A DNA stretch of 62,599 bases, counting the filler, from Kipferlia bialata (Eukaryota): NCBI GenBank assembly GCA_003568945.1. It is 5 parts of 5 records of this genome, joined end to end, with 100 filler letters (N's around TTAATTAATTAA, not from the genome) between each part and the next. Parts side by side here need not be neighbours in the genome. Positions count along the whole stretch, not along the records: positions 1 to 13,785 come from BDIP01000897.1; positions 13,886 to 27,667 come from BDIP01000898.1; positions 27,768 to 41,548 come from BDIP01000899.1; positions 41,649 to 55,426 come from BDIP01000900.1; positions 55,527 to 62,599 come from BDIP01000941.1. The stretch is one strand, 5' to 3'. Made by a program: the position numbers and the translations under genes. Shown here one piece after another: positions 1-62,599 of this stretch (positions are counted from its first letter, which is position 1; each line of letters opens with the position of its first letter). Below the pieces are notes generated by a model that was not told the origin of the DNA, ran no database searches, and saw only the letters and a program-made list of their open reading frames with translations.

Positions 1-109
1 GGTCCACCTCTGGACCATAGCGCACCCCTCTCTCTGTGTCGGCGTGGGGTCCCTCGGGGACGTCACGTCTAAGCACCTTACAGAGGGTAATCTCAGGCAC
101 GGGATCCAT
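1..109 (-). CDS. 5' end of hypothetical protein (MDPVPEITLCKVLRRDVPEGPHADTERGVRYGPEVD...), runs off window start
   Basis: ATG at 109-107 with an open frame to position 1; divergent from the gene at 483. Confidence 0.45.
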   Translation of the reverse strand, partial: MDPVPEITLCKVLRRDVPEGPHADTERGVRYGPEVD

Positions 110-482
110 CTCTGCTGGATATAGTTGTTGGAGAGTGGTTAGAATGGGCCACAAGCCTGATTGAATCAATCAGATTGAATCAGTGATTGATGACTGCTAC
201 AGTTGAAGTAGAGAGGTCAACGGTTTGTGTGTGTAAACCCAGTCCGTATTGCTGAAGGAGAGGGGTCTACCAATGCTCGCATCAACGGTGGTGAGGCCAT
301 CTCTAACAGATGATCATTTGGGTGTGGTGGTCTCTTATCATAAGAGTCATATGTTATTGAGACTATCTCAATTCGGATTTCGGGTAGTTTCCGATTACGT
401 GACCAGGCAACAGTCCCTCTCCAGTGTAGTCTACACGATTATCCTGAGTCAGGATTCCTGACAATCCCTGCTCTACCCACAC

Positions 483-1552
483 ATGCCAGCTGATATGGCA
501 TCTGTTAAGGCTGGCCTGACAGCATGGGTTGCAACCTACGTTGACTGGAACGCCAGGGCTAAGAAGACACTGGCCCAGAAGATAGCAGGATTCTTCAAGC
601 TGTTTGCATTGTCTCTCATCTTCCCTGCTCTGATCCTCGGAAGCAGCTTCGTCATACACGGCCTGAGAAGCCTAGACGAGAAGCTCGACTACTGCGGAGA
701 CATCTATACCGACCCGATCCAGGCCACAGTAGTGAGCTCTTGTATTCTGAACGACAAGGACGGAGTAGAGTGGGAGAACCCCAACAACCCCAACCTTGAG
801 GAGCTTGAGCCTACCCCTGAGCTTCAGTACAGTCACGATCTTGATGGTGAGACGTTGCACTGTGTAGTCACCCTCTCTAGCGGCAGTGACACCTACTGGA
901 TGAGGCCTGCCAATGCTGCATGGTATGTCTACAACTGTAGATGATTGTATATCACTCATGTCACCCAAGTACTCTGCGACTTTGAATATCCTACACGCTT
1001 TTTCTTCTCTGTTCCTCTGTCTCTCTGATCCAGGAATCTTCGTTCTCTTCGGCGTGAGTGTGTCAAGTATTACAGCGGAGACACACTTGACGTCTACCAC
1101 ATAGACCCCCGTGAGTGTGAGGGCCTGGGGCATGACCTGGAGTCCATGGACTCCCCCTGTGCCTACACCCCTGCTGGATACCACAGCCTCTGCCACCCAT
1201 TACGTACCTGGACCTTCTGGAAGTACGTGCTGTGGAGAACATGGTGGGCAAGTACTGCCTACGTTGCCCTCGTAGGCCAGGGCATATACCGCGGAACCAT
1301 GTTCTTTCTCTCCAACGTCTGTACCTCTTCAAGCAGACTCAGAGGATGGCCGTCTGTACCCAGCAGATGGAGAACGAGGGGGACAGCGAGGGAAGCCAAA
1401 AGGAGTTCCTACCACCAGAGGCCGATGGAGCGACCACGCAAGACGCGTACACCCTACCTTCTTCTGAGATTACACGTGTCTTGAACGGCACCCAAACCAT
1501 CATTGTTACCCCTTCGAGTCCTGGGGATATTCAGTTTGAGGAGGGACCATAG
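483..1552 (+). CDS. Spliced hypothetical membrane protein (2 predicted TM segments, Cys-containing luminal loop, acidic tail)
   Basis: Exons about 483-922, 1034-1053, 1105-1316 and 1367-1552 join in frame via GT..AG introns; hydrophobic stretch LFALSLIFPALILGSSFVI. Confidence 0.6.
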
Positions 1553-1701
1553 AGGTCATCACATTGACAGCTGTGTCGTCTTGATGCAAGAAGACACAAC
1601 CCAATATAACCATAGACTGTATTGTATGAGTCAACACTCTTTATTGACCAAGCCAAAAATAATATCCTGCGGATGACAAAGAGAAACATATGTGGGCGAG
1701 T

Positions 1702-4700
1702 CTAAGCCTTCACTCTCCCGCACCCCTTTGGGAATGTGAGGAATCCCCAGTCACGGGATGCCCCAGGAATGTGGTGGGTGGGGACAGGGGGGAGAGAGAC
1801 AGGGGTGGTGAGGGGTATGCCAAAGAGGTGGAACAGGACTCGGGAGGAGTGGCGCCGAGGTCTCACACGGGCTGCAGGTACTACAGGCACCGGGGCTACT
1901 ACTGGAGCTGCTGAGGGCATGGAGACACCACTGGGTGCTGGTACTGACGCATCGTTGACAACAAGGGAACGAGCACCACCCATCTCAATCTGCATACCAG
2001 AGTCCCCCTCCATATCATTGATATCAATGTCCTCCGCTTCCTCGGGTGGTCCCATATCCATGTCAACATCACCACCCATGTCAAAGTCCATGGCCTGCCC
2101 CACACTGCCATCCCTATCCACGCTGTCTGACTGGGGCACCTCCTTGGAGGAGTGATGGGAGGGGGAGTGACGAGAGAGGGAGTGATGGGAGGGGGAGTGA
2201 TGGGAGGGGGAGTGATGGGAGAGGGTGGGGGACTGCCTTGGAGATGGTGACTGCTGGGGTGTACGGGAAGGTGAGCGGGAGAGAGAGCGAGTCTGGTGGA
2301 AGGACTCCTCGGAGAGAGAGGGAGTGCCAGAGCTAGCAGCAATTCTGCTTGCTGTTGCCCACACGCTCTCACTCTCTTCCACTCTCCCACTCTCCCTTCC
2401 GCTCTCTCTCTCATCCGCTCTCTTCCTCACATTCTCTGGTGCCTCAACACCCATAGATGCAGGCATAGAGACAGAGGGTGTGACCTGGGAGGCATGTACC
2501 CTAGTGGCGACAGAGGCAGAGGCAGATGAGGATGTGTCGGCTGAGGAGAACGAGTTGGGTACGGACATCACAGTAGAGAGGGGATGCCTAGCACGGGCAG
2601 GGGTTGCCTTGGGAGGGGTAGAAGGCGCACGTCTCTTAGCTGGATACTCCGGTGCCACACGTGCACTCTGCACCAGACCCCCCCTAGTATATGCTGTGAT
2701 GTCGGAGTGGCACTGACCAAGGGTGGGTGTGGCTAGGCCTAGGGTGGTATCACTATCCACTCTCAGCATGGAGGCAGAGAGCGGCACAGTGGTAGAGAGA
2801 GAGGTGGCAGAGGGGGAGGGGGCAGGGGGATCAGGGGATGGAGCCAGGCCACCCATGGCTAGAGGGAGAGGGTGACGCTCAGACACATGCTCCGTCTCTG
2901 TCTCCACTATAGACTGCTGTACAGAGGGGGCTGATGCAACTGCCGATACAGAAGCTGGGGCAGTGACAGAGACAGAGACGGGGCCCTGCATAGTGGTGTG
3001 TGAGGTAGCAGTGACATGACTAGTCACAGCAGAGGTAGTCTCCACGGGAGAGGGAGACCTATGGGTAGTGTGTGTGGACACTGTCCTAGACCCATGCTGT
3101 GAGGGTAGAGTGGCAGGGGTCTCAGTGGGAGTAGGCGATGAAGGAGCAGGGATGGGTGCTAGAGCAGTAGCACTGTCAGACACGGTGGATGGGGTACGGG
3201 CAGCAGGGAGGGCTGAGCCAGCAACCTTGGTCCTCTCCAGTGTTGCAGTAGCACTACTAGCATCGACACCCACACTCTCACTGTGTCTCTCCTCCTCTCT
3301 CTCCCTGTTCTCTCTCTCCTGCTCCTGTCTCAGTCTCTCCCACTCCTTCTGCCTGGCGGCCTCTCTCTCTCTTTCCCTCGAAAGCCGAGCCTCCTCCTCC
3401 CTGCGGCGCTGCTTCTCAGCCTCCCACGCCTTCTGGCGCTCCTCCTCCTCTCTCTCCCTAATGATTTTGGCCTCACGCAGAGCAGCCTCCTCTCTCTCCT
3501 CTCTCTCTCTCTCCTGCTCATGCTCCGCCTCAGACACCACCAGAGATATGGTGGGGGTGGGGGAGAAGGGGGTGGGGGAGGGGGTCTGACCATGGGTAGA
3601 GAGAGCACTGGTAGGTCCGCTGAGTACACCAGTCTGCGTCACGGCAGTACCACCAGCACCCACTGTGTCACCCCCCACCCCAGCACGGGCCACTGCTGTA
3701 CCAGCAGGCACTGCAGCCTCAACACTAATACCCGAGGCCAGGGTAGGTAGAGTAGAGGGCGAGGGGGAAGGGGAGGGAGACAGCTCCAGCCTGCTGATGG
3801 AGGGCATGGCATCTATCTTCTCGTCCCTGTCCTCTCTCTCCTCTATCACCCTCTCACCCTCTACAGCTGTCTCCACCACCACCACCTCCTCCTCCTCTCT
3901 TACTAGTATAATAGACAGAGCAGGGGAGTTATCCCGTCCAACAGCCTCACCGTCTGAGGCAGCTGGGGTCCCTCCCTCCTGGTACCTCTCCACAGTGGGT
4001 GAGGCCCTGTCTCTGAAGGCATCATACACCGACTGGGACAGGAGGGAGTGGCAGGGGGAGGGGGCACGGGAGGGCGAGACGGACTGGTGTCTAGACCCTG
4101 TGGCAGAGTGAACACCGGACACATCTAGTCTGGAAGAGAGGGGGGCAGGAGGAGCTTGAGTCTCCTTACCCTCTCTCCCCTGACCAGCACCCAGGAGCAT
4201 AGAGAGAGAGGACACCCTGCTCCTACTCCTACTCCTGCTGCCCATGCCCCTAACGCCTATGGCATAGGATGAGACCTGGGTCATGTCTACATGGGTGTCT
4301 AGCTGACTGTGGTGGGAGAGAGAGGGGCTCTGTCTATCCACCTCAGCAGAGGCTCTAGGGGAGGGGGAGAGAGGGACTGGGGAAGGGGACTGACGGGCAT
4401 CACCCCCATCCTCACCCTCTCTCTCTCTCTCTGCACCATTCTCCCCCTCTCCCTCTGCCTGCCACTCAAAGGACACAGGGGCCTGCATAGGCTGGTCGTC
4501 CATATCCATCTCGTCCCTGTCCCCTCCCACATCCTGTGGGACCACAGGAACCCTAGGGCTACGTGTGGGTGTGGAAGGGAGGGACCCCGGCCCCGTACCC
4601 TCTGCACCACCAGGGGAGGCCAGGGGAGAGGGCACTCTAGCACTGGCCCTCTGTCTCCTGGCGCGCATGGCCTGTCTCCTCCTCCTCTCTGGTGTTGGTC

Positions 4701-5451
4701 TTGCCTTGCGCCGCCTCTGCCTGAGCCTAGGGGAGGATATGTACCTCTCCCCTAGCCTGCTGGGCCTGCCAGGGGTGGGGTTTACGACAGAGGGGTAGAG
4801 GCGGTCGGGGGCAGCCCCGGGGACAGGCCTGTGCCGCAGGACTGAGACTAAGGGCTTGTCAGGGCCCTTGCCCTTGGCGATGGTCTTGCCCCTACTCCCT
4901 CTCTGTGTGTTACCACCCTCTTCCCCCCCTGGGAGAGAGAGAGAGGCAGCCCTCTTGGCAGGAGAGGGTGCAGGAGGTGTGGACACTGCGTATCTGGGGG
5001 AGGCAGACCCACCAACAGAGACAGTAGGGGTGGACACGGTGGGGGGCCGTCTGTCCCTGGTCTGGACTGGGGTGGTAGGTGTGTCTAGGTGGGTGTCTCC
5101 GGCGTCAGTGCGTGTGTGCAGCTCATACACCTCAGAGGCAAACTGGACGTGCTTGCTGGGCTCCAGGGTGCTGCCATCGGTGGAGTCTCCGCCACCACGC
5201 ATCATGCTGGAGGTGAGTGGGGAGGGAGTGGGACAGAGAGAGAGAGACTGGAGGTGGGGCGATATGGATTGGGTGTGATGGGTGATGGGTGACAAGGGAT
5301 ACCAGCCTAGCGAAAAGGAACGCTGCTGCCAAAGCAAAGTCCCAATGAAACCATACGAATGAGGTAGAGAGGAATCAGAGGACTAGAAAGGGGGGTATGA
5401 CCCTACATAAGCTTATGGATACCTCTGATACAGGGCACTGAGCGCATTCAT
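1702..5451 (-). CDS. Large low-complexity Ser/Pro/Glu-rich protein with central charged coiled coil; start uncertain (about 5204-5451)
   Basis: 1211-codon ORF at 1702-5337; E/R-rich helix near 3290-3530; no recognisable domain. Confidence 0.7.
2149..2222 (-). repeat. Coding 15-bp tandem repeat encoding (SHHSP)x~5
   Basis: gagtgatgggagggg units on the + strand. Confidence 0.8.
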
Positions 5452-5990
5452 CTCTGCCCTGTCTGCCTATGATGACACAGGGTGTCAGTGTCTATGGAGG
5501 GTACTCAGACACAGTGGAACTACTGCCTCAGGCACCCTATGGTAGAGAAGAGCAGAGGAGGGAGAGGGACTCTGAGACTAGGCGCTCCAGGTTGGATTGA
5601 ATGGGCTTGGATTGAGTCAGCTTGAGAATAGAAGAGTAAGCTCATCCACTAGTCATCCACACTAAGGCCTCACGACAGGCGCTAGCCCTCCAGTGACGAG
5701 TTGGGTTCGTACATGTCATGCTATACAGTGGGTTGTCAGGAGCAGGACGTCAAGGTGATAAACATTGTTTTTGCCTTTGGGAATTCTACTCGAAATGTCC
5801 ATCATTCGTACTCACTTTCACATGTGTCACACGACATATATTGAACAACCATATACCCTAGGGAAACAAAACACTGCGTATCATTCAGATTGGATGTACT
5901 GAATTGCAGTTTGGACTACTAGCACACACATACAGACTCTACAAAGAGAGTCTTCTCTTCATAAACACCAACTTGCCAGGTATAGCACCC

Positions 5991-8900
5991 CTACACCTTC
6001 TTGGCCCTACATGCTGGGCATATACTGCTGTTGGACACACCCCCTGTTTCGAAGCACGCCTCGTGGATTAAGTGCTTGCAGCTGCGGCACCGGACAGTGG
6101 CGTCTGAGAATGCAAACATGTATGGTGGCTGCTGGCATACTCTACAGAGCTGACCCAGCATGGGGCATCTACTGCACGACTGGACGTGTCCTAGCAGTGC
6201 CTTGAGGAGGGAGCCCACCGTGGTGGAGAAGTCCCCCCTGAGCACTGCCTCTATGTCACCCTGGGCCCACATGCGGCACGTGCCCTTGTCGGGTAGGGTG
6301 AGGTGCTCCCCTAGGCCGTGGGAGAGAGTGGCCTGTCTCAGCAGGGCCCTGCCCCCATGATGCATGCACCCATTGAGCACAGGCTGCACCCTGGCCAGCT
6401 GGTGCCGCAGACGCCTCCCCTCTGCAAAGCCATTGTGCCTGAGTAGGGTAGATGGCATGGCCTGTTCGGGGATGGAGGGCAGGGGGCGGTAGGCAGAGAC
6501 GTAGTCATAGGCCGCAGTGCACACTGGCTTTGGGGTGGCATCAAGCAGAGATACCATGCGGGCAGGGAGGGAGAGGGAGAGGGAGCCTGGGGGGTGAGTA
6601 TCTATCCATATCACCAATAGTGTGCGTATTCTGTCCACACTTATCCGTACATATATATATAAGGATGTCTCAATACCTGACATGCACTGTCTGCAGTACA
6701 GCCTTTAGATACCCATGTATATCCATCCATCCATCTATATCTATATCTATATATATATATATATAGATACCTGACATGCACTGTCTGCAGTACAGCCTAT
6801 AGATACCCATACATATACATCTATTCATACATATATATATATCTATATGTCTCAATACCTGACATGCACTGTCTGCAGTACAGCCTATAGATACCCATGC
6901 ACATCCATACATCTATCTATATCTATATCTATATATATAAGGATGCCTCTATACCTGACATGCACTGTCTGCAGTACAGCCTTTAGATACCCATGCACAT
7001 CCACCCATCTATCTATATCTATATCTATATATACAAGCATGCCTCTATACCTGACATGCACTGCCTGCAGTACAGCCTGCCCGTGTACCAGCAGAAGAGG
7101 GGCTTATCTCTGGTCACAGTCATGGACACCCGGCACCAGGGGCACAGGTTGCCCTACAAGTCAGTGTATGCACAAGTTCACGTATTTAATGTAGAATATT
7201 ACAGCATGCCCATACCTGTGCTGCTAGTGCTATGCCCCTGCCCTCGAGGTCCCCTGGCTCCTCATGCACCATAAGGGACAGAGGGGAGGTGACACCCCGA
7301 GACACAGGGGGGCGGAACAGGGCTGGGGGTGAGAATACCAGTATATATTTGTTGCATAGTATAGTATATACATATATGTATACATGTGTGTGTGTGTCAT
7401 ACCTATCCTGGGGTCTGGCACCAAGGGTGTCTGTGCAGGTGGGACAGGGACCGGCTTGGTGTCCCTAGGGGGCTGGAGCAGGATGGCCTCGCTGTCTGTG
7501 AAGTATCTGAAGGCAGCAGGGGGGAAGGTGGTCCCGTCCTCCTCATACTGTACATCCACTGTCCACCCATCCAGGGCACCCTCCGCCATGCTCTGCTCAG
7601 ACTCTCTCTCTCTCTCTCTCTCCCTCTCCCTGTCTCTGTCTGCACTTCCGTCGTGCCCCAGCTGTCTCAGCCTCTCCTGGTGTCTGCTAAGGGCCTCTCT
7701 CTCCACCTCCTCGGCCAGGGACAGGTGGCTGGGGGCCACACTGAAGTAGTTGAGCACGACCTGGGCCTGGGACACCTGGATGGTAAGGATCATGAGCATC
7801 ACTGTAGATATATATGGTACAATGGCTGGGGCGTGCTATTAATACACATACCTTAGTGTAGAGTATGGGGTGGGGCCCTACTAGTGGGTGGAATGGGTGG
7901 GCCTGGGGGGTGGGCAGAGGCACCCTGTCCTGGGCAGCCTCTCTCTTGCTCTCTCTCCTCTCCTTCCCCTTCTCCCCCCCTCTCCTACCCAGCTGTCTAA
8001 CTGGCACCCCAGTCACACTGTGCCTCACACTGTCCAGGAACGACATGATATCCACGTTCCTGTCCCTCACGCTGTCCTCCCCACTGCCCCTGTCCCCGTC
8101 ACTCATGGAGCTATCACCGCTTAGGGACATGTGCCTTCCTAGGGTGCTGTCCCTCCCTAGGCCACCCTCACCCTCACTGTCACTCTGCACATACAGGATG
8201 TCTCTACCGGGGGCAGCGTAGGAGGCCTGGCTGCTGCTCATATGGCGCCTATTGTGAGTACTATCAGTATATACACAAAGGATGTACACGTCTATATAGT
8301 ATACATAACATACCTGTGAGAGTACTCGTCGTGCCTCCTCCCGCCCTGCCTGGGACTGCCGTGCCAGAGAGAGACATGGGCATGGGGGGAGAGGGGGGGT
8401 CTCTCAGGCGAGGGGCTGTCTCTACCTGGGTATGGGAATCCCTCTCCATCGGAGTCCTCTCCCTCTATCTCTCTCTCCTCTCTCTCCCTGTCGCTGAAGG
8501 AGTCTCCGTCCGACAGCACCCTCTCCACGCCTAGCACACCCTCTCTCTCTCCATCCTCATCCCCATCCAGGTCATCTAGGCCTAGGGCACCGTCTCTCTC
8601 CCCCTCTACACCCTGTCTGTGGTGGTGTCTGCTATAGGGCTGCAGACCTCCGTTGGGGTGGTGGGACCCTAGGATGTGGGCAGGGATCAGGGAGGAACCC
8701 TCACTCTCGTCGTCCCCCTCCCTCTCCCTCTCCTCAGCATCCACCATGTCACCACTACCCCCTGCCATGAGTGCAGCCCCCACTGCTGAGGGGCTGAGGG
8801 TGGATGACTGTCTAGCTAGTAGGTTCTGCCACTGGTGGGTCGAGGACTCAGACCCCTCTGACAGGTCAGTGTCTGAGTGGGACGCAGAGTGCGACAGGTA

Positions 8901-11900
8901 CCGGTCACTCCCATCCTCCTCACTCTCCATGGCATCAGCTAGACCGGCTAGGAGGTCGTTGGTCTGCGCCTGGCACCTGGGGTAGGTATAGGGAATCTGA
9001 GAACACCAGAAATATCCGTAAAGTAGTAAGTAAGTACGCAGCATCTACGAGAATATATGCATATAGTAGTGGTGATACCTATAGTGCGACACGTAGTGTG
9101 GCTCGTAGGCCATGACTGGGTTGACAGGGGGTGCCGAGCTGATGACATGGCCTAGACCCAGGGAGCTATCGGGGGTGGCAGACACTGGGGGTGAGGGTAT
9201 ATACAGGGCACACTACGGAATGTGTAATATGACTACGTCTATATATACACTATACCTCCCGGTAGACTGGCCGATGCCAAGAGTGTCTCTGCCAGTGTGT
9301 CTGTCTCCGCTGTCACTCCATCCAGGTCACCCAGGTCACCAAGGGACTCCAGAGACAGCTCAGAGAGAGAGCACACGTCAGACCCCTCGTGTGCTGTAGA
9401 CTCCTCCTCTGCCTCTCCCTCTCCCTCATACTCCTGATGCTCAGACACACCATGCTCTGTGTCTATGACACCCTCTCCAAAGTCGGCACCCATGGGAACG
9501 GACCCGGCCTTGGGGGTCTGGGGGTGAGGGGATGGTGCACATATGTTAACGAGTGTATATAAACGAAGGGTATGTACCTTAGTCTTGCCCCAGAAGAACG
9601 GGAGCTGTGCGAGGGATATTGATGAGAGAGACCCCATGAGGGAGGGTGAGGATGGGGAGGGAGAGGAGGGGCCAGGGTGGGGCCGAGGGGGTGTCTGTGC
9701 CTGCTGAGCCCTGGCCACTGCCATTGATACTGTCTCCCCCTCGGCCTCACTCTCGTCTGTCTCCTCAGACGACGACAGCACTGTCTCTGCCTCACCCACC
9801 GCTGCAGGCGCAGACACAGGCAGGGTGTCCCACTCACGGGCATCCACCCCTAGCTGCCTGGGGTCTAGGTCCAGTCCTGTTCCCTGACCCCTGCTAGGTA
9901 CCTTAGATACCTTAGACACCTTACTGACACTGGGTCTGACTGGGGATGTCTTACCCTTGCCCCGTGTGTGCTGGGGGGACGGGTACACAGCAGAGGTGGT
10001 GAGCCTTGTCTGTTCAGGCTGTGCCTTGAGGCCTGGGACAGACTTGGACATTGTGCCAGTGCTAGTGACACTAGAGGCACCTACCACCTCCCCCTCCACT
10101 TCCCCCTCACTCTCCTCACTCTCACTCTCTGTCCCGTCCAGTCTGTGTCTGAGGGTGGATACACTGGGTACAGTCCCCTCCTCATACACAGTCATGGGTC
10201 TGAGTCCACCGGCCATGTTCACTTCAGTGAGTCTCTCAGCACAGCCCATCACCCTGGGGTTGGGACAGATACACACATACATAGATACATACAATACATG
10301 TTATACTCGCTCACAAATACGATAGGAGTCGAGACACAGAGGAAGACGGATAACTGATAGCTAAACCTGTACCATACTCACTATACTATGAACTATACAC
10401 TATACTGTACCTGTGGTAGAGAGGCATCTCCCTGATGATGCTACCGGGTGAGAAGTGTGTGTTGACCACGTCGTTGTTACAGGGCATGTGCAGACAGGAG
10501 AAGAGCCGCAATAGCATTTTGTCCCTCAGACACATCCTGAGGGGTGAGACAGATAATGAGAGAGAGAGAGACTCCCATTCTTCCTGAAGAGAAGGGGGGA
10601 GGAGGGGGGGGGGTACTGTCCCACTATAGACTAGTGAAGCCAATGGAAAGTGACCTCATTGTACCAATATACAAGGCAACCCACCTCATGAGGACTGAGA
10701 CCTGTCTGTTGTCGATGGTGCTCTGCTTCACAATCTTCAGGTGCTGCTGCAGCTTGGCGTCACCCCTGACATGGTGAGATGGGGTACTCTCTCTCTCTCC
10801 CCATGTGTCTCGGTCTATCTATACTATATCTATACGTACCTGACTGCCGAGACACACTTTGTCAGACACGGCAACTCTCTCTCTGCCTATCTATACCTAT
10901 CTATATATATATGCCTGCCTATCTATCTATCTGGCTATCTATACATGTATGATATGACTGTACCTGACTGCCGACACACTTTGTCAGACACGGCATCTCT
11001 CACATACTATATATATATATATATCTACNNNNNNNNNNNNNNNNNNNNNNNNNNNNNNNNNNNNNNNNNNNNNNNNNNNNNNNNNNNNNNNNNNNNNNNN
11101 NNNNNNNNNNNNNNNNNNNNNNNNNNNNNNNNNNNNNNNNNNNNNNNNNNNNNNNNNNNNNNNNNNNNNNNNNNNNNNNNNNNNNNNNNNNNNNNNNNNN
11201 NNNNNNNNNNNNNNNNNNNNNNNNNNNNNNNNNNNNNNNNNNNNNNNNNNNNNNNNNNNNNNNNNNNNNNNNNNNNNNNNNNNNNNNNNNNNNNNNNNNN
11301 NNNNNNNNNNNNNNNNNNNNNNNNNNNNNNNNNNNNNNNNNNNNNNNNNNNNNNNNNNNNNNNNNNNNNNNNNNNNNNNNNNNNNNNNNNNNNNNNNNNN
11401 NNNNNNNNNNNNNNNNNNNNNNNNNNNNNNNNNNNNNNNNNNNNNNNNNNNNNNNNNNNNNNNNNNNNNNNNNNNNNNNNNNNNNNNNNNNNNNNNNNNN
11501 NNNNNNNNNNNNNNNNNNNNNNNNNNNNNNNNNNNNNNNNNNNNNNNNNNNNNNNNNNNNNNNNNNNNNNNNNNNNNNNNNNNNNNNNNNNNNNNNNNNN
11601 NNNNNNNNNNNNNNNNNNNNNNNNNNNNNNNNNNNNNNNNNNNNNNNNNNNNNNNNNNNNNNNNNNNNNNNNNNNNNNNNNNNNNNNNNNNNNNNNNNNN
11701 NNNNNNNNNNNNNNNNNNNNNNNNNNNNNNNNNNNNNNNNNNNNNNNNNNNNNNNNNNNNNNNNNNNNNNNNNNNNNNNNNNNNNNNNNNNNNNNNNNNN
11801 NNNNNNNNNNNNNNNNNNNNNNNNNNNNNNNNNNNNNNNNNNNNNNNNNNNNNNNNNNNNNNNNNNNNNNNNNNNNNNNNNNNNNNNNNNNNNNNNNNNN

Positions 11901-12502
11901 NNNNNNNNNNNNNNNNNNNNNNNNNNNNNNNNNNNNNNNNNNNNNNNNNNTAGTTGTATACATACTGTACCTGACTGCCGACACACACTTTGTCAGACAC
12001 GGCATGACCTGCCACTTCTTGTTCTTCTTCCAGCCCAGGGTGAAGGCACACCCATGGTGCAGCACCTCCCCTAGACACTGCACGAGACACGCTACCTGAC
12101 ATATCAGCATCAGACACATCGGTGTTCACATATACTATTATAGTACTGCACTACAATATACACTATACATACCTCCAGCCCCCCTCTCTCCTTGGCGTCT
12201 CCATACCCCTCTGGGGGCACATTGGCCTCTATGTAGCTGACTGCAGTGTCAAGGTCTGACAGGAGCTGCAACGCCCGCGCCGATGGCACTGAGGTAAGGG
12301 ACAGATGGGTGGACGAACAGTGTACACTGATCATACAAACACACTGCAAAGAGGTTGGTGCCCTAACAAAGTCCAGACTCACGCAAGAATGTCACATACT
12401 ACATCACATGTACTCTGTGAAGGGCGTATTGAGAGAGGAGTAGGGAGTAGTAGGGTGCAAGACACAATTGGAGGACTACCACGTACCAGGCCCGCTGGCC
12501 AT
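5991..12502 (-). CDS. RUN-domain + Rubicon-homology (zf-RING_9) protein, Rubicon/PLEKHM1/DEF8 family; multi-exon, spans a sequence gap
   Basis: C-terminus has CPWC..LFCWYTGRLYCRQC..LPARMV..HVQSCSRC..GQLCRVC..VRCRSCKHLIHEACF..CPAC (RH domain). N-terminal exons LLSDLDTAV / CLVQCLGEVLHHG / RMCLRDKMLLRLF..HFSPGSIIRE resemble a RUN domain. First exon MASGP (ATG at 12502) splices in frame. Confidence 0.75.
6674..7080 (-). repeat. About 94-bp tandem repeat: 5 copies of exon 3' end (GGCTGTACTGCAGRCAGTGCATGTCAG) + GT donor + TA-rich spacer
   Basis: tacctgacatgcactg starts at 6674, 6768, 6856, 6952 and 7048; the last is the true exon. Confidence 0.9.
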
Positions 12503-12930
12503 TCTTCAAGGACCTGGTCCTCCAACCACGTCTCCTCTAGGCTAATAACAGGTGTATCCGGTGTCGCACACTAGGGGAAGGCAGCTTGCCACAATTAGTT
12601 CACCCTGCTAGCGTCGATTGAAGGGAGTGACTGTGGTCTGGGTGGTCAGTGTTTTTGCTTTGGTAAAAGGGTGTAGGGTATCATTCTGGTGTTCAGAGTG
12701 ATCCTGGTCAGACTGCCTTTTTGACTGCAGCACAGAGAGCAATCAGCACCCATTATCCAATAGAGACTTCGAAATGAACGCAAATGTCTATTTGATTTGA
12801 TATAATTAAGTTATTGTAGACGGGGCACATCATGCAATGATTATGCCCCCACTCTCGCCACTCGGCAGAACACCTCCTGTCGCCTCTGTCTCTATACACC
12901 CTGTATCACTAAGCAGGGAGGGCAGACGCC

Positions 12931-13480
12931 TTATGCCTTGACCTTCTTGATCGTACCGATGGCCACGGTGGCGTCCTCAGCACGCAGGATGAAGCGTCCA
13001 AACCTACACGTGAGGAACGAAAAACACAAAGAGGGATATAGTACATATAGATAAAGACTATAGGTATACCTCTGGTGGACGCTCTTCTTGTCGAAGGCCT
13101 CGAGGCACACGGGCTTGGCCAGCTCGATGGTCACGGCACAGGAGGAGCCGGGGGTCACGAAGCTGGGCTTCTTGGTGACAACAGCACCTGGAGTGAGGGA
13201 GAGAGAGAGAGAGATGAGAGCACAATACTGTGCTTATGCCACTCATACCTGTCTTCTTGTCGAGCTTAGCCAGGAGGTGAATACTACATACATAGAACAC
13301 TATCATATACATATACATATGTATAAGTACCTGTCTTCTTGTCGAGCTTGGCCAGGATGTGCTTGATCTTGCACTGGCACTGCACGGCATGGGAGTGGAA
13401 CACAAACTCAGACCCGCTGGAGATGACGTTCTTGGCCTCCATGATCATGAGGGTGGAGGTGAAGGAGGTGCAGTGCTGGG

Positions 13481-13522
<42 letters not shown>

Positions 13523-13660
13523 ACCTTGATGACGTTGTCAGGGGAGCACAGCACAGATCCCTGGGCGATCCTGTCCTCATCGATTCCGTTCAGCTTGATC
13601 CTCAGGTTGTCTCCGGCTAGGGCCTGGGTCCTCTCCTCGCCACTGTCCAGGGTCACGCCT
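12931..13660 (-). CDS. eRF3: Translation release factor eRF3 (Sup35/GSPT), domains II-III; 5' part missing at contig end (HBS1 less likely)
   Basis: Spliced AGDNLRIKLNGIDEDRIAQGSVLCSP..EAKNVISSG..LDKKTG..KPVCLEAF..FGRFILRAEDATVAIGTIKKV; ends in TAA. Confidence 0.75.
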
Positions 13661-13785
13661 AGAGGGGTCAGAGAGAGAAATATCAAGCAGGTGATGAGTA
13701 TATATAAGTGTGTATGTGTGTACACACGCGACCCTACCTGCGACTGTGCACCTGGATCCAGAGGGTGCGGCAATGAGTATATATA

Positions 13786-13885
13786 NNNNNNNNNNNNNNN
13801 NNNNNNNNNNNNNNNNNNNNNNNNNNNNNTTAATTAATTAANNNNNNNNNNNNNNNNNNNNNNNNNNNNNNNNNNNNNNNNNNNN
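13786..13885. other. Artificial contig linker N44-TTAATTAATTAA-N44
   Basis: Stop-in-all-frames 12-mer at 13830-13841 flanked by 44 N on each side. Confidence 0.97.
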
Positions 13886-13932
<47 letters not shown>

Positions 13933-14001
13933 GAGAGAGATCAAGTGCCCCTCCGTTATGTGAATAACTATCTGTTGTTGTTCGTGTATATCTCACCCCA
14001 G

Positions 14002-14297
14002 AGGCCACGTCCACCTCAACCTGACCCCTGCCTCTGTGTGTATGTGTGAGGGAGGGGCATGGAAGCTTGGGGGGTTCTGCTTCCAGAGCACAGTAGCCGC
14101 AAAGGTATGGGTGTATATGCATATGTACATATACATATGTCTAGTGGAGTGTATATTGTACTCATATATCCTCACCCCCAGAACGACTCAGCCCATCTTG
14201 AGCGTTTCGACGTCTTGGCCCCCCACCAGCAGGAGAGAGAGAGAGAGGCCCAGAAGGACGAGAGGGAGAGACAGGTACAGAGTGTTTTGTTGAACCT

Positions 14298-14339
<42 letters not shown>

Positions 14340-15983
14340 ACCCTTAATGTCAGGACAAGGAGGATGGTATCCACGAGAGGTCTGAGATGCTAGCTGCCAC
14401 ATGCCTACCCATAGCACCCCCGATGCGGTACCTGGCACCGGAGTGCATAGTGTCTCAGGTAGTGGGTGTTCAATAGTTATATAAATACTATATCCACCTC
14501 CCTCACTCTCCAGGCTGCCGGTATCTCCTCCGACATCTATGCCCTGACCCTCATGCTGCTCAACCTGTTCAGCGTGGAGGCCCCACTGCGGTACGGATAT
14601 CTAGTATCGAGGACCCTATATGTAGTACACCCTTGCGCTAGATCTTTACATTTCTTATTGGTCATAATGATGTGACTGGCTGACCCCAGCCCTCCCCGCC
14701 GCCCTGGCTGTGAGGAGTGTCCGTCTGACCCTCAGGACGTGATATCAGCTGCACAGAGGGGACTGGGTGAGTATCACTGTTATATACAACTATATAACAG
14801 AACACAGTTTATTATTGTGTACTCTTTGAGGAATAGAGTGACATGTGCGCTGATCTACAACTATCAACTGGGTTCCCGCTCTACCCCTCACCCCTAGGGA
14901 TAGGCGTCCCAGCGACAGGCACCCTGGACTCCCTGTCAGACTACAGGAGTGCCATCATACAGCTGCACACTAGGTGGGGACATCATTTATATGTCAATAT
15001 ATACATATATGTATTTCTTTGTATAATATATAGCATACATATTGGCAAGTACCCCCCTCACCCCCCAGGCTAGCGAGGGACACTGCCCCCCCAGCCCTGG
15101 AGGGCCTAGCTGAGGTGCTCTCTAGGATGCTGGGGAGAGATGCCGCAGAGAGGCCCCTAGCCTCCAGACTCCTACTGGACGAGACCCTCATCAACAACAC
15201 CACCAGGGTGGTGCGTGTGTGTGCCTCCCTCCCCCATGTAGAGCTGGAGGAGAGGAGGGGCAGGCTCAGAGAGGAACTGCCCAGACTGCTGGCAGAGACG
15301 GAGGTGCGGGTGGTAGAGTGTGTATAGATCAAATATATGTATATATGTATGTGTGTGTGTGTGTGTGTATACCCCCCATACCCACCCCAGGTCGATGCCA
15401 CAACCCTCAGGCTGAGTGTGCTGCCCAACATCAGGTGGGGGTATCTCTGCGTGATCCAAATGTATACTTACAATCATGCATATATACTCCATCTCCCTCT
15501 CCTCACCGCCCAGGGACTCCATCGCCGACCTCAGACTGAACGATGTCTCTCTCCCTGTCTACTGCACATGCCTGAGACAGCTGGTGGAGAGGACAGAGAG
15601 AGAGAGAGAGGAGAACCCAGAGCCAAAGGCAGAGGCAGAGTCTGATGAAGAGGGAGAGAGAGAGGGAGAGGGAGAGAAGGGGAAGCACGGGCTGTGGAGT
15701 GAGGGAGACTTCATAGGTATGGTATACTTCATTCTCTCTCTCTCTCTCTCTCCCCTCTCCCCCTCTCTCTGAATGTACAGGCGAGTGGGTCCAACCTGTT
15801 GTGGCCCTGGCCGAGGGTGCCAGACCACCCCTCTTGCAGAGTGTGCTGAAGCATGCACTGGACATACTCATCATGACAGGGCACGAGGTAGGGGGCGGTT
15901 ATGTATACACTATGTGCCCCTCATCTGCCCCTCACCCCTAGGACACCGCCCTAGCCTGTGCCCTACTTGGTGTTCTCTCTCTC

Positions 15984-16016
<33 letters not shown>

Positions 16017-16303
16017 ATATATATATACACCCCATATCACCTTAGGACACTGCCCTAGCCTGTGCCCTACTTGGTGTTCTCTCTCTCCCTCTCTCTCTCC
16101 CCCCCCCCCCTCTCTCTCTATATATATATACCCCATATCACCTAAGGACACAGCCCTGGCCTGTGCCCTGCTAGGTGTCAAGGGTGGCCTAGGGGGTGTG
16201 GCTGTGGAGACTGATGCCCTGAGGGCACTATCAATGCACGTGGGACAGTGGTCACTGGACAACCTCCACAAGTGCGTGTATCTCTCTCTCTCTCTCTTTC
16301 TCT

Positions 16304-16340
<37 letters not shown>

Positions 16341-16705
16341 TCTTACTCTCTAGGTCCATCCTCCCCGCTGTCCTTGAGTACTCTCTGTCCGATGTGTCCA
16401 GACTGAGGAATGGCCTGGTGTGCCTGTCCAAGATCAGCAGGGTGGCAGAGGACAGGGTGGTATGTGGTAAATGTATAAGTGATATACACTCATAGACTAC
16501 TATGTTCTATATAGTGTATATATAGTATCCTGTGAATGATACCTATATACTCTTCCTTCTCTATTATGTATGTCTGTCCAAGATCAGCAGTGTGGCAGAG
16601 GACAGGGTGGTACGACATCGTATACATGCAAACACATATGATTCTTACAACACATACTCTCTCTCTCCCCCCCCCCACCCACCCATATTCATAAGACCCT
16701 TCCAA

Positions 16706-16742
<37 letters not shown>

Positions 16743-17547
16743 ATCCTAGGTTGCCAGCCACGTGACCCCTGCCATCGGTAGGATAGCTGCCCTAGCAGTT
16801 AAGACTAGACCCACTGCTCTGGCATGCCTCTCACTCATGAGGTCACTCTGCAAGGTGGGGTTATACAGGCACTGTATACTCTGACTCTTATCTAACTTCC
16901 CTTGCCCTCCACTCACCCCAGGGTGAGGATGTCCGTACCACCGCTCTCTTTGTCCTGCCCCCTCTCCTGACCCACTTTGTATACGCAGAGGACGTGCTGC
17001 AGCCTAGGTATATATATATATATGTGTGTATGTCCATCTGAGTGTCTGTATGTATGCATCCACCATTAACCCCAGGGAGCTTGAGGCTGTGCTTGAGACA
17101 GTGGCAGACGCCATGGAGGCACTGGTCGACACAAGGTGGGGAGGTGTCTGCTCTAACTCTATATGGATTGAGCGAATGTCTATCCTGACCCCAGGCGCAC
17201 TGAGCTAGATGACCAGATCCATGCCCTGGTCAACAAGCCACAGGGCCAGGTGGGGTAACGTACATACATACACAATTACAGTCACATTAGTGAGTGAGAA
17301 ATTTTGGTAGTATGTACCCTCTCACCCCCAGGACTCCCCCGCCTCTGTGACCCCTGCCATACAGACACCGGACGGACCCGCTCTGCACCAGGTAGTGCAT
17401 ATATATATATATATATATATGAGTATGCATACATATGATATACCTCTCACCCGCAGATCCACCGCCCCCCTACGTCTGTGCGCAAGGCCCCTGTCTCTAG
17501 CACCCTACAGCCCACACCAGCCAGACAGGTACAGGGGGGAGATACAC

Positions 17548-17580
<33 letters not shown>

Positions 17581-18350
17581 CCCAGTCTGACCGTGTTGCC
17601 GAGCTCCCTCCCCCCGGGTCTGTCTCCAACCCCATGGCAGATCTAGACGCCATACTAAGCATGGGCACTACCAGTGCACCCACTACCCAGTCTAGACCCT
17701 CTGCACCCTCTAGGCCTGTCTCTGATGTGTCTGTCAGAGAGGCCAGGGCCCCCACCCCCAGTGTGGTGCCTGATACAGTGGAGGCACCCCCAGCTACTAA
17801 GACCAAGGGACACGCCATATCAATGAGCACAGCATTTGGAGACGTGACAATGACAGGCGACCAGGTGTGTGTGTATATATATAGAGAGAGATGTATATTC
17901 ATACATACATATAGGGGGAAGTATGCACTTATATTACTCTGTGTGTTATTGAAGGATAGTACTGCAAGTATACCCCCACCCCCAGGCCAAGCAGGCTGCC
18001 AGGGCCGCCCTGAGTGCTGGGAGGGCTGGGGTGGCTATGGGGGTGAGTGCCGCAAACACACACACCCACAGCCATGCACCGGCCCAGAGTGACACCAACC
18101 AGCTGAACGATGAGTTTGGGGACTTTATGAGTGCGCCCTCCCCCACGCAGCAGGTATGAAAGGGTATATGTATATATATAGAGAGAGAGAGAGTGTGTGA
18201 GGCATTCCTCTCCCACGCAGGATATGTATATATATAGACACATATACCATGACCTGTCCTGGTTGTATCTCTGTATCACTCTATATGTCAATGTCTAACC
18301 CCCAGCAGCCCACCACCCAGGATGCATTCGCCAGGATATTCGACATGTGA
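14002..18350 (+). CDS. SCYL2: SCY1-like pseudokinase with HEAT repeats (SCYL2/CVAK104 type), 5'-truncated
   Basis: HVHLNLTPASVCMCEGGAWKLGGFCF, SDIYAL, KSILPAV..RNGLVCLSKI match SCY1/SCYL2; disordered tail with DEFGDF; ends DAFARIFDM-TGA at 18350. Confidence 0.8.
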
Positions 18351-18556
18351 GAGGCATGCGTATATACATGAAGGAGAGGAGCACTGGGGATGAGTGGGCA
18401 GTATCATTGGCTGTGACACTCCCTTGAGATATGCCTGAGGTGGAGAAGGAATAGACAGGGAAATACACGGAGGGGATACTAGGCCTAGTAAATGGAAGTG
18501 ACAGGAGAGTTACACATCTCCAGACTAACTCTCCACTTGGATTGATAGTTCTATTG

Positions 18557-18621
18557 TCAATCTCGCTCATGCGGGTGCCTCCGTATAGGATTGGGCATCA
18601 CGCAGTCAATGCGAGAATCGA
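18557..18621 (-). promoter_or_regulatory. Putative type II SECIS element in the 3' UTR of the SelW-like gene
   Basis: RNA UCGAUUCUCGC-AU-UGAC-UGCGUGAUGCC-C-AA-UCC-UAUAC-GGA-GGCACCCGCA-UGAG-CGAGAUUGA folds by hand into helix I, UGAN/NGAN core, about 11-nt helix II, unpaired AA and a UCC/GGA mini-stem. Confidence 0.75.
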
Positions 18622-18709
18622 GCACTCTTCTGGGTATAGAGGTGGTGCAACCCCATACAGTCCATTCATTCACACCACTAGGCAGCATATGCTATGCTAT
18701 ATGCTATGC

Positions 18710-19156
18710 TTACAGGGCACGGATGAGGTCAATGTACACCTGGGGGGAGGGGCAGGAGCCAAGCTTGGGCTTGCCGTAGAGGAGGGTCCTCTCGCCATCC
18801 TCGGCCGTCTGGTACACGTTGAATGTCTTGAACTGGGGGTGAGAGGCACGTCTATATATGTATATATATGCACACAGGTGGTCAGAGGCAGGGTATGAGA
18901 AGAAAGACCCAATGAAAATAGAGATGCGACAGCTATGCCTTAAAATGAACAAGCAGCTACCTTGATGTGGGAAGGGTTTCCGACCACCTCGATTCCTGGG
19001 AACTCTCTGAGGGTGAGGGGACATGGTCAGAAGGGGTCAAAAGAGATATCATAAAGAATCTTGGTAGACAGTGCCCCACCTCTCCAGAGCCTGCTTAGCC
19101 TCGTGGAACCGAGGTGTGTAACGTCATGTGATGCAGTAGTCTATCTCAATCTTCAT
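18710..19156 (-). CDS. SELENOW: SelW/Rdx-family selenoprotein, 81 aa, CxxU motif (in-frame TGA at 19126-19124)
   Basis: Exons 19156-19080, 19006-18961 and 18832-18710 (all GT-AG) give MKIEIDYCITURYTPRFHEAKQALEREFPGIEVVGNPSHIKFKTFNVYQTAEDGERTLLYGKPKLGSCPSPQVYIDLIRAL; matches the SelW pattern I.YC..U.Y..(R/K)..L..EFP. Confidence 0.88.
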
Positions 19157-19570
19157 TTCTAGGGACTCAGGGATAGACTGAGTTGAAGAGAGCAGGTTCA
19201 TTCAAATCCACTTTAAAGAGACCAGATCTCTCAGAATTGATTGTCCGTTAGAACATCAAACGGATAATCGATTCACAAGTGGGCATCCAATTCTTGTGCA
19301 CGACAGTACTGATATGTCCAAACCTAACCGGTGTATGCTGTATTTGATCGAAGTCAACATCCGTGTAGCCAATTCAAACAAGGTCCATAATGGACCGTCC
19401 ATTGTTTTAAGCGTGACAAGAGCTTGACAAGCTTTCACTATTGGTGAAAATTTGAATTCTCAAAGTCGACGCGACTATGAAGAGCCACGTGGAACCCGCC
19501 CACGTCTTATTCACCAGTCATAGTGTCTCTTGGTGAGTAGTAGAGCTTGTCACGACGCATATATTTGCAG

Positions 19571-19827
19571 TTTGGGGATGGGTCAGCTGGAATCTTGCTT
19601 TTGTGGAGGGCTGGAGCTTAGTGGCGTGCTGCTGCTGCTGCTGCAAGAAGAAGAAGCGGCCAGTGTCGCAGTCCCAGGTGAACCTCAAGGGCGGTGCTGT
19701 GCCACCTGAGGGTCTCAACCCAATGGCCACGGCAGCACCTGGGATGGTGACCCCTGTGGTGGGTCCTGTAGGGGCTATGCAGTATGCACAGGTGCCCCTG
19801 CAGTACCCATCTGGGCCTGCTCCATAA
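19571..19827 (+). CDS. Short exon encoding a hydrophobic segment + CCCCCKKKKR + Pro-rich tail; start not found (small membrane protein or gene remnant)
   Basis: WGWVSWNLAFVEGWSLVACCCCCKKKKRPV...; preceded by a putative intron at about 19533-19570. Confidence 0.35.
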
Positions 19828-20163
19828 TGGGGAACACAACTCGCAATGGAGTGAAGGACATTTAGAGTGGCTATTTAGTGTTGTGTACGAGATCAAAGTA
19901 AATGAATCATTTGCGTGACAGTGAATACTGGTTCATAGTGGATAACTACCTAATCTCAGAGTGTGACATAGTGTGTTTCAGACGGAGATACTGGGCACAG
20001 TACCAGTAGTACTGGTATGTACTGGTCCAGTACATACATAAATATCAGACCCAATCTGATACCAACAATCCATCCGCAAGTACACTACATATCTAATTGT
20101 GATTCTAAAGTTGTGGGATATTGAAACATCGCTATGACAGCAAGCATAAAACTCTCTCTCCCC

Positions 20164-22562
20164 CTAGCCCTTTGCATCTCCTGTCCCTGAGTCCACAGGG
20201 TCTAGGGGATTGACCTGACCTAGTGGTAGAGGTATGGGCTCAGTGATACATGGGGGCAGGGCCTTGGACCTTAGGAATGAAGGGATGTCTGGGTAGGTGG
20301 TGTGGTCGAAGGAGCCCTGGCGGTGAGATAGGGTATTCACTGAGAGAGACGACTGCCGAACTACCTGACTGAGGAACCTCTCCACCATCCCCCCCACCAT
20401 ACCACTCAGACACATGACGGGGTGGGGGGCAGGGAGCACAACACTGTCTCCCATCCCATGGACAGCGGTGCGGCCCACACCCACCTTGCCGTCATTGGGA
20501 CCTGGGGTCAGATGGGGTATACATGTATGTACAGCTCTTGATAAACATCAATAGTACATTGTGACACATATATGAGGAGATACCCACCTGGTATCAAGAG
20601 GGACAGGAGCCAGTTAATTGTCCAGTTTCCAGCTATGACACCGCAGTCAAAGGACACAGGGGGGAGGGAGTTGGGGACGGAGTCAGAGCCAGTGCCTGTG
20701 GGGTGAGAGGCAGAATTACTCAGAAGACTGGAAGGCCTTGCTTCTATACTCTCTTGGACTTGACCCACCTAGGCTACCCCCTGCTTCCCCGTTCATCCAC
20801 TGGAACAGCCACCAACTGCCCAGTGCATCAACCACCTCACTGCCTATGGGTGAGGGTATAGGTAGGGTAGTAGACGTTATAGCATGTATTTCAATATGAA
20901 TACAGGCTAGATGTACCTTGGTTAGGTGGCCCCAGCATGCAGACTCTCCCAATGGGTGGCATGGGTGTGGCATCACTAGTGGCAGAGGGTACACTGACTG
21001 ATACACAGGAGGGATCAGCTGTAGATGAACAGGTTGCCGAGTCGTTCTCTCTCTCCTCCTCCACCCCTGCACTACACACCGAGTCACTCACTACTGTATC
21101 ACTCAGTATGTCGGTGATGGTGGCAGAGTGGGGAGAGACATTGTGTATCTCTGCCTCTATTAATACCCCCCTCTCTCCCTCAGCCGGTCTGTCCTCCCGT
21201 ACATCGTACGGGTGGAGGTGCGCTAGGTAGTAGCGGGTCTGGGGTGAGGAAGAGGAACAGTATTTATATCACAAGAATTGTACCTGCACGTCAATGATAT
21301 ATACACCTCTACGCACCAGTATGCCCCCCATGCTGTGTGTCACAAAGTGGATCTTGGTGGCACCTGAGTGTGAGGGATAAGAGAGAGAGATGAAGGAAAG
21401 GAATGACACCGGGAACATATAGATCTATAGACTATACACGGCTACGGTTATGTAATGTAGAAGGCATGTATAATTGTGTCCACAGTCAAAGTGCAGTCAT
21501 AGAGTATCCAGTCTGTACCTGCCTCTCTGCACATCTGGACAGCACACATCAATCACACATACAAAGTATAGCATGTACTAGAGAATGCCTGTATCGTTGT
21601 GGCCATTAGATCTGGTGTGTATGTTCAGTACCTGCCTCTCTGCACATCTGGACAGCAGGGGCTAGGTACTCGGCAGTTAGAGTGCTGGGTGTAAGTACTT
21701 TCACTTATGTATAGGCCTAGTAATATTGTAATGAAACTTTGAGTAGTATATGATGCATCTATCCCCCCACCTTATGTCCTTCTGGGTGGACGGGTAGTCC
21801 ACCAGCACTGTGCTGTAGCCCTTGTCCCTCAGTCTCCTGGCCAGTCTGGTCATGGATCGACTGGACCTGATGAGACCATGGACCAGAATGACATACTCAT
21901 CGCCAACTGGGAGGATGAGAGAGAGAGAGAGAGAGAGAGATGACATACTCATCGCCAACTGGGTAAGAGAGATGGGGGGGGGGGAGAGAGAGAGAGAGAG
22001 AGGGAGAGAGAGACGATAGGACTCATCACCAACTGGGTCAGAGAGGGGAGATGGGGAGAGAGGGAGAGAGAGAGGGAGATGGGGGGTGGAGACGATAGGA
22101 CTCAGCACCAACTGTGTCAGGGGAGAGAGAGAGAGAGAGATCTTAAGGAGATGAGTGTCAGAACAGTAGGAAAGAAACTGCGTGGAGTGGGAGGTGGGAG
22201 AGAGAGAGAGAGAGAGGTAAGCCACTGGGAGTATAGTATAGTACAGAACGAGAGAATACTATTGAGGGGAATACCTTGCTGTATATGAGCCCCCTCCCTG
22301 CCCCTCCTCCCCTTAAGCTGGGCACCAAGAGTGACCCCTGCCACGGCTAGGGCACTTCGCACAGACAGAACAGGCATCTTGCCTGGGTTGGAGGGTATAA
22401 CACTACAACACAAACACATATGTCTATGATACATAGAGAGAGTCAAAGTGATGCTTGGAGAGAGGAACTATGCTTACATGCATTACCTCTTCCCACCACA
22501 AGCAGAGCGGTGAGTAGCAGGGTGCCCCCCAGCACTACCAGCCATTGCTCAGCATACACCAT
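20164..22562 (-). CDS. Alpha/beta-fold hydrolase (lipase/esterase, bacterial type) with N-terminal signal/anchor
   Basis: VILVHGLIRSSRSM..GYSTVLVDYPS..IHFVTHSMGGILVR..MLGPPNQGSEVVD..GVIAG..LIPGPNDGKVGV..PHP; first exon MVYAEQWLVVLGGTLLLTALLVVGR splices in frame. Confidence 0.85.
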
Positions 22563-22902
22563 CTTTTGCCGCAGTGTGTATGAGACACCAATCGGTGGCA
22601 AGCAAACGGACGAGGCTATCTATCTTGAAGGAGAATAGGTCCAGATCCAGCAGCCAGCCTATACTCGAAAGATAAGAGGCAATAGGAGGTGTGCTATCGA
22701 GCAGGGGCTAGGGCGAGACAGACAGCCACAAGAAGAGGTCGTCAAACTGACCAATGGCGTCTCAAACGTTCTTCAACTGCACCCTTTTGTGGTTTTTGGG
22801 GACTTTCGATAGAGCGATTCGTGCATGAACGACTCTGCTCATTATTGTTACATATTATATTAATGACTCGTGAAAGGTTCAGAGGATACGAGAGCACGGC
22901 CC

Positions 22903-24129
22903 TCACTCCCCAAACCCTAGGAACAGGACTATCTCGAGGATCAGACAGGGGAAGATCTGCAGGAGAAGGTAGACGGTCTGAGGGTTAGGGAGACAACAAT
23001 AGCGATATAGCCATATGTATTACTCATTATACAAGAGTAGAATCCAATATACGTCTTGTGCTATATACTAAATAGTATAGTGTGCCGCACCTGCAGCAGA
23101 GGCGGGTCTGTCCACTCTGGGTCCTCCTCACCATCATCGGCAGTGCACAGGTACCTAGGGGGTAAGGGTGCACTATACATAGACAAGGGGGCGAACAATA
23201 CACCGATAAATGCAATCCAGATAACTCTATGCATATGTGTACCTATCGTTGTTGACGAAGAATATGCCCTCGAACAGCAGGTACAGCACATAGACCAGGA
23301 AGAGCAGCCCAGCCACAACCATGAGACTGAATATCCAATTGCCAGACCGGCGCTTGCTCTTGCCCCTCTTGGTGTGTGCAGGGGCCAACCTGCGGGGCTA
23401 GGGGTGAGGGGTGTATATAATAGAGAGAGAGAGAAGGCCCTAGTATCACTTGATACCTGGATACTAACTGAGTGTATGTACCTTGATGATGCGGGCCATC
23501 TGTCTGGCCAGGACCAGATACCAGACCCCAAACACTAGGAAGAAGCAGGCAAAGACTATGTTGGTGATGCCTGACTGTGGTTAGACATAGTGGTAATAGA
23601 CAATATACCCATAATGCAGCAATTCTATACGGGTAGTAACCGTACCAGCTGTATGCATGATATCGTGCTGCTCTCCCCGGCCTCGACCAGTATGTACAGC
23701 ACGACATCCACACACACATAGCCATACAGAAGCACATTGGCACATACGACGGTGCGCACTATGCATGTCTGGAGGGGACCGAGCTGCCACAGACCAAAGT
23801 GTCTGGGGGTGAGGGTGAGAGAAGGGGGTGGGGGGGGGGGGGAACTATACACAACACTTTGCACATAATCCTACACACCTGTTGGCTATTCTCTCCCAGT
23901 TTGTAGTGATGAGTGACATGACACTGATCAACAGAGCGGTGGGCAGGACCTGGGGTCACAAGGGGTAGTATCAATTAGTATACTATACGGTCACTGAGTA
24001 ATGATAAATACTCTACGTAATATACGTACGAAGAGTGCGTTCCGGACCGCCGGGTTGATCTTGCTAAAGACTGACACCCCAGTGGATGTGGAGATAACAT
24101 GGCCCAGACTCACAAAGAAGTTGCTGCCT

Positions 24130-24169
<40 letters not shown>

Positions 24170-24627
24170 GTGCTGACCTGTGAGCACCACCAGCAGGACA
24201 CTACTGATCATCTCTGTCACAGCGTATCTCTCTGCCTGCACCGAGGTTGTCACTGAGAGGCCGTACTCCCTCTCCCCCTCCCCCTGCCCCCCCTCGCACT
24301 GGTCGTCCCCTGAGTCCCCATCCACAGCCCTGGCCATAGCGTCACTGTCCCTGATGGAGGATAGACCCGTGTGGTGTCTGACTGGGTGGCCTAGGGGTGT
24401 GACGCTGGGGGTGTGCTGGTACTCTTGGTGGGCAGAGGCCGAGGCAGAGGCCGAGGCAGAGGGGGGGAGGGAGGAGCGGGGGGTGTTCTTGTGCATCCTC
24501 TTGAGTGCCCTCGAGGACCTGATATATCAGTATGGAATCGATGATAATATATATATCATACTCTATATATGAGAATACTATTAATATATGATCCTGACCT
24601 GACTGCCCTTGATATGCAGACATACCT

Positions 24628-24671
<44 letters not shown>

Positions 24672-25031
24672 CAGTGTCAGTATCGATAGTGTATTATACT
24701 GATACTACTTACTGACCTGACTGCCCTTGCTATGCACACACACCCGAAGAAGAAGAGGGCGCCAAACAGACACGTGGCTATGCCATTGACAACCTGAAGT
24801 GAGAGGGAGTGGGAGAGAGAGAGACAAAGGGTACAATTGGACCCAGAGAAGAGAGAGAGAGCATACTAATTACAAACACACTGACCTCATACTTGAGTGT
24901 GCCGTCTGCACACATGGTGTCTATCACCTTCATCATTCTGATGTGCCACTCGGCATCGGAGTCGCCTGGGGTGAGGGGCAGAGCATGTGGATAGAGGTGG
25001 AAGCAATAGTAATGTGTAACAGATAGATGCA

Positions 25032-25067
<36 letters not shown>

Positions 25068-26251
25068 GGGGGGGGGGGAGGGAGGGGGGGGGGGGGGGGG
25101 GGGGGGTAGAGATTCGGAGAGATGGAAGGAATGTCTGACATCCAACGTGACACGTGAGAATAAGAGTGGGGACAGAGAGAGAGAGAGAGATGACCGTACC
25201 CAGAGAGAGGTCTGAGGCTGCCAGGACTGCTGCAGAGAGGAGTGTGTGGCAGAGAGAGGCAGACTGGGTCAGCACACTGCGGTAGGAGGACACAATGGGG
25301 CCCATGCCTAGGGGGTGAGAATATGATGGTACTAGTAGATGGTGTATACAATACATACTACTAAATTGATACACATAGTGTGTGAATCACCCACCTGGTA
25401 TGCCGTTGAGGGAAGACACATGACATTGGATAGTATAGCATATATCTCTAGCTATCTATCTAGCCATGTATACATACATGTATATACACCACCCACCCGG
25501 TATGTCGTTGAGGGATGACACGACCTGTGCCATCCTCTCAGCCAGGACAGCAGACTCATCAAGGGCAGCCATGGCCTGGGGGTAAGAGAGAGAGTGATAC
25601 CAGAGAGTAGATATAGAGAGTAGATATACTCTAACGATAGAGACAGTCTCCATATTGCTACAACAGCACCCACCTGGACACCGACATCGAAGTGGAGTGC
25701 CCACACAAACAGGACCATGCTCTGCAGAGAGGCCTCCCTCATACGGAAATAGGCAGTCAGCATGTGCTTCTCCACAGCAGCTGGGATCATAGTGGCCTGT
25801 GGTGGGAGGGGGTCATAGAGAGGGGGGGGGTGTATGTGTTATACAAGTGAAGTGCACAAGAGAGTATCTACTTCCTATACGTGTATATACCACTCTAGCA
25901 CCGCAACCAGTGAATGATTGGTCCTCTAAACCACTCATGCAGTACCTGTGCTGTCTGTCCGTAGGCTGGCTGGGCCTGTACCTTCGATGCCACCTCCTGC
26001 TGGAGGTTGCAGAGGCTAGTGATGCCAGTCTTGGCCGATGTGAGCAGGGTCTGCACATCTCCCTTGCTCACAGCAGCCACAGCCTCGTCTGTGCTGGTCT
26101 GGTCGGTCACATACTGGTTGTAGCTGACCAGGAGTGTCTGTAGAAGAGTGGTGAGAGCTGCCTGGCGTGCAGAGAACTGCTCAGCCTCCTTTACTGTGGC
26201 CTCTGTGTATCCATGGCGAGCCGTAGGGGCTGCGGGGACAGCTGACTCCAT
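22903..26251 (-). CDS. Hypothetical protein: N-terminal helical region + C-terminal multi-pass membrane domain (could be two genes)
   Basis: Spliced TM segments such as VVNGIATCLFGALFFFGCVCI, ITNIVFACFFLVFGVWYLVL, WIFSLMVVAGLLFLVYVLYLLF and IFPCLILEIVLFLGFG; ATG at 26251. Confidence 0.5.
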
Positions 26252-26555
26252 ATACGTGCAGAAAACTGTCTATATAGCTTCTAAGTTGAGTTATCGGCCT
26301 ATGAGCTATGCTGTGGCGCCGTACAGCCAGCAATATATGCTCAGAGAGGAGTACTGTCTGAGTCGACCCCAGCTGGCCCATTTTTCTCTGCTCTCTGCAA
26401 AATCATCTCAGCATTTCAGAGCAGGCCTGCTCTCTCAATAGAACAGCTGTACTGAGCACCAAGAGACACTATTAGCTGTGAGAGACCAGTGGCTGGTAGA
26501 TAACTAGCCCTTCTGTCCCTTTCGAAGCTTCTTGGGGCAGTACGGGAGGCGTCAG

Positions 26556-27551
26556 ATGTCTGGTGCGTCTCCCATCTCGAGCACGTCTGGTCGGTCTCTG
26601 CCACTGCGGTTCCAGAATGCCTGGCCATCAGTAGCTAGGGAGCGGCAGCAGACAAGGGAGGTGCACGCGTCATTTGCGCAGACACGGAGTCCCCCAGCTG
26701 CACAGGCCTCCAGAGGGTATGAGAGTAGTAAGCCCCGATACAATGCTGCGTCTGTCCCCTTGACCCCCACCTTCCCCTCGGTCACGTCGGGTATCCTAGA
26801 CCTACCGACACCCTCTAGGGGTCGCCAGGAGGGCGGGTACTCCCCCCAGCTGGCCTCCCCCCAGATGATCATGGGTCGTTCCACTGCAGTGAAGGAGGGA
26901 AAGGAGCAAGGGGTGGCCCATCCACGCACTGGGTCCAGACACGGCCTGACAGCCACCATATCCAGTGGCAAGGACGTGTCGCAGGTGTCCTCTCCCATGC
27001 CGATCAGACACACCCGGGGCATGGAGATGAGCACCCTGGACGTGCCCATCTCTGAGACACTCCACAGCATGTGGGGCAAGACACCCGCACAGACACAGGA
27101 CACACCTCTGGACAGGACACAGCTGGGGAGGTCGGGGCTGCCCCCGATGGGTGTGGCACCTTCCACACCATCCTCTGCACAGGGGACTGGGGCTGGTGAC
27201 CTGGCCACCAGGGTCAATGCAGAGACCAGCATCAGACTCAGGTGGGGGATGTATAGGATGGCTCATTGTGGTGTGGTGTTGTATTATCTTCACTATTTGG
27301 GGTACTTGTCTTCTATTCGGTGTATATTGCCGACTCGTAATACTGTATTCATTCTCCCCTCCTCCCTCACGCTCTGTACTCTGTGTAACTCACCTCAGAG
27401 ATCAGCAGATCAGTGCCCCTCTATCAACTCTCTCTCTCTCTCTGTATACTATCTGTTACTGACACTAGGGACCAGCAGATCACTGCCCTCCTGCAGAAGA
27501 ACACAGAGCTGAGCAGGGCGGCACTGCAGCCATCCACAGACCCGGCTGTCA
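26556..27551 (+). CDS. 5' part of hypothetical Ser/Pro-rich protein leading into a coiled coil; truncated at contig end
   Basis: ORF MSGASPISS... to donor near 27242; next exon DQQITALLQKNTELSRA. Confidence 0.55.
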
Positions 27552-27618
27552 GGTATATATTCATCTGTCTGAGAACAGTAGTATTGTTCTTTACACACTC
27601 AGGTCTTTCGTGTGTGTA

Positions 27619-27667
<49 letters not shown>

Positions 27668-27767
27668 NNNNNNNNNNNNNNNNNNNNNNNNNNNNNNNNN
27701 NNNNNNNNNNNTTAATTAATTAANNNNNNNNNNNNNNNNNNNNNNNNNNNNNNNNNNNNNNNNNNNN
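27668..27767. other. Artificial contig linker N44-TTAATTAATTAA-N44
   Basis: 12-mer at 27712-27723. Confidence 0.97.
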
Positions 27768-28150
27768 CGATGGGGGCCCAGGCTCCGCACCTGTGGTAGG
27801 CGCTCTTGGAGGTGATGAATCCAACGCAGGAGGGCTAGGGTGAGAGTCTCGGCAGAAACGTTATGATGATACTTGACATGTGGAAGAAACGACATTGTCT
27901 ACATCATGATACTCGCCTTGACGGTCTCCAAAATGGTGGCGAACTTCTCAATGGCCCCGCAGCCGAAGAACATGGACTGGTTCTTGGTGCCATACTTCAT
28001 GGTGACGACCTGAAGGCAGAAATAGCAATTTGCCAGATCCAGATAAAGGAACGTCTTGCACATTCATTCGTAAGACCACCACAACGCATGAAATACCTTG
28101 TTGACATCAATCTGGTTGTAGTAGTCGAGGTTCATGGTAGCAGCTGGCAT
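27768..28150 (-). CDS. Iron-containing alcohol dehydrogenase, N-terminal part (prokaryote-like subfamily); truncated at contig start
   Basis: Spliced MPAATMNLDYYNQIDVNKVVTMKYGTKNQSMFFGCGAIEKFATILETVKPSCVGFITSKSAYHRCGAWAPI; FGxGAI..IT.KSAY..CGAW is typical of archaeal/clostridial Fe-ADH. Confidence 0.75.
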
Positions 28151-28296
28151 TATTCTTCAGTTGGCAAAGAAGAGCTGGACTTTCTGGTATTTCTTTCACC
28201 GTCGGCGACAAGACGTGAAATGGCCATTCTCTCGGTGTGAGGAGTCAGTCTACTCTTTCTCTTCTCTATACCCATAGTCTGAGTATAGAACTGGTG

Positions 28297-29097
28297 ATGG
28301 GAACTGATCAACCCTTCCCGACGGAGGAAGGGAATGCAGGTGTGCGTGTGTAGCTGCATGGATGTCAAGGAACTGTTTAGACATCTCAGTGTTCAGTCAT
28401 TTGTGTATGTATGTAATGTACTATCAGTCATCTGACCCAGACCCCCTCCTACCAGCATCCATGCTGACCACACTGATGAAGATGGTCCACAACACAGTGA
28501 GTACATCCTGAGAATTGCCCCCCCCCCCATCTTCCCCACACAATGTCTGCAGTTCAATAAATACTAGTTCTATATATAGTATACTGGTTAAGGTGGTCAA
28601 CCCATCCCCATCCCCGTCACTTCGAGTGACCAATCTCCATATTTGACCTTTCCACTGCCACCAGTGTCACTCTCCCATCTCTTAGCCCGTGTGTGTGTGT
28701 GTATGCCTGACTTCTAACTGACACCAGACTGTGCAGAACCAGTCTCTGCTGGAGAGAGTGGGTGCCATGGAGGTGGCCATGGCATATGCCGCACAGCAGA
28801 GAGAGGCAGAGGCAGCAGGCAGAAGGGACATGACGTCACAGCTGGCAGCGGCCCAGTCAACTATATCCCAGCTGGAGGAGACTCTGGCTCAGGAGAGGGC
28901 CGGGAGGGAGGAGGAGAGAGAGAGACTGAGGGTGTGTGTCAACGTTAGTGGTGGGAACGGTCAGGCAGGCAACGACACCTCTGAGCTGGCCCTTGCCAGA
29001 CGCACCCTGCTGGTTGGGTACCTGCCCACCTCTCAGGCAGGGCCCGGCCTATCCACCCACCTGGACGCCTCTAGGGCATACTCGGCCATGCAGGTGG

Positions 29098-29137
<40 letters not shown>

Positions 29138-30039
29138 CCCTCTGACCCAGGCCAGATACCCTGGCATACCCCTCATGGAGGCAGTGGAGGAGAGGGCAGC
29201 CAGGGTGGACTTCTCCAGCCACTGGCAGGTACGGAATGAACATACAGGGTCCTACGACACACCTCACTCATGAGACGTGTTCTGACTCAATTAATACCCT
29301 CCCGTTGTCTTATCTCGCAGGGGTATGACCACGAGTCCGAGCACACTCTCACCTCTAGGGGCTTTGCTCCTGACACACAGGTAAGCAAGTGGGTGATAAT
29401 TTATGAGTGAGGTCTGGTGGACTGGAGACATACATATATGCATATGTGTGCATTTTGTAGGGGAGAGTCTGTGCTCCTATACCAGGACTGACTCGCAAGA
29501 TGATTAGCAGTAGTGACGATGAGTATACAATAGTTACCCATTCCATGCTACTAAGAGCCTTTGCCTCACCCCAGGCCTGGAGCGCTGCCTGCAACGTGGC
29601 TGGTCAGTATGGCATGGTGACCTTTGACAGACCTGTTGTGCTGGTGGGTGTGGCCACGAGGGGGAGGCCCACCTGTGACCAGTGGATCACCCAGTACGGC
29701 ATAGAGGTACGCATCGCGTAGATACGATCTATACTTCCTCCAGCCTCACACTCTCCCCACCTTGTTGACTCGATTCATCCCACCCCAGATCTTCGACCCA
29801 GACACTAGGGACTGGGTGCCTGTGGAGGAGCAGCGGCAGTACACCGGTAACACCAACAGGAACAGCATAGTGCTGCACGCCTTTGGGGCACCTGTCGTGG
29901 CAAAGCAGGTGCGGGTGGTATAGTGCCTGATGTCCCACACTATACTCGTACCATGTCTCACTGTCAGCTTCGCATTGTGGCCGTTGAGTGGCACCAGCAC
30001 GTGTCCATGAGGTTCGAGGTCTATGTATGGCGGTACTGA
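28297..30039 (+). CDS. Coiled-coil protein with C-terminal discoidin (F5/8 type C) domain; start uncertain
   Basis: AWSAACNVAGQYGMVTFDRPVVLVGVATRGRPTCDQWITQY..YTGNTNRNSIVLHAF..PVVAKQLRIVAVEWHQHVSMRFEVY. Confidence 0.8.
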
Positions 30040-30468
30040 TGTGCATATTGGTACTGACTTGTGAATATTATTATGATCCTGATATGCAATCATTTGTTGG
30101 GTGACTACATGCACCATGCGTCAGCGGGTCACTTGACAGAAGGTTAAGTTACATGGAGGGAACATAGAACTTGTAGCATATATTCACACTGTGACTACGC
30201 GTCGACCTTCAGGTTTCGTGTAGCCTGAAGGAACTGTGAACAGTCGATACCCATACAAACACTAAGTGTTCCATCACATATCACAAAATGGAGACACTCC
30301 ACTTCCCAGAATAGCCGTAGGACTACCAAGTGAATACATATTGAAGGAAGACACAGTTCCCCTACATTCTTAGGGCGCCTTGCCAAGGTTTAGAAACAAC
30401 AGGGACACACGCGAGAGTGTTCTCAACTGCGATAGCTTATGTGAATGGGCACTTAAATAACCGGCCTC

Positions 30469-32218
30469 TCAGAGCTCCTCCCATGCCTCGCTGTCGACTG
30501 CCTCCTCTACGGCATCTTCCAGCAGAGAGTGGCGCTCAGTCACCCTGAAGAGCTGTGTGCTGCTGTCTGCTCGGTGAGGGAGAGGTGGTATACAGAGTGA
30601 TAGAGATATACATAGCCACACGCACCCATCTTGGTCAGCTTCCGGAGGGCCTCTGCCTTCTGCACCGCATCGGTCTTGACAGCATAGCCTGGGGGTGGGG
30701 GGGGGGTGTATACCGTGGGAGGAATAAGGAGAAACGAACACATAACCAGCTGCCCCTACCTACGACTCCCACCAGCACCACTATCAATGATGCCACCTTG
30801 TACCCTGTCATGCACTCGGCAGGGTCCACACTGCAGAAGAAGAGAGCAGACCCCAGGAACACACCCACTGGGGTGAGACTACAGACATGTATATAGAGGA
30901 CATAGAGAGAGAGAGAGAGACAAGCCATCATATTAGGGCGAACAGATACACACGTACCACTAGCCACTGTCTTGTAGACAGCCATGGAGACTGATCCAAT
31001 GACCCCCAGCATCGTGTAGAAACAGCCAGAGTGCACTGAGGGTGAGAGGGATTGCCGTAACGGGATCATCGATATTCAGTATGAGACCGACATATCACAG
31101 GATAGATGTCCACCCACCTGTATCCACAAGTGTCAGTATGCCATATAGTAGCCAGATGGCAGAGTAGTGGCTGCCAGCGTCAGTGATGGGGTCGATCACT
31201 AGCTCCTGCACAGTGAGAGGGAAAGAAGGCTACTAACTCAGTAGGGTTACAAGAATGGCCCCTTCCCCAATGAACACCAACACCTGTATAGTCGAACCCC
31301 ACCTGCCACCTAGGCACTGTGTATATGAGCACATACAGCATCAGCCACAGGACGTCGAAGATGCCTGGGGTGAGGGAGTGACACACTACTTAGAACACCT
31401 CTTCCTCTGTACATCCGCAGTGTATATACGTGTCACGGTCTATCAGTCTCACTGTCTGAGTCTGCCATCATAGCTAGCCATACCTACCAGCCCACAGTAT
31501 CTCTGGGGGTGGAGAGGACGCTGGTCTGGGCGCCTGGGTATAAGTGTACGCCGATTGGTTGTCTACAATATGCACATTAGGAAGTATGTCACACTGTTCT
31601 AATGGTGTCTAGCTACTGTACACGTAAATGCAGGTACACAGATACAATTTACCCACACCTGAGCACGGCCTCTGCCAGGAAGTATGTGCCGGAGTGCATG
31701 ATGGTGCCTATCAGGGTGACAACACAACCGGCAACCATCCTGTCGCCTGGGGTGAGAGAGAGAGTCTGAGAGGGGCAGAGGCAGAGAGAGGATGTCTCTA
31801 CCTGGCTGGTTGAGAGCATCAACCCCACTGATGCCCAGCCCAGTCACCACAGTCCCAATGAAGGCCCACTGCTCTAGGGGTCAGATGCAGTTGTAGAGAC
31901 TTAAAGCAATACTAATATAAGAATACCGAGAATAAGACACAGGATGCAACGTACGGTTAGTGAGCTTCCTCCCGACCAGTATCCTGGACCCGATGGCAGC
32001 CCAGATAGGGACGGAGGAGTATACGATGGTATACATGGCAGAGCCAACCTGGGGTGAGTGTATAGAGTCTATACTTAGCTGTTCAACAGTTGTGATATAC
32101 TATATGGGGTGTTGAGAGAGGCAATGATTGGATATATACATATATACAGACAAGACTATCTACGCACCCATAGCTGGCCGAATATGACTACTGTACTGGC
32201 TATGACATCAACGAGGGA
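30469..32218 (-). CDS. DMT/EamA (SLC35-like) multi-pass transporter; 5' part lost in gap
   Basis: VGSAMYTIVYSSVPIWAAIGSRILVGRKLTN..QWAFIGTVVTGLGI..GCVVTLIGTIMHS..VFLGSALFFC..MTGYKVASLIVVLVGV. Confidence 0.75.
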
Positions 32219-32245
32219 CACTGAGGGTGAGACAGAAGTGGGGGG

Positions 32246-32279
<34 letters not shown>

Positions 32280-32902
32280 GAGATTGAAAGATANNNNNNN
32301 NNNNNNNNNNNNNNNNNNNNNNNNNNNNNNNNNNNNNNNNNNNNNNNNNNNNNNNNNNNNNNNNNNNNNNNNNNNNNNNNNNNNNNNNNNNNNNNNNNNN
32401 NNNNNNNNNNNNNNNNNNNNNNNNNNNNNNNNNNNNNNNNNNNNNNNNNNNNNNNNNNNNNNNNNNNNNNNNNNNNNNNNNNNNNNNNNNNNNNNNNNNN
32501 NNNNNNNNNNNNNNNNNNNNNNNNNNNNNNNNNNNNNNNNNNNNNNNNNNNNNNNNNNNNNNNNNNNNNNNNNNNNNNNNNNNNNNNNNNNNNNNNNNNN
32601 NNNNNNNNNNNNNNNNNNNNNNNNNNNNNNNNNNNNNNNNNNNNNNNNNNNNNNNNNNNNNNNNNNNNNNNNNNNNNNNNNNNNNNNNNNNNNNNNNNNN
32701 NNNNNNNNNNNNNNNNNNNNNNNNNNNNNNNNNNNNNNNNNNNNNNNNNNNNNNNNNNNNNNNNNNNNNNNNNNNNNNNNNNNNNNNNNNNNNNNNNNNN
32801 NNNNNNNNNNNNNNNNNNNNNNNNNNNNNNNNNNNNNNNNNNNNNNNNNNNNNNNNTGGGGTTTGTGGTGGGGGGGGGGGGGGGGGGGGTATTATATATA
32901 TA

Positions 32903-33231
32903 CTCCAGTGAGAGCGTGTGCATGGCAGCTGCTGATACCTTCTCGTACAGCTCCACCCTGTGCCCATCGTCATCTATGTTGAGCTGGGGTTGGGGGAGGC
33001 AGGGGAGAAGAGAGGGATGTACAATTAGGAATAGCGGCTAATTACTGGGGTGATGCAACACCTTCCATAGTGACTTAGATATCCTTGTGATATTGAATGA
33101 GTTAGTGTGAATAAGCCACTGCATAGGTACAGTAGACTGGTAAAGACCCGTACAATGAGTGCCTCTGGTCTGCTCAGTCTCCTGTCCCTCAGCTCTTGGA
33201 CAAGGTCGCCAACCTCACTGCTAACCTCCAT
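32903..33231 (-). CDS. 5' exons of hypothetical protein (MEVSSEVGDLVQELRDRRLSRPEALI..); link to the transporter across the gap unclear
   Basis: ATG at 33231; two short GT-AG-bounded exons before the N gap. Confidence 0.35.
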
Positions 33232-33495
33232 CGCTGGTAGGTGTGTGTGTAGAGGGGGGAGGGGGGGTAGGCTGGGTAGAGGAGTGACAGATGGTGGGAC
33301 CGTACAATTCCTCTTGGCCCCCTGACTCTGGCACAAACGTGTATACAGCCATCATCTCTCCTCTCTACAGTATAGATGACACCACCTGATAGCGGCAGGT
33401 GCCTCAAAATGGGCCGGCTTTAGCCTGTTTTCGACGATTCAGGGCGACTTGAGCTTGGGAGGCGAGTGGTATTGTCCTGTATTGACCCTTTTGGA

Positions 33496-33913
33496 ATGAG
33501 TATCACGCTGCGGAACGTCAGTTCAGGCCAAGAGTGCCTATCTCTCTCTCTCCACGTCCCAATAGGCCATGCATGCTTTCTGTTAGGACCAGGGAGCACG
33601 GCTATCACTGGAGGTATGAGAGACTGAATATCCACTCAATGAGATATCTTGATTACCGTCTTCCAGCCTCGAGTGAATATCGTCTCTCTTCATTTCTACG
33701 TGCACTCTCTTGTAGACATAGCCGATGTTTTGACTCCAGGGATAGCCGGGCAGCCCAAGAGCACCCTCTCTGGTGCCGTCATTACCCCACCCCGCACTGC
33801 GTTTGTGTATGATGTGCAGCCCCCCTCCCACCTGTCTGTCCAACAACTGCTGGTGCAGGAGGCACTGATGAGGGGGACACCCAGACAGGTGGGGTGTCTG
33901 CTACTCATTCTAG

Positions 33914-33948
<35 letters not shown>

Positions 33949-36224
33949 GTCCTCATCTTCCAGGTTTGTGTTGCCCGTGCCACCTCAGCAGCTGCCATAT
34001 GTCACCTGCAGGTAGGGTGTGTATACATTAAGAGTGATTCGTGCCGTGCGTATTCTGCCTCTGCCACGACATTCCTACCATCCCATCCCAGCTCTCTGCC
34101 TCTGTATCCTCTGTGTCTACTAGTGCAGTGGGCAGGGCCCAGCTGTGTCTGGCCTGTGCCGTGGTGGGGGACCCAGATGGGATGGTGGTAGGTGGGCATG
34201 GGATTGAGACTAGTATCGTGGTAGATAACTTACATAGTATGTACTGTCTTACCCCAGGTGACCTTGTGTCCGGCCTTGGCAGAGTGGACCAGTTCAACGT
34301 GGTGTGCATCATCCTGACCATAGCCATGGGGTACAGCCACATACACCTGGGGGCACAGGGGATAGGGCACGAGGCAGTGTCGGTGTCAGACCCTCTGATG
34401 AGACCTAGGTATGGACGTAGAGTCAGTGTAGTATGGACAGTGAGGAGTACACCTTATACATCATCCCCCCTCTGTATCTGTCCCCCTACCCACCCCAGGT
34501 CCCTCCTAGTGTCTGCTCCCTCCCTCAACGGCGTCTGTCTCGGGTGTGTACCTAGGGTGAGTGGCAGGATACATCCTTGGAATATACTTGCTGTGTTACC
34601 GTCCCATCCATACCCCCACCCCAGGTTGTTGTATTAAGCCAGGGCTACACCGTGTACAGAGGCAGTGGTAGAGGTCTGCCTGGCTATGTGGCAGAGGTGT
34701 GCAGACAGGAGGGCAGGGAGTGCGGGGGGTCTGGCCTAGGTCCCCTAGACCTGTTGCTAGACATGACCGATGTCACACCCGTGGCTGTCATGGAGGCTGA
34801 GGGAGAGGGGGAGGGGGATGGGACATACGACCTACACAGCGAGAGTGAGAGTGACAATGAAGGAGAGGGAGAGGGAGAGAGGGAGAGAGAAGGGGATGGT
34901 GTGGTGGAGAGTGACCCAGGCCAGAGGGTGCCCGGTGCCCCAGAAGGCTTCACCCCCAAGGGCGAGGGAGACACCGACAAGGCAGCCCAGGTGGAGATCC
35001 ACTACCCCTTCTCCCCCCTGTCCCAGTCCAGTACCCTGTCCAGGTGTGTGGCCCTCTCTGCCCTGTCCCTCAGCCACCACGACACAGTGCAGAGACACTG
35101 CAGGGAGGCCAGGCTGCAGCACGAGGCAGTGCACGAGCCATCCCCCTCCCAGACCCAGACCAAGGGAGAGAGGGCAGGGACACTGTCTGCAGAGGCAGGG
35201 GGCAAGGAGGCGCTGGAGATGGACACAGACACCCATCCCTTCAAGGTGGAGTCTGGTGCACCAGGGGGTGGTGTGGGTGGTGTTGTGCAGCGCATGATGC
35301 CTGCCCTCACCCCCTGTGTCGATGTGCCCGAGGCCGAGGAGTCACTCACTCTACTGCCACCCACCCGGACAGACAGCCAGGGGGAGACAGAGGGGGAGGG
35401 GGAGGGGGAGGAGGGGAGGTGGCTGGGCGAGAGTGACTATGTGTCGGACTCTGAGTCAGAGGAGGACCCCCTCTCTGTGCTGCCCTGGATAGCAGCTAGG
35501 GACATATCAAGGTGGGGGGACTCCTATACCACTGATGTGTCATCTATATGTACTTTATACTCTCTCACCCCTTAGATGCCGCCCCTCGGCTGTGTCCCGT
35601 ACAGTGTGTCTGGCCAAGGGTCAGTATGCGACTCTCTTCCATGGTCAGGGTACCCTCCTGAGGGGTGTGGTGTGGATGGTGTGTGCCTTGCTGGGAGTGT
35701 ACCTGGCCTCACCTTTGTCTGGCCCAGGTCCCACTCTGGTGTCTATGCTCATGGGCTGGATGTGGGTGGCTTACGTAGCAGGTGAGGGTTGTATGGGGAT
35801 GTATGTTGTATCGTGTAGTTACCTCCCCCCCCCCCTCACCCCAGCCCCCTCCGCCTGGACTGTCCAGTCCATCAGACATGGGGTGTACCCCCTTAGGATG
35901 CACGTTGCCGCAGTGCTGTCTCTCTACCTACCCGTCATCAGTCTGTTCTCAGGGGTGGCAGGGGTCATGGCACAGGGGGACAGCATACTAGGGAGCAGTG
36001 TATACCACGCTGCCTGCTGTACACTAGGCACCCTCCTAGCCCTCTGTACCCCCTCTCCCATACTGGTGGTTATGTGTGCACTGGGTGTGCTAGGTGTGCA
36101 CACTGTCACTGAGGCCACCACTGTACCTCCCCTCCCTCTGTCTGTGTCGGTGTGTGTGGCAGGGGTGGGTGCCTTGGTCAGAGCTCCCAGGAGACACAGG
36201 CGCAGAGGGGTGGTCATGTTCTAG
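33496..36224 (+). CDS. Highly degenerate ABCG-type half transporter (NBD-TMD) lacking intact Walker A/signature/Walker B
   Basis: TLRNVSS..PGSTAITG; AFVYDVQPPSHLSVQQLL..ALMR; QLCLACAVVGDPDGMVGDLVSGL; RVVVLSQGYTVYRGS..PLDLLLD; TMD with QSIRHGVYPLRMHVAA follow ABCG motif order. Confidence 0.6.
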
Positions 36225-36565
36225 GCTGTAGGGTTGGCACTCAGTCATGTGTTGTTACATGGAGAGAGTGAGAGTGTACCGTAGACCGATAACTGAGATA
36301 GATTCTATATCTTCGACAATAGATGCTCAGACTGTTTTATTCAACATGGTACAACATAAGTGGTTCAGTCATGATAACCACAGCAACAACTAGACAAGGA
36401 AATATAAGGAAAACAATAATAGGGATAGAGTCAACACGATAACGTCATAGTGGTTGACACATCCACGAAACACACACGTGTGCACCACACACACACTAAC
36501 CATGTCACAACATGCATGTCACACTATGGACTGCACTCTGGGGCACTGTACACACCCTCTTCCCA

Positions 36566-39500
36566 TCAGGATGTCCCTGCCGTTGGGACACCTATTGGAA
36601 CAGGCACCGAAGCCAGATGCGGCCTGGCACAGATCAGCGAGGTCGCCCTGCAGCACAGTGCCTACCTGGGGGTAAGGAGGGGGGGGGAAGGTGTATCAGA
36701 GTATGCAATGGGGTACCCACTCACCAGTCTGCCATGGCTGTCCCTGATGTATGCATTGTCCAGGCCCAGTAGGTTGCAGAGTCTGAGGGCACTGGCAACA
36801 GGCTGGGGTGGGAAGAGAGAGAGGGGGGGGGGTAGGAAATAGGGTCGTGAAGTGTATGCACCCACTCACCATGTGGCTGAGTATGGAGAATGGCGACAGA
36901 TCTGGCTCTATCCCAGGTGTGGTGAGCAGATCCACCGTGAACATGAGGCTGGACCTGGGGAGGAAGGGCAGGAAGTGGCCCTCGTGGGGGATGGAGGCAA
37001 GCATGCCCTGGGGTGAGAGGCGAGAGAGAGAAGCTCATATATATATATGTATGCGTATATGTGTGCCCACCTGCAGCACTGTGTCTGGGTATGGCACCCT
37101 GGTCAGTCTGATGCCACCCTCGGTGTGACATGGACACGGCTCCTCCCTACGTCTACTATCCCCCACTATCCGACGCAGCAACTCGGCCTTCCCCCTGGCA
37201 TTGACGTTCACCCTCCCAGCAGGATGCATCCTGGGCAGTATACCCCTGCGCCCCACCCCATGCGCTGCACCACTAGTCTGTACTGTGGGGTGGGGTCTGG
37301 GGCTGAGGTGGGGGTATCCCTGGGACCCTGACACGATGTGCATGGCCCCAGGGTCTGAGGACAGAGGCAGGGAGGGGTGCACCTCCACAGGGGCATGCCC
37401 TATCACATGCAGTCCATCGCTCAGAGGCACCTTGACCCTGGGGGGGAGGGAGGGCAGGGAGTGGCCGGGGCCTTCTGCTCTGTCCTCCTGGGCATCTACA
37501 CCACATGGTATACCAGTGGCATCTGTATGTACATCCCCCTTGGACCCAGCCCCAGACTCTATCACAGAGTTGTTGGGGGCCTGGGGTGAGGAACACACAT
37601 TCATACCAATACGTCCTGCTCTCGATGTATCTATGTATGCCTACCTGCACTAGGGCCATGTCTGCAAAGACTGTGTTCATGACACTGCTCTCGAAGGTGA
37701 GGAAGGGCAGGAGTAGTACAGTGGCTGCAACAGTGCGCCTGGGGTAGCGCCTGGGGGTGAGTGATTACTGATTCCACAGTAACCCAAACACCTACACTCC
37801 TATAACCCCGTAACACGATGCGTGTTACCATGGGTCTGAAATGAACACAATATCAGGCTCATAGTGACCCCCATATAGTGCCAGTATCAATCCATCCCCA
37901 CCTGAAGTGTGCCAGCATGGGGTCTGACATGAGAGATGAGGTCTGGGGGTGGGTCGAGTGGCTCCCATGGGTATCCCCTAGGGCCCTGGTCATGTCTCGG
38001 TCGGCCTCGTCCCTCTCTCTCTCCCTGTCGCGGCATGATCCCTTACTACCTACTGGCACAGGTTGTCTCAGAGCATTGTCCTGAGGCACACCCTCAGCCT
38101 GACCCTTATCTGCCCCGGGAGTGGCTTCAGGGGTGGACTCGCCCTCAGTCTCTGTCTCTGCCTCTCCCTCATCGGACCCGTCCTCTGCTAGAGGCGAGGC
38201 CCCAGGCACTATACAGGCAAAGCCAAGCTCCGACCCCTGCCCCTCCCCTGTCGACACAGACTGGTCACTGTCACTGGACGAGTCGCTCTCACTCAGGTGT
38301 CGGGTGGTGTGGGAGTCCCCGTGGTACACCACCCCTGTCTTGCTATCCCCTGTGCTGTACACCCCCTCCGTGCTCTCTCCCCCGTGCTGCTGGGTACCAT
38401 AGTTAGCCAGAGCAAGGGACACACTCAGTCTTCTGAGGCTCGTCAACAACAGGATGTACACGTCCTGTCTACGCACCTCCCCCACCAGCTGCATGGAGTC
38501 ATTGACAACAGGCAGCACAACGGCGGTGTGTCTGGGGTCAGGGGGTGCCATAGGTGCCACACATATATACATATCCATGCACCCTACCTAGTGACTACAT
38601 CCAGCATCTCTGCCAAGGTACTGCGTTGCCTGAGACACACCGGATTGGTGTGGGCAACCTGGGGTGGGGGAGGAGATGAGTGGAATAATGATTAATAGTC
38701 AGCGGCTCCGACACCAATGGTCACACACCTCTCCCACACTTGTGCTGAATATGTATCTGCGTCTGAGACCTCTGCTGACCACAGACGGGTACTTAGTGAG
38801 TGCATTGACAGACAGCATCTCAGTGACGGCCTCTGCATCCACACCCACCAGACCCTCTGGCTCTGTGTCCTCCCCAGTCTGACCAGTCTGTCTCTCTACT
38901 GTGTCTGGTACATCTGGTGCTGGACCTGTTCCTTCCCCATCATCCTTCCCCGCTGTCTCGTGTCTGGGGTCTGTGAACAGATCCGCCAGGTCGCGCCTCT
39001 TCCCCTCCCCTTGTACCCCATTGTGCATGGAGTGGAAGGTGGACCCATTGTGGAAGGAGGACTGCGACAGAGTGCCAGTACCATCACCTGGGGTAAGGGG
39101 TGAGACCAACACGCGGAGACATGGTGGGTATATACAACAGTTATGCATCGAATAGTTGTCACCTGACAGGGCTGCAAATGTGTTGAGCCTGCGCCTCTCA
39201 GGCAGAGATATGGTGGCCAGGGTGTGGAGGTCGGGGAGACACTTCACCTGGGGTCAGGGGACAGGCGCAAGGGGGTACAATGGATATAAGAGTATAGACC
39301 CCTCACCCTCTGGATCTGCTCGTACATGGACACGCCCAGACTACGCGATGTCAGCACACTGAACACGATTGTGACCAGCACAGGTGTTGCAATGAATGGG
39401 GTGCCCACCAGCTCTATCACAATGACCGCACTGGACAGGGTCTGGGTCACAGAGCCACACATGCCACCTGGGGTCAGGATGGGGTATGGTATACATGTGA

Positions 39501-41415
39501 CAATACCAACCAACATCTCACACCCTACATATAACCCACCTGCCCCAATGACGCTGTACAGTGCTGCATTCCCAAGGTTGAGGGCCTCGCCCACTGCACG
39601 GCCTGGGGGTGGGGAGGATGGGATATATGGATAGGTGCAATATAGTTAGAAGGATCCAACCACTAAGAATCTTCGTGACACTGTGTACCCGTACCTAGCA
39701 CCGACCCCAGCACAAACATGGGAGTGAAGAACCCTACTGTGATAGGGAGACACAGGGCCAGGAGGTGCATGACTGCATAGGCAGCAGAGAGGAGGAGGAG
39801 GTCTCTGACCCTTTCCCACGACCCCTCCCCCCCCTCCGTGATGCCTGACCCCGACCCGTCCAGACTGCCACTGAACAGACCCTGCACCAGCAGGTTGGAC
39901 GGGAGGCGCAGACCGGGTATGCCGAAGGAGATGGCCGTGGTGAGCAGGGCAACCACTACCACAGCCAGAGTGCGCCTGGCATAGAGGGTGAGGCGGTTCC
40001 AGTCCCGCCAGGCACTGCTATTATCACAGGGGCAGGGGGATATCCTCATGCGCAGCCTCCTCTCGCATATGAGCCCCCTCAGGAAGGCGTTGACAGGCGG
40101 GTACATCTTGATGTACACCCACCCCAGCAGACCCAGACCCACCCCCAACAGAGCAAAGAGGGGGAGCTCACGGGTGTCGAAGTCGGTGTCACTAGGGGGT
40201 GAGAGGGGGTGAGAGAGAGATTGGGAATATATATAGACATATTCCCGTACCCGAGGTCCGAGTCTGCCCCTGTGCCTGTCCCAAACATGTGGGCCAGGGT
40301 TGTCATATCTAGCTGGGACACAACGATCATGGCAAAGGAGCCGCACCACACTATGTTGAGCAGGGCTGCTATCCCACCCCCGTGTCTAGATACCTCCACG
40401 CTGAACAGAGTGCCGCCAAACACAGCCCCAAAGGTCTGGGGTCAGGGGGATAATTGTACATCCGTTGTTATGTACGAGAGGAGTATGGTGAGTGTACACT
40501 CATACAGATACATATATATGTCTTGCGTACCGACACCACCCCAGCTGCCACTGCGGCACTGAGACTAGAGGCACCACTCTTGTGCCGGAAGTGTCTGCGG
40601 AAGGGCCTAGGGGTGAGAGGTATAACACTCACACTATACATATATATATAGCCGTATAGTTGTCTGTATGAGTAGACCCCACCTCAGCAGTGCCAGCTGG
40701 GCAGTCAGGGCCACAGCCATGTACACATAGGGCCCCTCCTTCCCCACCACCAGGCCACTGCCCATGGCCCACACTAGAGAGAGGGCCTTGTACACAATGG
40801 ACCGGTACGAGAAGAAGGAGGCGGCGGTGCCTGGAGGGTAGGGGGGATGTGAAGTAGGAATAGGGTCAGTGACATTTGACAAGACTATGCAGAGGGGTGT
40901 GTATACATACATATGCAAATACACCCACCTGATGTTGGCACCCCCATGTCAAACAGCGTGATGAGCTCAGGTATGCCACTGCCCCCACTCATCTGGTGCA
41001 CGCGGCCCTTGACTGACAGGGTCAGAGGGGGAGAGAGAGAGAGAGAGGGGGGGGGGGACTGTTATGGGAGTACTCGTTCAACACCCCGCAATGCATACCT
41101 CTCATGGTGCAAGTCCAGGTAGTACTGAAGAGTATCGCCTGGAGTGGGATAGGAGTGTATAGGTGTGTGTATACAATATTGCCATCAATGACTATTATAA
41201 ATGCAATATATCTACCCAGAATTGTTACGACTCAATAAAAATCGAAGCGTAAGCTGTGGAAATTGATACACTCATATATGTTAACACATAATAGTATATA
41301 CATACATATGTATAGTCATATATACATATATAGCCACATAACCATACCCTCTATGAGCTCTGTGATGAATACCACCTGGTCGGGCTCATCAGCATTGACG
41401 AAGTGTCTGATATAC
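36566..41415 (-). CDS. CLC: CLC chloride channel with C-terminal CBS pair; 5'-truncated
   Basis: GSGIPE, GKEGP, FGGTLFSVEVS, GFFTPMFVLG, TQTLSSAVIVIELVG, YEQI; CBS motifs LPVVNDSMQLVGEV and LLGLDNAYIRDSHGRLVG. Confidence 0.92.
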
Positions 41416-41495
41416 CTGAAGATTAGTGGTATAGTATATATCCATAGTGTATATATGAAGTGTCTGATACACATGCATGTCAATAATAGAAACTG

Positions 41496-41526
<31 letters not shown>

Positions 41527-41548
41527 AAAAACACCAATATTGGGTTTC

Positions 41549-41648
41549 NNNNNNNNNNNNNNNNNNNNNNNNNNNNNNNNNNNNNNNNNNNNTTAATTAA
41601 TTAANNNNNNNNNNNNNNNNNNNNNNNNNNNNNNNNNNNNNNNNNNNN
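41549..41648. other. Artificial contig linker N44-TTAATTAATTAA-N44
   Basis: 12-mer at 41593-41604. Confidence 0.97.
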
Positions 41649-41700
<52 letters not shown>

Positions 41701-41701
41701 G

Positions 41702-41719
<18 letters not shown>

Positions 41720-41740
<21 letters not shown>

Positions 41741-43775
41741 GCACCCTCCTCCTCCTGGGGTGAGATATATATACATAGATATATACGTATACATATATAT
41801 ATAGAGAGAGAGTATATATATACATATATATAAAAATATAGGACCCTCCTCCTCCTGGGGGGGGGGTGAGGGGGTAGATGAATACATATATATGTGTATT
41901 GGTGATTGTATACAGATCTATGTATTGCATGCATCATATATACATATACACTACTCCATCTTGTCCTGATACCAGCTCTCCTCTTCTCCCTATATATAAT
42001 ACTATTGACTGTGACTGTATATAAATCATATATATCATTGATATACCATACACAGTATACCTTGGATGCCTCCTCTCCTCTCTCTCTCTTCATGTATTAG
42101 TGTGAACACGAACATAAAACATATAATTTTACCATATATTGTATACCTTGGATGCCTCCTCTCCTCTCTCACGGGCAATGCGCTTGTCAGCGGCTCTGGG
42201 ATGAGTTTCTATGTTCACAAAAATGAAATATACATGTACGCATAGTATGAATAGATTGTGCACAGTCAGAGGCTACCGGCAGAGGACACCAGAGAATATA
42301 TAACTATAATAGGAGTATATATATATGTATATAAAGAAGTATATATAGAGATATACACATGTATTGTTACCTCTTCTTCCAGAGGCTACCGGCAGAGGAC
42401 ATCAGCTTGTCAGTGCCACCAAGGCCACTGGGGTGAGAGGATATATGTGTATAATTACATATATACATTAGTTACTATATATATACGTATGTATGTGGGT
42501 GTCAGTGCCACCAAGGCCACTGGGGGTGAGGGGTAGGGGGTGGATGAGGAAGACTATGTTACTGGCTTATATGGTTCCCTATGGTATACAGTGGATAGTC
42601 ACTGCAAACCGGCCCACCTGAGGGGGTTGCTGGTCACCTATATATTTTTATATATATGACTGGGTTGCTGGTCATATATATATATATACCTGAGGGGGTT
42701 GCTGGTCAGACCAGAGCTGACATGGCTATCGATGAGAGTGGCCCTCTCGTCCTACAGAGTCAGATATACATAAATAATAGCTAGAGTCAGATATGTATAT
42801 ATATATATAGAACATATATAAGACACATATATATAGAACATATATATACTTGACTAGTATATAGAACATATAGAACATATATAATGCATATAGAGCAACG
42901 AGATAGCATATACTGTGTATGAGAGTGGCCCTCTCGACTCCTACAGAGTCAGAGACTGATGCATAGTGCATATCCGATATAATGAGAGAGAGAAAGGCCC
43001 ATGGACACAGCACAGATGTATATACGGTGTAATAAGAGAGAGAGACTCCACTACACGTACGACATATATATAGAACATATATATACATAAACATACATAT
43101 AACATATATAACACATACATTGCATATATTGAGCATCTAGATAGCATATACTGTGAGACTCCACTACACGTACGTCGTTGGTGTTCTCGTTGTGGGGACT
43201 TGATAATGACAGAGATACATATACTACATAGTAGGAAGAGCCAGAGGTCTAGTTATAGTAAGATACTACTACACGTACGTCGTTGGTGTTCTCGTTGTGG
43301 GGGGAGATGAGGTCACGGGTGGCGGAGAAGGACCTGGGCGTCAATGACTATATATTCATATATATATATTTATATTAACATAAATGTGGTCTGCATACAT
43401 ATACCAGGTGGCGGAGAAGGACCTGGACGTCAATGGGTAAATAGATACTCACGGAATAATAGGAGTATTACACGCATATATAAATATGTGTGTGTCACGG
43501 GTGGCGGAGAAGGACCTGGGCGTCAATGGGTAAAGAGCAATGCATGTATATCATGTATAGAGATATATCATATTGGCGGGCGTCAATGGGTGAATTAAAA
43601 CTCACAAGAAGAATGTGTTATTCTGTGAGAACACATACATATACATATATATTCACTCATCTCTATGTACTGCATACATACCGACCGACCTGAGGACAGC
43701 GTGCAAGGTGTGCAGTTACACCATACACATATATCACGTACTGTATACAATATATACATTATATTACTATATTAT

Positions 43776-43813
<38 letters not shown>

Positions 43814-44838
43814 TACTATACAATACATATATAATATATACCTGAGGACAGGGTGCAAGGTGTCCAGTTACACCATACACATATATCACGTACTGTACAC
43901 ATAGTGTACATTATACTACGTTATTACACAATACATATATATACTACGATATTACACAATATACATATATATTATATAATACATATTATACAATATATAT
44001 ATATACTATACAATATATATACATATATAATACATACCTGAGGACAGCGTGCACGGTGTGCAGGTTCTTGAGCTCTCTCTTCTTCCTCTCCTACTGGTAA
44101 GAGGTGAGAACAAGTATTTCATATACATATACAAGAACGCAAACAGCATGATGATCCAATGGCGTGTAACATATTGCAGTCATAATACATACTATATCAA
44201 AACATTGTGACCCACGTGTGCTGCTGTGTTCTTCATGCAGTATTTATATACTCATATATATATATGTATATGTGTGTATCTATATTAATACATTTCTATA
44301 TATATATATATATATATTCATATTTACATATATATACCTGTGCAGCAGTGTTCTTGATGCAGTAGATGCTGAACACAACCAGCTCGGCTATGCAGAGCAC
44401 GCAGCCAACAAGGGCGTAGATGTGCTCCTGGGGTCAGAGAGGTAAGCTAATACACTATTCATATGAATGAAATAACACAGTATATTCATATACTAAGATA
44501 GTGTAATATTCATATGAATGAAATAATACATTCTCACAATAATACATGATTTACAAGGCGTAGATGTGCTCCTGGGGTGAGATAGGTAAGATAATACACT
44601 ATTCGTATGAATGAAATAATACATATTCATATACAAAGATAGTGTAATATTCATATGAATGAAATAATACATACTCACAATAATACATGATTTACAGGGC
44701 GTAGATGTGCTCCTGGGGTGAGAGAGGTAAGACATTATAATATATAATAATATATAATATATAATATAATAATAACACGTAGTAATATATTCATATGAAT
44801 GAAAATCATATGATTTAAAAGGGGCGTAGATGTGCTCC
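41720..44838 (-). CDS. Fragment of a microexon-rich hypothetical membrane protein in long TA-rich introns
   Basis: Exons EHIYALVGCVLCIAELVVFSIYCIKNTAAQ / ERKKRELKNLHTVHAVLR / SFSATRDLISPHNENTND / DERATLIDSHVSSGLTSNPL. Confidence 0.5.
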
Positions 44839-45151
44839 TGGGGGGGGGGGGGGGGGGGGGGGGGAAAAAAGGAAAAACAANNNNNNNNNNNNNNNNNNNN
44901 NNNNNNNNNNNNNNNNNNNNNNNNNNNNNNNNNNNNNNNNNNNNNNNNNNNNNNNNNNNNNNNNNNNNNNNNNNNNNNNNNNNNNNNNNNNNNNNNNNNN
45001 NNNNNNNNNNNNNNNNNNNNNNNNNNNNNNNNNNNNNNNNNNNNNNNNNNNNNNNNNNNNNNNNNNNNNNNNNNNNNNNNNNNNNNNACATGGCAGTGCT
45101 TATTATCCCTACCCCCCCCCCCCCTCCCCCTTCCCCTCCCCCTTACCCTAG

Positions 45152-46319
45152 TGCTGAGGACATGGAGTTCCCAGATGAGGTGGACACACCTTGCGACGTC
45201 CCTGTGCGTGAGAAGTTTGCCGGCTACCGAGGCCTCAACTCCTTCCGCACCTCCCCCTGGATCGGTGCCAAGTACGAGCTGCCCGAGGCCTACTCGGCCC
45301 TGTACCGCATCTCCCACCCTAGGGAGGTCGAGAAGGTGGTGCTGGAGGAGCAGGCCAGGGGCATCGACTGCGCCATGCCAGGCCAGTACGTGGTTGTTGT
45401 GCTGAGGGAGTGCTCCTTCAAGGGCATGGGAGGTGAGGACCAGACTACCAACACCCTCGAGGGCGTCATGGGTCTCTACGCCAACCAGGCCCCCGTCACA
45501 TGCTTCGGCCTGCTGAGGCACGAGACCAAGATGTCCCTCTGCCACTTCAGGGTCAAGCGCCACCCCGTCTTCTCTGCCCCTGTCGATGAGGAGGGCAACC
45601 CTCTCCCAGACACCGAGAACGAGTACCTCATCAAGAGCGGGGACCCCCTCGTCATCCAGTACGGGTTCAGACGTGTGCTGGCCTTCCCCACCATCAGTGA
45701 GCACCTCTCTGATCCCAAGCAGGACAAGGCGAAGATGGTCAGGTTCTTCCACGAGGGCATGAACCTCGTCCTCTCTGCAGTGTGTCCTGTGGCACTCACC
45801 AGGCCCAACGTGCTCATCTTCAAGCCTGTCGACCCCGAGCAGTGTCCCGAGGCCGCAGGAGCACCCCTGAGGCTGGTTGCCACAGGCACGGGCCTCCCCC
45901 CCAACGTGGACAAGCTGATCATCAAGCGTGTTGTGCTGACTGGCTACCCCCTCAAGGTGTCCAAGATCACTGCCTGGGTCAGGTACATGTTCTTCAACAG
46001 GACCGACATCAAGTGGTACAGACCCATAGAGCTGCAGACAAAGTACGGCCGCACCGGCCACATCACACAGCCCGTTGGTCTCCACGGTCTGCTCAAGGCC
46101 AGGTTCGACAAGCCTCTGCACCAGGGCGACACCGTCATGCTGAAGCTGTACAAGAGGACATTCCCAGACGCAGCCTCCACCCTGCCCTTCGGTGTATCTA
46201 CTCTCGAGGCCTGTGGCAACGCCATGACTGCCTACCTCGACAAGGAGGAGGATGCTAGGGAGGAGGAGAGAGCCAGGATCGAGGGACAGGAGAAGGACAT
46301 TGTCGACATGGCAATGTAG
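45152..46319 (+). CDS. TSR1: Pre-rRNA processing protein TSR1, C-terminal exon
   Basis: EFPDEVDTP..REKFAGYRGLNSFRTSPW, FGLLRHETKMS, IIKRVVLTGYP, VRYMFFN, GHITQPVGLHG..KARFD, LYKRTFP. Confidence 0.93.
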
Positions 46320-46774
46320 GAGTGATGGTAATCAGTTATAGCTTTTGTGTTTGTATGTCTATTGTTCGTTGCTTCCTTAAATCTATGACTCCATTTTGAC
46401 TGCGGGTTGTAGTGTAGTTTGTCTTGTGCTCCATAGAACAAGTGTGCGTTGTGGGTTTTATCGGTGTTGCTGATGTGAGTATTAGTCTCATGGACAAAGC
46501 TTGGGTTCGCCTGGCACATACTGTAAAATATTGCATCCTCTCCCTTAGTAGTAAGAACTCTCTGGTAGTGTGACTGTCAGAGCAGAGCTTTCACTGACAC
46601 TGACTCAGTGACTGAGTGACTGATTGAGTCCGGACCCTTATTGCAAAAATCCAGAATTCTCTCGCGCCTTGGTCTGGCTAAAGTACGGCATACACGCCCT
46701 TTCATTGCACTCAAGTGCACTTATAAGACTGAACGAGCGATCCGTGCGTCATACTGCCTGAGTAGACTGTTTCT

Positions 46775-49700
46775 ATGCAGTCTGCGAGATCGGCGCGCAC
46801 GCCTCGAGTACCTGAGGAGGAGGCGCACTCACTACCTGATATAGACCTGATCCCAATATCGACCAATGACCTTCTCCACAGCCTGAGAAGGGATGTAGCA
46901 GAGGAGGTTAAGGTGCTGCAGGGGTACGAAGCAGAGAGGCTCAACCACTACCTGCGGCCGAGTGGGTCCTCCAAGACAGAACTCCAGGCAATACCCAGAC
47001 CGGTGCCTGAAGGTATCCTATGCCTATACACTGTTCATACTAGCGTGAGTGTGTACATATTTTTCATAGTTGGGTTGCCTGTGTTTGTTATCCTCACTGT
47101 ACAAATACCTGTCTCTTTATCATTATCTACTATACTCATCTGTTCTCCCACCCCGTCTCACCTGATAGGGGAGGACCTTATCAGAGCCAACACTGCGTCT
47201 CTGAAGCGCTTTGGAGATGTCCCTAGGCCCGCCCTCCCCCTTGTGTGGGGAGACCTGCTCACCCAGCAGAACCTGAGTGCCGCCACTCCTCTTGTGTCTG
47301 TCCCTGCTGACCTGGTGGGTGTGCTATGGGACTATGGGATGAGGGCGGCTAGAGAGGCCTTCCACATGTGGAGGCTGTGTCTGCTGCGGTACAACAGGTG
47401 CCACACCAAGGACGTGATGGCCAGTTCCCAGGCCATACTGGAGAGGATGCTGGTGACCCATGAACAGGGGTGGCAGAGCAAGAGAGAGCTGCTGGCCCGG
47501 CTCAAGGCAGTGGCCAAGGAGGGCAACATCAAGCTGAGCGAGGCCTACATACCCCTGGCCTCCCTCCCCACCCCCGGCCCAGACTCCCTCCCCCCCGGTC
47601 TTGTGGAGCCTGTGTTTGAGGTGGCCAACTCGAGTGATGCCTTTGTGACTGTGGATGACTGCCTAGGGGTGGCCAAGACGATGGCTGTGCCTCTGACAGT
47701 GGTAGATGAGACCATGCCCAGGCTGCAGTGGCTGGGGGAGAGCAAGAGGGGCCTCATTCTGCGTCTGGCCGTTGATGCCTCCATGCAGTCTGTGTCTGTG
47801 CCCACTGTGGTGTGTGAGCAGGCTGATGCAGACCGCATGCTGTCGGGTCTGCTGCCTCTGTGTGGGTCAGATGCCTCTAGTGTCAACGCCACAGACAGTG
47901 AGAGTGTTGTCTTGCTGCAGAGGCGGTTCAAGGATGAGGTGTCGCAGGTGATGCAGTCCCTACAGGTGGCACTGACTGGTGAGGTCAACACACAGGCACC
48001 CCTGCTGCTGGTCGAGCCAGCCTCACTGGACGGCACCATCCTGTGCCCCGCCGCCACCCCCCACCCCCCCTCCCCCCAGACGGTCAATGTGGAGGCGTCT
48101 GAGACTAGGGTCAGGGACGGACCAGACACCGTGGCACCCTCCACCAGCCTCCTGACTGGGGGCGGCACTGATCAGGTGTTTGGATCAGTCCAAGCCACAG
48201 TCCGTACCACCCTGGCTGCATCCACCCCTGACGTGGCCCCAGGCCAGTTTGTGCTCAAGCTCCTGAGGCAGATGAGTGGTGAGCATGCAGCCCTAGTCAA
48301 GATGGGTGGCCAGGCATGCCACGTTGCATCCTCCTCCCTCGATGCCCTGTATGAGCTCAGGCATCTGGCCATCCTGCATCTGAGAAGGGAGATACTCTTC
48401 CTATCCAACCAGTGCAGTGCGGTGGTCCAGTCTCTGGCCTCTGACCTCTACTCGGGCCATGCCACGGACATGCCGGCTGTCTTCCTCCCTGCCTTTGACC
48501 CCAAGGCCTTCATCGAGTCCCAGACAGACACGGCCTCCTTCTACACAGTGGACCCCCATGGGCTGGATGTGCTGAGTGCGGCTGGGGAGAGGGTGTTATT
48601 GCAGTCTGCCCTGGATGGTCTGGAGGATATGGACGCCAGACACCTTGTCCTGGCCAGTAGGGTGGTGGCAGCCACGCCCAAGGACTCACCCACCGTGTCC
48701 AGACCTGCCCTGCTGGTGTCTATCCTCAGACTGGAGGTGGCACTGCACAGGGCCAAGAAGTCTCTGCTTCTCGACCTCCAGTGCGGCCTCCTAAACTGTG
48801 TCGATGTGCTGCAGAGCCGGTCTCTGCTGATACTCGCCAGGAGGGTGGCTGCCCTGCAGGTGGAGTTTGGGCCTGACTCCGACCCCCTGCCCTACGCCAC
48901 TGCCAATGTGAGGGCCATAGAGGGGTATGCCAAGACCCTGCACTGCCTGATGACTGCGGCACAGGCCGAGGTGGGGACCGACATCGAGGGACACCCCATG
49001 GACGTGGGTGGAGGTATATCGATGGGCATGACCGACATCAACCCGGCCCTGGCCCAGGCCGCCATGACGCTCTCCACCCTCTTCGATGTCTCTGACGCCG
49101 TGGCACATGCCTTCCCCTCTCTCTCCCCCCAGTGCATAGCGTCAGGGGTGGGCACTGCTGCCCATATGGAGGTGCTGTATGTGACTCAGAGGAGGAGGGA
49201 CGCAGGCCCCCTCTCTGACCTCCCCGCCCCCCTTAGGCTGGCTGGTCAGTTTGGGTACATCTCCCCTGACACCGTGGAGGCCACCTTCGAGGTAGCCCTC
49301 AAGGAGGCACTCGAGAGGGCAGAGGAGGTGGACACTAACTTCAGCACCGACGTCATCAACTCGGAGACAGTTGCCGGGCCCTCTGCCGCCTTCCTCACCC
49401 CTAAGCGTCTGCTGGAGGCCATCCCCTCACCCCCCTCTGGCACCGAGGCCAGGCTGACAGCGTGTGTGGGTGCGTCCTCCCTCAGACAGTGGAGTGGATG
49501 GCCCCAGACAGAGTGGCCCATACCCATGCAGGTGTGCCAGAACATACTGAATGTGGTGTATGCAAAGAGGCGTCTCTGGAGTGCCACCCTCGAGTCTGCA
49601 GTGCTTGGCCAGATATACGGAGCACAGTGTGAGCTGCTGGGCCTCAGTGCCCGTCTTGCCCTGGGTGACATGGAGTGGGAGGCCCTGGAGGGCAGGGCCG

Positions 49701-52700
49701 AGGAGGAGGTGCTCAGGGAGAGCAAGAGAGAGCAGGCAGACATCGGTGTGCAGACTGCCTTTGATAGGTCCAAGGGCGTGTCATTGGAGCCCGAGGCCGT
49801 GTCCTTCTTCGCCCATGCTGTAGATGAGATCACACCCACCGACCTCCAGGGCTTCGTGTCCCTGATATCCCTCAGAAGACAGGTGGACCTGTCTGCCTCA
49901 ACCGTCAGGTCCTTCGGGTTTGACGATGCCTACGATGCCCCCACATACTCTCTGTGTGCCGGGCCAGCCCTTGTACAGAGGGTGGCCCAGGCCCAGCTCA
50001 CCTTCTGCTCCCTCTTGGTAGCCTGTACCCGCCTCAGCCAGCCCGCCCTGGACCAAGTCAGACGTACCCAGCTGACAGCCGAGGCTGAGGTGATACAGTC
50101 GCTGGGGGAGGCCACGCTGATGTCCAGGGCCAGAGACGCCGTGCAGAAGGGTGACACCTTTGTCACCAGGAGGGTGGCACTGGACGACTCTGACCTCCAC
50201 ACGTCGGGTATGAAGGTGGTAACAGAGCAGGACCCCCTCCTAAGACTGGACAGGGTCACCTACCTGGAGGCCCTGTACTCCGTGGTGTGGCAGGACCTGC
50301 TTTACATAGTGCCAGTCGCACAGGCAGGGAGAGAGATGCAGGGCAGCGTCATCAACCCCATGACAGTCAGGTCTGCGGCTAGGAAGAGGCTGTCCCAGCA
50401 CCACAAGAGAAGAGCGGACGCAGTCAGGGACGCCGTGGCTCTGAGTCAGGACGGGACTGACGCAAAGGCGGCCGTCCTCTCTCTCCGCCACGCCATGATC
50501 TCCCCCTACCTCTCCCTCATCTCCAATGCCATCCGGTCCATAGCTGTGTGTGCCCAGATAGCCGGTGTCGCAGCCACCTGTGTCAGCACCCTCAAGAGTG
50601 TCGACACTGGGTCTGTGCCCTACTACGTCAACGAGGCAGATGCCCAGGAGCCCACCTTCGCAGAGGACTGCACCATAGGCTCCTTCTTTGCTATCCCCGA
50701 CCCCCGCTTCTGTGCTGACCTACTCCCTACCAAGGACATCACGCTGCCAGTGCCCACTGCCCTTGTGGCCACTCTCTATGCACTCATCTGCCACTCTGAC
50801 ATACTGTCTGTGCTGGCACTGATGCAGACCCTGGAGGGGGGTGATGTGGGGTCCCAGGTTGAGCTGATAGCCCAGGCCGTGCACACTGTGGTGCAGGAGG
50901 CAGACAAGGAGGAGAGAGCTAGTCAGGCACTCAAGTATCTGGCCAAGCGGCGTGACACCCTAGTCCTATCTGTCCTTCCCTGTCTCCTCACCTGTCTGAG
51001 GCAGAGTGCCCATGCTGAGGCAGAGGCCGAGTACAACCACTGTGCCAGCATTATTGCTAGGTACTGCCGGTCGTTCCAGATCCCCCTGGGTGTCAGCTAC
51101 TACTCCTTTGATGGCATGCACAATGTCAACCTGATAGCACAGTCCATGGGGGACTCAGCAGGGGGGGACCAGGCACCCAAGCTGGAGTGCCCAGCCACGC
51201 CCTCCTTTGCCCTATCCTCCGGCCCCTTCCTGATGTCCCCCACCCTGCCCCTGCCCTCTAGGCCCATGTCTGGCAAGGCAGTGTCCACTCTCTACAAGGC
51301 AGTAGTCGACATGGCAGTCGGTACAGAGAGGGAGGGGGGTGCCAGTGTGGGTGTGCCTACTAGAGGTGCAGGCCATGCACTCAACGTCAGGGGGTCTCTC
51401 CCCCGTGCCCAGCTCCCCAGGTGTGCCCAGGCCGTGGGTGCTGTGGACTGCTACACATCATGGTCCCTGCTCTGCCACCCAGGGTACCTCACCCAGTCCA
51501 GGGTGGTGTCCCAGCTATCAGGGGCCGAGGCAGAGAGTGGGGGAGAGGGCAGCCTGTGGAGAGGTATGGGCCTGGCCGGCACCTCTGACGTGTACTGCCC
51601 CCTGGCCTCTGTTGTGTCTGCCGTCAAGGCCATCCAGAGCCAGTCCCTCAAGCTGGCCATTGTGTCTCAGTCCCTCAGACTAGAGCTGGAGCTGGAGGCA
51701 GAGCTCTCTCTGGTGTCAGAGGACCTCACCCCTTCGCAGAGGGAGACAGAGGCCCTCCGCACCGTGGCCTCTCTTGTGTCCAGCTCCAGGGTGTGCAACC
51801 TGTTCAGCTACATCTCCCTGCACCGCACACACTCCATGTTCAGCCCAGGCACCATGTCATCCTACTCCACGGCAGAGGACGCCTTCAACGACCAGGTGCT
51901 AAGGTCCCTCCTGATCGACATAGCCCAGGAAGGCAAGCACAACACTCCGGAGTCACTGCTGGTGGAGATACAGGCAGACCAGAGAGTGGTGGACACTGCT
52001 GTCTCCAAGTACCTGCGTCACCTGAGGCTGACCTCTGACCAGACCCTGACTATACAGAGGGAGCATGCCCTGCGGGAGAGGGTCGTAGCAGAGGGCCTGC
52101 AACGCATCGAGGCAGAGTGTCTGCGGTGCTTCAAGGCTGCCATCCAAGAACTGAAGGTGGCCATCGAGGACAACAGGACAGAGACCATCCCCACCCAGGA
52201 GCACCCGACCCTTCCCTGGGTCCCATTCTATGCACACACCACGCTCACAAAGTTCAACCTCTCCCGCATCGACGACTCCCACCACGTGCGGTCTCTGCAG
52301 CGAGACCTCCTGGGCAGGGCCGAGACTGTGCACGATAGCAGTGGCACTGTGTACATGATCCCTGCTGACTCACTCGTCAAGGCACTCGACGCACACGCAG
52401 GTGGGTGCCAACGTGTAAATATCAATTTTCAGTGTATATTTATTCAAATATCTCTACCTCATTAGCTCTAACCCCCAGAGAACCTGATTGAGTGGCAGAC
52501 CCAGCTGATGGGCACTGTGCAGAGGAGGGCCACCATGATGGTATCCACCCTGAAGAGAGAGGCAGCGGAGGCACATGCCCTGGCAGATGCTAGGCAGAAG
52601 AGGCTGGAGGCAGTGACAGCAGAGGTCGGACGCAGGGTGGACTCCCTGGCTGCACTGTCAGGGTTCAGTCAGGTAATGATGCATTGGTGTATACAGAGTC

Positions 52701-52924
52701 TTACTTAGCATCCACCCTGTCTACCCCCTCTGACTGTGTAGGTGACTGCCTCCACCCGTCTGAGGTATCTGGCCACCGGTCTAGCCTCTGACCTGGAGAC
52801 CCTGGAGGCAGACCTCAGGGCAAAGATACACGGCGAGTACAGCGAGAGGCTGCAGACACTGGCTGGCAGGCTGCTAGCTGTGGAGGATAGGGCCATCGAC
52901 TACAGGTATCTGGGTATCCATCCA

Positions 52925-52956
<32 letters not shown>

Positions 52957-54120
52957 CATATATATTCCCCATCTCTCTCTCACCCCAGGGAGGAGCACGG
53001 CCAGGCTGTCCGTTCCACCCTGCATGAGGCCAGGAAGGACGCCCTCAACAAGTTGGCAGACAAGCAGCAGCTGGAGAGTGTCAAGTCTGCCCTGAGACGC
53101 TTTGTGACATTGGACGATGAGGCTATGCAGCTAAGGACAGCATTGGAGACACAGTGCAGACTGACAAGGAAGGCTAGGTGGGTGTAGTCCTTATATACAC
53201 ACACACTATATTCCCTACTGTAACATTGTATAACCCTGACCCCTAGAGTGTTTGGTCAGATGCGCATCTCTTCCTTGCAGTCCAGACTGGGAGAGCAGGT
53301 GGAGTCCCTCACCAGCCAGATGGAGAGAAAGACAGCCATGCTCAGACAAGTCAGGGCGCAGCAGGTGAGGCAGGGTGTGAACATGTATTCCAGTCATAAT
53401 TCCACTGTTGCTATTGATGTATTCTCTGTTTCCCCCTCACCCCAGATGGCCTCTGAGGACATCCTGCGCAACCAGCTTTCCCAGACCCAGGAGGCCCTGT
53501 CCAAGAGCGAGGTGGAGACAGCAGCACTCAGACAGAAGTTGAGCAAGTTTGGCAGGCAGCGCGACAACCTTCTCCAGTGGAAGGGCAGGAAGAGCAGAGT
53601 GCTGACCAACGTATCCCAGCACCTGGGAGACCTCAACGCCTCTGCCCAGCTTGACTCTGCCAGGATGCTAGAGGCCTTACACAAGAGCAGGAGTGAGGGT
53701 ACTCAGCTGAGGCGGGCACTCGACCAGCAGGAGCGGATAGCTGACCTCGAGCAGCACAAGCTGAGCCAGCGCATAGCCGAACTGACATCCGCCCTGCAGC
53801 AGGAGAGAAGGGTCAAGAGAGACGCGGTGGCCAGGGCGGAGGAGACTGCGGCCAGACTGGCGGCCCTACAGCAGAGCGGCACAGCGGTCAAGGGGGTGCA
53901 GGGACAGAGTATCAGACGGGCAGTGCTGTCAGAGACAGAGGGGCTCAGACGCGAGCTCTACTCTGCACAGCGTACCGTCAGACGTCTCAAGAGCGCCAAG
54001 CCTCGGGGTGTGTCTGCCCGGCCGTCCTCTGCCTACCACCCCATGGACGAGGAGGAGAGGCCCCAGACGTCGCTGGGCCTGAGGCCGGTTGCCAGGACGA
54101 ACCTCCCATTCCTTCAGTGA
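46775..54120 (+). CDS. Very large (>2000 aa) helical protein with C-terminal coiled coil; tentatively CCDC162/DUF4549-like
   Basis: 1896-codon ORF plus in-frame downstream exons to TGA at 54120; coiled coil ending LQQERRVKRDAVARAEE; RPSSA/RPQTS tail. Family call is from recollection only. Confidence 0.7.
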
Positions 54121-54477
54121 GGGTGCTGCTACTAGGCTTAGTAGTAGTAGTCTGCTAGGGGGTACCTATTCTGTCCCTCTATGTGCACCAGGGGTGATTG
54201 TCCCAGTGTACTGTTGTCTCCCGTATGTTTCTGTCTTGCTGTCTTGTTTACCGCGCCATGGCCTAGGGTCGTGGACACCTACTCACTCGTCGTGTGTCTG
54301 TGTACACTGGAGTGACACTTGTATCCATATACTGATATGTTGATACCTCGCAATAGATTGTTTGTATCTTTGGCTGTTGGCCTCGAGTATCAATCAATAA
54401 TTACCAACTGTCTACACACAACGCTAACATGGATCAAAAATGGGTATCTGTTATAATGAATCTATACACGGTGACAC

Positions 54478-55357
54478 TCAGTTCTGAGACCTCTTAGCGT
54501 CAGGACCGGCAGGAGCCTCCTCCTCCTCCTCCTCTGCCTCTGCCTCTGCCTCTCCCTCTTCCTGCTCTTCAGTCTCTGCCTCTCCCTCCTCCCCACACTC
54601 TCTGAGGGCACTGCTGTTGGACACAGTCATGTCGGCCAGCATGTCAAGGCTCTGCTCCAGGCTGGACAGCATGTCCTGGGCCTCCTCGCACTCCTGTCTC
54701 TGCCTCTTGCGGCCAAAGATGAGCCTGGGCTTTGCCTCGTTGAGCTGGGTGGCGTACTGGTCGGCACCCTCCCTCACTGCATCCAGCCACAGCTTGGCAC
54801 CCTCTATCTCGTCCATGGCAATGTACGCCATGCCTAACAATAAGCGAACTATAAACTCATATATATACATGTAGTGCATACCGATGTGGGTCTGTGCCTC
54901 AATCTTGAGCAGCATGGTGGTGTGGGAGGGGTTAGGCACGCGCTTCAGGTGCTCAACCGCCTGTATCAGTATCAGTATACATATACACACACATATATAT
55001 ATATAGATACAGATGATGATACCTGTATCATGTGGGCTGCTATGGCCTGGTGCAGGTCACTGTCCTCGCCCTCGCTGAAGTCTGTCCCCGAGTGGAAGCA
55101 GCACTTGCCCATGGCGTGGTAGGCCTCGCCTGGGGTTAGGAGATAGAGGGAAATAGGGACAACGCACAATAGACATGAGATACACACCCTGTAGCTGGGC
55201 GGCCCTGACGTCTAGCTTTGACCCGTAGAGTGGGATGGAGCCGAGGGTGGAGGCAGCCAGCCTGCCCAGCTGGTACGCTGTGTCATAGAGCATCTGGGGC
55301 ATGAGGGAGGTGGGCGTGTCCTCGTCCTCACGCATGGACTGGAGCTGGGCAAGGACC
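54478..55357 (-). CDS. 3' part of hypothetical TPR-like helical protein with acidic tail
   Basis: Exons GEAYHAMGKCCFH..LHQAIAHMIQ / AVEHLKRV..AQTHI / GMAYIAMDEIEGAKLWLDAV. Confidence 0.6.
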
Positions 55358-55426
55358 CTGGGGGTGAGGGAAAGGGAAAGGGGGGAGGGGGGGGGGGGGG
55401 GGGGGGGGGATAAAAAAAATAAAAAA

Positions 55427-55526
55427 NNNNNNNNNNNNNNNNNNNNNNNNNNNNNNNNNNNNNNNNNNNNTTAATTAATTAANNNNNNNNNNNNNNNNNN
55501 NNNNNNNNNNNNNNNNNNNNNNNNNN
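55427..55526. other. Artificial contig linker N44-TTAATTAATTAA-N44
   Basis: 12-mer at 55471-55482. Confidence 0.97.
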
Positions 55527-55590
55527 CCACAGGTAGCATGGACCTACCCCTTCCCCCATCCCCCCCCCCCCCCCCCCCCTCTCACCCCAG

Positions 55591-55725
55591 GGTACCATCA
55601 TTGAGGTGGATGTGTCTGACCTAGGCCTGGTGACCCAGTCCGGCAAGGTGGTGTGGGGCAAGTACGCCCAGGTGACCAACCACCCCGACAGGGATGGGTG
55701 CATCAACGCCATCATGCTGGTGTAG
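55591..55725 (+). CDS. NSA2: Ribosome biogenesis protein NSA2, last exon
   Basis: After ctcaccccag: [47 protein letters not shown], the conserved NSA2 C-terminus; absent from the ORF track. Confidence 0.93.
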
Positions 55726-56227
55726 ACAGGGGGCGGTGCATGCTCCCTCCACCCATGGGGTGTGCAGGGGTGTAGGCCGTACTGTCCTGCCTTGTCCGTA
55801 TGGCATCCCCTGCTCTTTGTCAGGCCGTGGTACACCCCCCGGCACTGCCCATGTCATCTATCTTTATTTAGCCGATCTTGCGTCGCGTGTGGGTGTATAT
55901 ACATATAGTTCTTGTGTGCCTGCCTCCCACCTGATACTGCGTTATACGGGTGGCAGGCCAGTGTAGTTTGTGTCTGTTGGGTATCCTCCCCCAGGCTGTA
56001 CCCCTATCGATTAGGGCGCCGGGGTTTCAGGGCCTTGTGATGTGATAAATTTCCGTTGTTGTTGTTGTCTTCTGGAGGAGTGAATGGGTGTCTTGAAGTG
56101 TTAGAGTCGGCTCTGAGTCAGAGGCTCCGAGTCGCTCAACCACTCGAGGCTCTACACCCTTTTCTTCTGTGTTTGCGACTGTTTGTGGATCTAGATATGC
56201 CTCTATCTAGGGCACCGGAGAGAGAGT

Positions 56228-56944
56228 ATGGACAGTGCTGGTGATGATGCCCCCCTCTTCGGAGGGCAGGGTGCTACTGGCGGGTATGACTCCGCTGTGA
56301 CGTCCCTTGACGACCTGATGGCTGCTGTGGGAGGCGTTGTGAGTGAGGATGTGGCCAGACAGTCAGACAAGGTGGCAGAGACCATCCAGGCACCTAGGCC
56401 GGTGGTGTCCGGACCAGCAGCTCGCAGGGCACGCCAGGCAGCCACCAGGGAGAAGGCCGACCGTGATGTGTCCCGGTGGGCAGGATACGTGCACACCAAT
56501 GATATGAAGGTAGATTGGGTTACTATACGCACCATCTCAGTGGAGTGGTTGTCTCATACCGGTAGTTGCACGATTTGGGTCTGTGGTATGGTATATTAGC
56601 GTATAGCACGGTATATCTCTGTTACGTCTGGTGTTGCAGTATCACTTATGTATCCATACCTCATACGCCCACCCTCAGAAGAACCACGTCTATGGAGACT
56701 CCACCGCCAAAGCAGGACACAGCCTTGCATTCGCTACACAGATGAGGTGGGTATGACGTGCGCGCGTGGATATATATATACATAGACGTTGTGTGACTCA
56801 GGTGCTGTCTATCGTATCTCTCCATCCTGACTCTGTCTGACCCCTAGGACAGAGACATCCCTGCAGTCTGAGATCGCAGCTGTGCTGGCAGGGGCTGGCC
56901 TTGTCCAGAACGGGAGGCCCCAGCTCACAGAGGAGGAGTCCAAG
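56228..56944 (+). CDS. UTP14: U3 snoRNP-associated protein UTP14, N-terminal exons only
   Basis: SLDDLM..ARRARQAATREKADRDVSRWAGYVHTN..TETSLQSEIAAVL..LTEEE resembles Utp14 (R.AAYE..K.EVSKW..V..N; T.LE.EI..L). Confidence 0.65.
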
Positions 56945-57287
56945 GTGGGTGTCACTGGGTTGGTTGTTGTTATAAGCAGTGTCATCACATTGTTATTCGA
57001 TCCGGTCTCTCTCTCTGCCACATCTTTATATATATGACATTGGCCCATGTACCCCCCCCCCCCCCCCCCCCCACCCCCCCAACTCTCACTCGGTAAACAA
57101 TATACACATACTAGTGGATCCACATATATATTGAGTGGACCAGCCTTGGTAATACAGATTTACCCCAACGTGTATAATATCAGACAACGATAAATGTGCA
57201 TACGTACTCACATACACTTATATACACAGGGGGAGATGGAAAGAGTACAGAAAATACCCAAATACAAGAGAGATACAAGTGACCCAC

Positions 57288-57831
57288 CTTTCTAGAAGTG
57301 TCATTCACATTAGGTTGGGCATTCTCACTGGGGTCAGGAATGAGCAAGGGTATGGGAGGGTGGAAGATGGTATATATCAGACCCACCAGAGACCGTGACA
57401 CACTCAAATACAGTAGAACACATGTATACGTATGGATCCATGCTCATCTGCACACCATACCACACATACGACACAGACTGAAGATCGTGTATCACTCCAC
57501 ACACTTGTTCTGACTACGTATACATATAGCACTCCATACATGAAGGGGTTAGAACACACCTGGGTCTCTTTGAATTGGTCTTATGCTTCATCTGGTTCTT
57601 GTTACTGAATGTCAGACACAGAGCGACGATATGTAATATAAACACCACATACTAACACTGATATACTCTGCTCTCAGCAATACACGACCCGTATATAATG
57701 GTACTCATGTATGTATACACTGCCAGAGTGACCATACCGAATACCGGCACGGTTTCCCGCACGCTTGCTGAGGTGTCTTGATGTCTTGTTCATTGTAGGC
57801 ATTGGAAGAGAGACTGCACGAGCCACACATG
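57288..57831 (-). CDS. Possible small spliced hypothetical gene fragment (MCGSCSLSS..NKNQMKHKTNSKRP..ENAQPNVNDTSRK)
   Basis: Three GT-AG-bounded exons join in frame; no homology recognised. Confidence 0.3.
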
Positions 57832-58569
57832 GACAGCCAGAGTGGTTCAACCCTTTAACGCGAAACACAAACACACTTCACTCAGTGACACAATGAGGCG
57901 AGGTCAGGCTAGGGGCACATCACCCCGATACTTGCGTATCTGGCAAGAATATCAGCCGGCCGGAGCATCACCGTCATTAGGGCACTTGCGGGAGAATCCG
58001 GAACAGAGAGGAGCCGCGGATCCCATTTCTGCTTCAATTTCGGCCAACGAAGCCACAAGCAAAGGGCGGCCGCAATTCTCTCAGAATGTGTACTACAAGG
58101 TTGTCCAAGTATGCGGGGGTTATCGTTCACTTCAAATGTCCCCCTTAAAGGCCTTCTTGCATTCCTTGCTCTTGATGGTCCTTAAGAGAGAGGAGGAAAC
58201 GATTTTGAAGATGTGACCCTCACTTCACCAACCTTTCTGCCAAATAGACAACAATTTGTGTGACTAACAATCACTGTCACACAATACAGTCACACAATCG
58301 TCACTCAAATGCGTTTGTCTGGGACACCGGAGAGAGCAGAGGCTTTGTGTATATGGTGGATCTCGCCTTTGAATCCAAGATAAGAAGAAAGAGCGAAAAT
58401 TCAAGTCATGATGAATCTGACTTATTAATAGAAAGATCAACAGATGACTTGTTTTTCACTCAGAAAGTAGTGTCTATTTGTCCCTCAATGCGTTGGTTTC
58501 TGATGATATGTATGGTATGAACAGACAAATCTCCATCCATCAACGATATCTCAACAGTATTTATAGTAA

Positions 58570-59088
58570 TTAACAATGGTGTCCCGTCACTCTACCCCCC
58601 GATGTGCCTTGTGCATTTGCGTATGTGCTGGCACAGCATGGCCACAGACTCTGCATCCAGGGGGGTGTACCTATGGTGAGTGTACAGCAGACAGTATGCA
58701 AGATTATATATATATATATAGAGAGAGAGAGAGACATAGACATAGTTATGTAGCATACCTGCATGCATCTGAGAACTGGTCCCAGTAACTGCCGCACACA
58801 CATCTGACATAGGGCAGAAGGGCCACCCTCAGATGCACACCCTCACAGACAGAGGAGGGGGGGAGGGTCCAGCCACCTGAGGAGTTAGTAGATAGTTCAA
58901 TGCATAGGCAGCGCATACATGTATAGTATATATATGTGTGTGTAACACCCTCACACACATGGGAGGGGGGGAGGGTCCAACCACCTGAGGAGTTGGTATA
59001 CATGCATACATGCATACCTTGTCTCCATATCTGCATTTACCAAGAGACCTTGGCCTCACTCCTTGTCAATATATACGTATATGCTATA

Positions 59089-59124
<36 letters not shown>

Positions 59125-60152
59125 GTATGTATACTATCTCCATATACTGGCACAGTCCTAGTCCCCGTCACTCGTCATCCCAATACATATGTACACACTA
59201 TACACGATATGTATCATACATATACATACATACCTAGTCCCCCCTTAGGTACATCACTTGTCATGCCCAGTGCCCTGGCACAGTATATATCGATATATAT
59301 ATATATATATACCATCATATGTATACACTATACATGCAACGGTATATACCTAGTCCCTTCCCATCACATGTCATACCCAGTGCCCTGGCACAGTATGTCT
59401 GGACCTGCTCGTGGAAGGACAGCAGCTCGGTCTGATAGTAAGCATCACACATCTATGTATATAACACATGTATAAACTAGTAAACTGTAATACACGAGTC
59501 TGAAGGACAGCAGCTCGGTCTGGGGTCGAGAACACTCTCTGTCTCTATACTAATCTATCTATATATATATACACTATTTTACATTATATCATTATACTCC
59601 TTTGCCATGTGTATATATGCACTCATACATACATTCATGTATATCAGTAGGTATACATGATACACGTACCCTCGTCTCCTGTGCCATGTGTATGTATGCA
59701 CTCTGGGGGTTCTTGTCCAGAACACACCGGTACAGCACACTGAGGTGAGGGGAGAGGGGGGGGGGGGGTCCGTTGGGGTAGATGAACTACTGTAATACAT
59801 ATAGATACATTGATACAAAATACGTGATACACTGGTTAAGTAATGACTCGATTATCCACCTAGCCACATTTGACAACCCTGTCAATGCCCCCCTGAGTGC
59901 CCATGGGTGTACTCTGCCTGTCCTGACACACACACTGGACAGGGTGGACACTAGGGTGGAGATCCTGGGGTTGGTATATATATATATATATATTGAGAGA
60001 GAGAGAGAGAGAGATAGAGAGAGAGACTGGACAGGGTGGACACTAGGGTCGAGATCCTAAGGTTGGTACCTATATATATATTGAGAGAGAGAGAGAGAGA
60101 GAGACAGACTGGACAGGGTGGACACTAGGGTGGAGATTCTAGGATAAGTATG

Positions 60153-60184
<32 letters not shown>

Positions 60185-62450
60185 TAGAAGTGACACACAG
60201 GCTGGACAGAGTGCATACTCTGGTGGATTTCCTATTGTTAGTATATGTGTAGATACAGTGTCCAGCTTTGAATCAGTAAGGAATGGAGACGGTCAATGCG
60301 ACCACTACACCAACAGTTGGTAATTGCATAAAGGTGCCTCGAAGTATCCACCCGGACACCTAAAAGAATGCATAGCTATACACTACCCTATGTACCTGAG
60401 TCCAAATGGCCCCTGTGCCACTGACCCCGACATAGAGGGGGCCTGGGGGTGAGGAAGACGACGTATATATACACATACATAGTAGCCACCATATGCATCT
60501 TCAATTCAATACTACGGATATTGAACACACATCCCCACCTGCCCCAGTGGACTGAGTGCCTTAGGCCATTTACTACCACATAAGTATATATATATATATA
60601 TTTGTATATATACACCCATACCTGCCCCAGTGGACTGAGTGCCTTGGCCTGGAGGGCGGACAGGTGCTGCAGGGTCTGGGGTGGATGTTACACAGATATA
60701 CAGTAAAGAATACACACACACAAGTATATGCATATAGACACTATATACATATATATATCCATACCTCTGCACTCTCTGTGTGGAACAGGTATGCCAGTAT
60801 CTCTCCACAAGTAGTACAGGCAGTGCACAGGATCTGAGGAGGGTGAGTGTTTGTGGTGCTATTGACACTATGTACACTGTACATTGCGAATACCAATACA
60901 TACCTCTGGGTCCTCGACTGCATCCACTGTCTCGACCAGTACATATACATATCTGATACACAAACATACATATCACTATATATATATATAGTACAGTACT
61001 CATATACCTCAGGGTCCTCGACTGCATCCACAGTCTGGGCCAGTATACGCACAACTGGAGGTGAGGCATGGGAGGGGGGTTGCACACAGATAGAGAAAAC
61101 CCGTTCCCACATTGATATATGAACGCAGTATCAGTATCAGTAGTGTACCCTTTCTATACTCTCTGAAGATATGGAGGTCTATCTACAGCAGTATATCACT
61201 CCACTCTATTATGAATAGTACTATACTCACACTCCCATACCTGCATCAATGAGAGCCGGGGCACTCCACTTCTCTGTGTCCTCATCCCCATGGAGGGACA
61301 GGGCCAGTCTACAGTGAGAGGGCAAATACATAGAGACTCTATGTGATAGAGAAGTAGTATATATAGTATAGAATAGTATATATACTGATACTGAGTCCTC
61401 ATCCCCATGCAGAGACAGGGCTAGCCTGGGGTTAGCGGTATTTTCACTTCTATATATGTGTATGAATAGTATGTACAGGACCAAACCCGGCAGTCACCAC
61501 GCAGATACAGGGCCAGTCTACAGCGAGTCAGAGGGGAAGGTATACATACATAGGAGTGTACAGACATCAGTCACCAGCAAGAAGGCACAACTCAAGGCTA
61601 TGACAGTATATCGCCAGTGGTTACACTACACTATATCCCCATACCTCTTTCTGAGCTGTATGTGTGACACCAGTGACCTAAGGACACATACACTGGGGGT
61701 AGGAGGAGAAGGGGGGGGGGTAGGAGGGTTGATACAGAGGACTGGCTACATTCCCAAACATGGTCAATGTACTCTCTTGAGACTCCTACACGTACAAATC
61801 CGAGTGGTCCACCGACCCTTGCTGGTCAGTCCAGTGCGACCTGGGGGTGAGGTACGTACACGGGTGTGTATGTATATGTGTGTGTGTTTGGATGTATATG
61901 AGATATATGAGATACTCCCTGGGTCTGTCCAGTGCGACCTGGGGGTGAAAAGAGAACATACAGATGTATGTATGTATGCATATGAGATACTCAACAGTCT
62001 GTCGACTGTGCATAACGTCTAGATGTACCTCAGCGTTGTATCCCGCAACGGCAGGTATAAGTGAATTTATATGTATAATGATATGTATTATATGATATGT
62101 ATCAAACATTGTATGAGTGTATAGTGTGTCATCGATACCTGAGCACTGCGTCCTGCAATACATCAATATATAGATATAAAAATACATAATACACACACAT
62201 ATATATACATATATATATATATATAATACATACACACCTCAGCACTGCGTCCTGCAATGCATCACACGAGACAAGCAGGGCATTGGCCTTGCCTGGCAGT
62301 TAGTGAATGTATACTCAGAATACATACTATGACTGTCATTAAAAGGATGGTGGGTGATAGGACAACAGGAGTGCGTTGCCTGTGGCAAGATGTGTGTGTA
62401 TGTATATACTGGATACCCACTCACCAAACCGCACTGCCTGCTCTGTGGGC
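58570..62450 (-). CDS. Microexon-rich hypothetical protein, partial
   Basis: Exons such as LALSLHGDEDTEKWSAPALIDA / VVRILAQTVDAVEDPE / ILCTACTTCGEILAYLFHTESAE / ISTLVSTLSSVCVRTGRVHPWALRGALTGLSNVAR with ctcaccccag-type acceptors. Confidence 0.5.
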
Positions 62451-62532
62451 ACTAGGTTGGAGGAGGGGGACTCAACAGGGGACAGGGCACGGGCCTGGAA
62501 TAGGATAGGAGGGAGTTCATATATATAAATAA

Positions 62533-62576
<44 letters not shown>

Positions 62577-62599
62577 TGAGAAAGGGTGACTCAACAGGA

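What the first reader, a model, noticed from the sequence alone, without database searches (positions are those of the whole stretch)
6674..62260. Pervasive 'splice-junction echoes': introns contain copies of the adjacent exon end together with its splice site
Seen in at least 7 unrelated genes on all five contigs. Donor-side echoes: 6674-7080 (5 copies), 10838/10961/11968, 13247/13328, 16421/16569, 21516/21629, 24594/24712, 25391/25493, 42058/42144, 43688/43840/44036, 60537/60619, 60901/61005, 62137/62235. Acceptor-side echoes: 15940/16044/16146, 21890-22115 (4 copies), 44410-44840 (4 copies), 58860/58965, 59935-60140, 61830/61928. Each is about 20-40 nt of exon plus the GT or AG, separated by (TA)n/(GA)n-rich spacers. 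Inference: a recurrent duplication process centred on exon-intron boundaries, perhaps microsatellite-driven slippage or recombination. It would expand introns and create competing splice sites, and could help explain high intron density. I know of no named element with this pattern.
Basis: partly seen in the sequence, partly recalled or inferred. Interest (0 to 1): 0.82.

Follow-up and report, generated by a model that had tools for sequence, protein, structure and literature searches.

The report
Spare exon ends inside protist introns
In this stretch of the genome of the protist Kipferlia bialata, about one intron in six carries a spare copy of the neighbouring exon's end with its splice signal, set off by an AT-rich spacer; the copies are likely scars of DNA-break repair, and where RNA could be checked the cell splices past them.

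Summary
Real. The window is Kipferlia bialata. All 18 listed loci are present; 23 of 135 curated introns in 8 of 18 genes hold 12-47-nt copies of the adjacent exon end, against 0 of 348 exon-interior controls. They are clustered (6/6 and 7/13 in two genes, 0/42 on contig 3), not on all five contigs. Read-derived DNA contigs bridge 7 of 10 echo sets at normal depth, and a spliced contig uses the exon-adjacent sites in 4 echo introns, skipping upstream acceptors that score as well or better in 2 of 3. Anatomy: exon, AT-rich spacer, echo with intact GT/AG (36/36), then a normal intron. Spacers form no element family. Best reading (0.45): break repair in a lineage lacking Ku70 and Rad51 but holding Pol theta, later amplified by unequal crossing-over. 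Echo-versus-exon differences are synonymous-biased (30/53; P 0.016-0.07), hinting at diverged-allele templates. Echoes lengthen introns; no intron gain seen. The scan noted a similar pattern once in a sea-urchin gene.

The parts
6587..7050 (-). Intron with 4 donor echoes (28 nt exon end + GT) at 6677-6704, 6771-6798, 6859-6886, 6955-6982; array of 88-96-nt units; host gene ends in a Rubicon-homology domain
   Evidence: Pfam PF13901
10766..11970 (-). Intron with 2 donor echoes (10840-10873, 10964-10996) and a 922-N gap that may hide more copies
13188..13330 (-). Intron of an eEF1A/eRF3-type GTPase gene with one donor echo 13249-13279
15888..16146 (+). Intron with 2 acceptor echoes (15942-15973, 16046-16077); all differences from the exon synonymous; echo acceptor stronger than the one next to the exon
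16460..16749 (+). Intron with donor echo 16568-16609
21364..21631 (-). Intron with donor echo 21519-21544 (26 of 26 identical)
21907..22274 (-). Intron of an alpha/beta-hydrolase-like gene with 3 acceptor echoes (21940-21963, about 22021-22037, 22089-22120) between GA/TC repeats
24519..24716 (-). Intron with donor echo 24599-24626
25308..25496 (-). Intron with donor echo 25397-25419
27242..27468 (+). Intron with a diverged acceptor echo 27400-27418
41755..44337 (-). Gene of unknown function whose 6 complete introns all carry echoes: donor 42061, 42267 (stops 9 nt short of the exon end), 42618, 42662 (partial), 43174, 43690, 43842, 44217; acceptor 41843, 42500, 42919, 43407, 43494; reading frame open with the exon-adjacent sites
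44428..44864 (-). Incomplete intron at a scaffold gap with 3 acceptor echoes in 125-144-nt units (not among the 135 introns counted)
58877..59349 (-). RNA-checked intron with donor echo 59252-59286, a scrambled mini-echo near 59137-59170 and acceptor echo 58945-58984; removed as one 473-nt intron
59432..59669 (-). RNA-checked intron: partial donor echo 59597-59624 and acceptor echo 59502-59519; the stronger upstream echo acceptor is skipped
59965..60395 (-). Intron with 3 acceptor echoes of increasing age (60026-60056, 60104-60137, 60191-60227)
60443..60621 (-). Intron with donor echo 60539-60567
60834..61007 (-). RNA-checked intron with donor echo 60904-60941; first donor used
61309..61644 (-). 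RNA-checked intron with acceptor echoes 61391-61424 and about 61507-61527; both skipped
61841..62237 (-). Intron with donor echo 62139-62165 and acceptor echo 61922-61938

Best explanation
The echoes are real, unused copies of exon ends with their splice signals, and they are likely scars of DNA-break repair: one broken end would copy across an exon-intron boundary from an intact copy of the locus and then be joined to the other end by polymerase-theta-type end joining, with an AT-rich, partly templated spacer between them. Shown: the layout is exon - spacer (33-170 nt) - echo (12-47 nt of exon plus GT or branch point-AG) - ordinary intron; the outer sites are the ones spliced where RNA was checked; multi-copy arrays are tandem copies of the (echo + spacer) unit. 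Inferred: (1) breaks arise in TA/TC-rich intron DNA; (2) copying stops about 30 nt (median; range 16-54) after covering the boundary; (3) the spacer is new or heavily rewritten at the event; (4) events that leave an intact exon, donor and acceptor survive, perhaps because AU-rich spacers mark the echo as intron; (5) unequal crossing-over between echo and exon end then builds arrays. Whether the template is the sister chromatid or a diverged allele is open.
For: Junction specificity and controls. Interior and intergenic duplications nearly absent (uniform model predicts about 40 for 30 junction events). The exon-adjacent spacer is more AT-rich than the piece beyond the echo and than echo-free introns (first 45 nt 0.74 vs 0.65 vs 0.58, paired P 0.026; last 45 nt 0.62 vs 0.54 vs 0.52, P 0.04), an asymmetry a plain duplication would not give. 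Young events are identical across the boundary for 11-19 intron bases and then switch abruptly (43163-43197/43268-43302, 43042-43061/43155-43174). Patchwork signs: 4 of 24 donor-side copies stop short of the exon end, a scrambled mini-echo near 59137-59170 (output), and one spacer is a degraded copy of another 238 nt away (42888-42917/43126-43155). Spacers of different loci are unrelated (best z 3.4 among all pairs of 29 spacers). Repair toolkit: the ortholog table of PMC8516963 lists for K. bialata PolQ, XPF, four Dmc1, five Rad52 and Spo11 but no Ku70, Rad51A, PARP or Lig3. Precedent: extended break end joined by Pol theta gives tandem duplications in C. elegans (PMC7368036 Discussion); Pol theta mixes templated and untemplated additions (PMC4912351 passages). 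RNA and DNA contigs as.
Against: No experiment or second strain ties the echoes to Pol theta. Median Pol theta insertions are 7 bp, far shorter than these spacers, and the C. elegans duplications are about 10 kb. The model does not itself explain why the intron share of the duplicate is so short (exact share <=6 nt in 11 of 12 donors, versus 28% expected under uniform placement). It does not explain the synonymous excess (30 of 53; 22.1 expected for a self-copy, P 0.016; P 0.07 within events). Spacers decay about 3 times faster than echoes in arrays and 8 of 27 keep degraded similarity to the neighbouring intron end, which fits plain duplication. Only 4 of the 23 introns are RNA-checked; the others rest on open reading frames. 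No inverted (snap-back) copies of exon ends were found.
Confidence: 0.45

Rival explanations
1. Diverged-allele repair: the echo plus the ordinary intron beyond it were copied from a different, functional allele whose intron had diverged, and the spacer is the stump of the resident allele's broken intron. Homology then stops at the splice signals because only exons and signals are conserved between alleles.
For: Echo-exon differences: 30 synonymous of 53, pS 0.154, pN 0.038; ratio 0.24, event bootstrap 0.14-0.39, below the 0.5 floor for a neutrally decaying self-copy; base-conditioned P 0.016. Replacement changes are conservative (mean BLOSUM62 0.04 vs -0.59, P 0.03; 0 stops vs 1.1 expected). 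GT kept in 20 of 20 and AG in 16 of 16 copies. Several echoes have a well-formed acceptor unlike the one used (shared suffix 2-3 nt in 5 of 12). Spo11 and Dmc1 are listed for the species.
Against: Within-event test P 0.07; GT/AG retention is unremarkable if echo decay is about 4% (P 0.06-0.12). No variant letters in the DNA contigs over 5.4 kb. Echoes of the contig-4 gene show 2 synonymous and 5 replacement changes and some echoes have frame-breaking indels. It needs allelic introns to be unalignable while exons are nearly identical. Later recombination between alleles could give the same bias without a hybrid origin.
Confidence: 0.22
2. Plain tandem duplication of a 70-150-nt unit by slippage or unequal crossing-over. 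Units longer than the 80-nt introns must span a junction; fast decay of TA-rich DNA then hides the intron part.
For: Repeat periods are close to intron length; arrays are clear tandem copies; spacer parts of arrays differ at 48 substitutions + 18 gaps per 484 nt vs 6 + 1 per 166 in echo parts, P 0.0009; residual anchored similarity in 8 of 27 (combined P 1.6e-5).
Against: Many echoes with no substitution from the exon sit beside spacers that align poorly or not at all to the neighbouring intron, far beyond a 3-fold rate difference. The two copies are asymmetric in AT content. Shorter duplications inside introns are nearly absent. Synonymous bias unexplained.
Confidence: 0.2
3. A splicing-linked lesion (R-loop or spliceosome-associated nicks about 30 nt apart at splice sites) directs breaks to the junction itself, giving a long target-site duplication with filler.
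For: Duplicates end within a few bases of GT and start near the branch point; total length is narrow (median 30 nt).
Against: No direct evidence; 4 copies omit the splice site; strong clustering in two genes; alternatives explain the boundaries without a new activity.
Confidence: 0.07
4. An Introner-like or retro-element inserts at junctions with a long target-site duplication.
For: Insertion-plus-flank-duplication geometry.
Against: 29 spacers share no family sequence on either strand; no new introns are made.
Confidence: 0.04
5. Assembly or haplotype artefact of a short-read draft.
For: Scaffold gaps and simple repeats abound, one gap lies inside an array; the DNA run laid may be the assembly's source.
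Against: Single contigs bridge exon and echo at normal depth in 7 of 10 sets, no variant letters; copies differ by substitutions and indels over a range of ages.
Confidence: 0.02

Closest known systems
Human F7 intron 7 37-bp VNTR spanning the exon 7-IVS7 border (PMC1557585, abstract read)
   Same: Authentic donor followed by silent copies of exon end plus donor; the most upstream donor is used.
   Different: One locus, donor side, pure head-to-tail units. Here 23 of 135 introns, both donor and acceptor sides, mostly single copies with a spacer unlike the adjoining intron; on the acceptor side the first-met site is skipped.
Pol theta-dependent tandem duplications after aborted SDSA (C. elegans brc-1/brd-1; PMC7368036, abstract and Discussion part 1) and small duplications at staggered breaks (PMC8355091, abstract)
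   Same: A duplicated flank joined by end joining, sometimes with templated insertions.
   Different: About 10 kb, or NHEJ-dependent, and not tied to splice junctions; here about 30 nt plus 33-170 nt of spacer in a lineage reported to lack NHEJ.
Direct repeats at intron borders and intron gain by break repair or tandem duplication (PMC11782384 abstract; PMC3265369 and PMC4202315 search listing only)
   Same: Direct repeats at exon-intron borders read as insertion or repair scars.
   Different: Those repeats (4-30 nt, mean 11.4) pair the two ends of one intron and mark its birth; here the copy lies inside an existing intron, duplicates one border, and no new intron results.
Introner elements
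   Same: Many loci with target-site-like duplication at splice junctions.
   Different: Introners are sequence families that create introns; these spacers are unrelated to each other.
AU-rich intron definition in plants (PMC2682935 passages)
   Same: Short AU-rich introns in GC-richer exons; composition could tell the spliceosome that an echo is intronic.
   Different: Untested in Kipferlia, whose spliceosome keeps 87 of 174 surveyed proteins and whose snRNAs were not found (PMC6679479 passages).

Membership tests
Junction-spanning VNTR (F7 IVS7 type) | First unit spans the exon-intron border and later units carry silent splice sites | tested here: met
Junction-spanning VNTR (F7 IVS7 type) | Head-to-tail units alike over their whole length | tested here: not met
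   True for arrays (7051, 44427, 44038, 59964, 16147) among the echo units; spacer vs adjoining intron similar in only 8 of 27 events
Junction-spanning VNTR (F7 IVS7 type) | Copy number varies among individuals | not testable with these tools
   one sample with cover only
Pol theta (TMEJ) duplication with templated insertion | PolQ present, canonical NHEJ not needed | tested here: met
   From a published ortholog table, not my own search: PolQ g1038.t1, no Ku70
Pol theta (TMEJ) duplication with templated insertion | Insertions templated from nearby DNA | tested here: inconclusive
   Partial and scrambled copies, one spacer copied from another; no inverted copies; most spacer DNA has no traced source
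Pol theta (TMEJ) duplication with templated insertion | Microhomology at the joint; genetic dependence on PolQ | not testable with these tools
   ancestral allele and mutants unavailable
Introner / intron-generating element | Inserted sequences form families | tested here: not met
Introner / intron-generating element | Insertion creates a new intron | tested here: not met
   4 echo introns are each removed as one intron in the spliced contig
Recursive (ratchet) or nested twin introns | First splice recreates a site: exon start GT or exon end AG enriched at echo junctions | tested here: not met
   GT start 3 of 12 vs 26 of 123; AG end 14 of 18 vs 92 of 117; intermediates themselves not testable

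The most novel reading that the evidence does not exclude
The echoes are a genome-wide fossil record of recombination between diverged alleles whose introns no longer pair: repair that can use only exon homology leaves one allele's exon end and intron spliced behind the stump of another's. That would be sequence evidence of genetic exchange in a free-living fornicate without Rad51 or NHEJ, a main driver of its intron length, and thousands of natural decoy donors and acceptors that a reduced spliceosome ignores by reading AU content rather than scanning order.
Probability: 0.25. Interest if true: 0.82.

Novelty: new variant of a known kind. Interest (0 to 1): 0.62.

Why it matters
If the window is typical, roughly a sixth of this protist's introns hold a decoy splice site identical or near-identical to the real one. 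That makes splice-site choice directly testable with existing RNA reads, above all at acceptors, where the first-met site scores as well or better in 9 of 12 cases yet was skipped in the 3 checked. It also identifies what makes long introns in this genome (21 of 27 introns of 170 nt or more), gives a visible mutational signature for break repair in a lineage reported to lack Ku and Rad51, and warns annotators: a simple gene finder turned many echoes into false micro-exons. It does not bear on intron number.

Tried and rejected
No whole genome is held, so all counts come from the window. No RNA holder is on record; run X2 is only guessed to be RNA, though its joints are CT..AC; runs X3 and X4 laid nothing, which is no evidence. 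RNA and DNA checks exist for 57100-62500 only; the contig-4 gene has none. Close relatives were sought with the TSR1 protein: next hits 55-57% over a quarter of the query or about 40% overall, and 12 of 41 metagenome stretches at 29-35%; none usable. Two-step or recursive splicing via echoes: no enrichment; use of an echo site adds 52-374 nt, in frame in 11 of 32, about chance. Inverted copies: only simple repeats. Spacer family: none. Helical periodicity of duplicate length: looked at by eye, unimodal, dropped. Uniform insertion with survivorship: rejected. Rows dropped: genes G1, G2, G7, G17, G20 and uncertain first or last introns were not annotated; G13 and G22 (frame not resolved, no echoes) were left out of the codon tests; one low-complexity acceptor hit at offset 40 was removed; array copies sharing a change were counted once; the 44428-44864 array was outside the 135. 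Literature: searches listed no paper whose title or abstract start describes this pattern in Kipferlia or genome-wide; the genome paper's main text has no word starting 'duplicat'; its supplements were not opened, and file 1 of PMC8516963 could not be read. One search found nothing.
Full report
Source. The window is five scaffolds joined by N-linkers. An intron-free TSR1 reading frame at 45153-46316 is 100% identical to KIPB_004276 of Kipferlia bialata, a free-living fornicate. No whole genome was available. The species' draft genome paper (PMC5874029; abstract and 12 passages seen) reports a short-read assembly with 124,912 GU-AG introns and calls the density not especially high.

Observation. 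A repeat scan recovered all 18 listed loci. I drafted gene models with a small frame-aware predictor, curated 135 GT-AG introns in 18 genes, and checked frames (15 genes without stops, G8 one late stop, G13 and G22 unresolved). Aligning each intron to 40 nt of its own flanking exons gave score >=14 at 18 of 134 donors and 11 of 135 acceptors; controls gave 0 of 348, 0 of 160, 1 of 2673, 4 of 2700 and 1 of 269. At score >=12 with 60-nt queries, 23 introns in 8 genes carry 40 copies. They cluster: 6 of 6 in the contig-4 gene, 7 of 13 in the last gene, 0 of 42 on contig 3. A 14-kb-scale self-comparison found one duplication scoring >=14 in 111 echo-free introns, none in intergenic DNA, and only low-complexity coding repeats in exons. 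A uniform insertion-plus-duplication model with survivorship predicts 1.33 detectable interior events per junction event even after 20% decay, about 40 against at most 4 seen.

Is it in the DNA, and how is it spliced? On 57100-62500, single contigs of DNA run X1 span exon and echo for 7 of 10 echo sets (records 58752-59081, 59129-59768, 60619-61738, 61711-62159; depth 679-893, echo-free record 912); three sets fall at contig breaks by simple repeats. No variant letters were listed. X1 may be the assembly's source. A contig of run X2 (guessed RNA, CT..AC joints) skips 58875-59347, 59432-59669, 60834-61007 and 61309-61644, each as one intron, so the exon-adjacent sites are used and the echoes are removed. 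Contigs drop rare isoforms, so low-level use is not excluded. The other 19 echo introns rest on open frames.

Anatomy. Donor type: exon, GT, spacer (40-170 nt), echo of the last 19-47 nt of the exon, GT, then an intron of ordinary look. Acceptor type is the mirror image (spacer 33-167 nt, echo 12-41 nt). GT follows 20 of 20 copies that reach the exon end and AG precedes 16 of 16; 4 donor-side copies stop 6-12 nt short. Total duplicated length is about 30 nt (16-54). The exact intron share is 2-6 nt in 11 of 12 donors and 2-13 nt at acceptors. The echo acceptor scores as well as or better than the exon-adjacent one in 9 of 12 (means 9.4 vs 7.1); echo donors do so in 5 of 12. Of the 3 RNA-checked acceptors the skipped site scores higher in 2 and about equal in 1. 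The exon-adjacent spacer is more AT-rich than the piece beyond the echo and than echo-free introns. TATATA words are 15 times denser in echo-free introns than between genes (9.3 vs 0.6 per kb). Spacers of different loci are unrelated. Anchored at the splice site, spacer and neighbouring intron are similar beyond consensus in 8 of 27 events, often at about 70% over 25-40 nt; the rest are at background. Arrays are tandem copies of echo plus spacer, and their spacers diverge about three times faster than their echoes. Echo introns have median 265 nt against 80, and make up 21 of 27 introns of 170 nt or more.

An unexpected signal. Of 53 distinct differences between echo and exon, 30 are synonymous (pS 0.154, pN 0.038). 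A self-copy decaying neutrally beside a fully constrained exon gives a ratio of at least 0.5; the observed 0.24 has an event-bootstrap interval of 0.14-0.39 (this ignores base composition). Conditioning on the base change, 22.1 synonymous are expected (P 0.016), or 24.9 when pooled within events (P 0.07); replacements are conservative (P 0.03). Dropping the strongest event leaves 0.29. The contig-4 gene does not show it (2 vs 5). This is suggestive only.

Mechanism. Shown: duplication at junctions, spacer asymmetry, outer-site splicing in 4 introns, secondary arrays. Inferred: origin by break repair. PMC8516963 (passages; supplement rows) reports no NHEJ in metamonads and lists for K. bialata PolQ, XPF, Dmc1, Rad52 and Spo11 but not Ku70, Rad51A, PARP or Lig3. 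In C. elegans an end extended on a template and then joined by Pol theta yields tandem duplications with occasional templated insertions (PMC7368036 Discussion), and Pol theta alternates templated and untemplated addition (PMC4912351 passages, median 7 bp, which is short for these spacers). I give this route 0.45. If the template was a diverged allele, the spacer is the resident intron's stump and the synonymous bias, the two different good acceptors and the halt of homology at the signals all follow (0.22). Plain 70-150-nt duplication with fast TA decay explains arrays and residual similarity but not identical echoes beside unrelated, AT-richer spacers (0.2). Why the spliceosome ignores echoes is inferred: first-come choice would do for donors (F7) but not for acceptors; AU-rich intron definition as in plants would do for both.

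Comparison and novelty. The nearest known case is the human F7 IVS7 minisatellite; direct repeats at intron borders (PMC11782384 abstract) pair the two ends of one intron instead. It fails the Introner and recursive-splicing tests. The searches listed nothing describing it in Kipferlia or at this frequency; the library lacks most subscription papers. Verdict: a real, junction-specific, two-sided duplication signature; a new variant of known duplication and repair outcomes; interest 0.62.

Noticed in passing
window 58997-59060 (minus strand): A 44-nt exon-like piece with an acceptor-like end before it and AG-GTATGC after it lies inside an echo intron; it is out of frame, skipped in the spliced contig, and matches no flanking exon: possibly a foreign or very old exon end.
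   Followed up: partly
window 57050-57290: Probable mis-join at a poly-C run: a plus-strand Utp14-like gene stops in an intron and a minus-strand gene's last joint in run X2 continues into letters not found in the window.
   Followed up: partly
window 37738-37760: A 12-nt tandem duplication gives two in-frame acceptors 12 nt apart in the CLC chloride-channel gene.
   Followed up: no
window 18207-18220, 31579-31589, about 37826, 41457-41469, about 62028-62047, about 41955-41990: Weak or partial echo candidates below threshold, suggesting a continuum of ages, including on contig 3.
   Followed up: partly
window-wide: Acceptors mostly have a branch-point-like CTCAC/CTGAC/CTAAC 2-6 nt before the AG, and about 79% of exons end in AG.
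   Followed up: partly
window 47169-52400 and 1755-5206: Single exons of 5.2 kb and 3.5 kb in an otherwise intron-dense genome.
   Followed up: no
window 11029-11950, 32294-32856, 44881-45087: Scaffold gaps fall inside introns next to echoes or simple repeats, so echo arrays may be under-counted and may be a cause of assembly breaks.
   Followed up: no

Follow-up and report, generated by a model that had tools for sequence, protein, structure and literature searches.

A probable type II SECIS variant with a U before the UGA core behind an unannotated SelW/Rdx gene of Kipferlia bialata

In the relevant passages of PMC2647825, only the UGA/GA tandem is termed invariable in SECIS elements, and helix II usually starts with a G-Y pair. 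Passages of PMC3753652 give KGAW as the consensus of the 3′ half of the core (the SECISearch patterns require only NGAN) and 51–111 nt as the minimum distance between the UGA codon and the SECIS. The first GA is preceded by AU, rarely by GU, according to excerpts of Mariotti 2016 and Huang 2024. Non-canonical cores are nevertheless known, namely GUGA in green algae (PMC11227280) and, in a footnote of PMC2647825, GGA/GA in the SelT of Toxoplasma and Neospora. The core is related to the standard kink-turn, which is composed of a duplex, a 3-nt bulge, and G.A and A.G pairs (PMC4382518).

For Spironucleus, SelW homologues with UGA at the Sec position are described in sections of PMC2874811 and PMC3916229, and Sec machinery has been reported in portions of PMC2874811, PMC3916229, PMC6397501, and PMC1805757; for Monocercomonoides, it has been reported in part of PMC6759080. 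In the text of PMC2874811 considered here, ERPIN found no canonical SECIS in the data of Spironucleus barkhanus, which left open how fornicates distinguish a Sec UGA from a stop. No described metamonad SECIS was found in the freely accessible literature searched, and no paper in that literature paired SECIS with Kipferlia or Spironucleus with SBP2. Among the matches listed, none reported a natural UUGA SECIS element in its title or the start of its abstract. The three supplements of the Kipferlia genome paper do not mention SECIS, and neither “selenoprotein” nor “selenocysteine” came up in the search of its main text.

Here, we analyzed a stretch of Kipferlia bialata DNA of 62,599 nucleotides, filler included (hereafter, the window), and compared one of its hairpins with these systems. 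We consider this hairpin to be, with a probability of roughly 0.86, a real and likely functional type II SECIS variant belonging to an unannotated SelW/Rdx selenoprotein gene of 81 residues. The element offers a concrete search seed from a free-living relative and indicates which constraint of the search patterns should be relaxed.

The SelW/Rdx gene and the public gene model

The gene comprises three exons with a total of 81 codons and GT-AG introns (Table 1). Its only Met is codon 1, the Cys of the motif is codon 8, and the UGA is codon 11. Exon 1 alone matches positions 1–24 of the Pfam family PF10262 (Rdx) with 25.8–25.9 bits at a cutoff of 22.6, and the C-terminal 62 residues (the tail of exon 1 with exons 2 and 3) give a weak match to Rdx positions 20–73 (E 0.053). 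The best NCBIfam match was the SelT/W/H family (CXXU_selWTH), with 23 bits against a cutoff of 34.2, a score that refers only to exon 1 and the unspliced read-through. In the best PDB match, 3dex (SAV_2001), which is itself weak (E 0.39), the UGA is aligned with the second Cys of CxxC; the top structural row of the Atlas was an Rdx cluster, at a TM of 0.46 that lies below the Atlas naming bar. The initial annotation had placed the hairpin behind the stop codon of a selenoprotein, and the PF10262 match together with the UGA at the CxxU site bears out a true Sec-type gene at this position. The hairpin thus follows a gene with an in-frame UGA at a Cys-homologous site, and in the spliced model it lies about 310 nt from that UGA, above the minimum of 51–111 nt.

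Table 1. Positions of the gene and hairpin features in the window.
Feature	Coordinates	Strand	Basis or remark
SelW/Rdx exon 1	19080..19156	-	ATG 19156; C-I-T-U motif; GT donor; PF10262 match
In-frame UGA, codon 11, second position of CxxU/CxxC	19124..19126	-	Spliced reading frame
SelW/Rdx exon 2	18961..19006	-	Junctions as in public model GIQ83022.1, residues 396-410
SelW/Rdx exon 3, ends TAA	18710..18832	-	Public model residues 411-450
Type II SECIS-like hairpin, helix I to apex	18557..18621	-	Fold; z -3.39; SECIS descriptor match
Helix I 5′ arm	18611..18621	-	6 contiguous pairs 18616-18611 plus outer extension, one bulged U; pair probabilities
Predicted 3-nt kink-turn bulge A-U-U	18608..18610	-	U18609 = usual A/G site; U18608 = conserved protruding U
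5′ G-A of the putative tandem sheared pairs, with C18605 (3b, opposite U18569)	18605..18607	-	Sequence
Helix II 5′ arm, 12 nt	18593..18604	-	First pair U-A = pyrimidine-purine
Unpaired apical AA	18591..18592	-	Exactly 12 nt after quartet; fold
Helix III mini-hairpin, 3 bp and 5-nt loop	18580..18590	-	Probability 0.97-0.99 in 4/5 contexts
3′ core half UGAG	18566..18569	-	G18566 predicted paired with C18611, closing helix I
Helix I 3′ arm	18557..18565	-	Fold
Upstream alpha/beta-hydrolase gene	20164..22562	-	Last exon reads on 16 codons to own TAG

Protein searches gave no close relative. The word-index search returned no usable SelW relative, either for the unspliced read-through against proteins of 30–80 aa or for residues 388–450 of the public model against proteins of 30–246 aa. 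The three matches in the representative protein library were the public chimera discussed below and two repetitive proteins, which were discarded; no SelW relative was among them. A metagenome scan of 394 stretches yielded three loci, none of which reads as an Rdx protein, and they were dropped as chance matches. No AATAAA was found within 500 nt of the stop codon, and no tRNA genes were found in the window.

The locus is covered by the public gene model KIPB_004267 (GIQ83022.1) of Kipferlia bialata, whose 450 residues can all be placed in the window as 13 exact segments. Residues 1–388 originate from an alpha/beta-hydrolase gene, and residues 389–450 represent the tail of SelW, which the model joins at an AG located past the UGA. 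KIPB_004267 (22562–18710) therefore appears to be a gene-finder fusion of the hydrolase with the SelW tail that avoids the UGA, and further selenoproteins of Kipferlia may be concealed in fused models in the same way. The public model shares the junctions of exons 2 and 3 with our gene; being itself a prediction, it is not independent transcript evidence. Our reading corrects this model, which conceals a selenoprotein within the fusion.

A possible small gene, at 19478–19827 on the plus strand and head-to-head with SelW, also lies within the long “intron” of the public model. Its product would have a hydrophobic stretch, six Cys, four Lys, and a tail rich in Pro, Gly, and Gln; no Pfam match of note was obtained for it. 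Elsewhere in the window, we observed genes for a TSR1/BMS1 C-terminal domain protein (45300–46316, plus strand), a CLC chloride channel (39666–40385, minus strand), and a Rubicon-homology domain protein (5994–6704, minus strand), as well as an ORF of 1899 codons without a Pfam match (46766–52462). TSR1 homologues, the best of them at 42% identity, pointed only to a divergent eukaryote. The region 10001–12000 has an apparent GC content of 0.26, compared with about 0.5 elsewhere, which may reflect the Ns of the assembly (2044 in the window).

Structure of the hairpin and its detection as a SECIS

The hairpin of 65 nt (minus strand, 18621–18557) has a minimum free energy of −23.2 kcal/mol, and none of 200 shuffles was as stable; with flanks included, z was −2.50 and 5 of 200 shuffles were as stable. 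The reverse strand (z −3.42) is equally stable, so the strand is set by the core and the gene and not by stability. The pairs of helices I, II, and III had probabilities of 0.94–1.0 in four of five sequence contexts (56–331 nt), and the hairpin fold had a probability of only about 0.56 in the fifth context, of 310 nt; the terminal pair U18616-A18561 reached 0.51–0.66. The fold check proposed with the initial annotation thus came out in favor of the hairpin as the dominant structure, an overlapping AUGA register being less stable.

All of the parts originally listed for the hairpin are present on the minus strand. Counted from the stop codon TAA (18712–18710), the lower helix, in which 18616–18612 pairs with 18565–18561, starts after 93 nt; helix I continues outward to 18621/18557, and this outer helix starts after 88 nt. 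The core consists of UGAC (18608–18605) and UGAG (18569–18566), preceded by U18609, a base read from the assembly alone. The tandem UGA/GA (18608–18606 and 18568–18567) is in register with helix II, which is formed by 4 + 4 Watson-Crick pairs flanking a 3x2 internal loop, and sheared G.A pairing in the core is inferred from the SECIS and kink-turn consensus. The apical AA follows the quartet at 12 nt, within the 11–13 nt of the pattern (p2=11...13 AA), and the mini-hairpin of helix III makes the element type II. The assignment to type II SECIS geometry is supported.

Two observations concern the flanks of the element. Directly after the stop codon, at 18709–18683 (minus strand), short imperfect repeats of 5 nt form a small hairpin. 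At 18561–18518 (minus strand), 49 nt downstream, the motifs recur with the same spacing (UUGA, 12 nt, AA and mini-hairpin, 10 nt, GA), and the element and this recurrence are the only two matches of that motif spacing in the window. The overall similarity is modest, since 2027 of 120148 windows scored as well, and the recurrence overlaps helix I of the element; it represents a decayed tandem copy or a coincidence. The second UUGA unit, at 18560, was rejected as a working SECIS, its upper stem having only −0.1 kcal/mol.

For the pattern search, the four SECISearch1 patterns (supplement S1 of PMC3753652) were re-implemented at the pattern stage only and applied to the 210 nt from 18709 to 18500. 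Strict, Default, and Loose missed the core at 18609, and Loose+, which allows NTGAN, detected it. When the first base was freed, Strict and Default matched this core and no other in the 210 nt; their failure is thus due only to the U before the UGA. Loose+ has little specificity: across the window it matched 131 cores, compared with 7 for Loose. The Rfam SECIS check gave no support, no SECIS family being found at E ≤ 10 on either 6001 nt (12 matches) or 241 nt (1 match). The expectation that standard patterns may miss the element therefore held for Strict, Default, Loose, and Rfam, but not for Loose+.

The chance frequency of such a structure was estimated with a permissive SECIS descriptor, which accepted any base ahead of the UGA and required an AA at 10–14 nt, a single stem of ≤ −8 kcal/mol, and a helix I of ≥ 5 pairs. 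In 253,161,288 nt of block-wise dinucleotide shuffles, it gave 2263 matches, or 0.0018 per 200 nt, a figure that is somewhat optimistic because the descriptor was drawn up after the element was known; a stricter cut left 560 matches. In the real window, the descriptor matched twice, at the element and at 48512, with about one match expected by chance. The match at 48512 (minus strand) has an AUGA core and lies antisense within the ORF of 1899 codons, and it was rejected as a SECIS on that ground; no selenoprotein is linked to it.

The U before the UGA and the predicted closure of helix I

Around the core, the element departs from the consensus at several positions. The base 5′ of the UGA is U18609 and not a purine; the 3′ core UGAG agrees with the K of KGAW but has a final G where the consensus has A or U; and helix II starts with a U-A pair, whereas the consensus is purine-pyrimidine (usually G-Y). 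The initial annotation had put the U forward as the non-canonical feature of the core, an emphasis that the experimental data do not favor. As described in part of PMC1874613 (Clery 2007), SBP2 binding prefers A at the position before UGA, with U as second-best, and in the rat GPx SECIS cited there, A-to-U lowered Sec incorporation by 22%, A-to-G by 30%, and A-to-C by 66%. UUGA cores also occur in 3 of the 16 Seblastian protist candidate passages listed (SECISearch3 list), all of which are unvalidated predictions. Given the tolerance of A-to-U in the rat element and the fact that Loose+ already allows NTGAN, the U, rare in described natural elements, is probably a functionally mild change, and taken alone, it would matter little. 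The lineage specificity proposed in the initial annotation is a candidate reading drawn from this single element.

A more unusual feature is the predicted closure of helix I. The initial annotation had described a small asymmetric internal loop and had missed the extra helix I pair C18611-G18566. This pair had a probability of 0.99–1.0 in four of five contexts, and it would reduce the internal loop, in the G.A-paired form, to a bulge of three nucleotides, A18610-U18609-U18608, without unpaired nucleotides on the 3′ side. The predicted loop is thus 3+0 nt, and the SECISearch1 patterns are still satisfied through the outer part of helix I. The resulting order of duplex, 3-nt bulge, and G.A followed by A.G pairs is the sequence geometry of a kink-turn, which occurs at only two sites on both strands of the window; the second, at 58831 (minus strand), has no selenoprotein linked to it. 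Sheared pairs are not represented in the folding program; in its free minimum, the core bases are paired as U-A and U-G, which is 0.8 kcal/mol more stable than the best fold that keeps the G.A bases unpaired. By the 3b=C rule, which was derived on variants of Kt-7 and predicts ion-induced folding (PMC4382518), the C at 3b (a C.U third pair) would predict folding in Mg2+ without protein.

Taken together, the U before the core, the G after the 3′ GA, the closure of helix I to a 3-nt bulge, and the U-A first pair of helix II are predicted to make the element resemble a standard kink-turn of the Snu13/L7Ae type more than the open-loop SECIS of mammals. In the portions of PMC1874613 considered, SBP2 binds kink-turns with a 3-nt bulge, with a Kd of 500 nM compared with 35 nM for Snu13p on one RNA, and extension of helix II with opening of the bulge raised the affinity for SBP2 4-fold and lowered that for Snu13p 18-fold. 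The same source describes mammalian SBP2 as binding the closed form less well than the open loop and cites the rat D1 SECIS, in which closing the loop almost abolished incorporation. By analogy with these data, the predicted closed loop is the feature most at odds with mammalian SECIS rules, and it is odder than the U. The element could therefore show, as an experiment of nature, to what extent a SECIS may shift toward a plain kink-turn, given that by the mammalian data a closed loop should favor Snu13 over SBP2.

By analogy with eukaryotic Sec decoding, the element is predicted to sit in the 3′ UTR of the spliced mRNA, where the tandem G.A pairs and the protruding U18608 would form a kink-turn. 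A protein with an L7Ae domain, most probably a divergent form of SBP2, would bind it and would bring eEFSec and Sec-tRNA to codon 11, and translation would then terminate at the UAA. A bolder and rather doubtful extension is that fornicates have remodeled their SECIS into a standard kink-turn that is closed and folds by itself, with no constraint on the base before the UGA; its reader would be either an SBP2 that diverged and co-adapted or a housekeeping protein of the L7Ae type (Snu13, eL30). If this were true, the failure to find canonical SECIS elements in Spironucleus would be explained, and metamonad selenoproteomes would be unlocked.

Alternative explanations and comparison with known systems

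One alternative is that the SelW gene is decaying, with the UGA acting as a true stop codon and the hairpin being either a drifting former SECIS or an accidental fold. In its favor are the four consensus departures around the core, the failure of the protein searches to find a close homologue, and the one descriptor match expected per window by chance (with the second at 48512). We regard this as improbable, since an uninterrupted frame runs through all three exons, separated by GT-AG introns, and spans the Rdx domain, the sole in-frame UGA of the spliced gene is located exactly at the CxxU site with no later Met, and the helices are almost purely Watson-Crick, a pairing that drift would erode; the chance rate, moreover, is about 0.002 per 200 nt. 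Still less probable is that the working SECIS is an overlapping canonical fold, with A18570-UGA as the 5′ core and GA at 18518, and that the UUGA hairpin competes with it or acts as a switch. That register is matched by the Loose pattern and has an 8-bp helix with an AA 10 nt after the core, but the Loose patterns match often by chance, and over an identical 131 nt, its constrained fold reaches only −26.1 kcal/mol compared with −37.0 kcal/mol, a deficit of 10.9 kcal/mol. Its upper part (−8.3 compared with −12.2 kcal/mol) is also weaker, and its apex is an irregular 14-nt bulge.

The textbook Snu13-type geometry of the kink-turn could also be taken to mean that the hairpin has another job, as a small box C/D-like RNA or as an element that binds Snu13 or eL30 and governs mRNA stability, with Sec inserted through something else, for example, a hairpin adjacent to the UGA. 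A 5-bp hairpin does begin 9 nt after the Sec UGA (19114–19099, minus strand), but its stability does not exceed chance (z −0.15 and −1.59, with folds as good in about 24% of 2000 synonymous recodings), and it was rejected as a recoding hairpin. A plain kink-turn requires neither an apical AA at 12 nt nor a helix III, both of them SECIS features, and no Rfam snoRNA match overlaps the element. In box C/D snoRNAs, box C and box D close a terminal kink-turn, and guide regions are present; the box-like stretches found here form no fourth pair, and only about 24 nt lie between them, and a box C/D snoRNA was rejected, also for want of an Rfam match. Such a non-SECIS role is about as improbable as the overlapping fold. 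The intact frame and helices make a relic gene unlikely, and a SECIS variant serving the SelW/Rdx gene remains the preferred reading.

Compared with eukaryotic type II SECIS elements, as described in the passages of PMC2647825 and PMC3753652 considered here, the Kipferlia element shares the 3′ position behind a Sec-type gene, the UGA/GA tandem, the spacer of 12 nt to the AA, and helices I and III. It differs in the U before the UGA, the G after the 3′ GA, the 3′ side of the loop, predicted to lack unpaired nucleotides, the first pair of helix II (U-A and not G-Y), and the lack of an Rfam SECIS match. Like the GUGA and GGA/GA cores, it is a natural protist departure from AUGA in which the tandem G.A pairs are kept; its change, known from sequence alone, is a pyrimidine before an intact UGA.

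With Kt-7, U4 snRNA, and box C/D kink-turns (PMC4382518) and, in the portion of PMC1874613 that describes them, the SELEX RNAs Se1–Se7, the element has in common a duplex, a 3-nt bulge whose last base is U, G.A and A.G pairs, and a non-Watson-Crick third pair. Unlike the standard kink-turns and the SBP2 SELEX winners, it is a natural element that combines this geometry with the apical AA and helix III of a SECIS, and its third pair is C.U; position 2 of its bulge is U, whereas the SELEX RNAs had a fixed residue there. The gene itself resembles the SelW/Rdx family (PF10262) and the SelW paralogues of Spironucleus, as presented in parts of PMC2874811 and PMC3916229, in its small size, its N-terminal CxxU, and its fornicate host; in comparison with the Spironucleus SelW, the Kipferlia gene has two introns, ends in UAA, and is followed by a recognizable SECIS-like element.

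Follow-up and report, generated by a model that had tools for sequence, protein, structure and literature searches.

The closest described systems are found in Spironucleus. According to the accessible parts of the papers, SelW1 of Spironucleus barkhanus and S. salmonicida carries UGA at the selenocysteine (Sec) position (PMC2874811, PMC3916229), and homologues with cysteine at that position occur in Giardia and S. vortens (PMC2874811). Spironucleus has the Sec pathway (PMC2874811, PMC3916229, PMC6397501). UGA is its only stop codon, and the accessible text of PMC2874811 reports that ERPIN found no canonical SECIS element. Sec machinery is also described for the Preaxostyla Monocercomonoides and Paratrimastix, with SBP2 listed for Monocercomonoides (PMC6759080, PMC10703272, accessible parts). 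Given the published SelW1 of Spironucleus and the machinery of Spironucleus, Monocercomonoides and Paratrimastix, a free-living fornicate would be expected to use Sec, as the ancestral condition. Kipferlia bialata is a fornicate, as the initial annotation of the locus described here had supposed. Its remark that Spironucleus keeps Sec is likewise borne out by the publications on the UGA-containing SelW1 and the machinery (PMC2874811, PMC3916229, accessible parts).

We analysed a stretch of 62,599 nucleotides from K. bialata (assembly GCA_003568945.1), called the window below, and all positions count along it. Three public runs cover the small SelW-type gene on its minus strand: X1, a DNA run, and X2 and X3, both marked 'RNA?'. 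X1 and X2 come from one sample and X3 from another. The run data are contigs, which give presence only, neither levels nor true ends. X2 behaves as RNA, because it contains many further GT..AG joints over 13.7 kb. The following features were assigned to the small gene:

19157..19186, minus strand: 5' untranslated leader, minimal extent, from the X3 contig start
19080..19156, minus strand: coding part of exon 1 (77 nt) with ATG, first strand, CxxU motif and first helix
19124..19126, minus strand: in-frame TGA, codon 11, putative Sec of C8-x-x-U11, unchanged in X1, X2 and X3
19007..19079, minus strand: intron 1 (73 nt), GT..AG, branch-type motif ahead of AG, joint in X2 and X3
18961..19006, minus strand: exon 2 (46 nt)
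18833..18960, minus strand: intron 2 (128 nt), GT..AG, branch-type motif ahead of AG, joint in X2 and X3
18710..18832, minus strand: coding part of exon 3 (123 nt) with the C-terminal half of the Rdx-like domain, TAA at 18712-18710

The spliced exons sum to 246 nt, which corresponds to 81 codons plus TAA. The motif around the TGA is C8-I9-T10-U11; 70 more open codons follow, and the introns keep the phase. Three GT-AG exons, a protein of 81 residues and TGA as codon 11 had been proposed before, and the recomputation from the sequence gave the same coordinates. In the contigs of X2 and X3 both introns were joined at exactly the predicted positions, with zero letter differences. No splice joint was seen in the small gene in the DNA run X1. 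The contigs of the gene start at 19186 (X3) and 19152 (X2), both upstream of the UGA. Hence, the mature mRNA keeps the in-frame UGA, and the frame is open beyond it. The initial annotation had asked for RNA across the junctions and the TGA; in both RNA-type runs, from two samples, the introns were joined and the TGA was unchanged, and neither TGC or TGT at this codon nor an intron removing it was found in the X2 and X3 contigs. Furthermore, no GT dinucleotide is present between ATG and TGA, so an intron starting in the coding part cannot remove the TGA. Codon use after the TGA is of the coding type (0.415 bits per codon in frame, the other five frames being negative), and GC3 of the coding sequence is 0.76. 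The observation of a hidden, spliced, UGA-containing gene is confirmed.

An X2 contig of 1933 nt (18000-19152) links the small gene with a convergent gene on the plus strand. The 3' ends of both genes probably overlap or abut within the 360 nt between their stops. Directly after the TAA, at 18709-18683, a short imperfect palindrome with repeated units of 5-7 nt folds as a small hairpin.

The gene is present in the public annotation in a different form. The database protein P0122 is GIQ83022.1 (KIPB_004267) of K. bialata, which combines an upstream alpha/beta hydrolase (22562 to about 20215) with residues 20-81 of the small protein. Two further features are needed for the comparison:

20164..22562, minus strand: alpha/beta-hydrolase gene, terminated by a separate TAG (20166-20164)
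19100..20214, minus strand: 'intron' of KIPB_004267 (1115 nt), joining the hydrolase to codon 20 and skipping the UGA

If this annotated fusion were right, the hydrolase would splice into 19099, the product would have 450 residues and the UGA would never be translated. In contrast, a continuous, unspliced stretch of X2 covers 19662-20315 and so includes the postulated donor at 20214, the hydrolase carries its own TAG, and the contigs of the small gene in X2 and X3 begin upstream of the UGA (19152 and 19186). The acceptor of the fusion ends in GAG and is not preceded by a CT[ACG]AC motif. Of 13 RNA-confirmed introns, counted over the spliceosomal X2 joints among those listed, 11 carry this motif, compared with 522 of 9215 AG sites (5.7%) as background in the window. 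Moreover, the fusion skips precisely exon 1, the part that matches Rdx. The public model is thus hardly credible as the main product, and the 1115-nt intron is judged to be an annotation artefact. A minor hydrolase-SelW fusion isoform may exist, as contigs drop rare variants. The expectation that automated annotation would hide the gene proved right, since KIPB_004267 merges it with the hydrolase and omits the UGA.

In general, the RNA-confirmed introns between 14455 and 25945, among the joints listed, are 55-189 nt long and often start with GTGGGG; 11 of 13 introns among these joints have a branch-type CT[CG]AC shortly upstream of a C-rich AG. The best structural-sequence matches of the hydrolase (20164-22562, minus strand) are small bacterial lipases, and lateral transfer of this gene is possible.

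The family of the small protein was investigated with profiles, alignments and a fold model. Exon 1, translated with U for TGA, matched Pfam Rdx (PF10262) with E=1.7e-5 and 25.4 bits, above the cut-off of 22.6 bits, and the proposed Rdx identity could be verified in this way. The genomic frame containing exons 1 and 3 reached 25.9 bits (cut-off 22.6) over model positions 1-73 of 74; this frame of 148 residues is artificial and unspliced, exons 1 and 3 sharing one frame by chance. With TIGR02174 (SelT/SelW/SelH) the exon 1 piece obtained 22.5 bits and E=1e-4, the cut-off of 34.2 applying to whole proteins. When 18 bacterial members of the Rdx family were aligned to the protein, invariant columns coincided with C8, with TGA codon 11 and with the G-x-x-P of exon 3, the TGA being aligned with the invariant second Cys. 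The N-terminal CxxU is therefore located at the motif position of the family, as had been claimed.

The C-terminal part was compared with 25 bacterial Rdx tails by global alignment, giving z values of 3.6, 3.0 and 3.8 with 1, 4 and 3 of 1000 shuffles as good (exon 3 tail: z=3.8, 3 of 1000), where the tail lengths had been picked after the alignment had been seen. An HMM built from the same 25 bacterial tails scored the C-terminal part below zero. With hhalign, 71 of 200 shuffles were as good for the C-terminal 62 residues and 183 of 200 for the whole protein of 81 residues; Pfam Rdx gave no match for the C-terminal 62 residues alone. Evidence on the homology of this part thus points both ways. 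The Rdx seed set was narrow: in one phylum 25 of 151 genomes contained the family, in another 0 of 18.

For the artificial unspliced frame, a fold of strand-helix (exon 1) and strand-strand-helix (exon 3) was predicted with a mean pLDDT of 54.8, the model being steered by bacterial Rdx rows. The VIA comparison of this model yielded Z values of at most 5.3 throughout. Its weak matches included 2FA8 (Z 5.1, rmsd 2.4, 59 aligned), mouse SelW and MIEN1; 2NPB was obtained with Z 4.5, rmsd 3.3 and 77 aligned, and both 2FA8 and 2NPB were tied with unrelated chains. Foldseek gave no match to the model at E<=0.001. A mixed profile gave 7e-6 for MIEN1 and 0.1 for SelW, but it is dominated by bacterial rows and says little about the Kipferlia protein. 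Compared with the Rdx family (SelW, SelT, SelH, MIEN1 and bacterial SelW-like proteins; 2NPB, 2LJK, 2FA8), the protein has the same size of about 80 residues, the N-terminal strand-CxxU-helix and the G-x-x-P ahead of the last helix. In contrast, its C-terminal half is divergent, and the hairpin of the protein contains a short insertion.

Homologues of the protein were searched in several collections. The exon 1 region gave no candidate, and the C-terminal region of P0122 gave two, none of which scored. Two loci from genome contigs were rejected as spurious. In metagenome contigs, 0 of 311 stretches were homologous. Among 1.84 billion representatives three matches were detected; one is the public fusion model P0122, and the other two were discarded as they depend on intron-derived residues. 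Hence, no close relative besides the mis-fused public model was found among these representatives, and no eukaryotic homologue was found with exon 1, with the P0122 C-terminus, in the metagenome contigs or among the representatives. The best match in the PDB sequence search was 3DEX (E=0.37), and nothing relevant was obtained there for the long genomic frame.

Downstream of the stop codon a hairpin was detected, which had not been seen in the initial annotation. It is composed as follows:

18559..18619, minus strand: predicted type II SECIS-like hairpin in the 3' UTR (folding, pattern scan, shuffles)
18616-18611/18566-18561, minus strand: helix I
18610-18608, minus strand: 3-nt bulge
18607-18606/18568-18567, minus strand: predicted tandem G.A pairs
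18604-18594/18579-18570, minus strand: helix II, containing a single mismatch and a single bulge
18592-18591, minus strand: apical bulge, AA
18590-18588/18582-18580, minus strand: helix III, 3 bp

The 3-nt bulge together with the tandem G.A pairs forms what we take to be a standard kink-turn. The hairpin lies 101 nt after the TAA stop and 314 nt downstream of the UGA, which exceeds the minimum UGA-SECIS distance of 51-111 nt (PMC3753652, accessible part). A loose SECIS pattern matched 13 sites on both strands of the window. The hairpin ranked first, and 3 of the 13 passed a loose energy filter. When the 360 nt between the stops were shuffled 3000 times with dinucleotides preserved, 101 shuffles had any pattern match, but none passed the energy filter and none was as good (z=-3.3); as the pattern was defined after the hairpin had been seen, the actual probability exceeds 1 in 3000. 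Among 109 sliding windows over 19400-18250, the hairpin had the lowest z (-3.9). In the spliced mRNA all seven tested pairs had a probability of at least 0.99. One X3 contig extends from 19186 to 18566, where the last 7 nt of the hairpin are missing, and is free of the exons of the neighbouring gene. The SECIS-shaped fold, which lies on the correct strand, is non-random.

According to the accessible parts of the literature, the SECIS consensus comprises UGAN/KGAW with a preceding A or G, a helix II of 11-16 bp and apical A's (PMC2647825, PMC3753652, PMC4989117, PMC2761289). The Kipferlia hairpin resembles eukaryotic type II elements in its position in the 3' UTR, in the invariant UGA/GA core between two helices (18608-18606 and 18568-18567), in a helix II of 14-15 positions including the quartet, and in the apical AA in a bulge and the helix III, which fit the consensus. 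In contrast to the consensus, it has U at 18609, where A or G precedes UGA, and G at 18566 after the 3' GA, the W position of KGAW; these features of the consensus are conserved but do not belong to its invariant part. Its helix I closes directly on the 3-nt bulge, with almost no internal loop. In this respect it is closer to a standard kink-turn than to two human elements with internal loops of 8-9 nt (PMC2761289, accessible part).

Rfam gave 0 matches for the whole window at gathering score, and for 18250-19250 at E<=10 no SECIS family and two unrelated chance matches. An AUGA-containing hairpin near 18675-18625 was dropped because 104 of 200 shuffles folded equally well. Directly behind the UGA, no significant recoding hairpin was detected (z -0.3 to -1.3). 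The metagenome pattern search provided no homologous hairpin for covariation; three metagenome loci matching the SECIS-shaped pattern were rejected, as they represent one bacterial region and are unrelated. Three related bacterial metagenome contigs (L028-L030, 1470-1580) share a conserved gene-end stretch with hairpin-like arms; it is this stretch that the pattern matched, and it looks unrelated to the SelW gene.

It was also examined whether UGA has another meaning in this organism. The convergent plus-strand gene is terminated by TGA at 18348-18350, its last exon being joined in X2. TAG terminates the hydrolase (20166-20164) and three long frames, and an NSA2-like frame ends with TAG at 55723. 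These results agree with the earlier statements that TGA is an ordinary stop elsewhere in the window and that TAG is one in NSA2, whereas the eRF3 gene named there was not located in the window. General reassignment of UGA in K. bialata is unlikely. A dual-meaning codon or near-cognate read-through would place Cys or Trp instead of Sec at codon 11, and with Cys the protein would be an ordinary CxxC Rdx protein as in Giardia (PMC2874811, accessible part). However, the neighbouring gene terminates at TGA, and the three long frames contain 24 TGG and 51 TGC/TGT but 0 TGA in 3512 codons, a count that is partly circular because the frames were chosen as stop-free. The SECIS-shaped element points toward Sec as well, and we regard reading as Cys or Trp as highly improbable.

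Two long frames in the window, 1702-5382 (minus strand, 1226 codons) and 46766-52465 (plus strand, 1899 codons), are free of introns in an intron-rich genome, and neither matched Pfam at E<=0.01. At 44814-46319 (plus strand) the end of a Tsr1 gene was found, interrupted on its upstream side by an assembly gap. Its best match is a Chilomastix protein, narrowly (219 compared with 217 bits).

Taken together, the locus is very probably a three-exon, spliced SelW-type gene for a protein of 81 residues, in which UGA is decoded as Sec with the help of the predicted SECIS. Sec decoding is likely from what is known of the eukaryotic pathway, from which we infer it; the same interpretation in the initial annotation is supported, and the SECIS-like hairpin, unseen there, adds to this support. 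By analogy, the hairpin at 18619-18559 would act as SECIS, an L7Ae-domain protein similar to SBP2 would bind its kink-turn core, and eEFSec would bring Sec-tRNA to codon 11, so that the ribosome would read on as far as the TAA codon. This would yield a soluble redox protein of small size and thioredoxin-like type, which would alternate between a Cys8-Sec11 selenenylsulfide and the reduced form and would probably serve in oxygen stress or in redox control of partner proteins. No tRNA gene was found in the window.

Alternatively, Sec decoding could have been lost recently. In this case UGA would be a true stop, and the transcribed pseudogene would yield a peptide of 10 residues or a substrate for decay. 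K. bialata is marked '-' at SecS and PSTK in Table S1 of PMC7762791 (accessible part), the hairpin is non-canonical and not recognised by Rfam, and the C-terminal half of the protein is weak in profile tests. On the other hand, a dead gene would not be expected to keep 70 open codons past the UGA, with codon use as in coding sequence and introns that preserve the phase, a spliced form in two samples and an intact SECIS-like hairpin. In the same part of Table S1 the mark '-' is also given to K. bialata for essential synthetases, namely AlaRS, CysRS and LeuRS, three of the four that were looked up. Thus, '-' does not equal absence in this table (PMC7762791). A K. bialata protein is listed there among the matches of the diplomonad selenophosphate synthetase (SelD); in Spironucleus this enzyme is fused to NifS, and the NifS half may be what produced the mark (PMC3916229, accessible part). 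We consider loss of decoding improbable and a functional selenoprotein gene the better explanation.

Compared with Spironucleus SelW1, both are fornicate SelW-like genes with UGA at the Sec position, a likeness that is based on the published description. In contrast, Kipferlia uses all three stop codons and Spironucleus UGA only, and the Kipferlia gene contains two introns, with a hairpin shaped like a SECIS behind its stop. UGA-containing SelW in fornicates is already known, so that the SECIS variant is possibly the new part. In the literature searched, mostly outside subscription journals, no Kipferlia selenoprotein, fornicate SECIS, metamonad selenoproteome or UUGA SECIS was found, and the accessible supplements of PMC5874029, PMC11787283 and PMC11316075 (5 of 6 files) contain no Sec terms bearing on Kipferlia. 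Surveys of selenoproteins at database scale may already include the Kipferlia gene.

It is conceivable, though rather doubtful, that a SECIS variant peculiar to fornicates exists, namely a textbook kink-turn whose bulge measures 3 nt, in which UUGA replaces RUGA and an open internal loop is lacking. Such a variant escapes standard models, and this would account for the negative SECIS result in Spironucleus. If true, a divergent SECIS reader, either an altered SBP2 or a different protein of the L7Ae type, would be implied, and further hidden selenoproteins would be expected across Fornicata.

The public model KIPB_004267 appears, after correction, to comprise two genes, of which one encodes a hidden selenoprotein. 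PMC2874811 (accessible part) describes the recoding signal in this group as unknown; here the hairpin provides a concrete SECIS candidate, which can seed searches in Spironucleus, Trepomonas, Carpediemonas and others. Sec use is likely extended by this locus to a fornicate that is free-living and diverged earlier than the diplomonads, and its occurrence in Kipferlia would fit ancestral presence of Sec use and its loss in Giardia.
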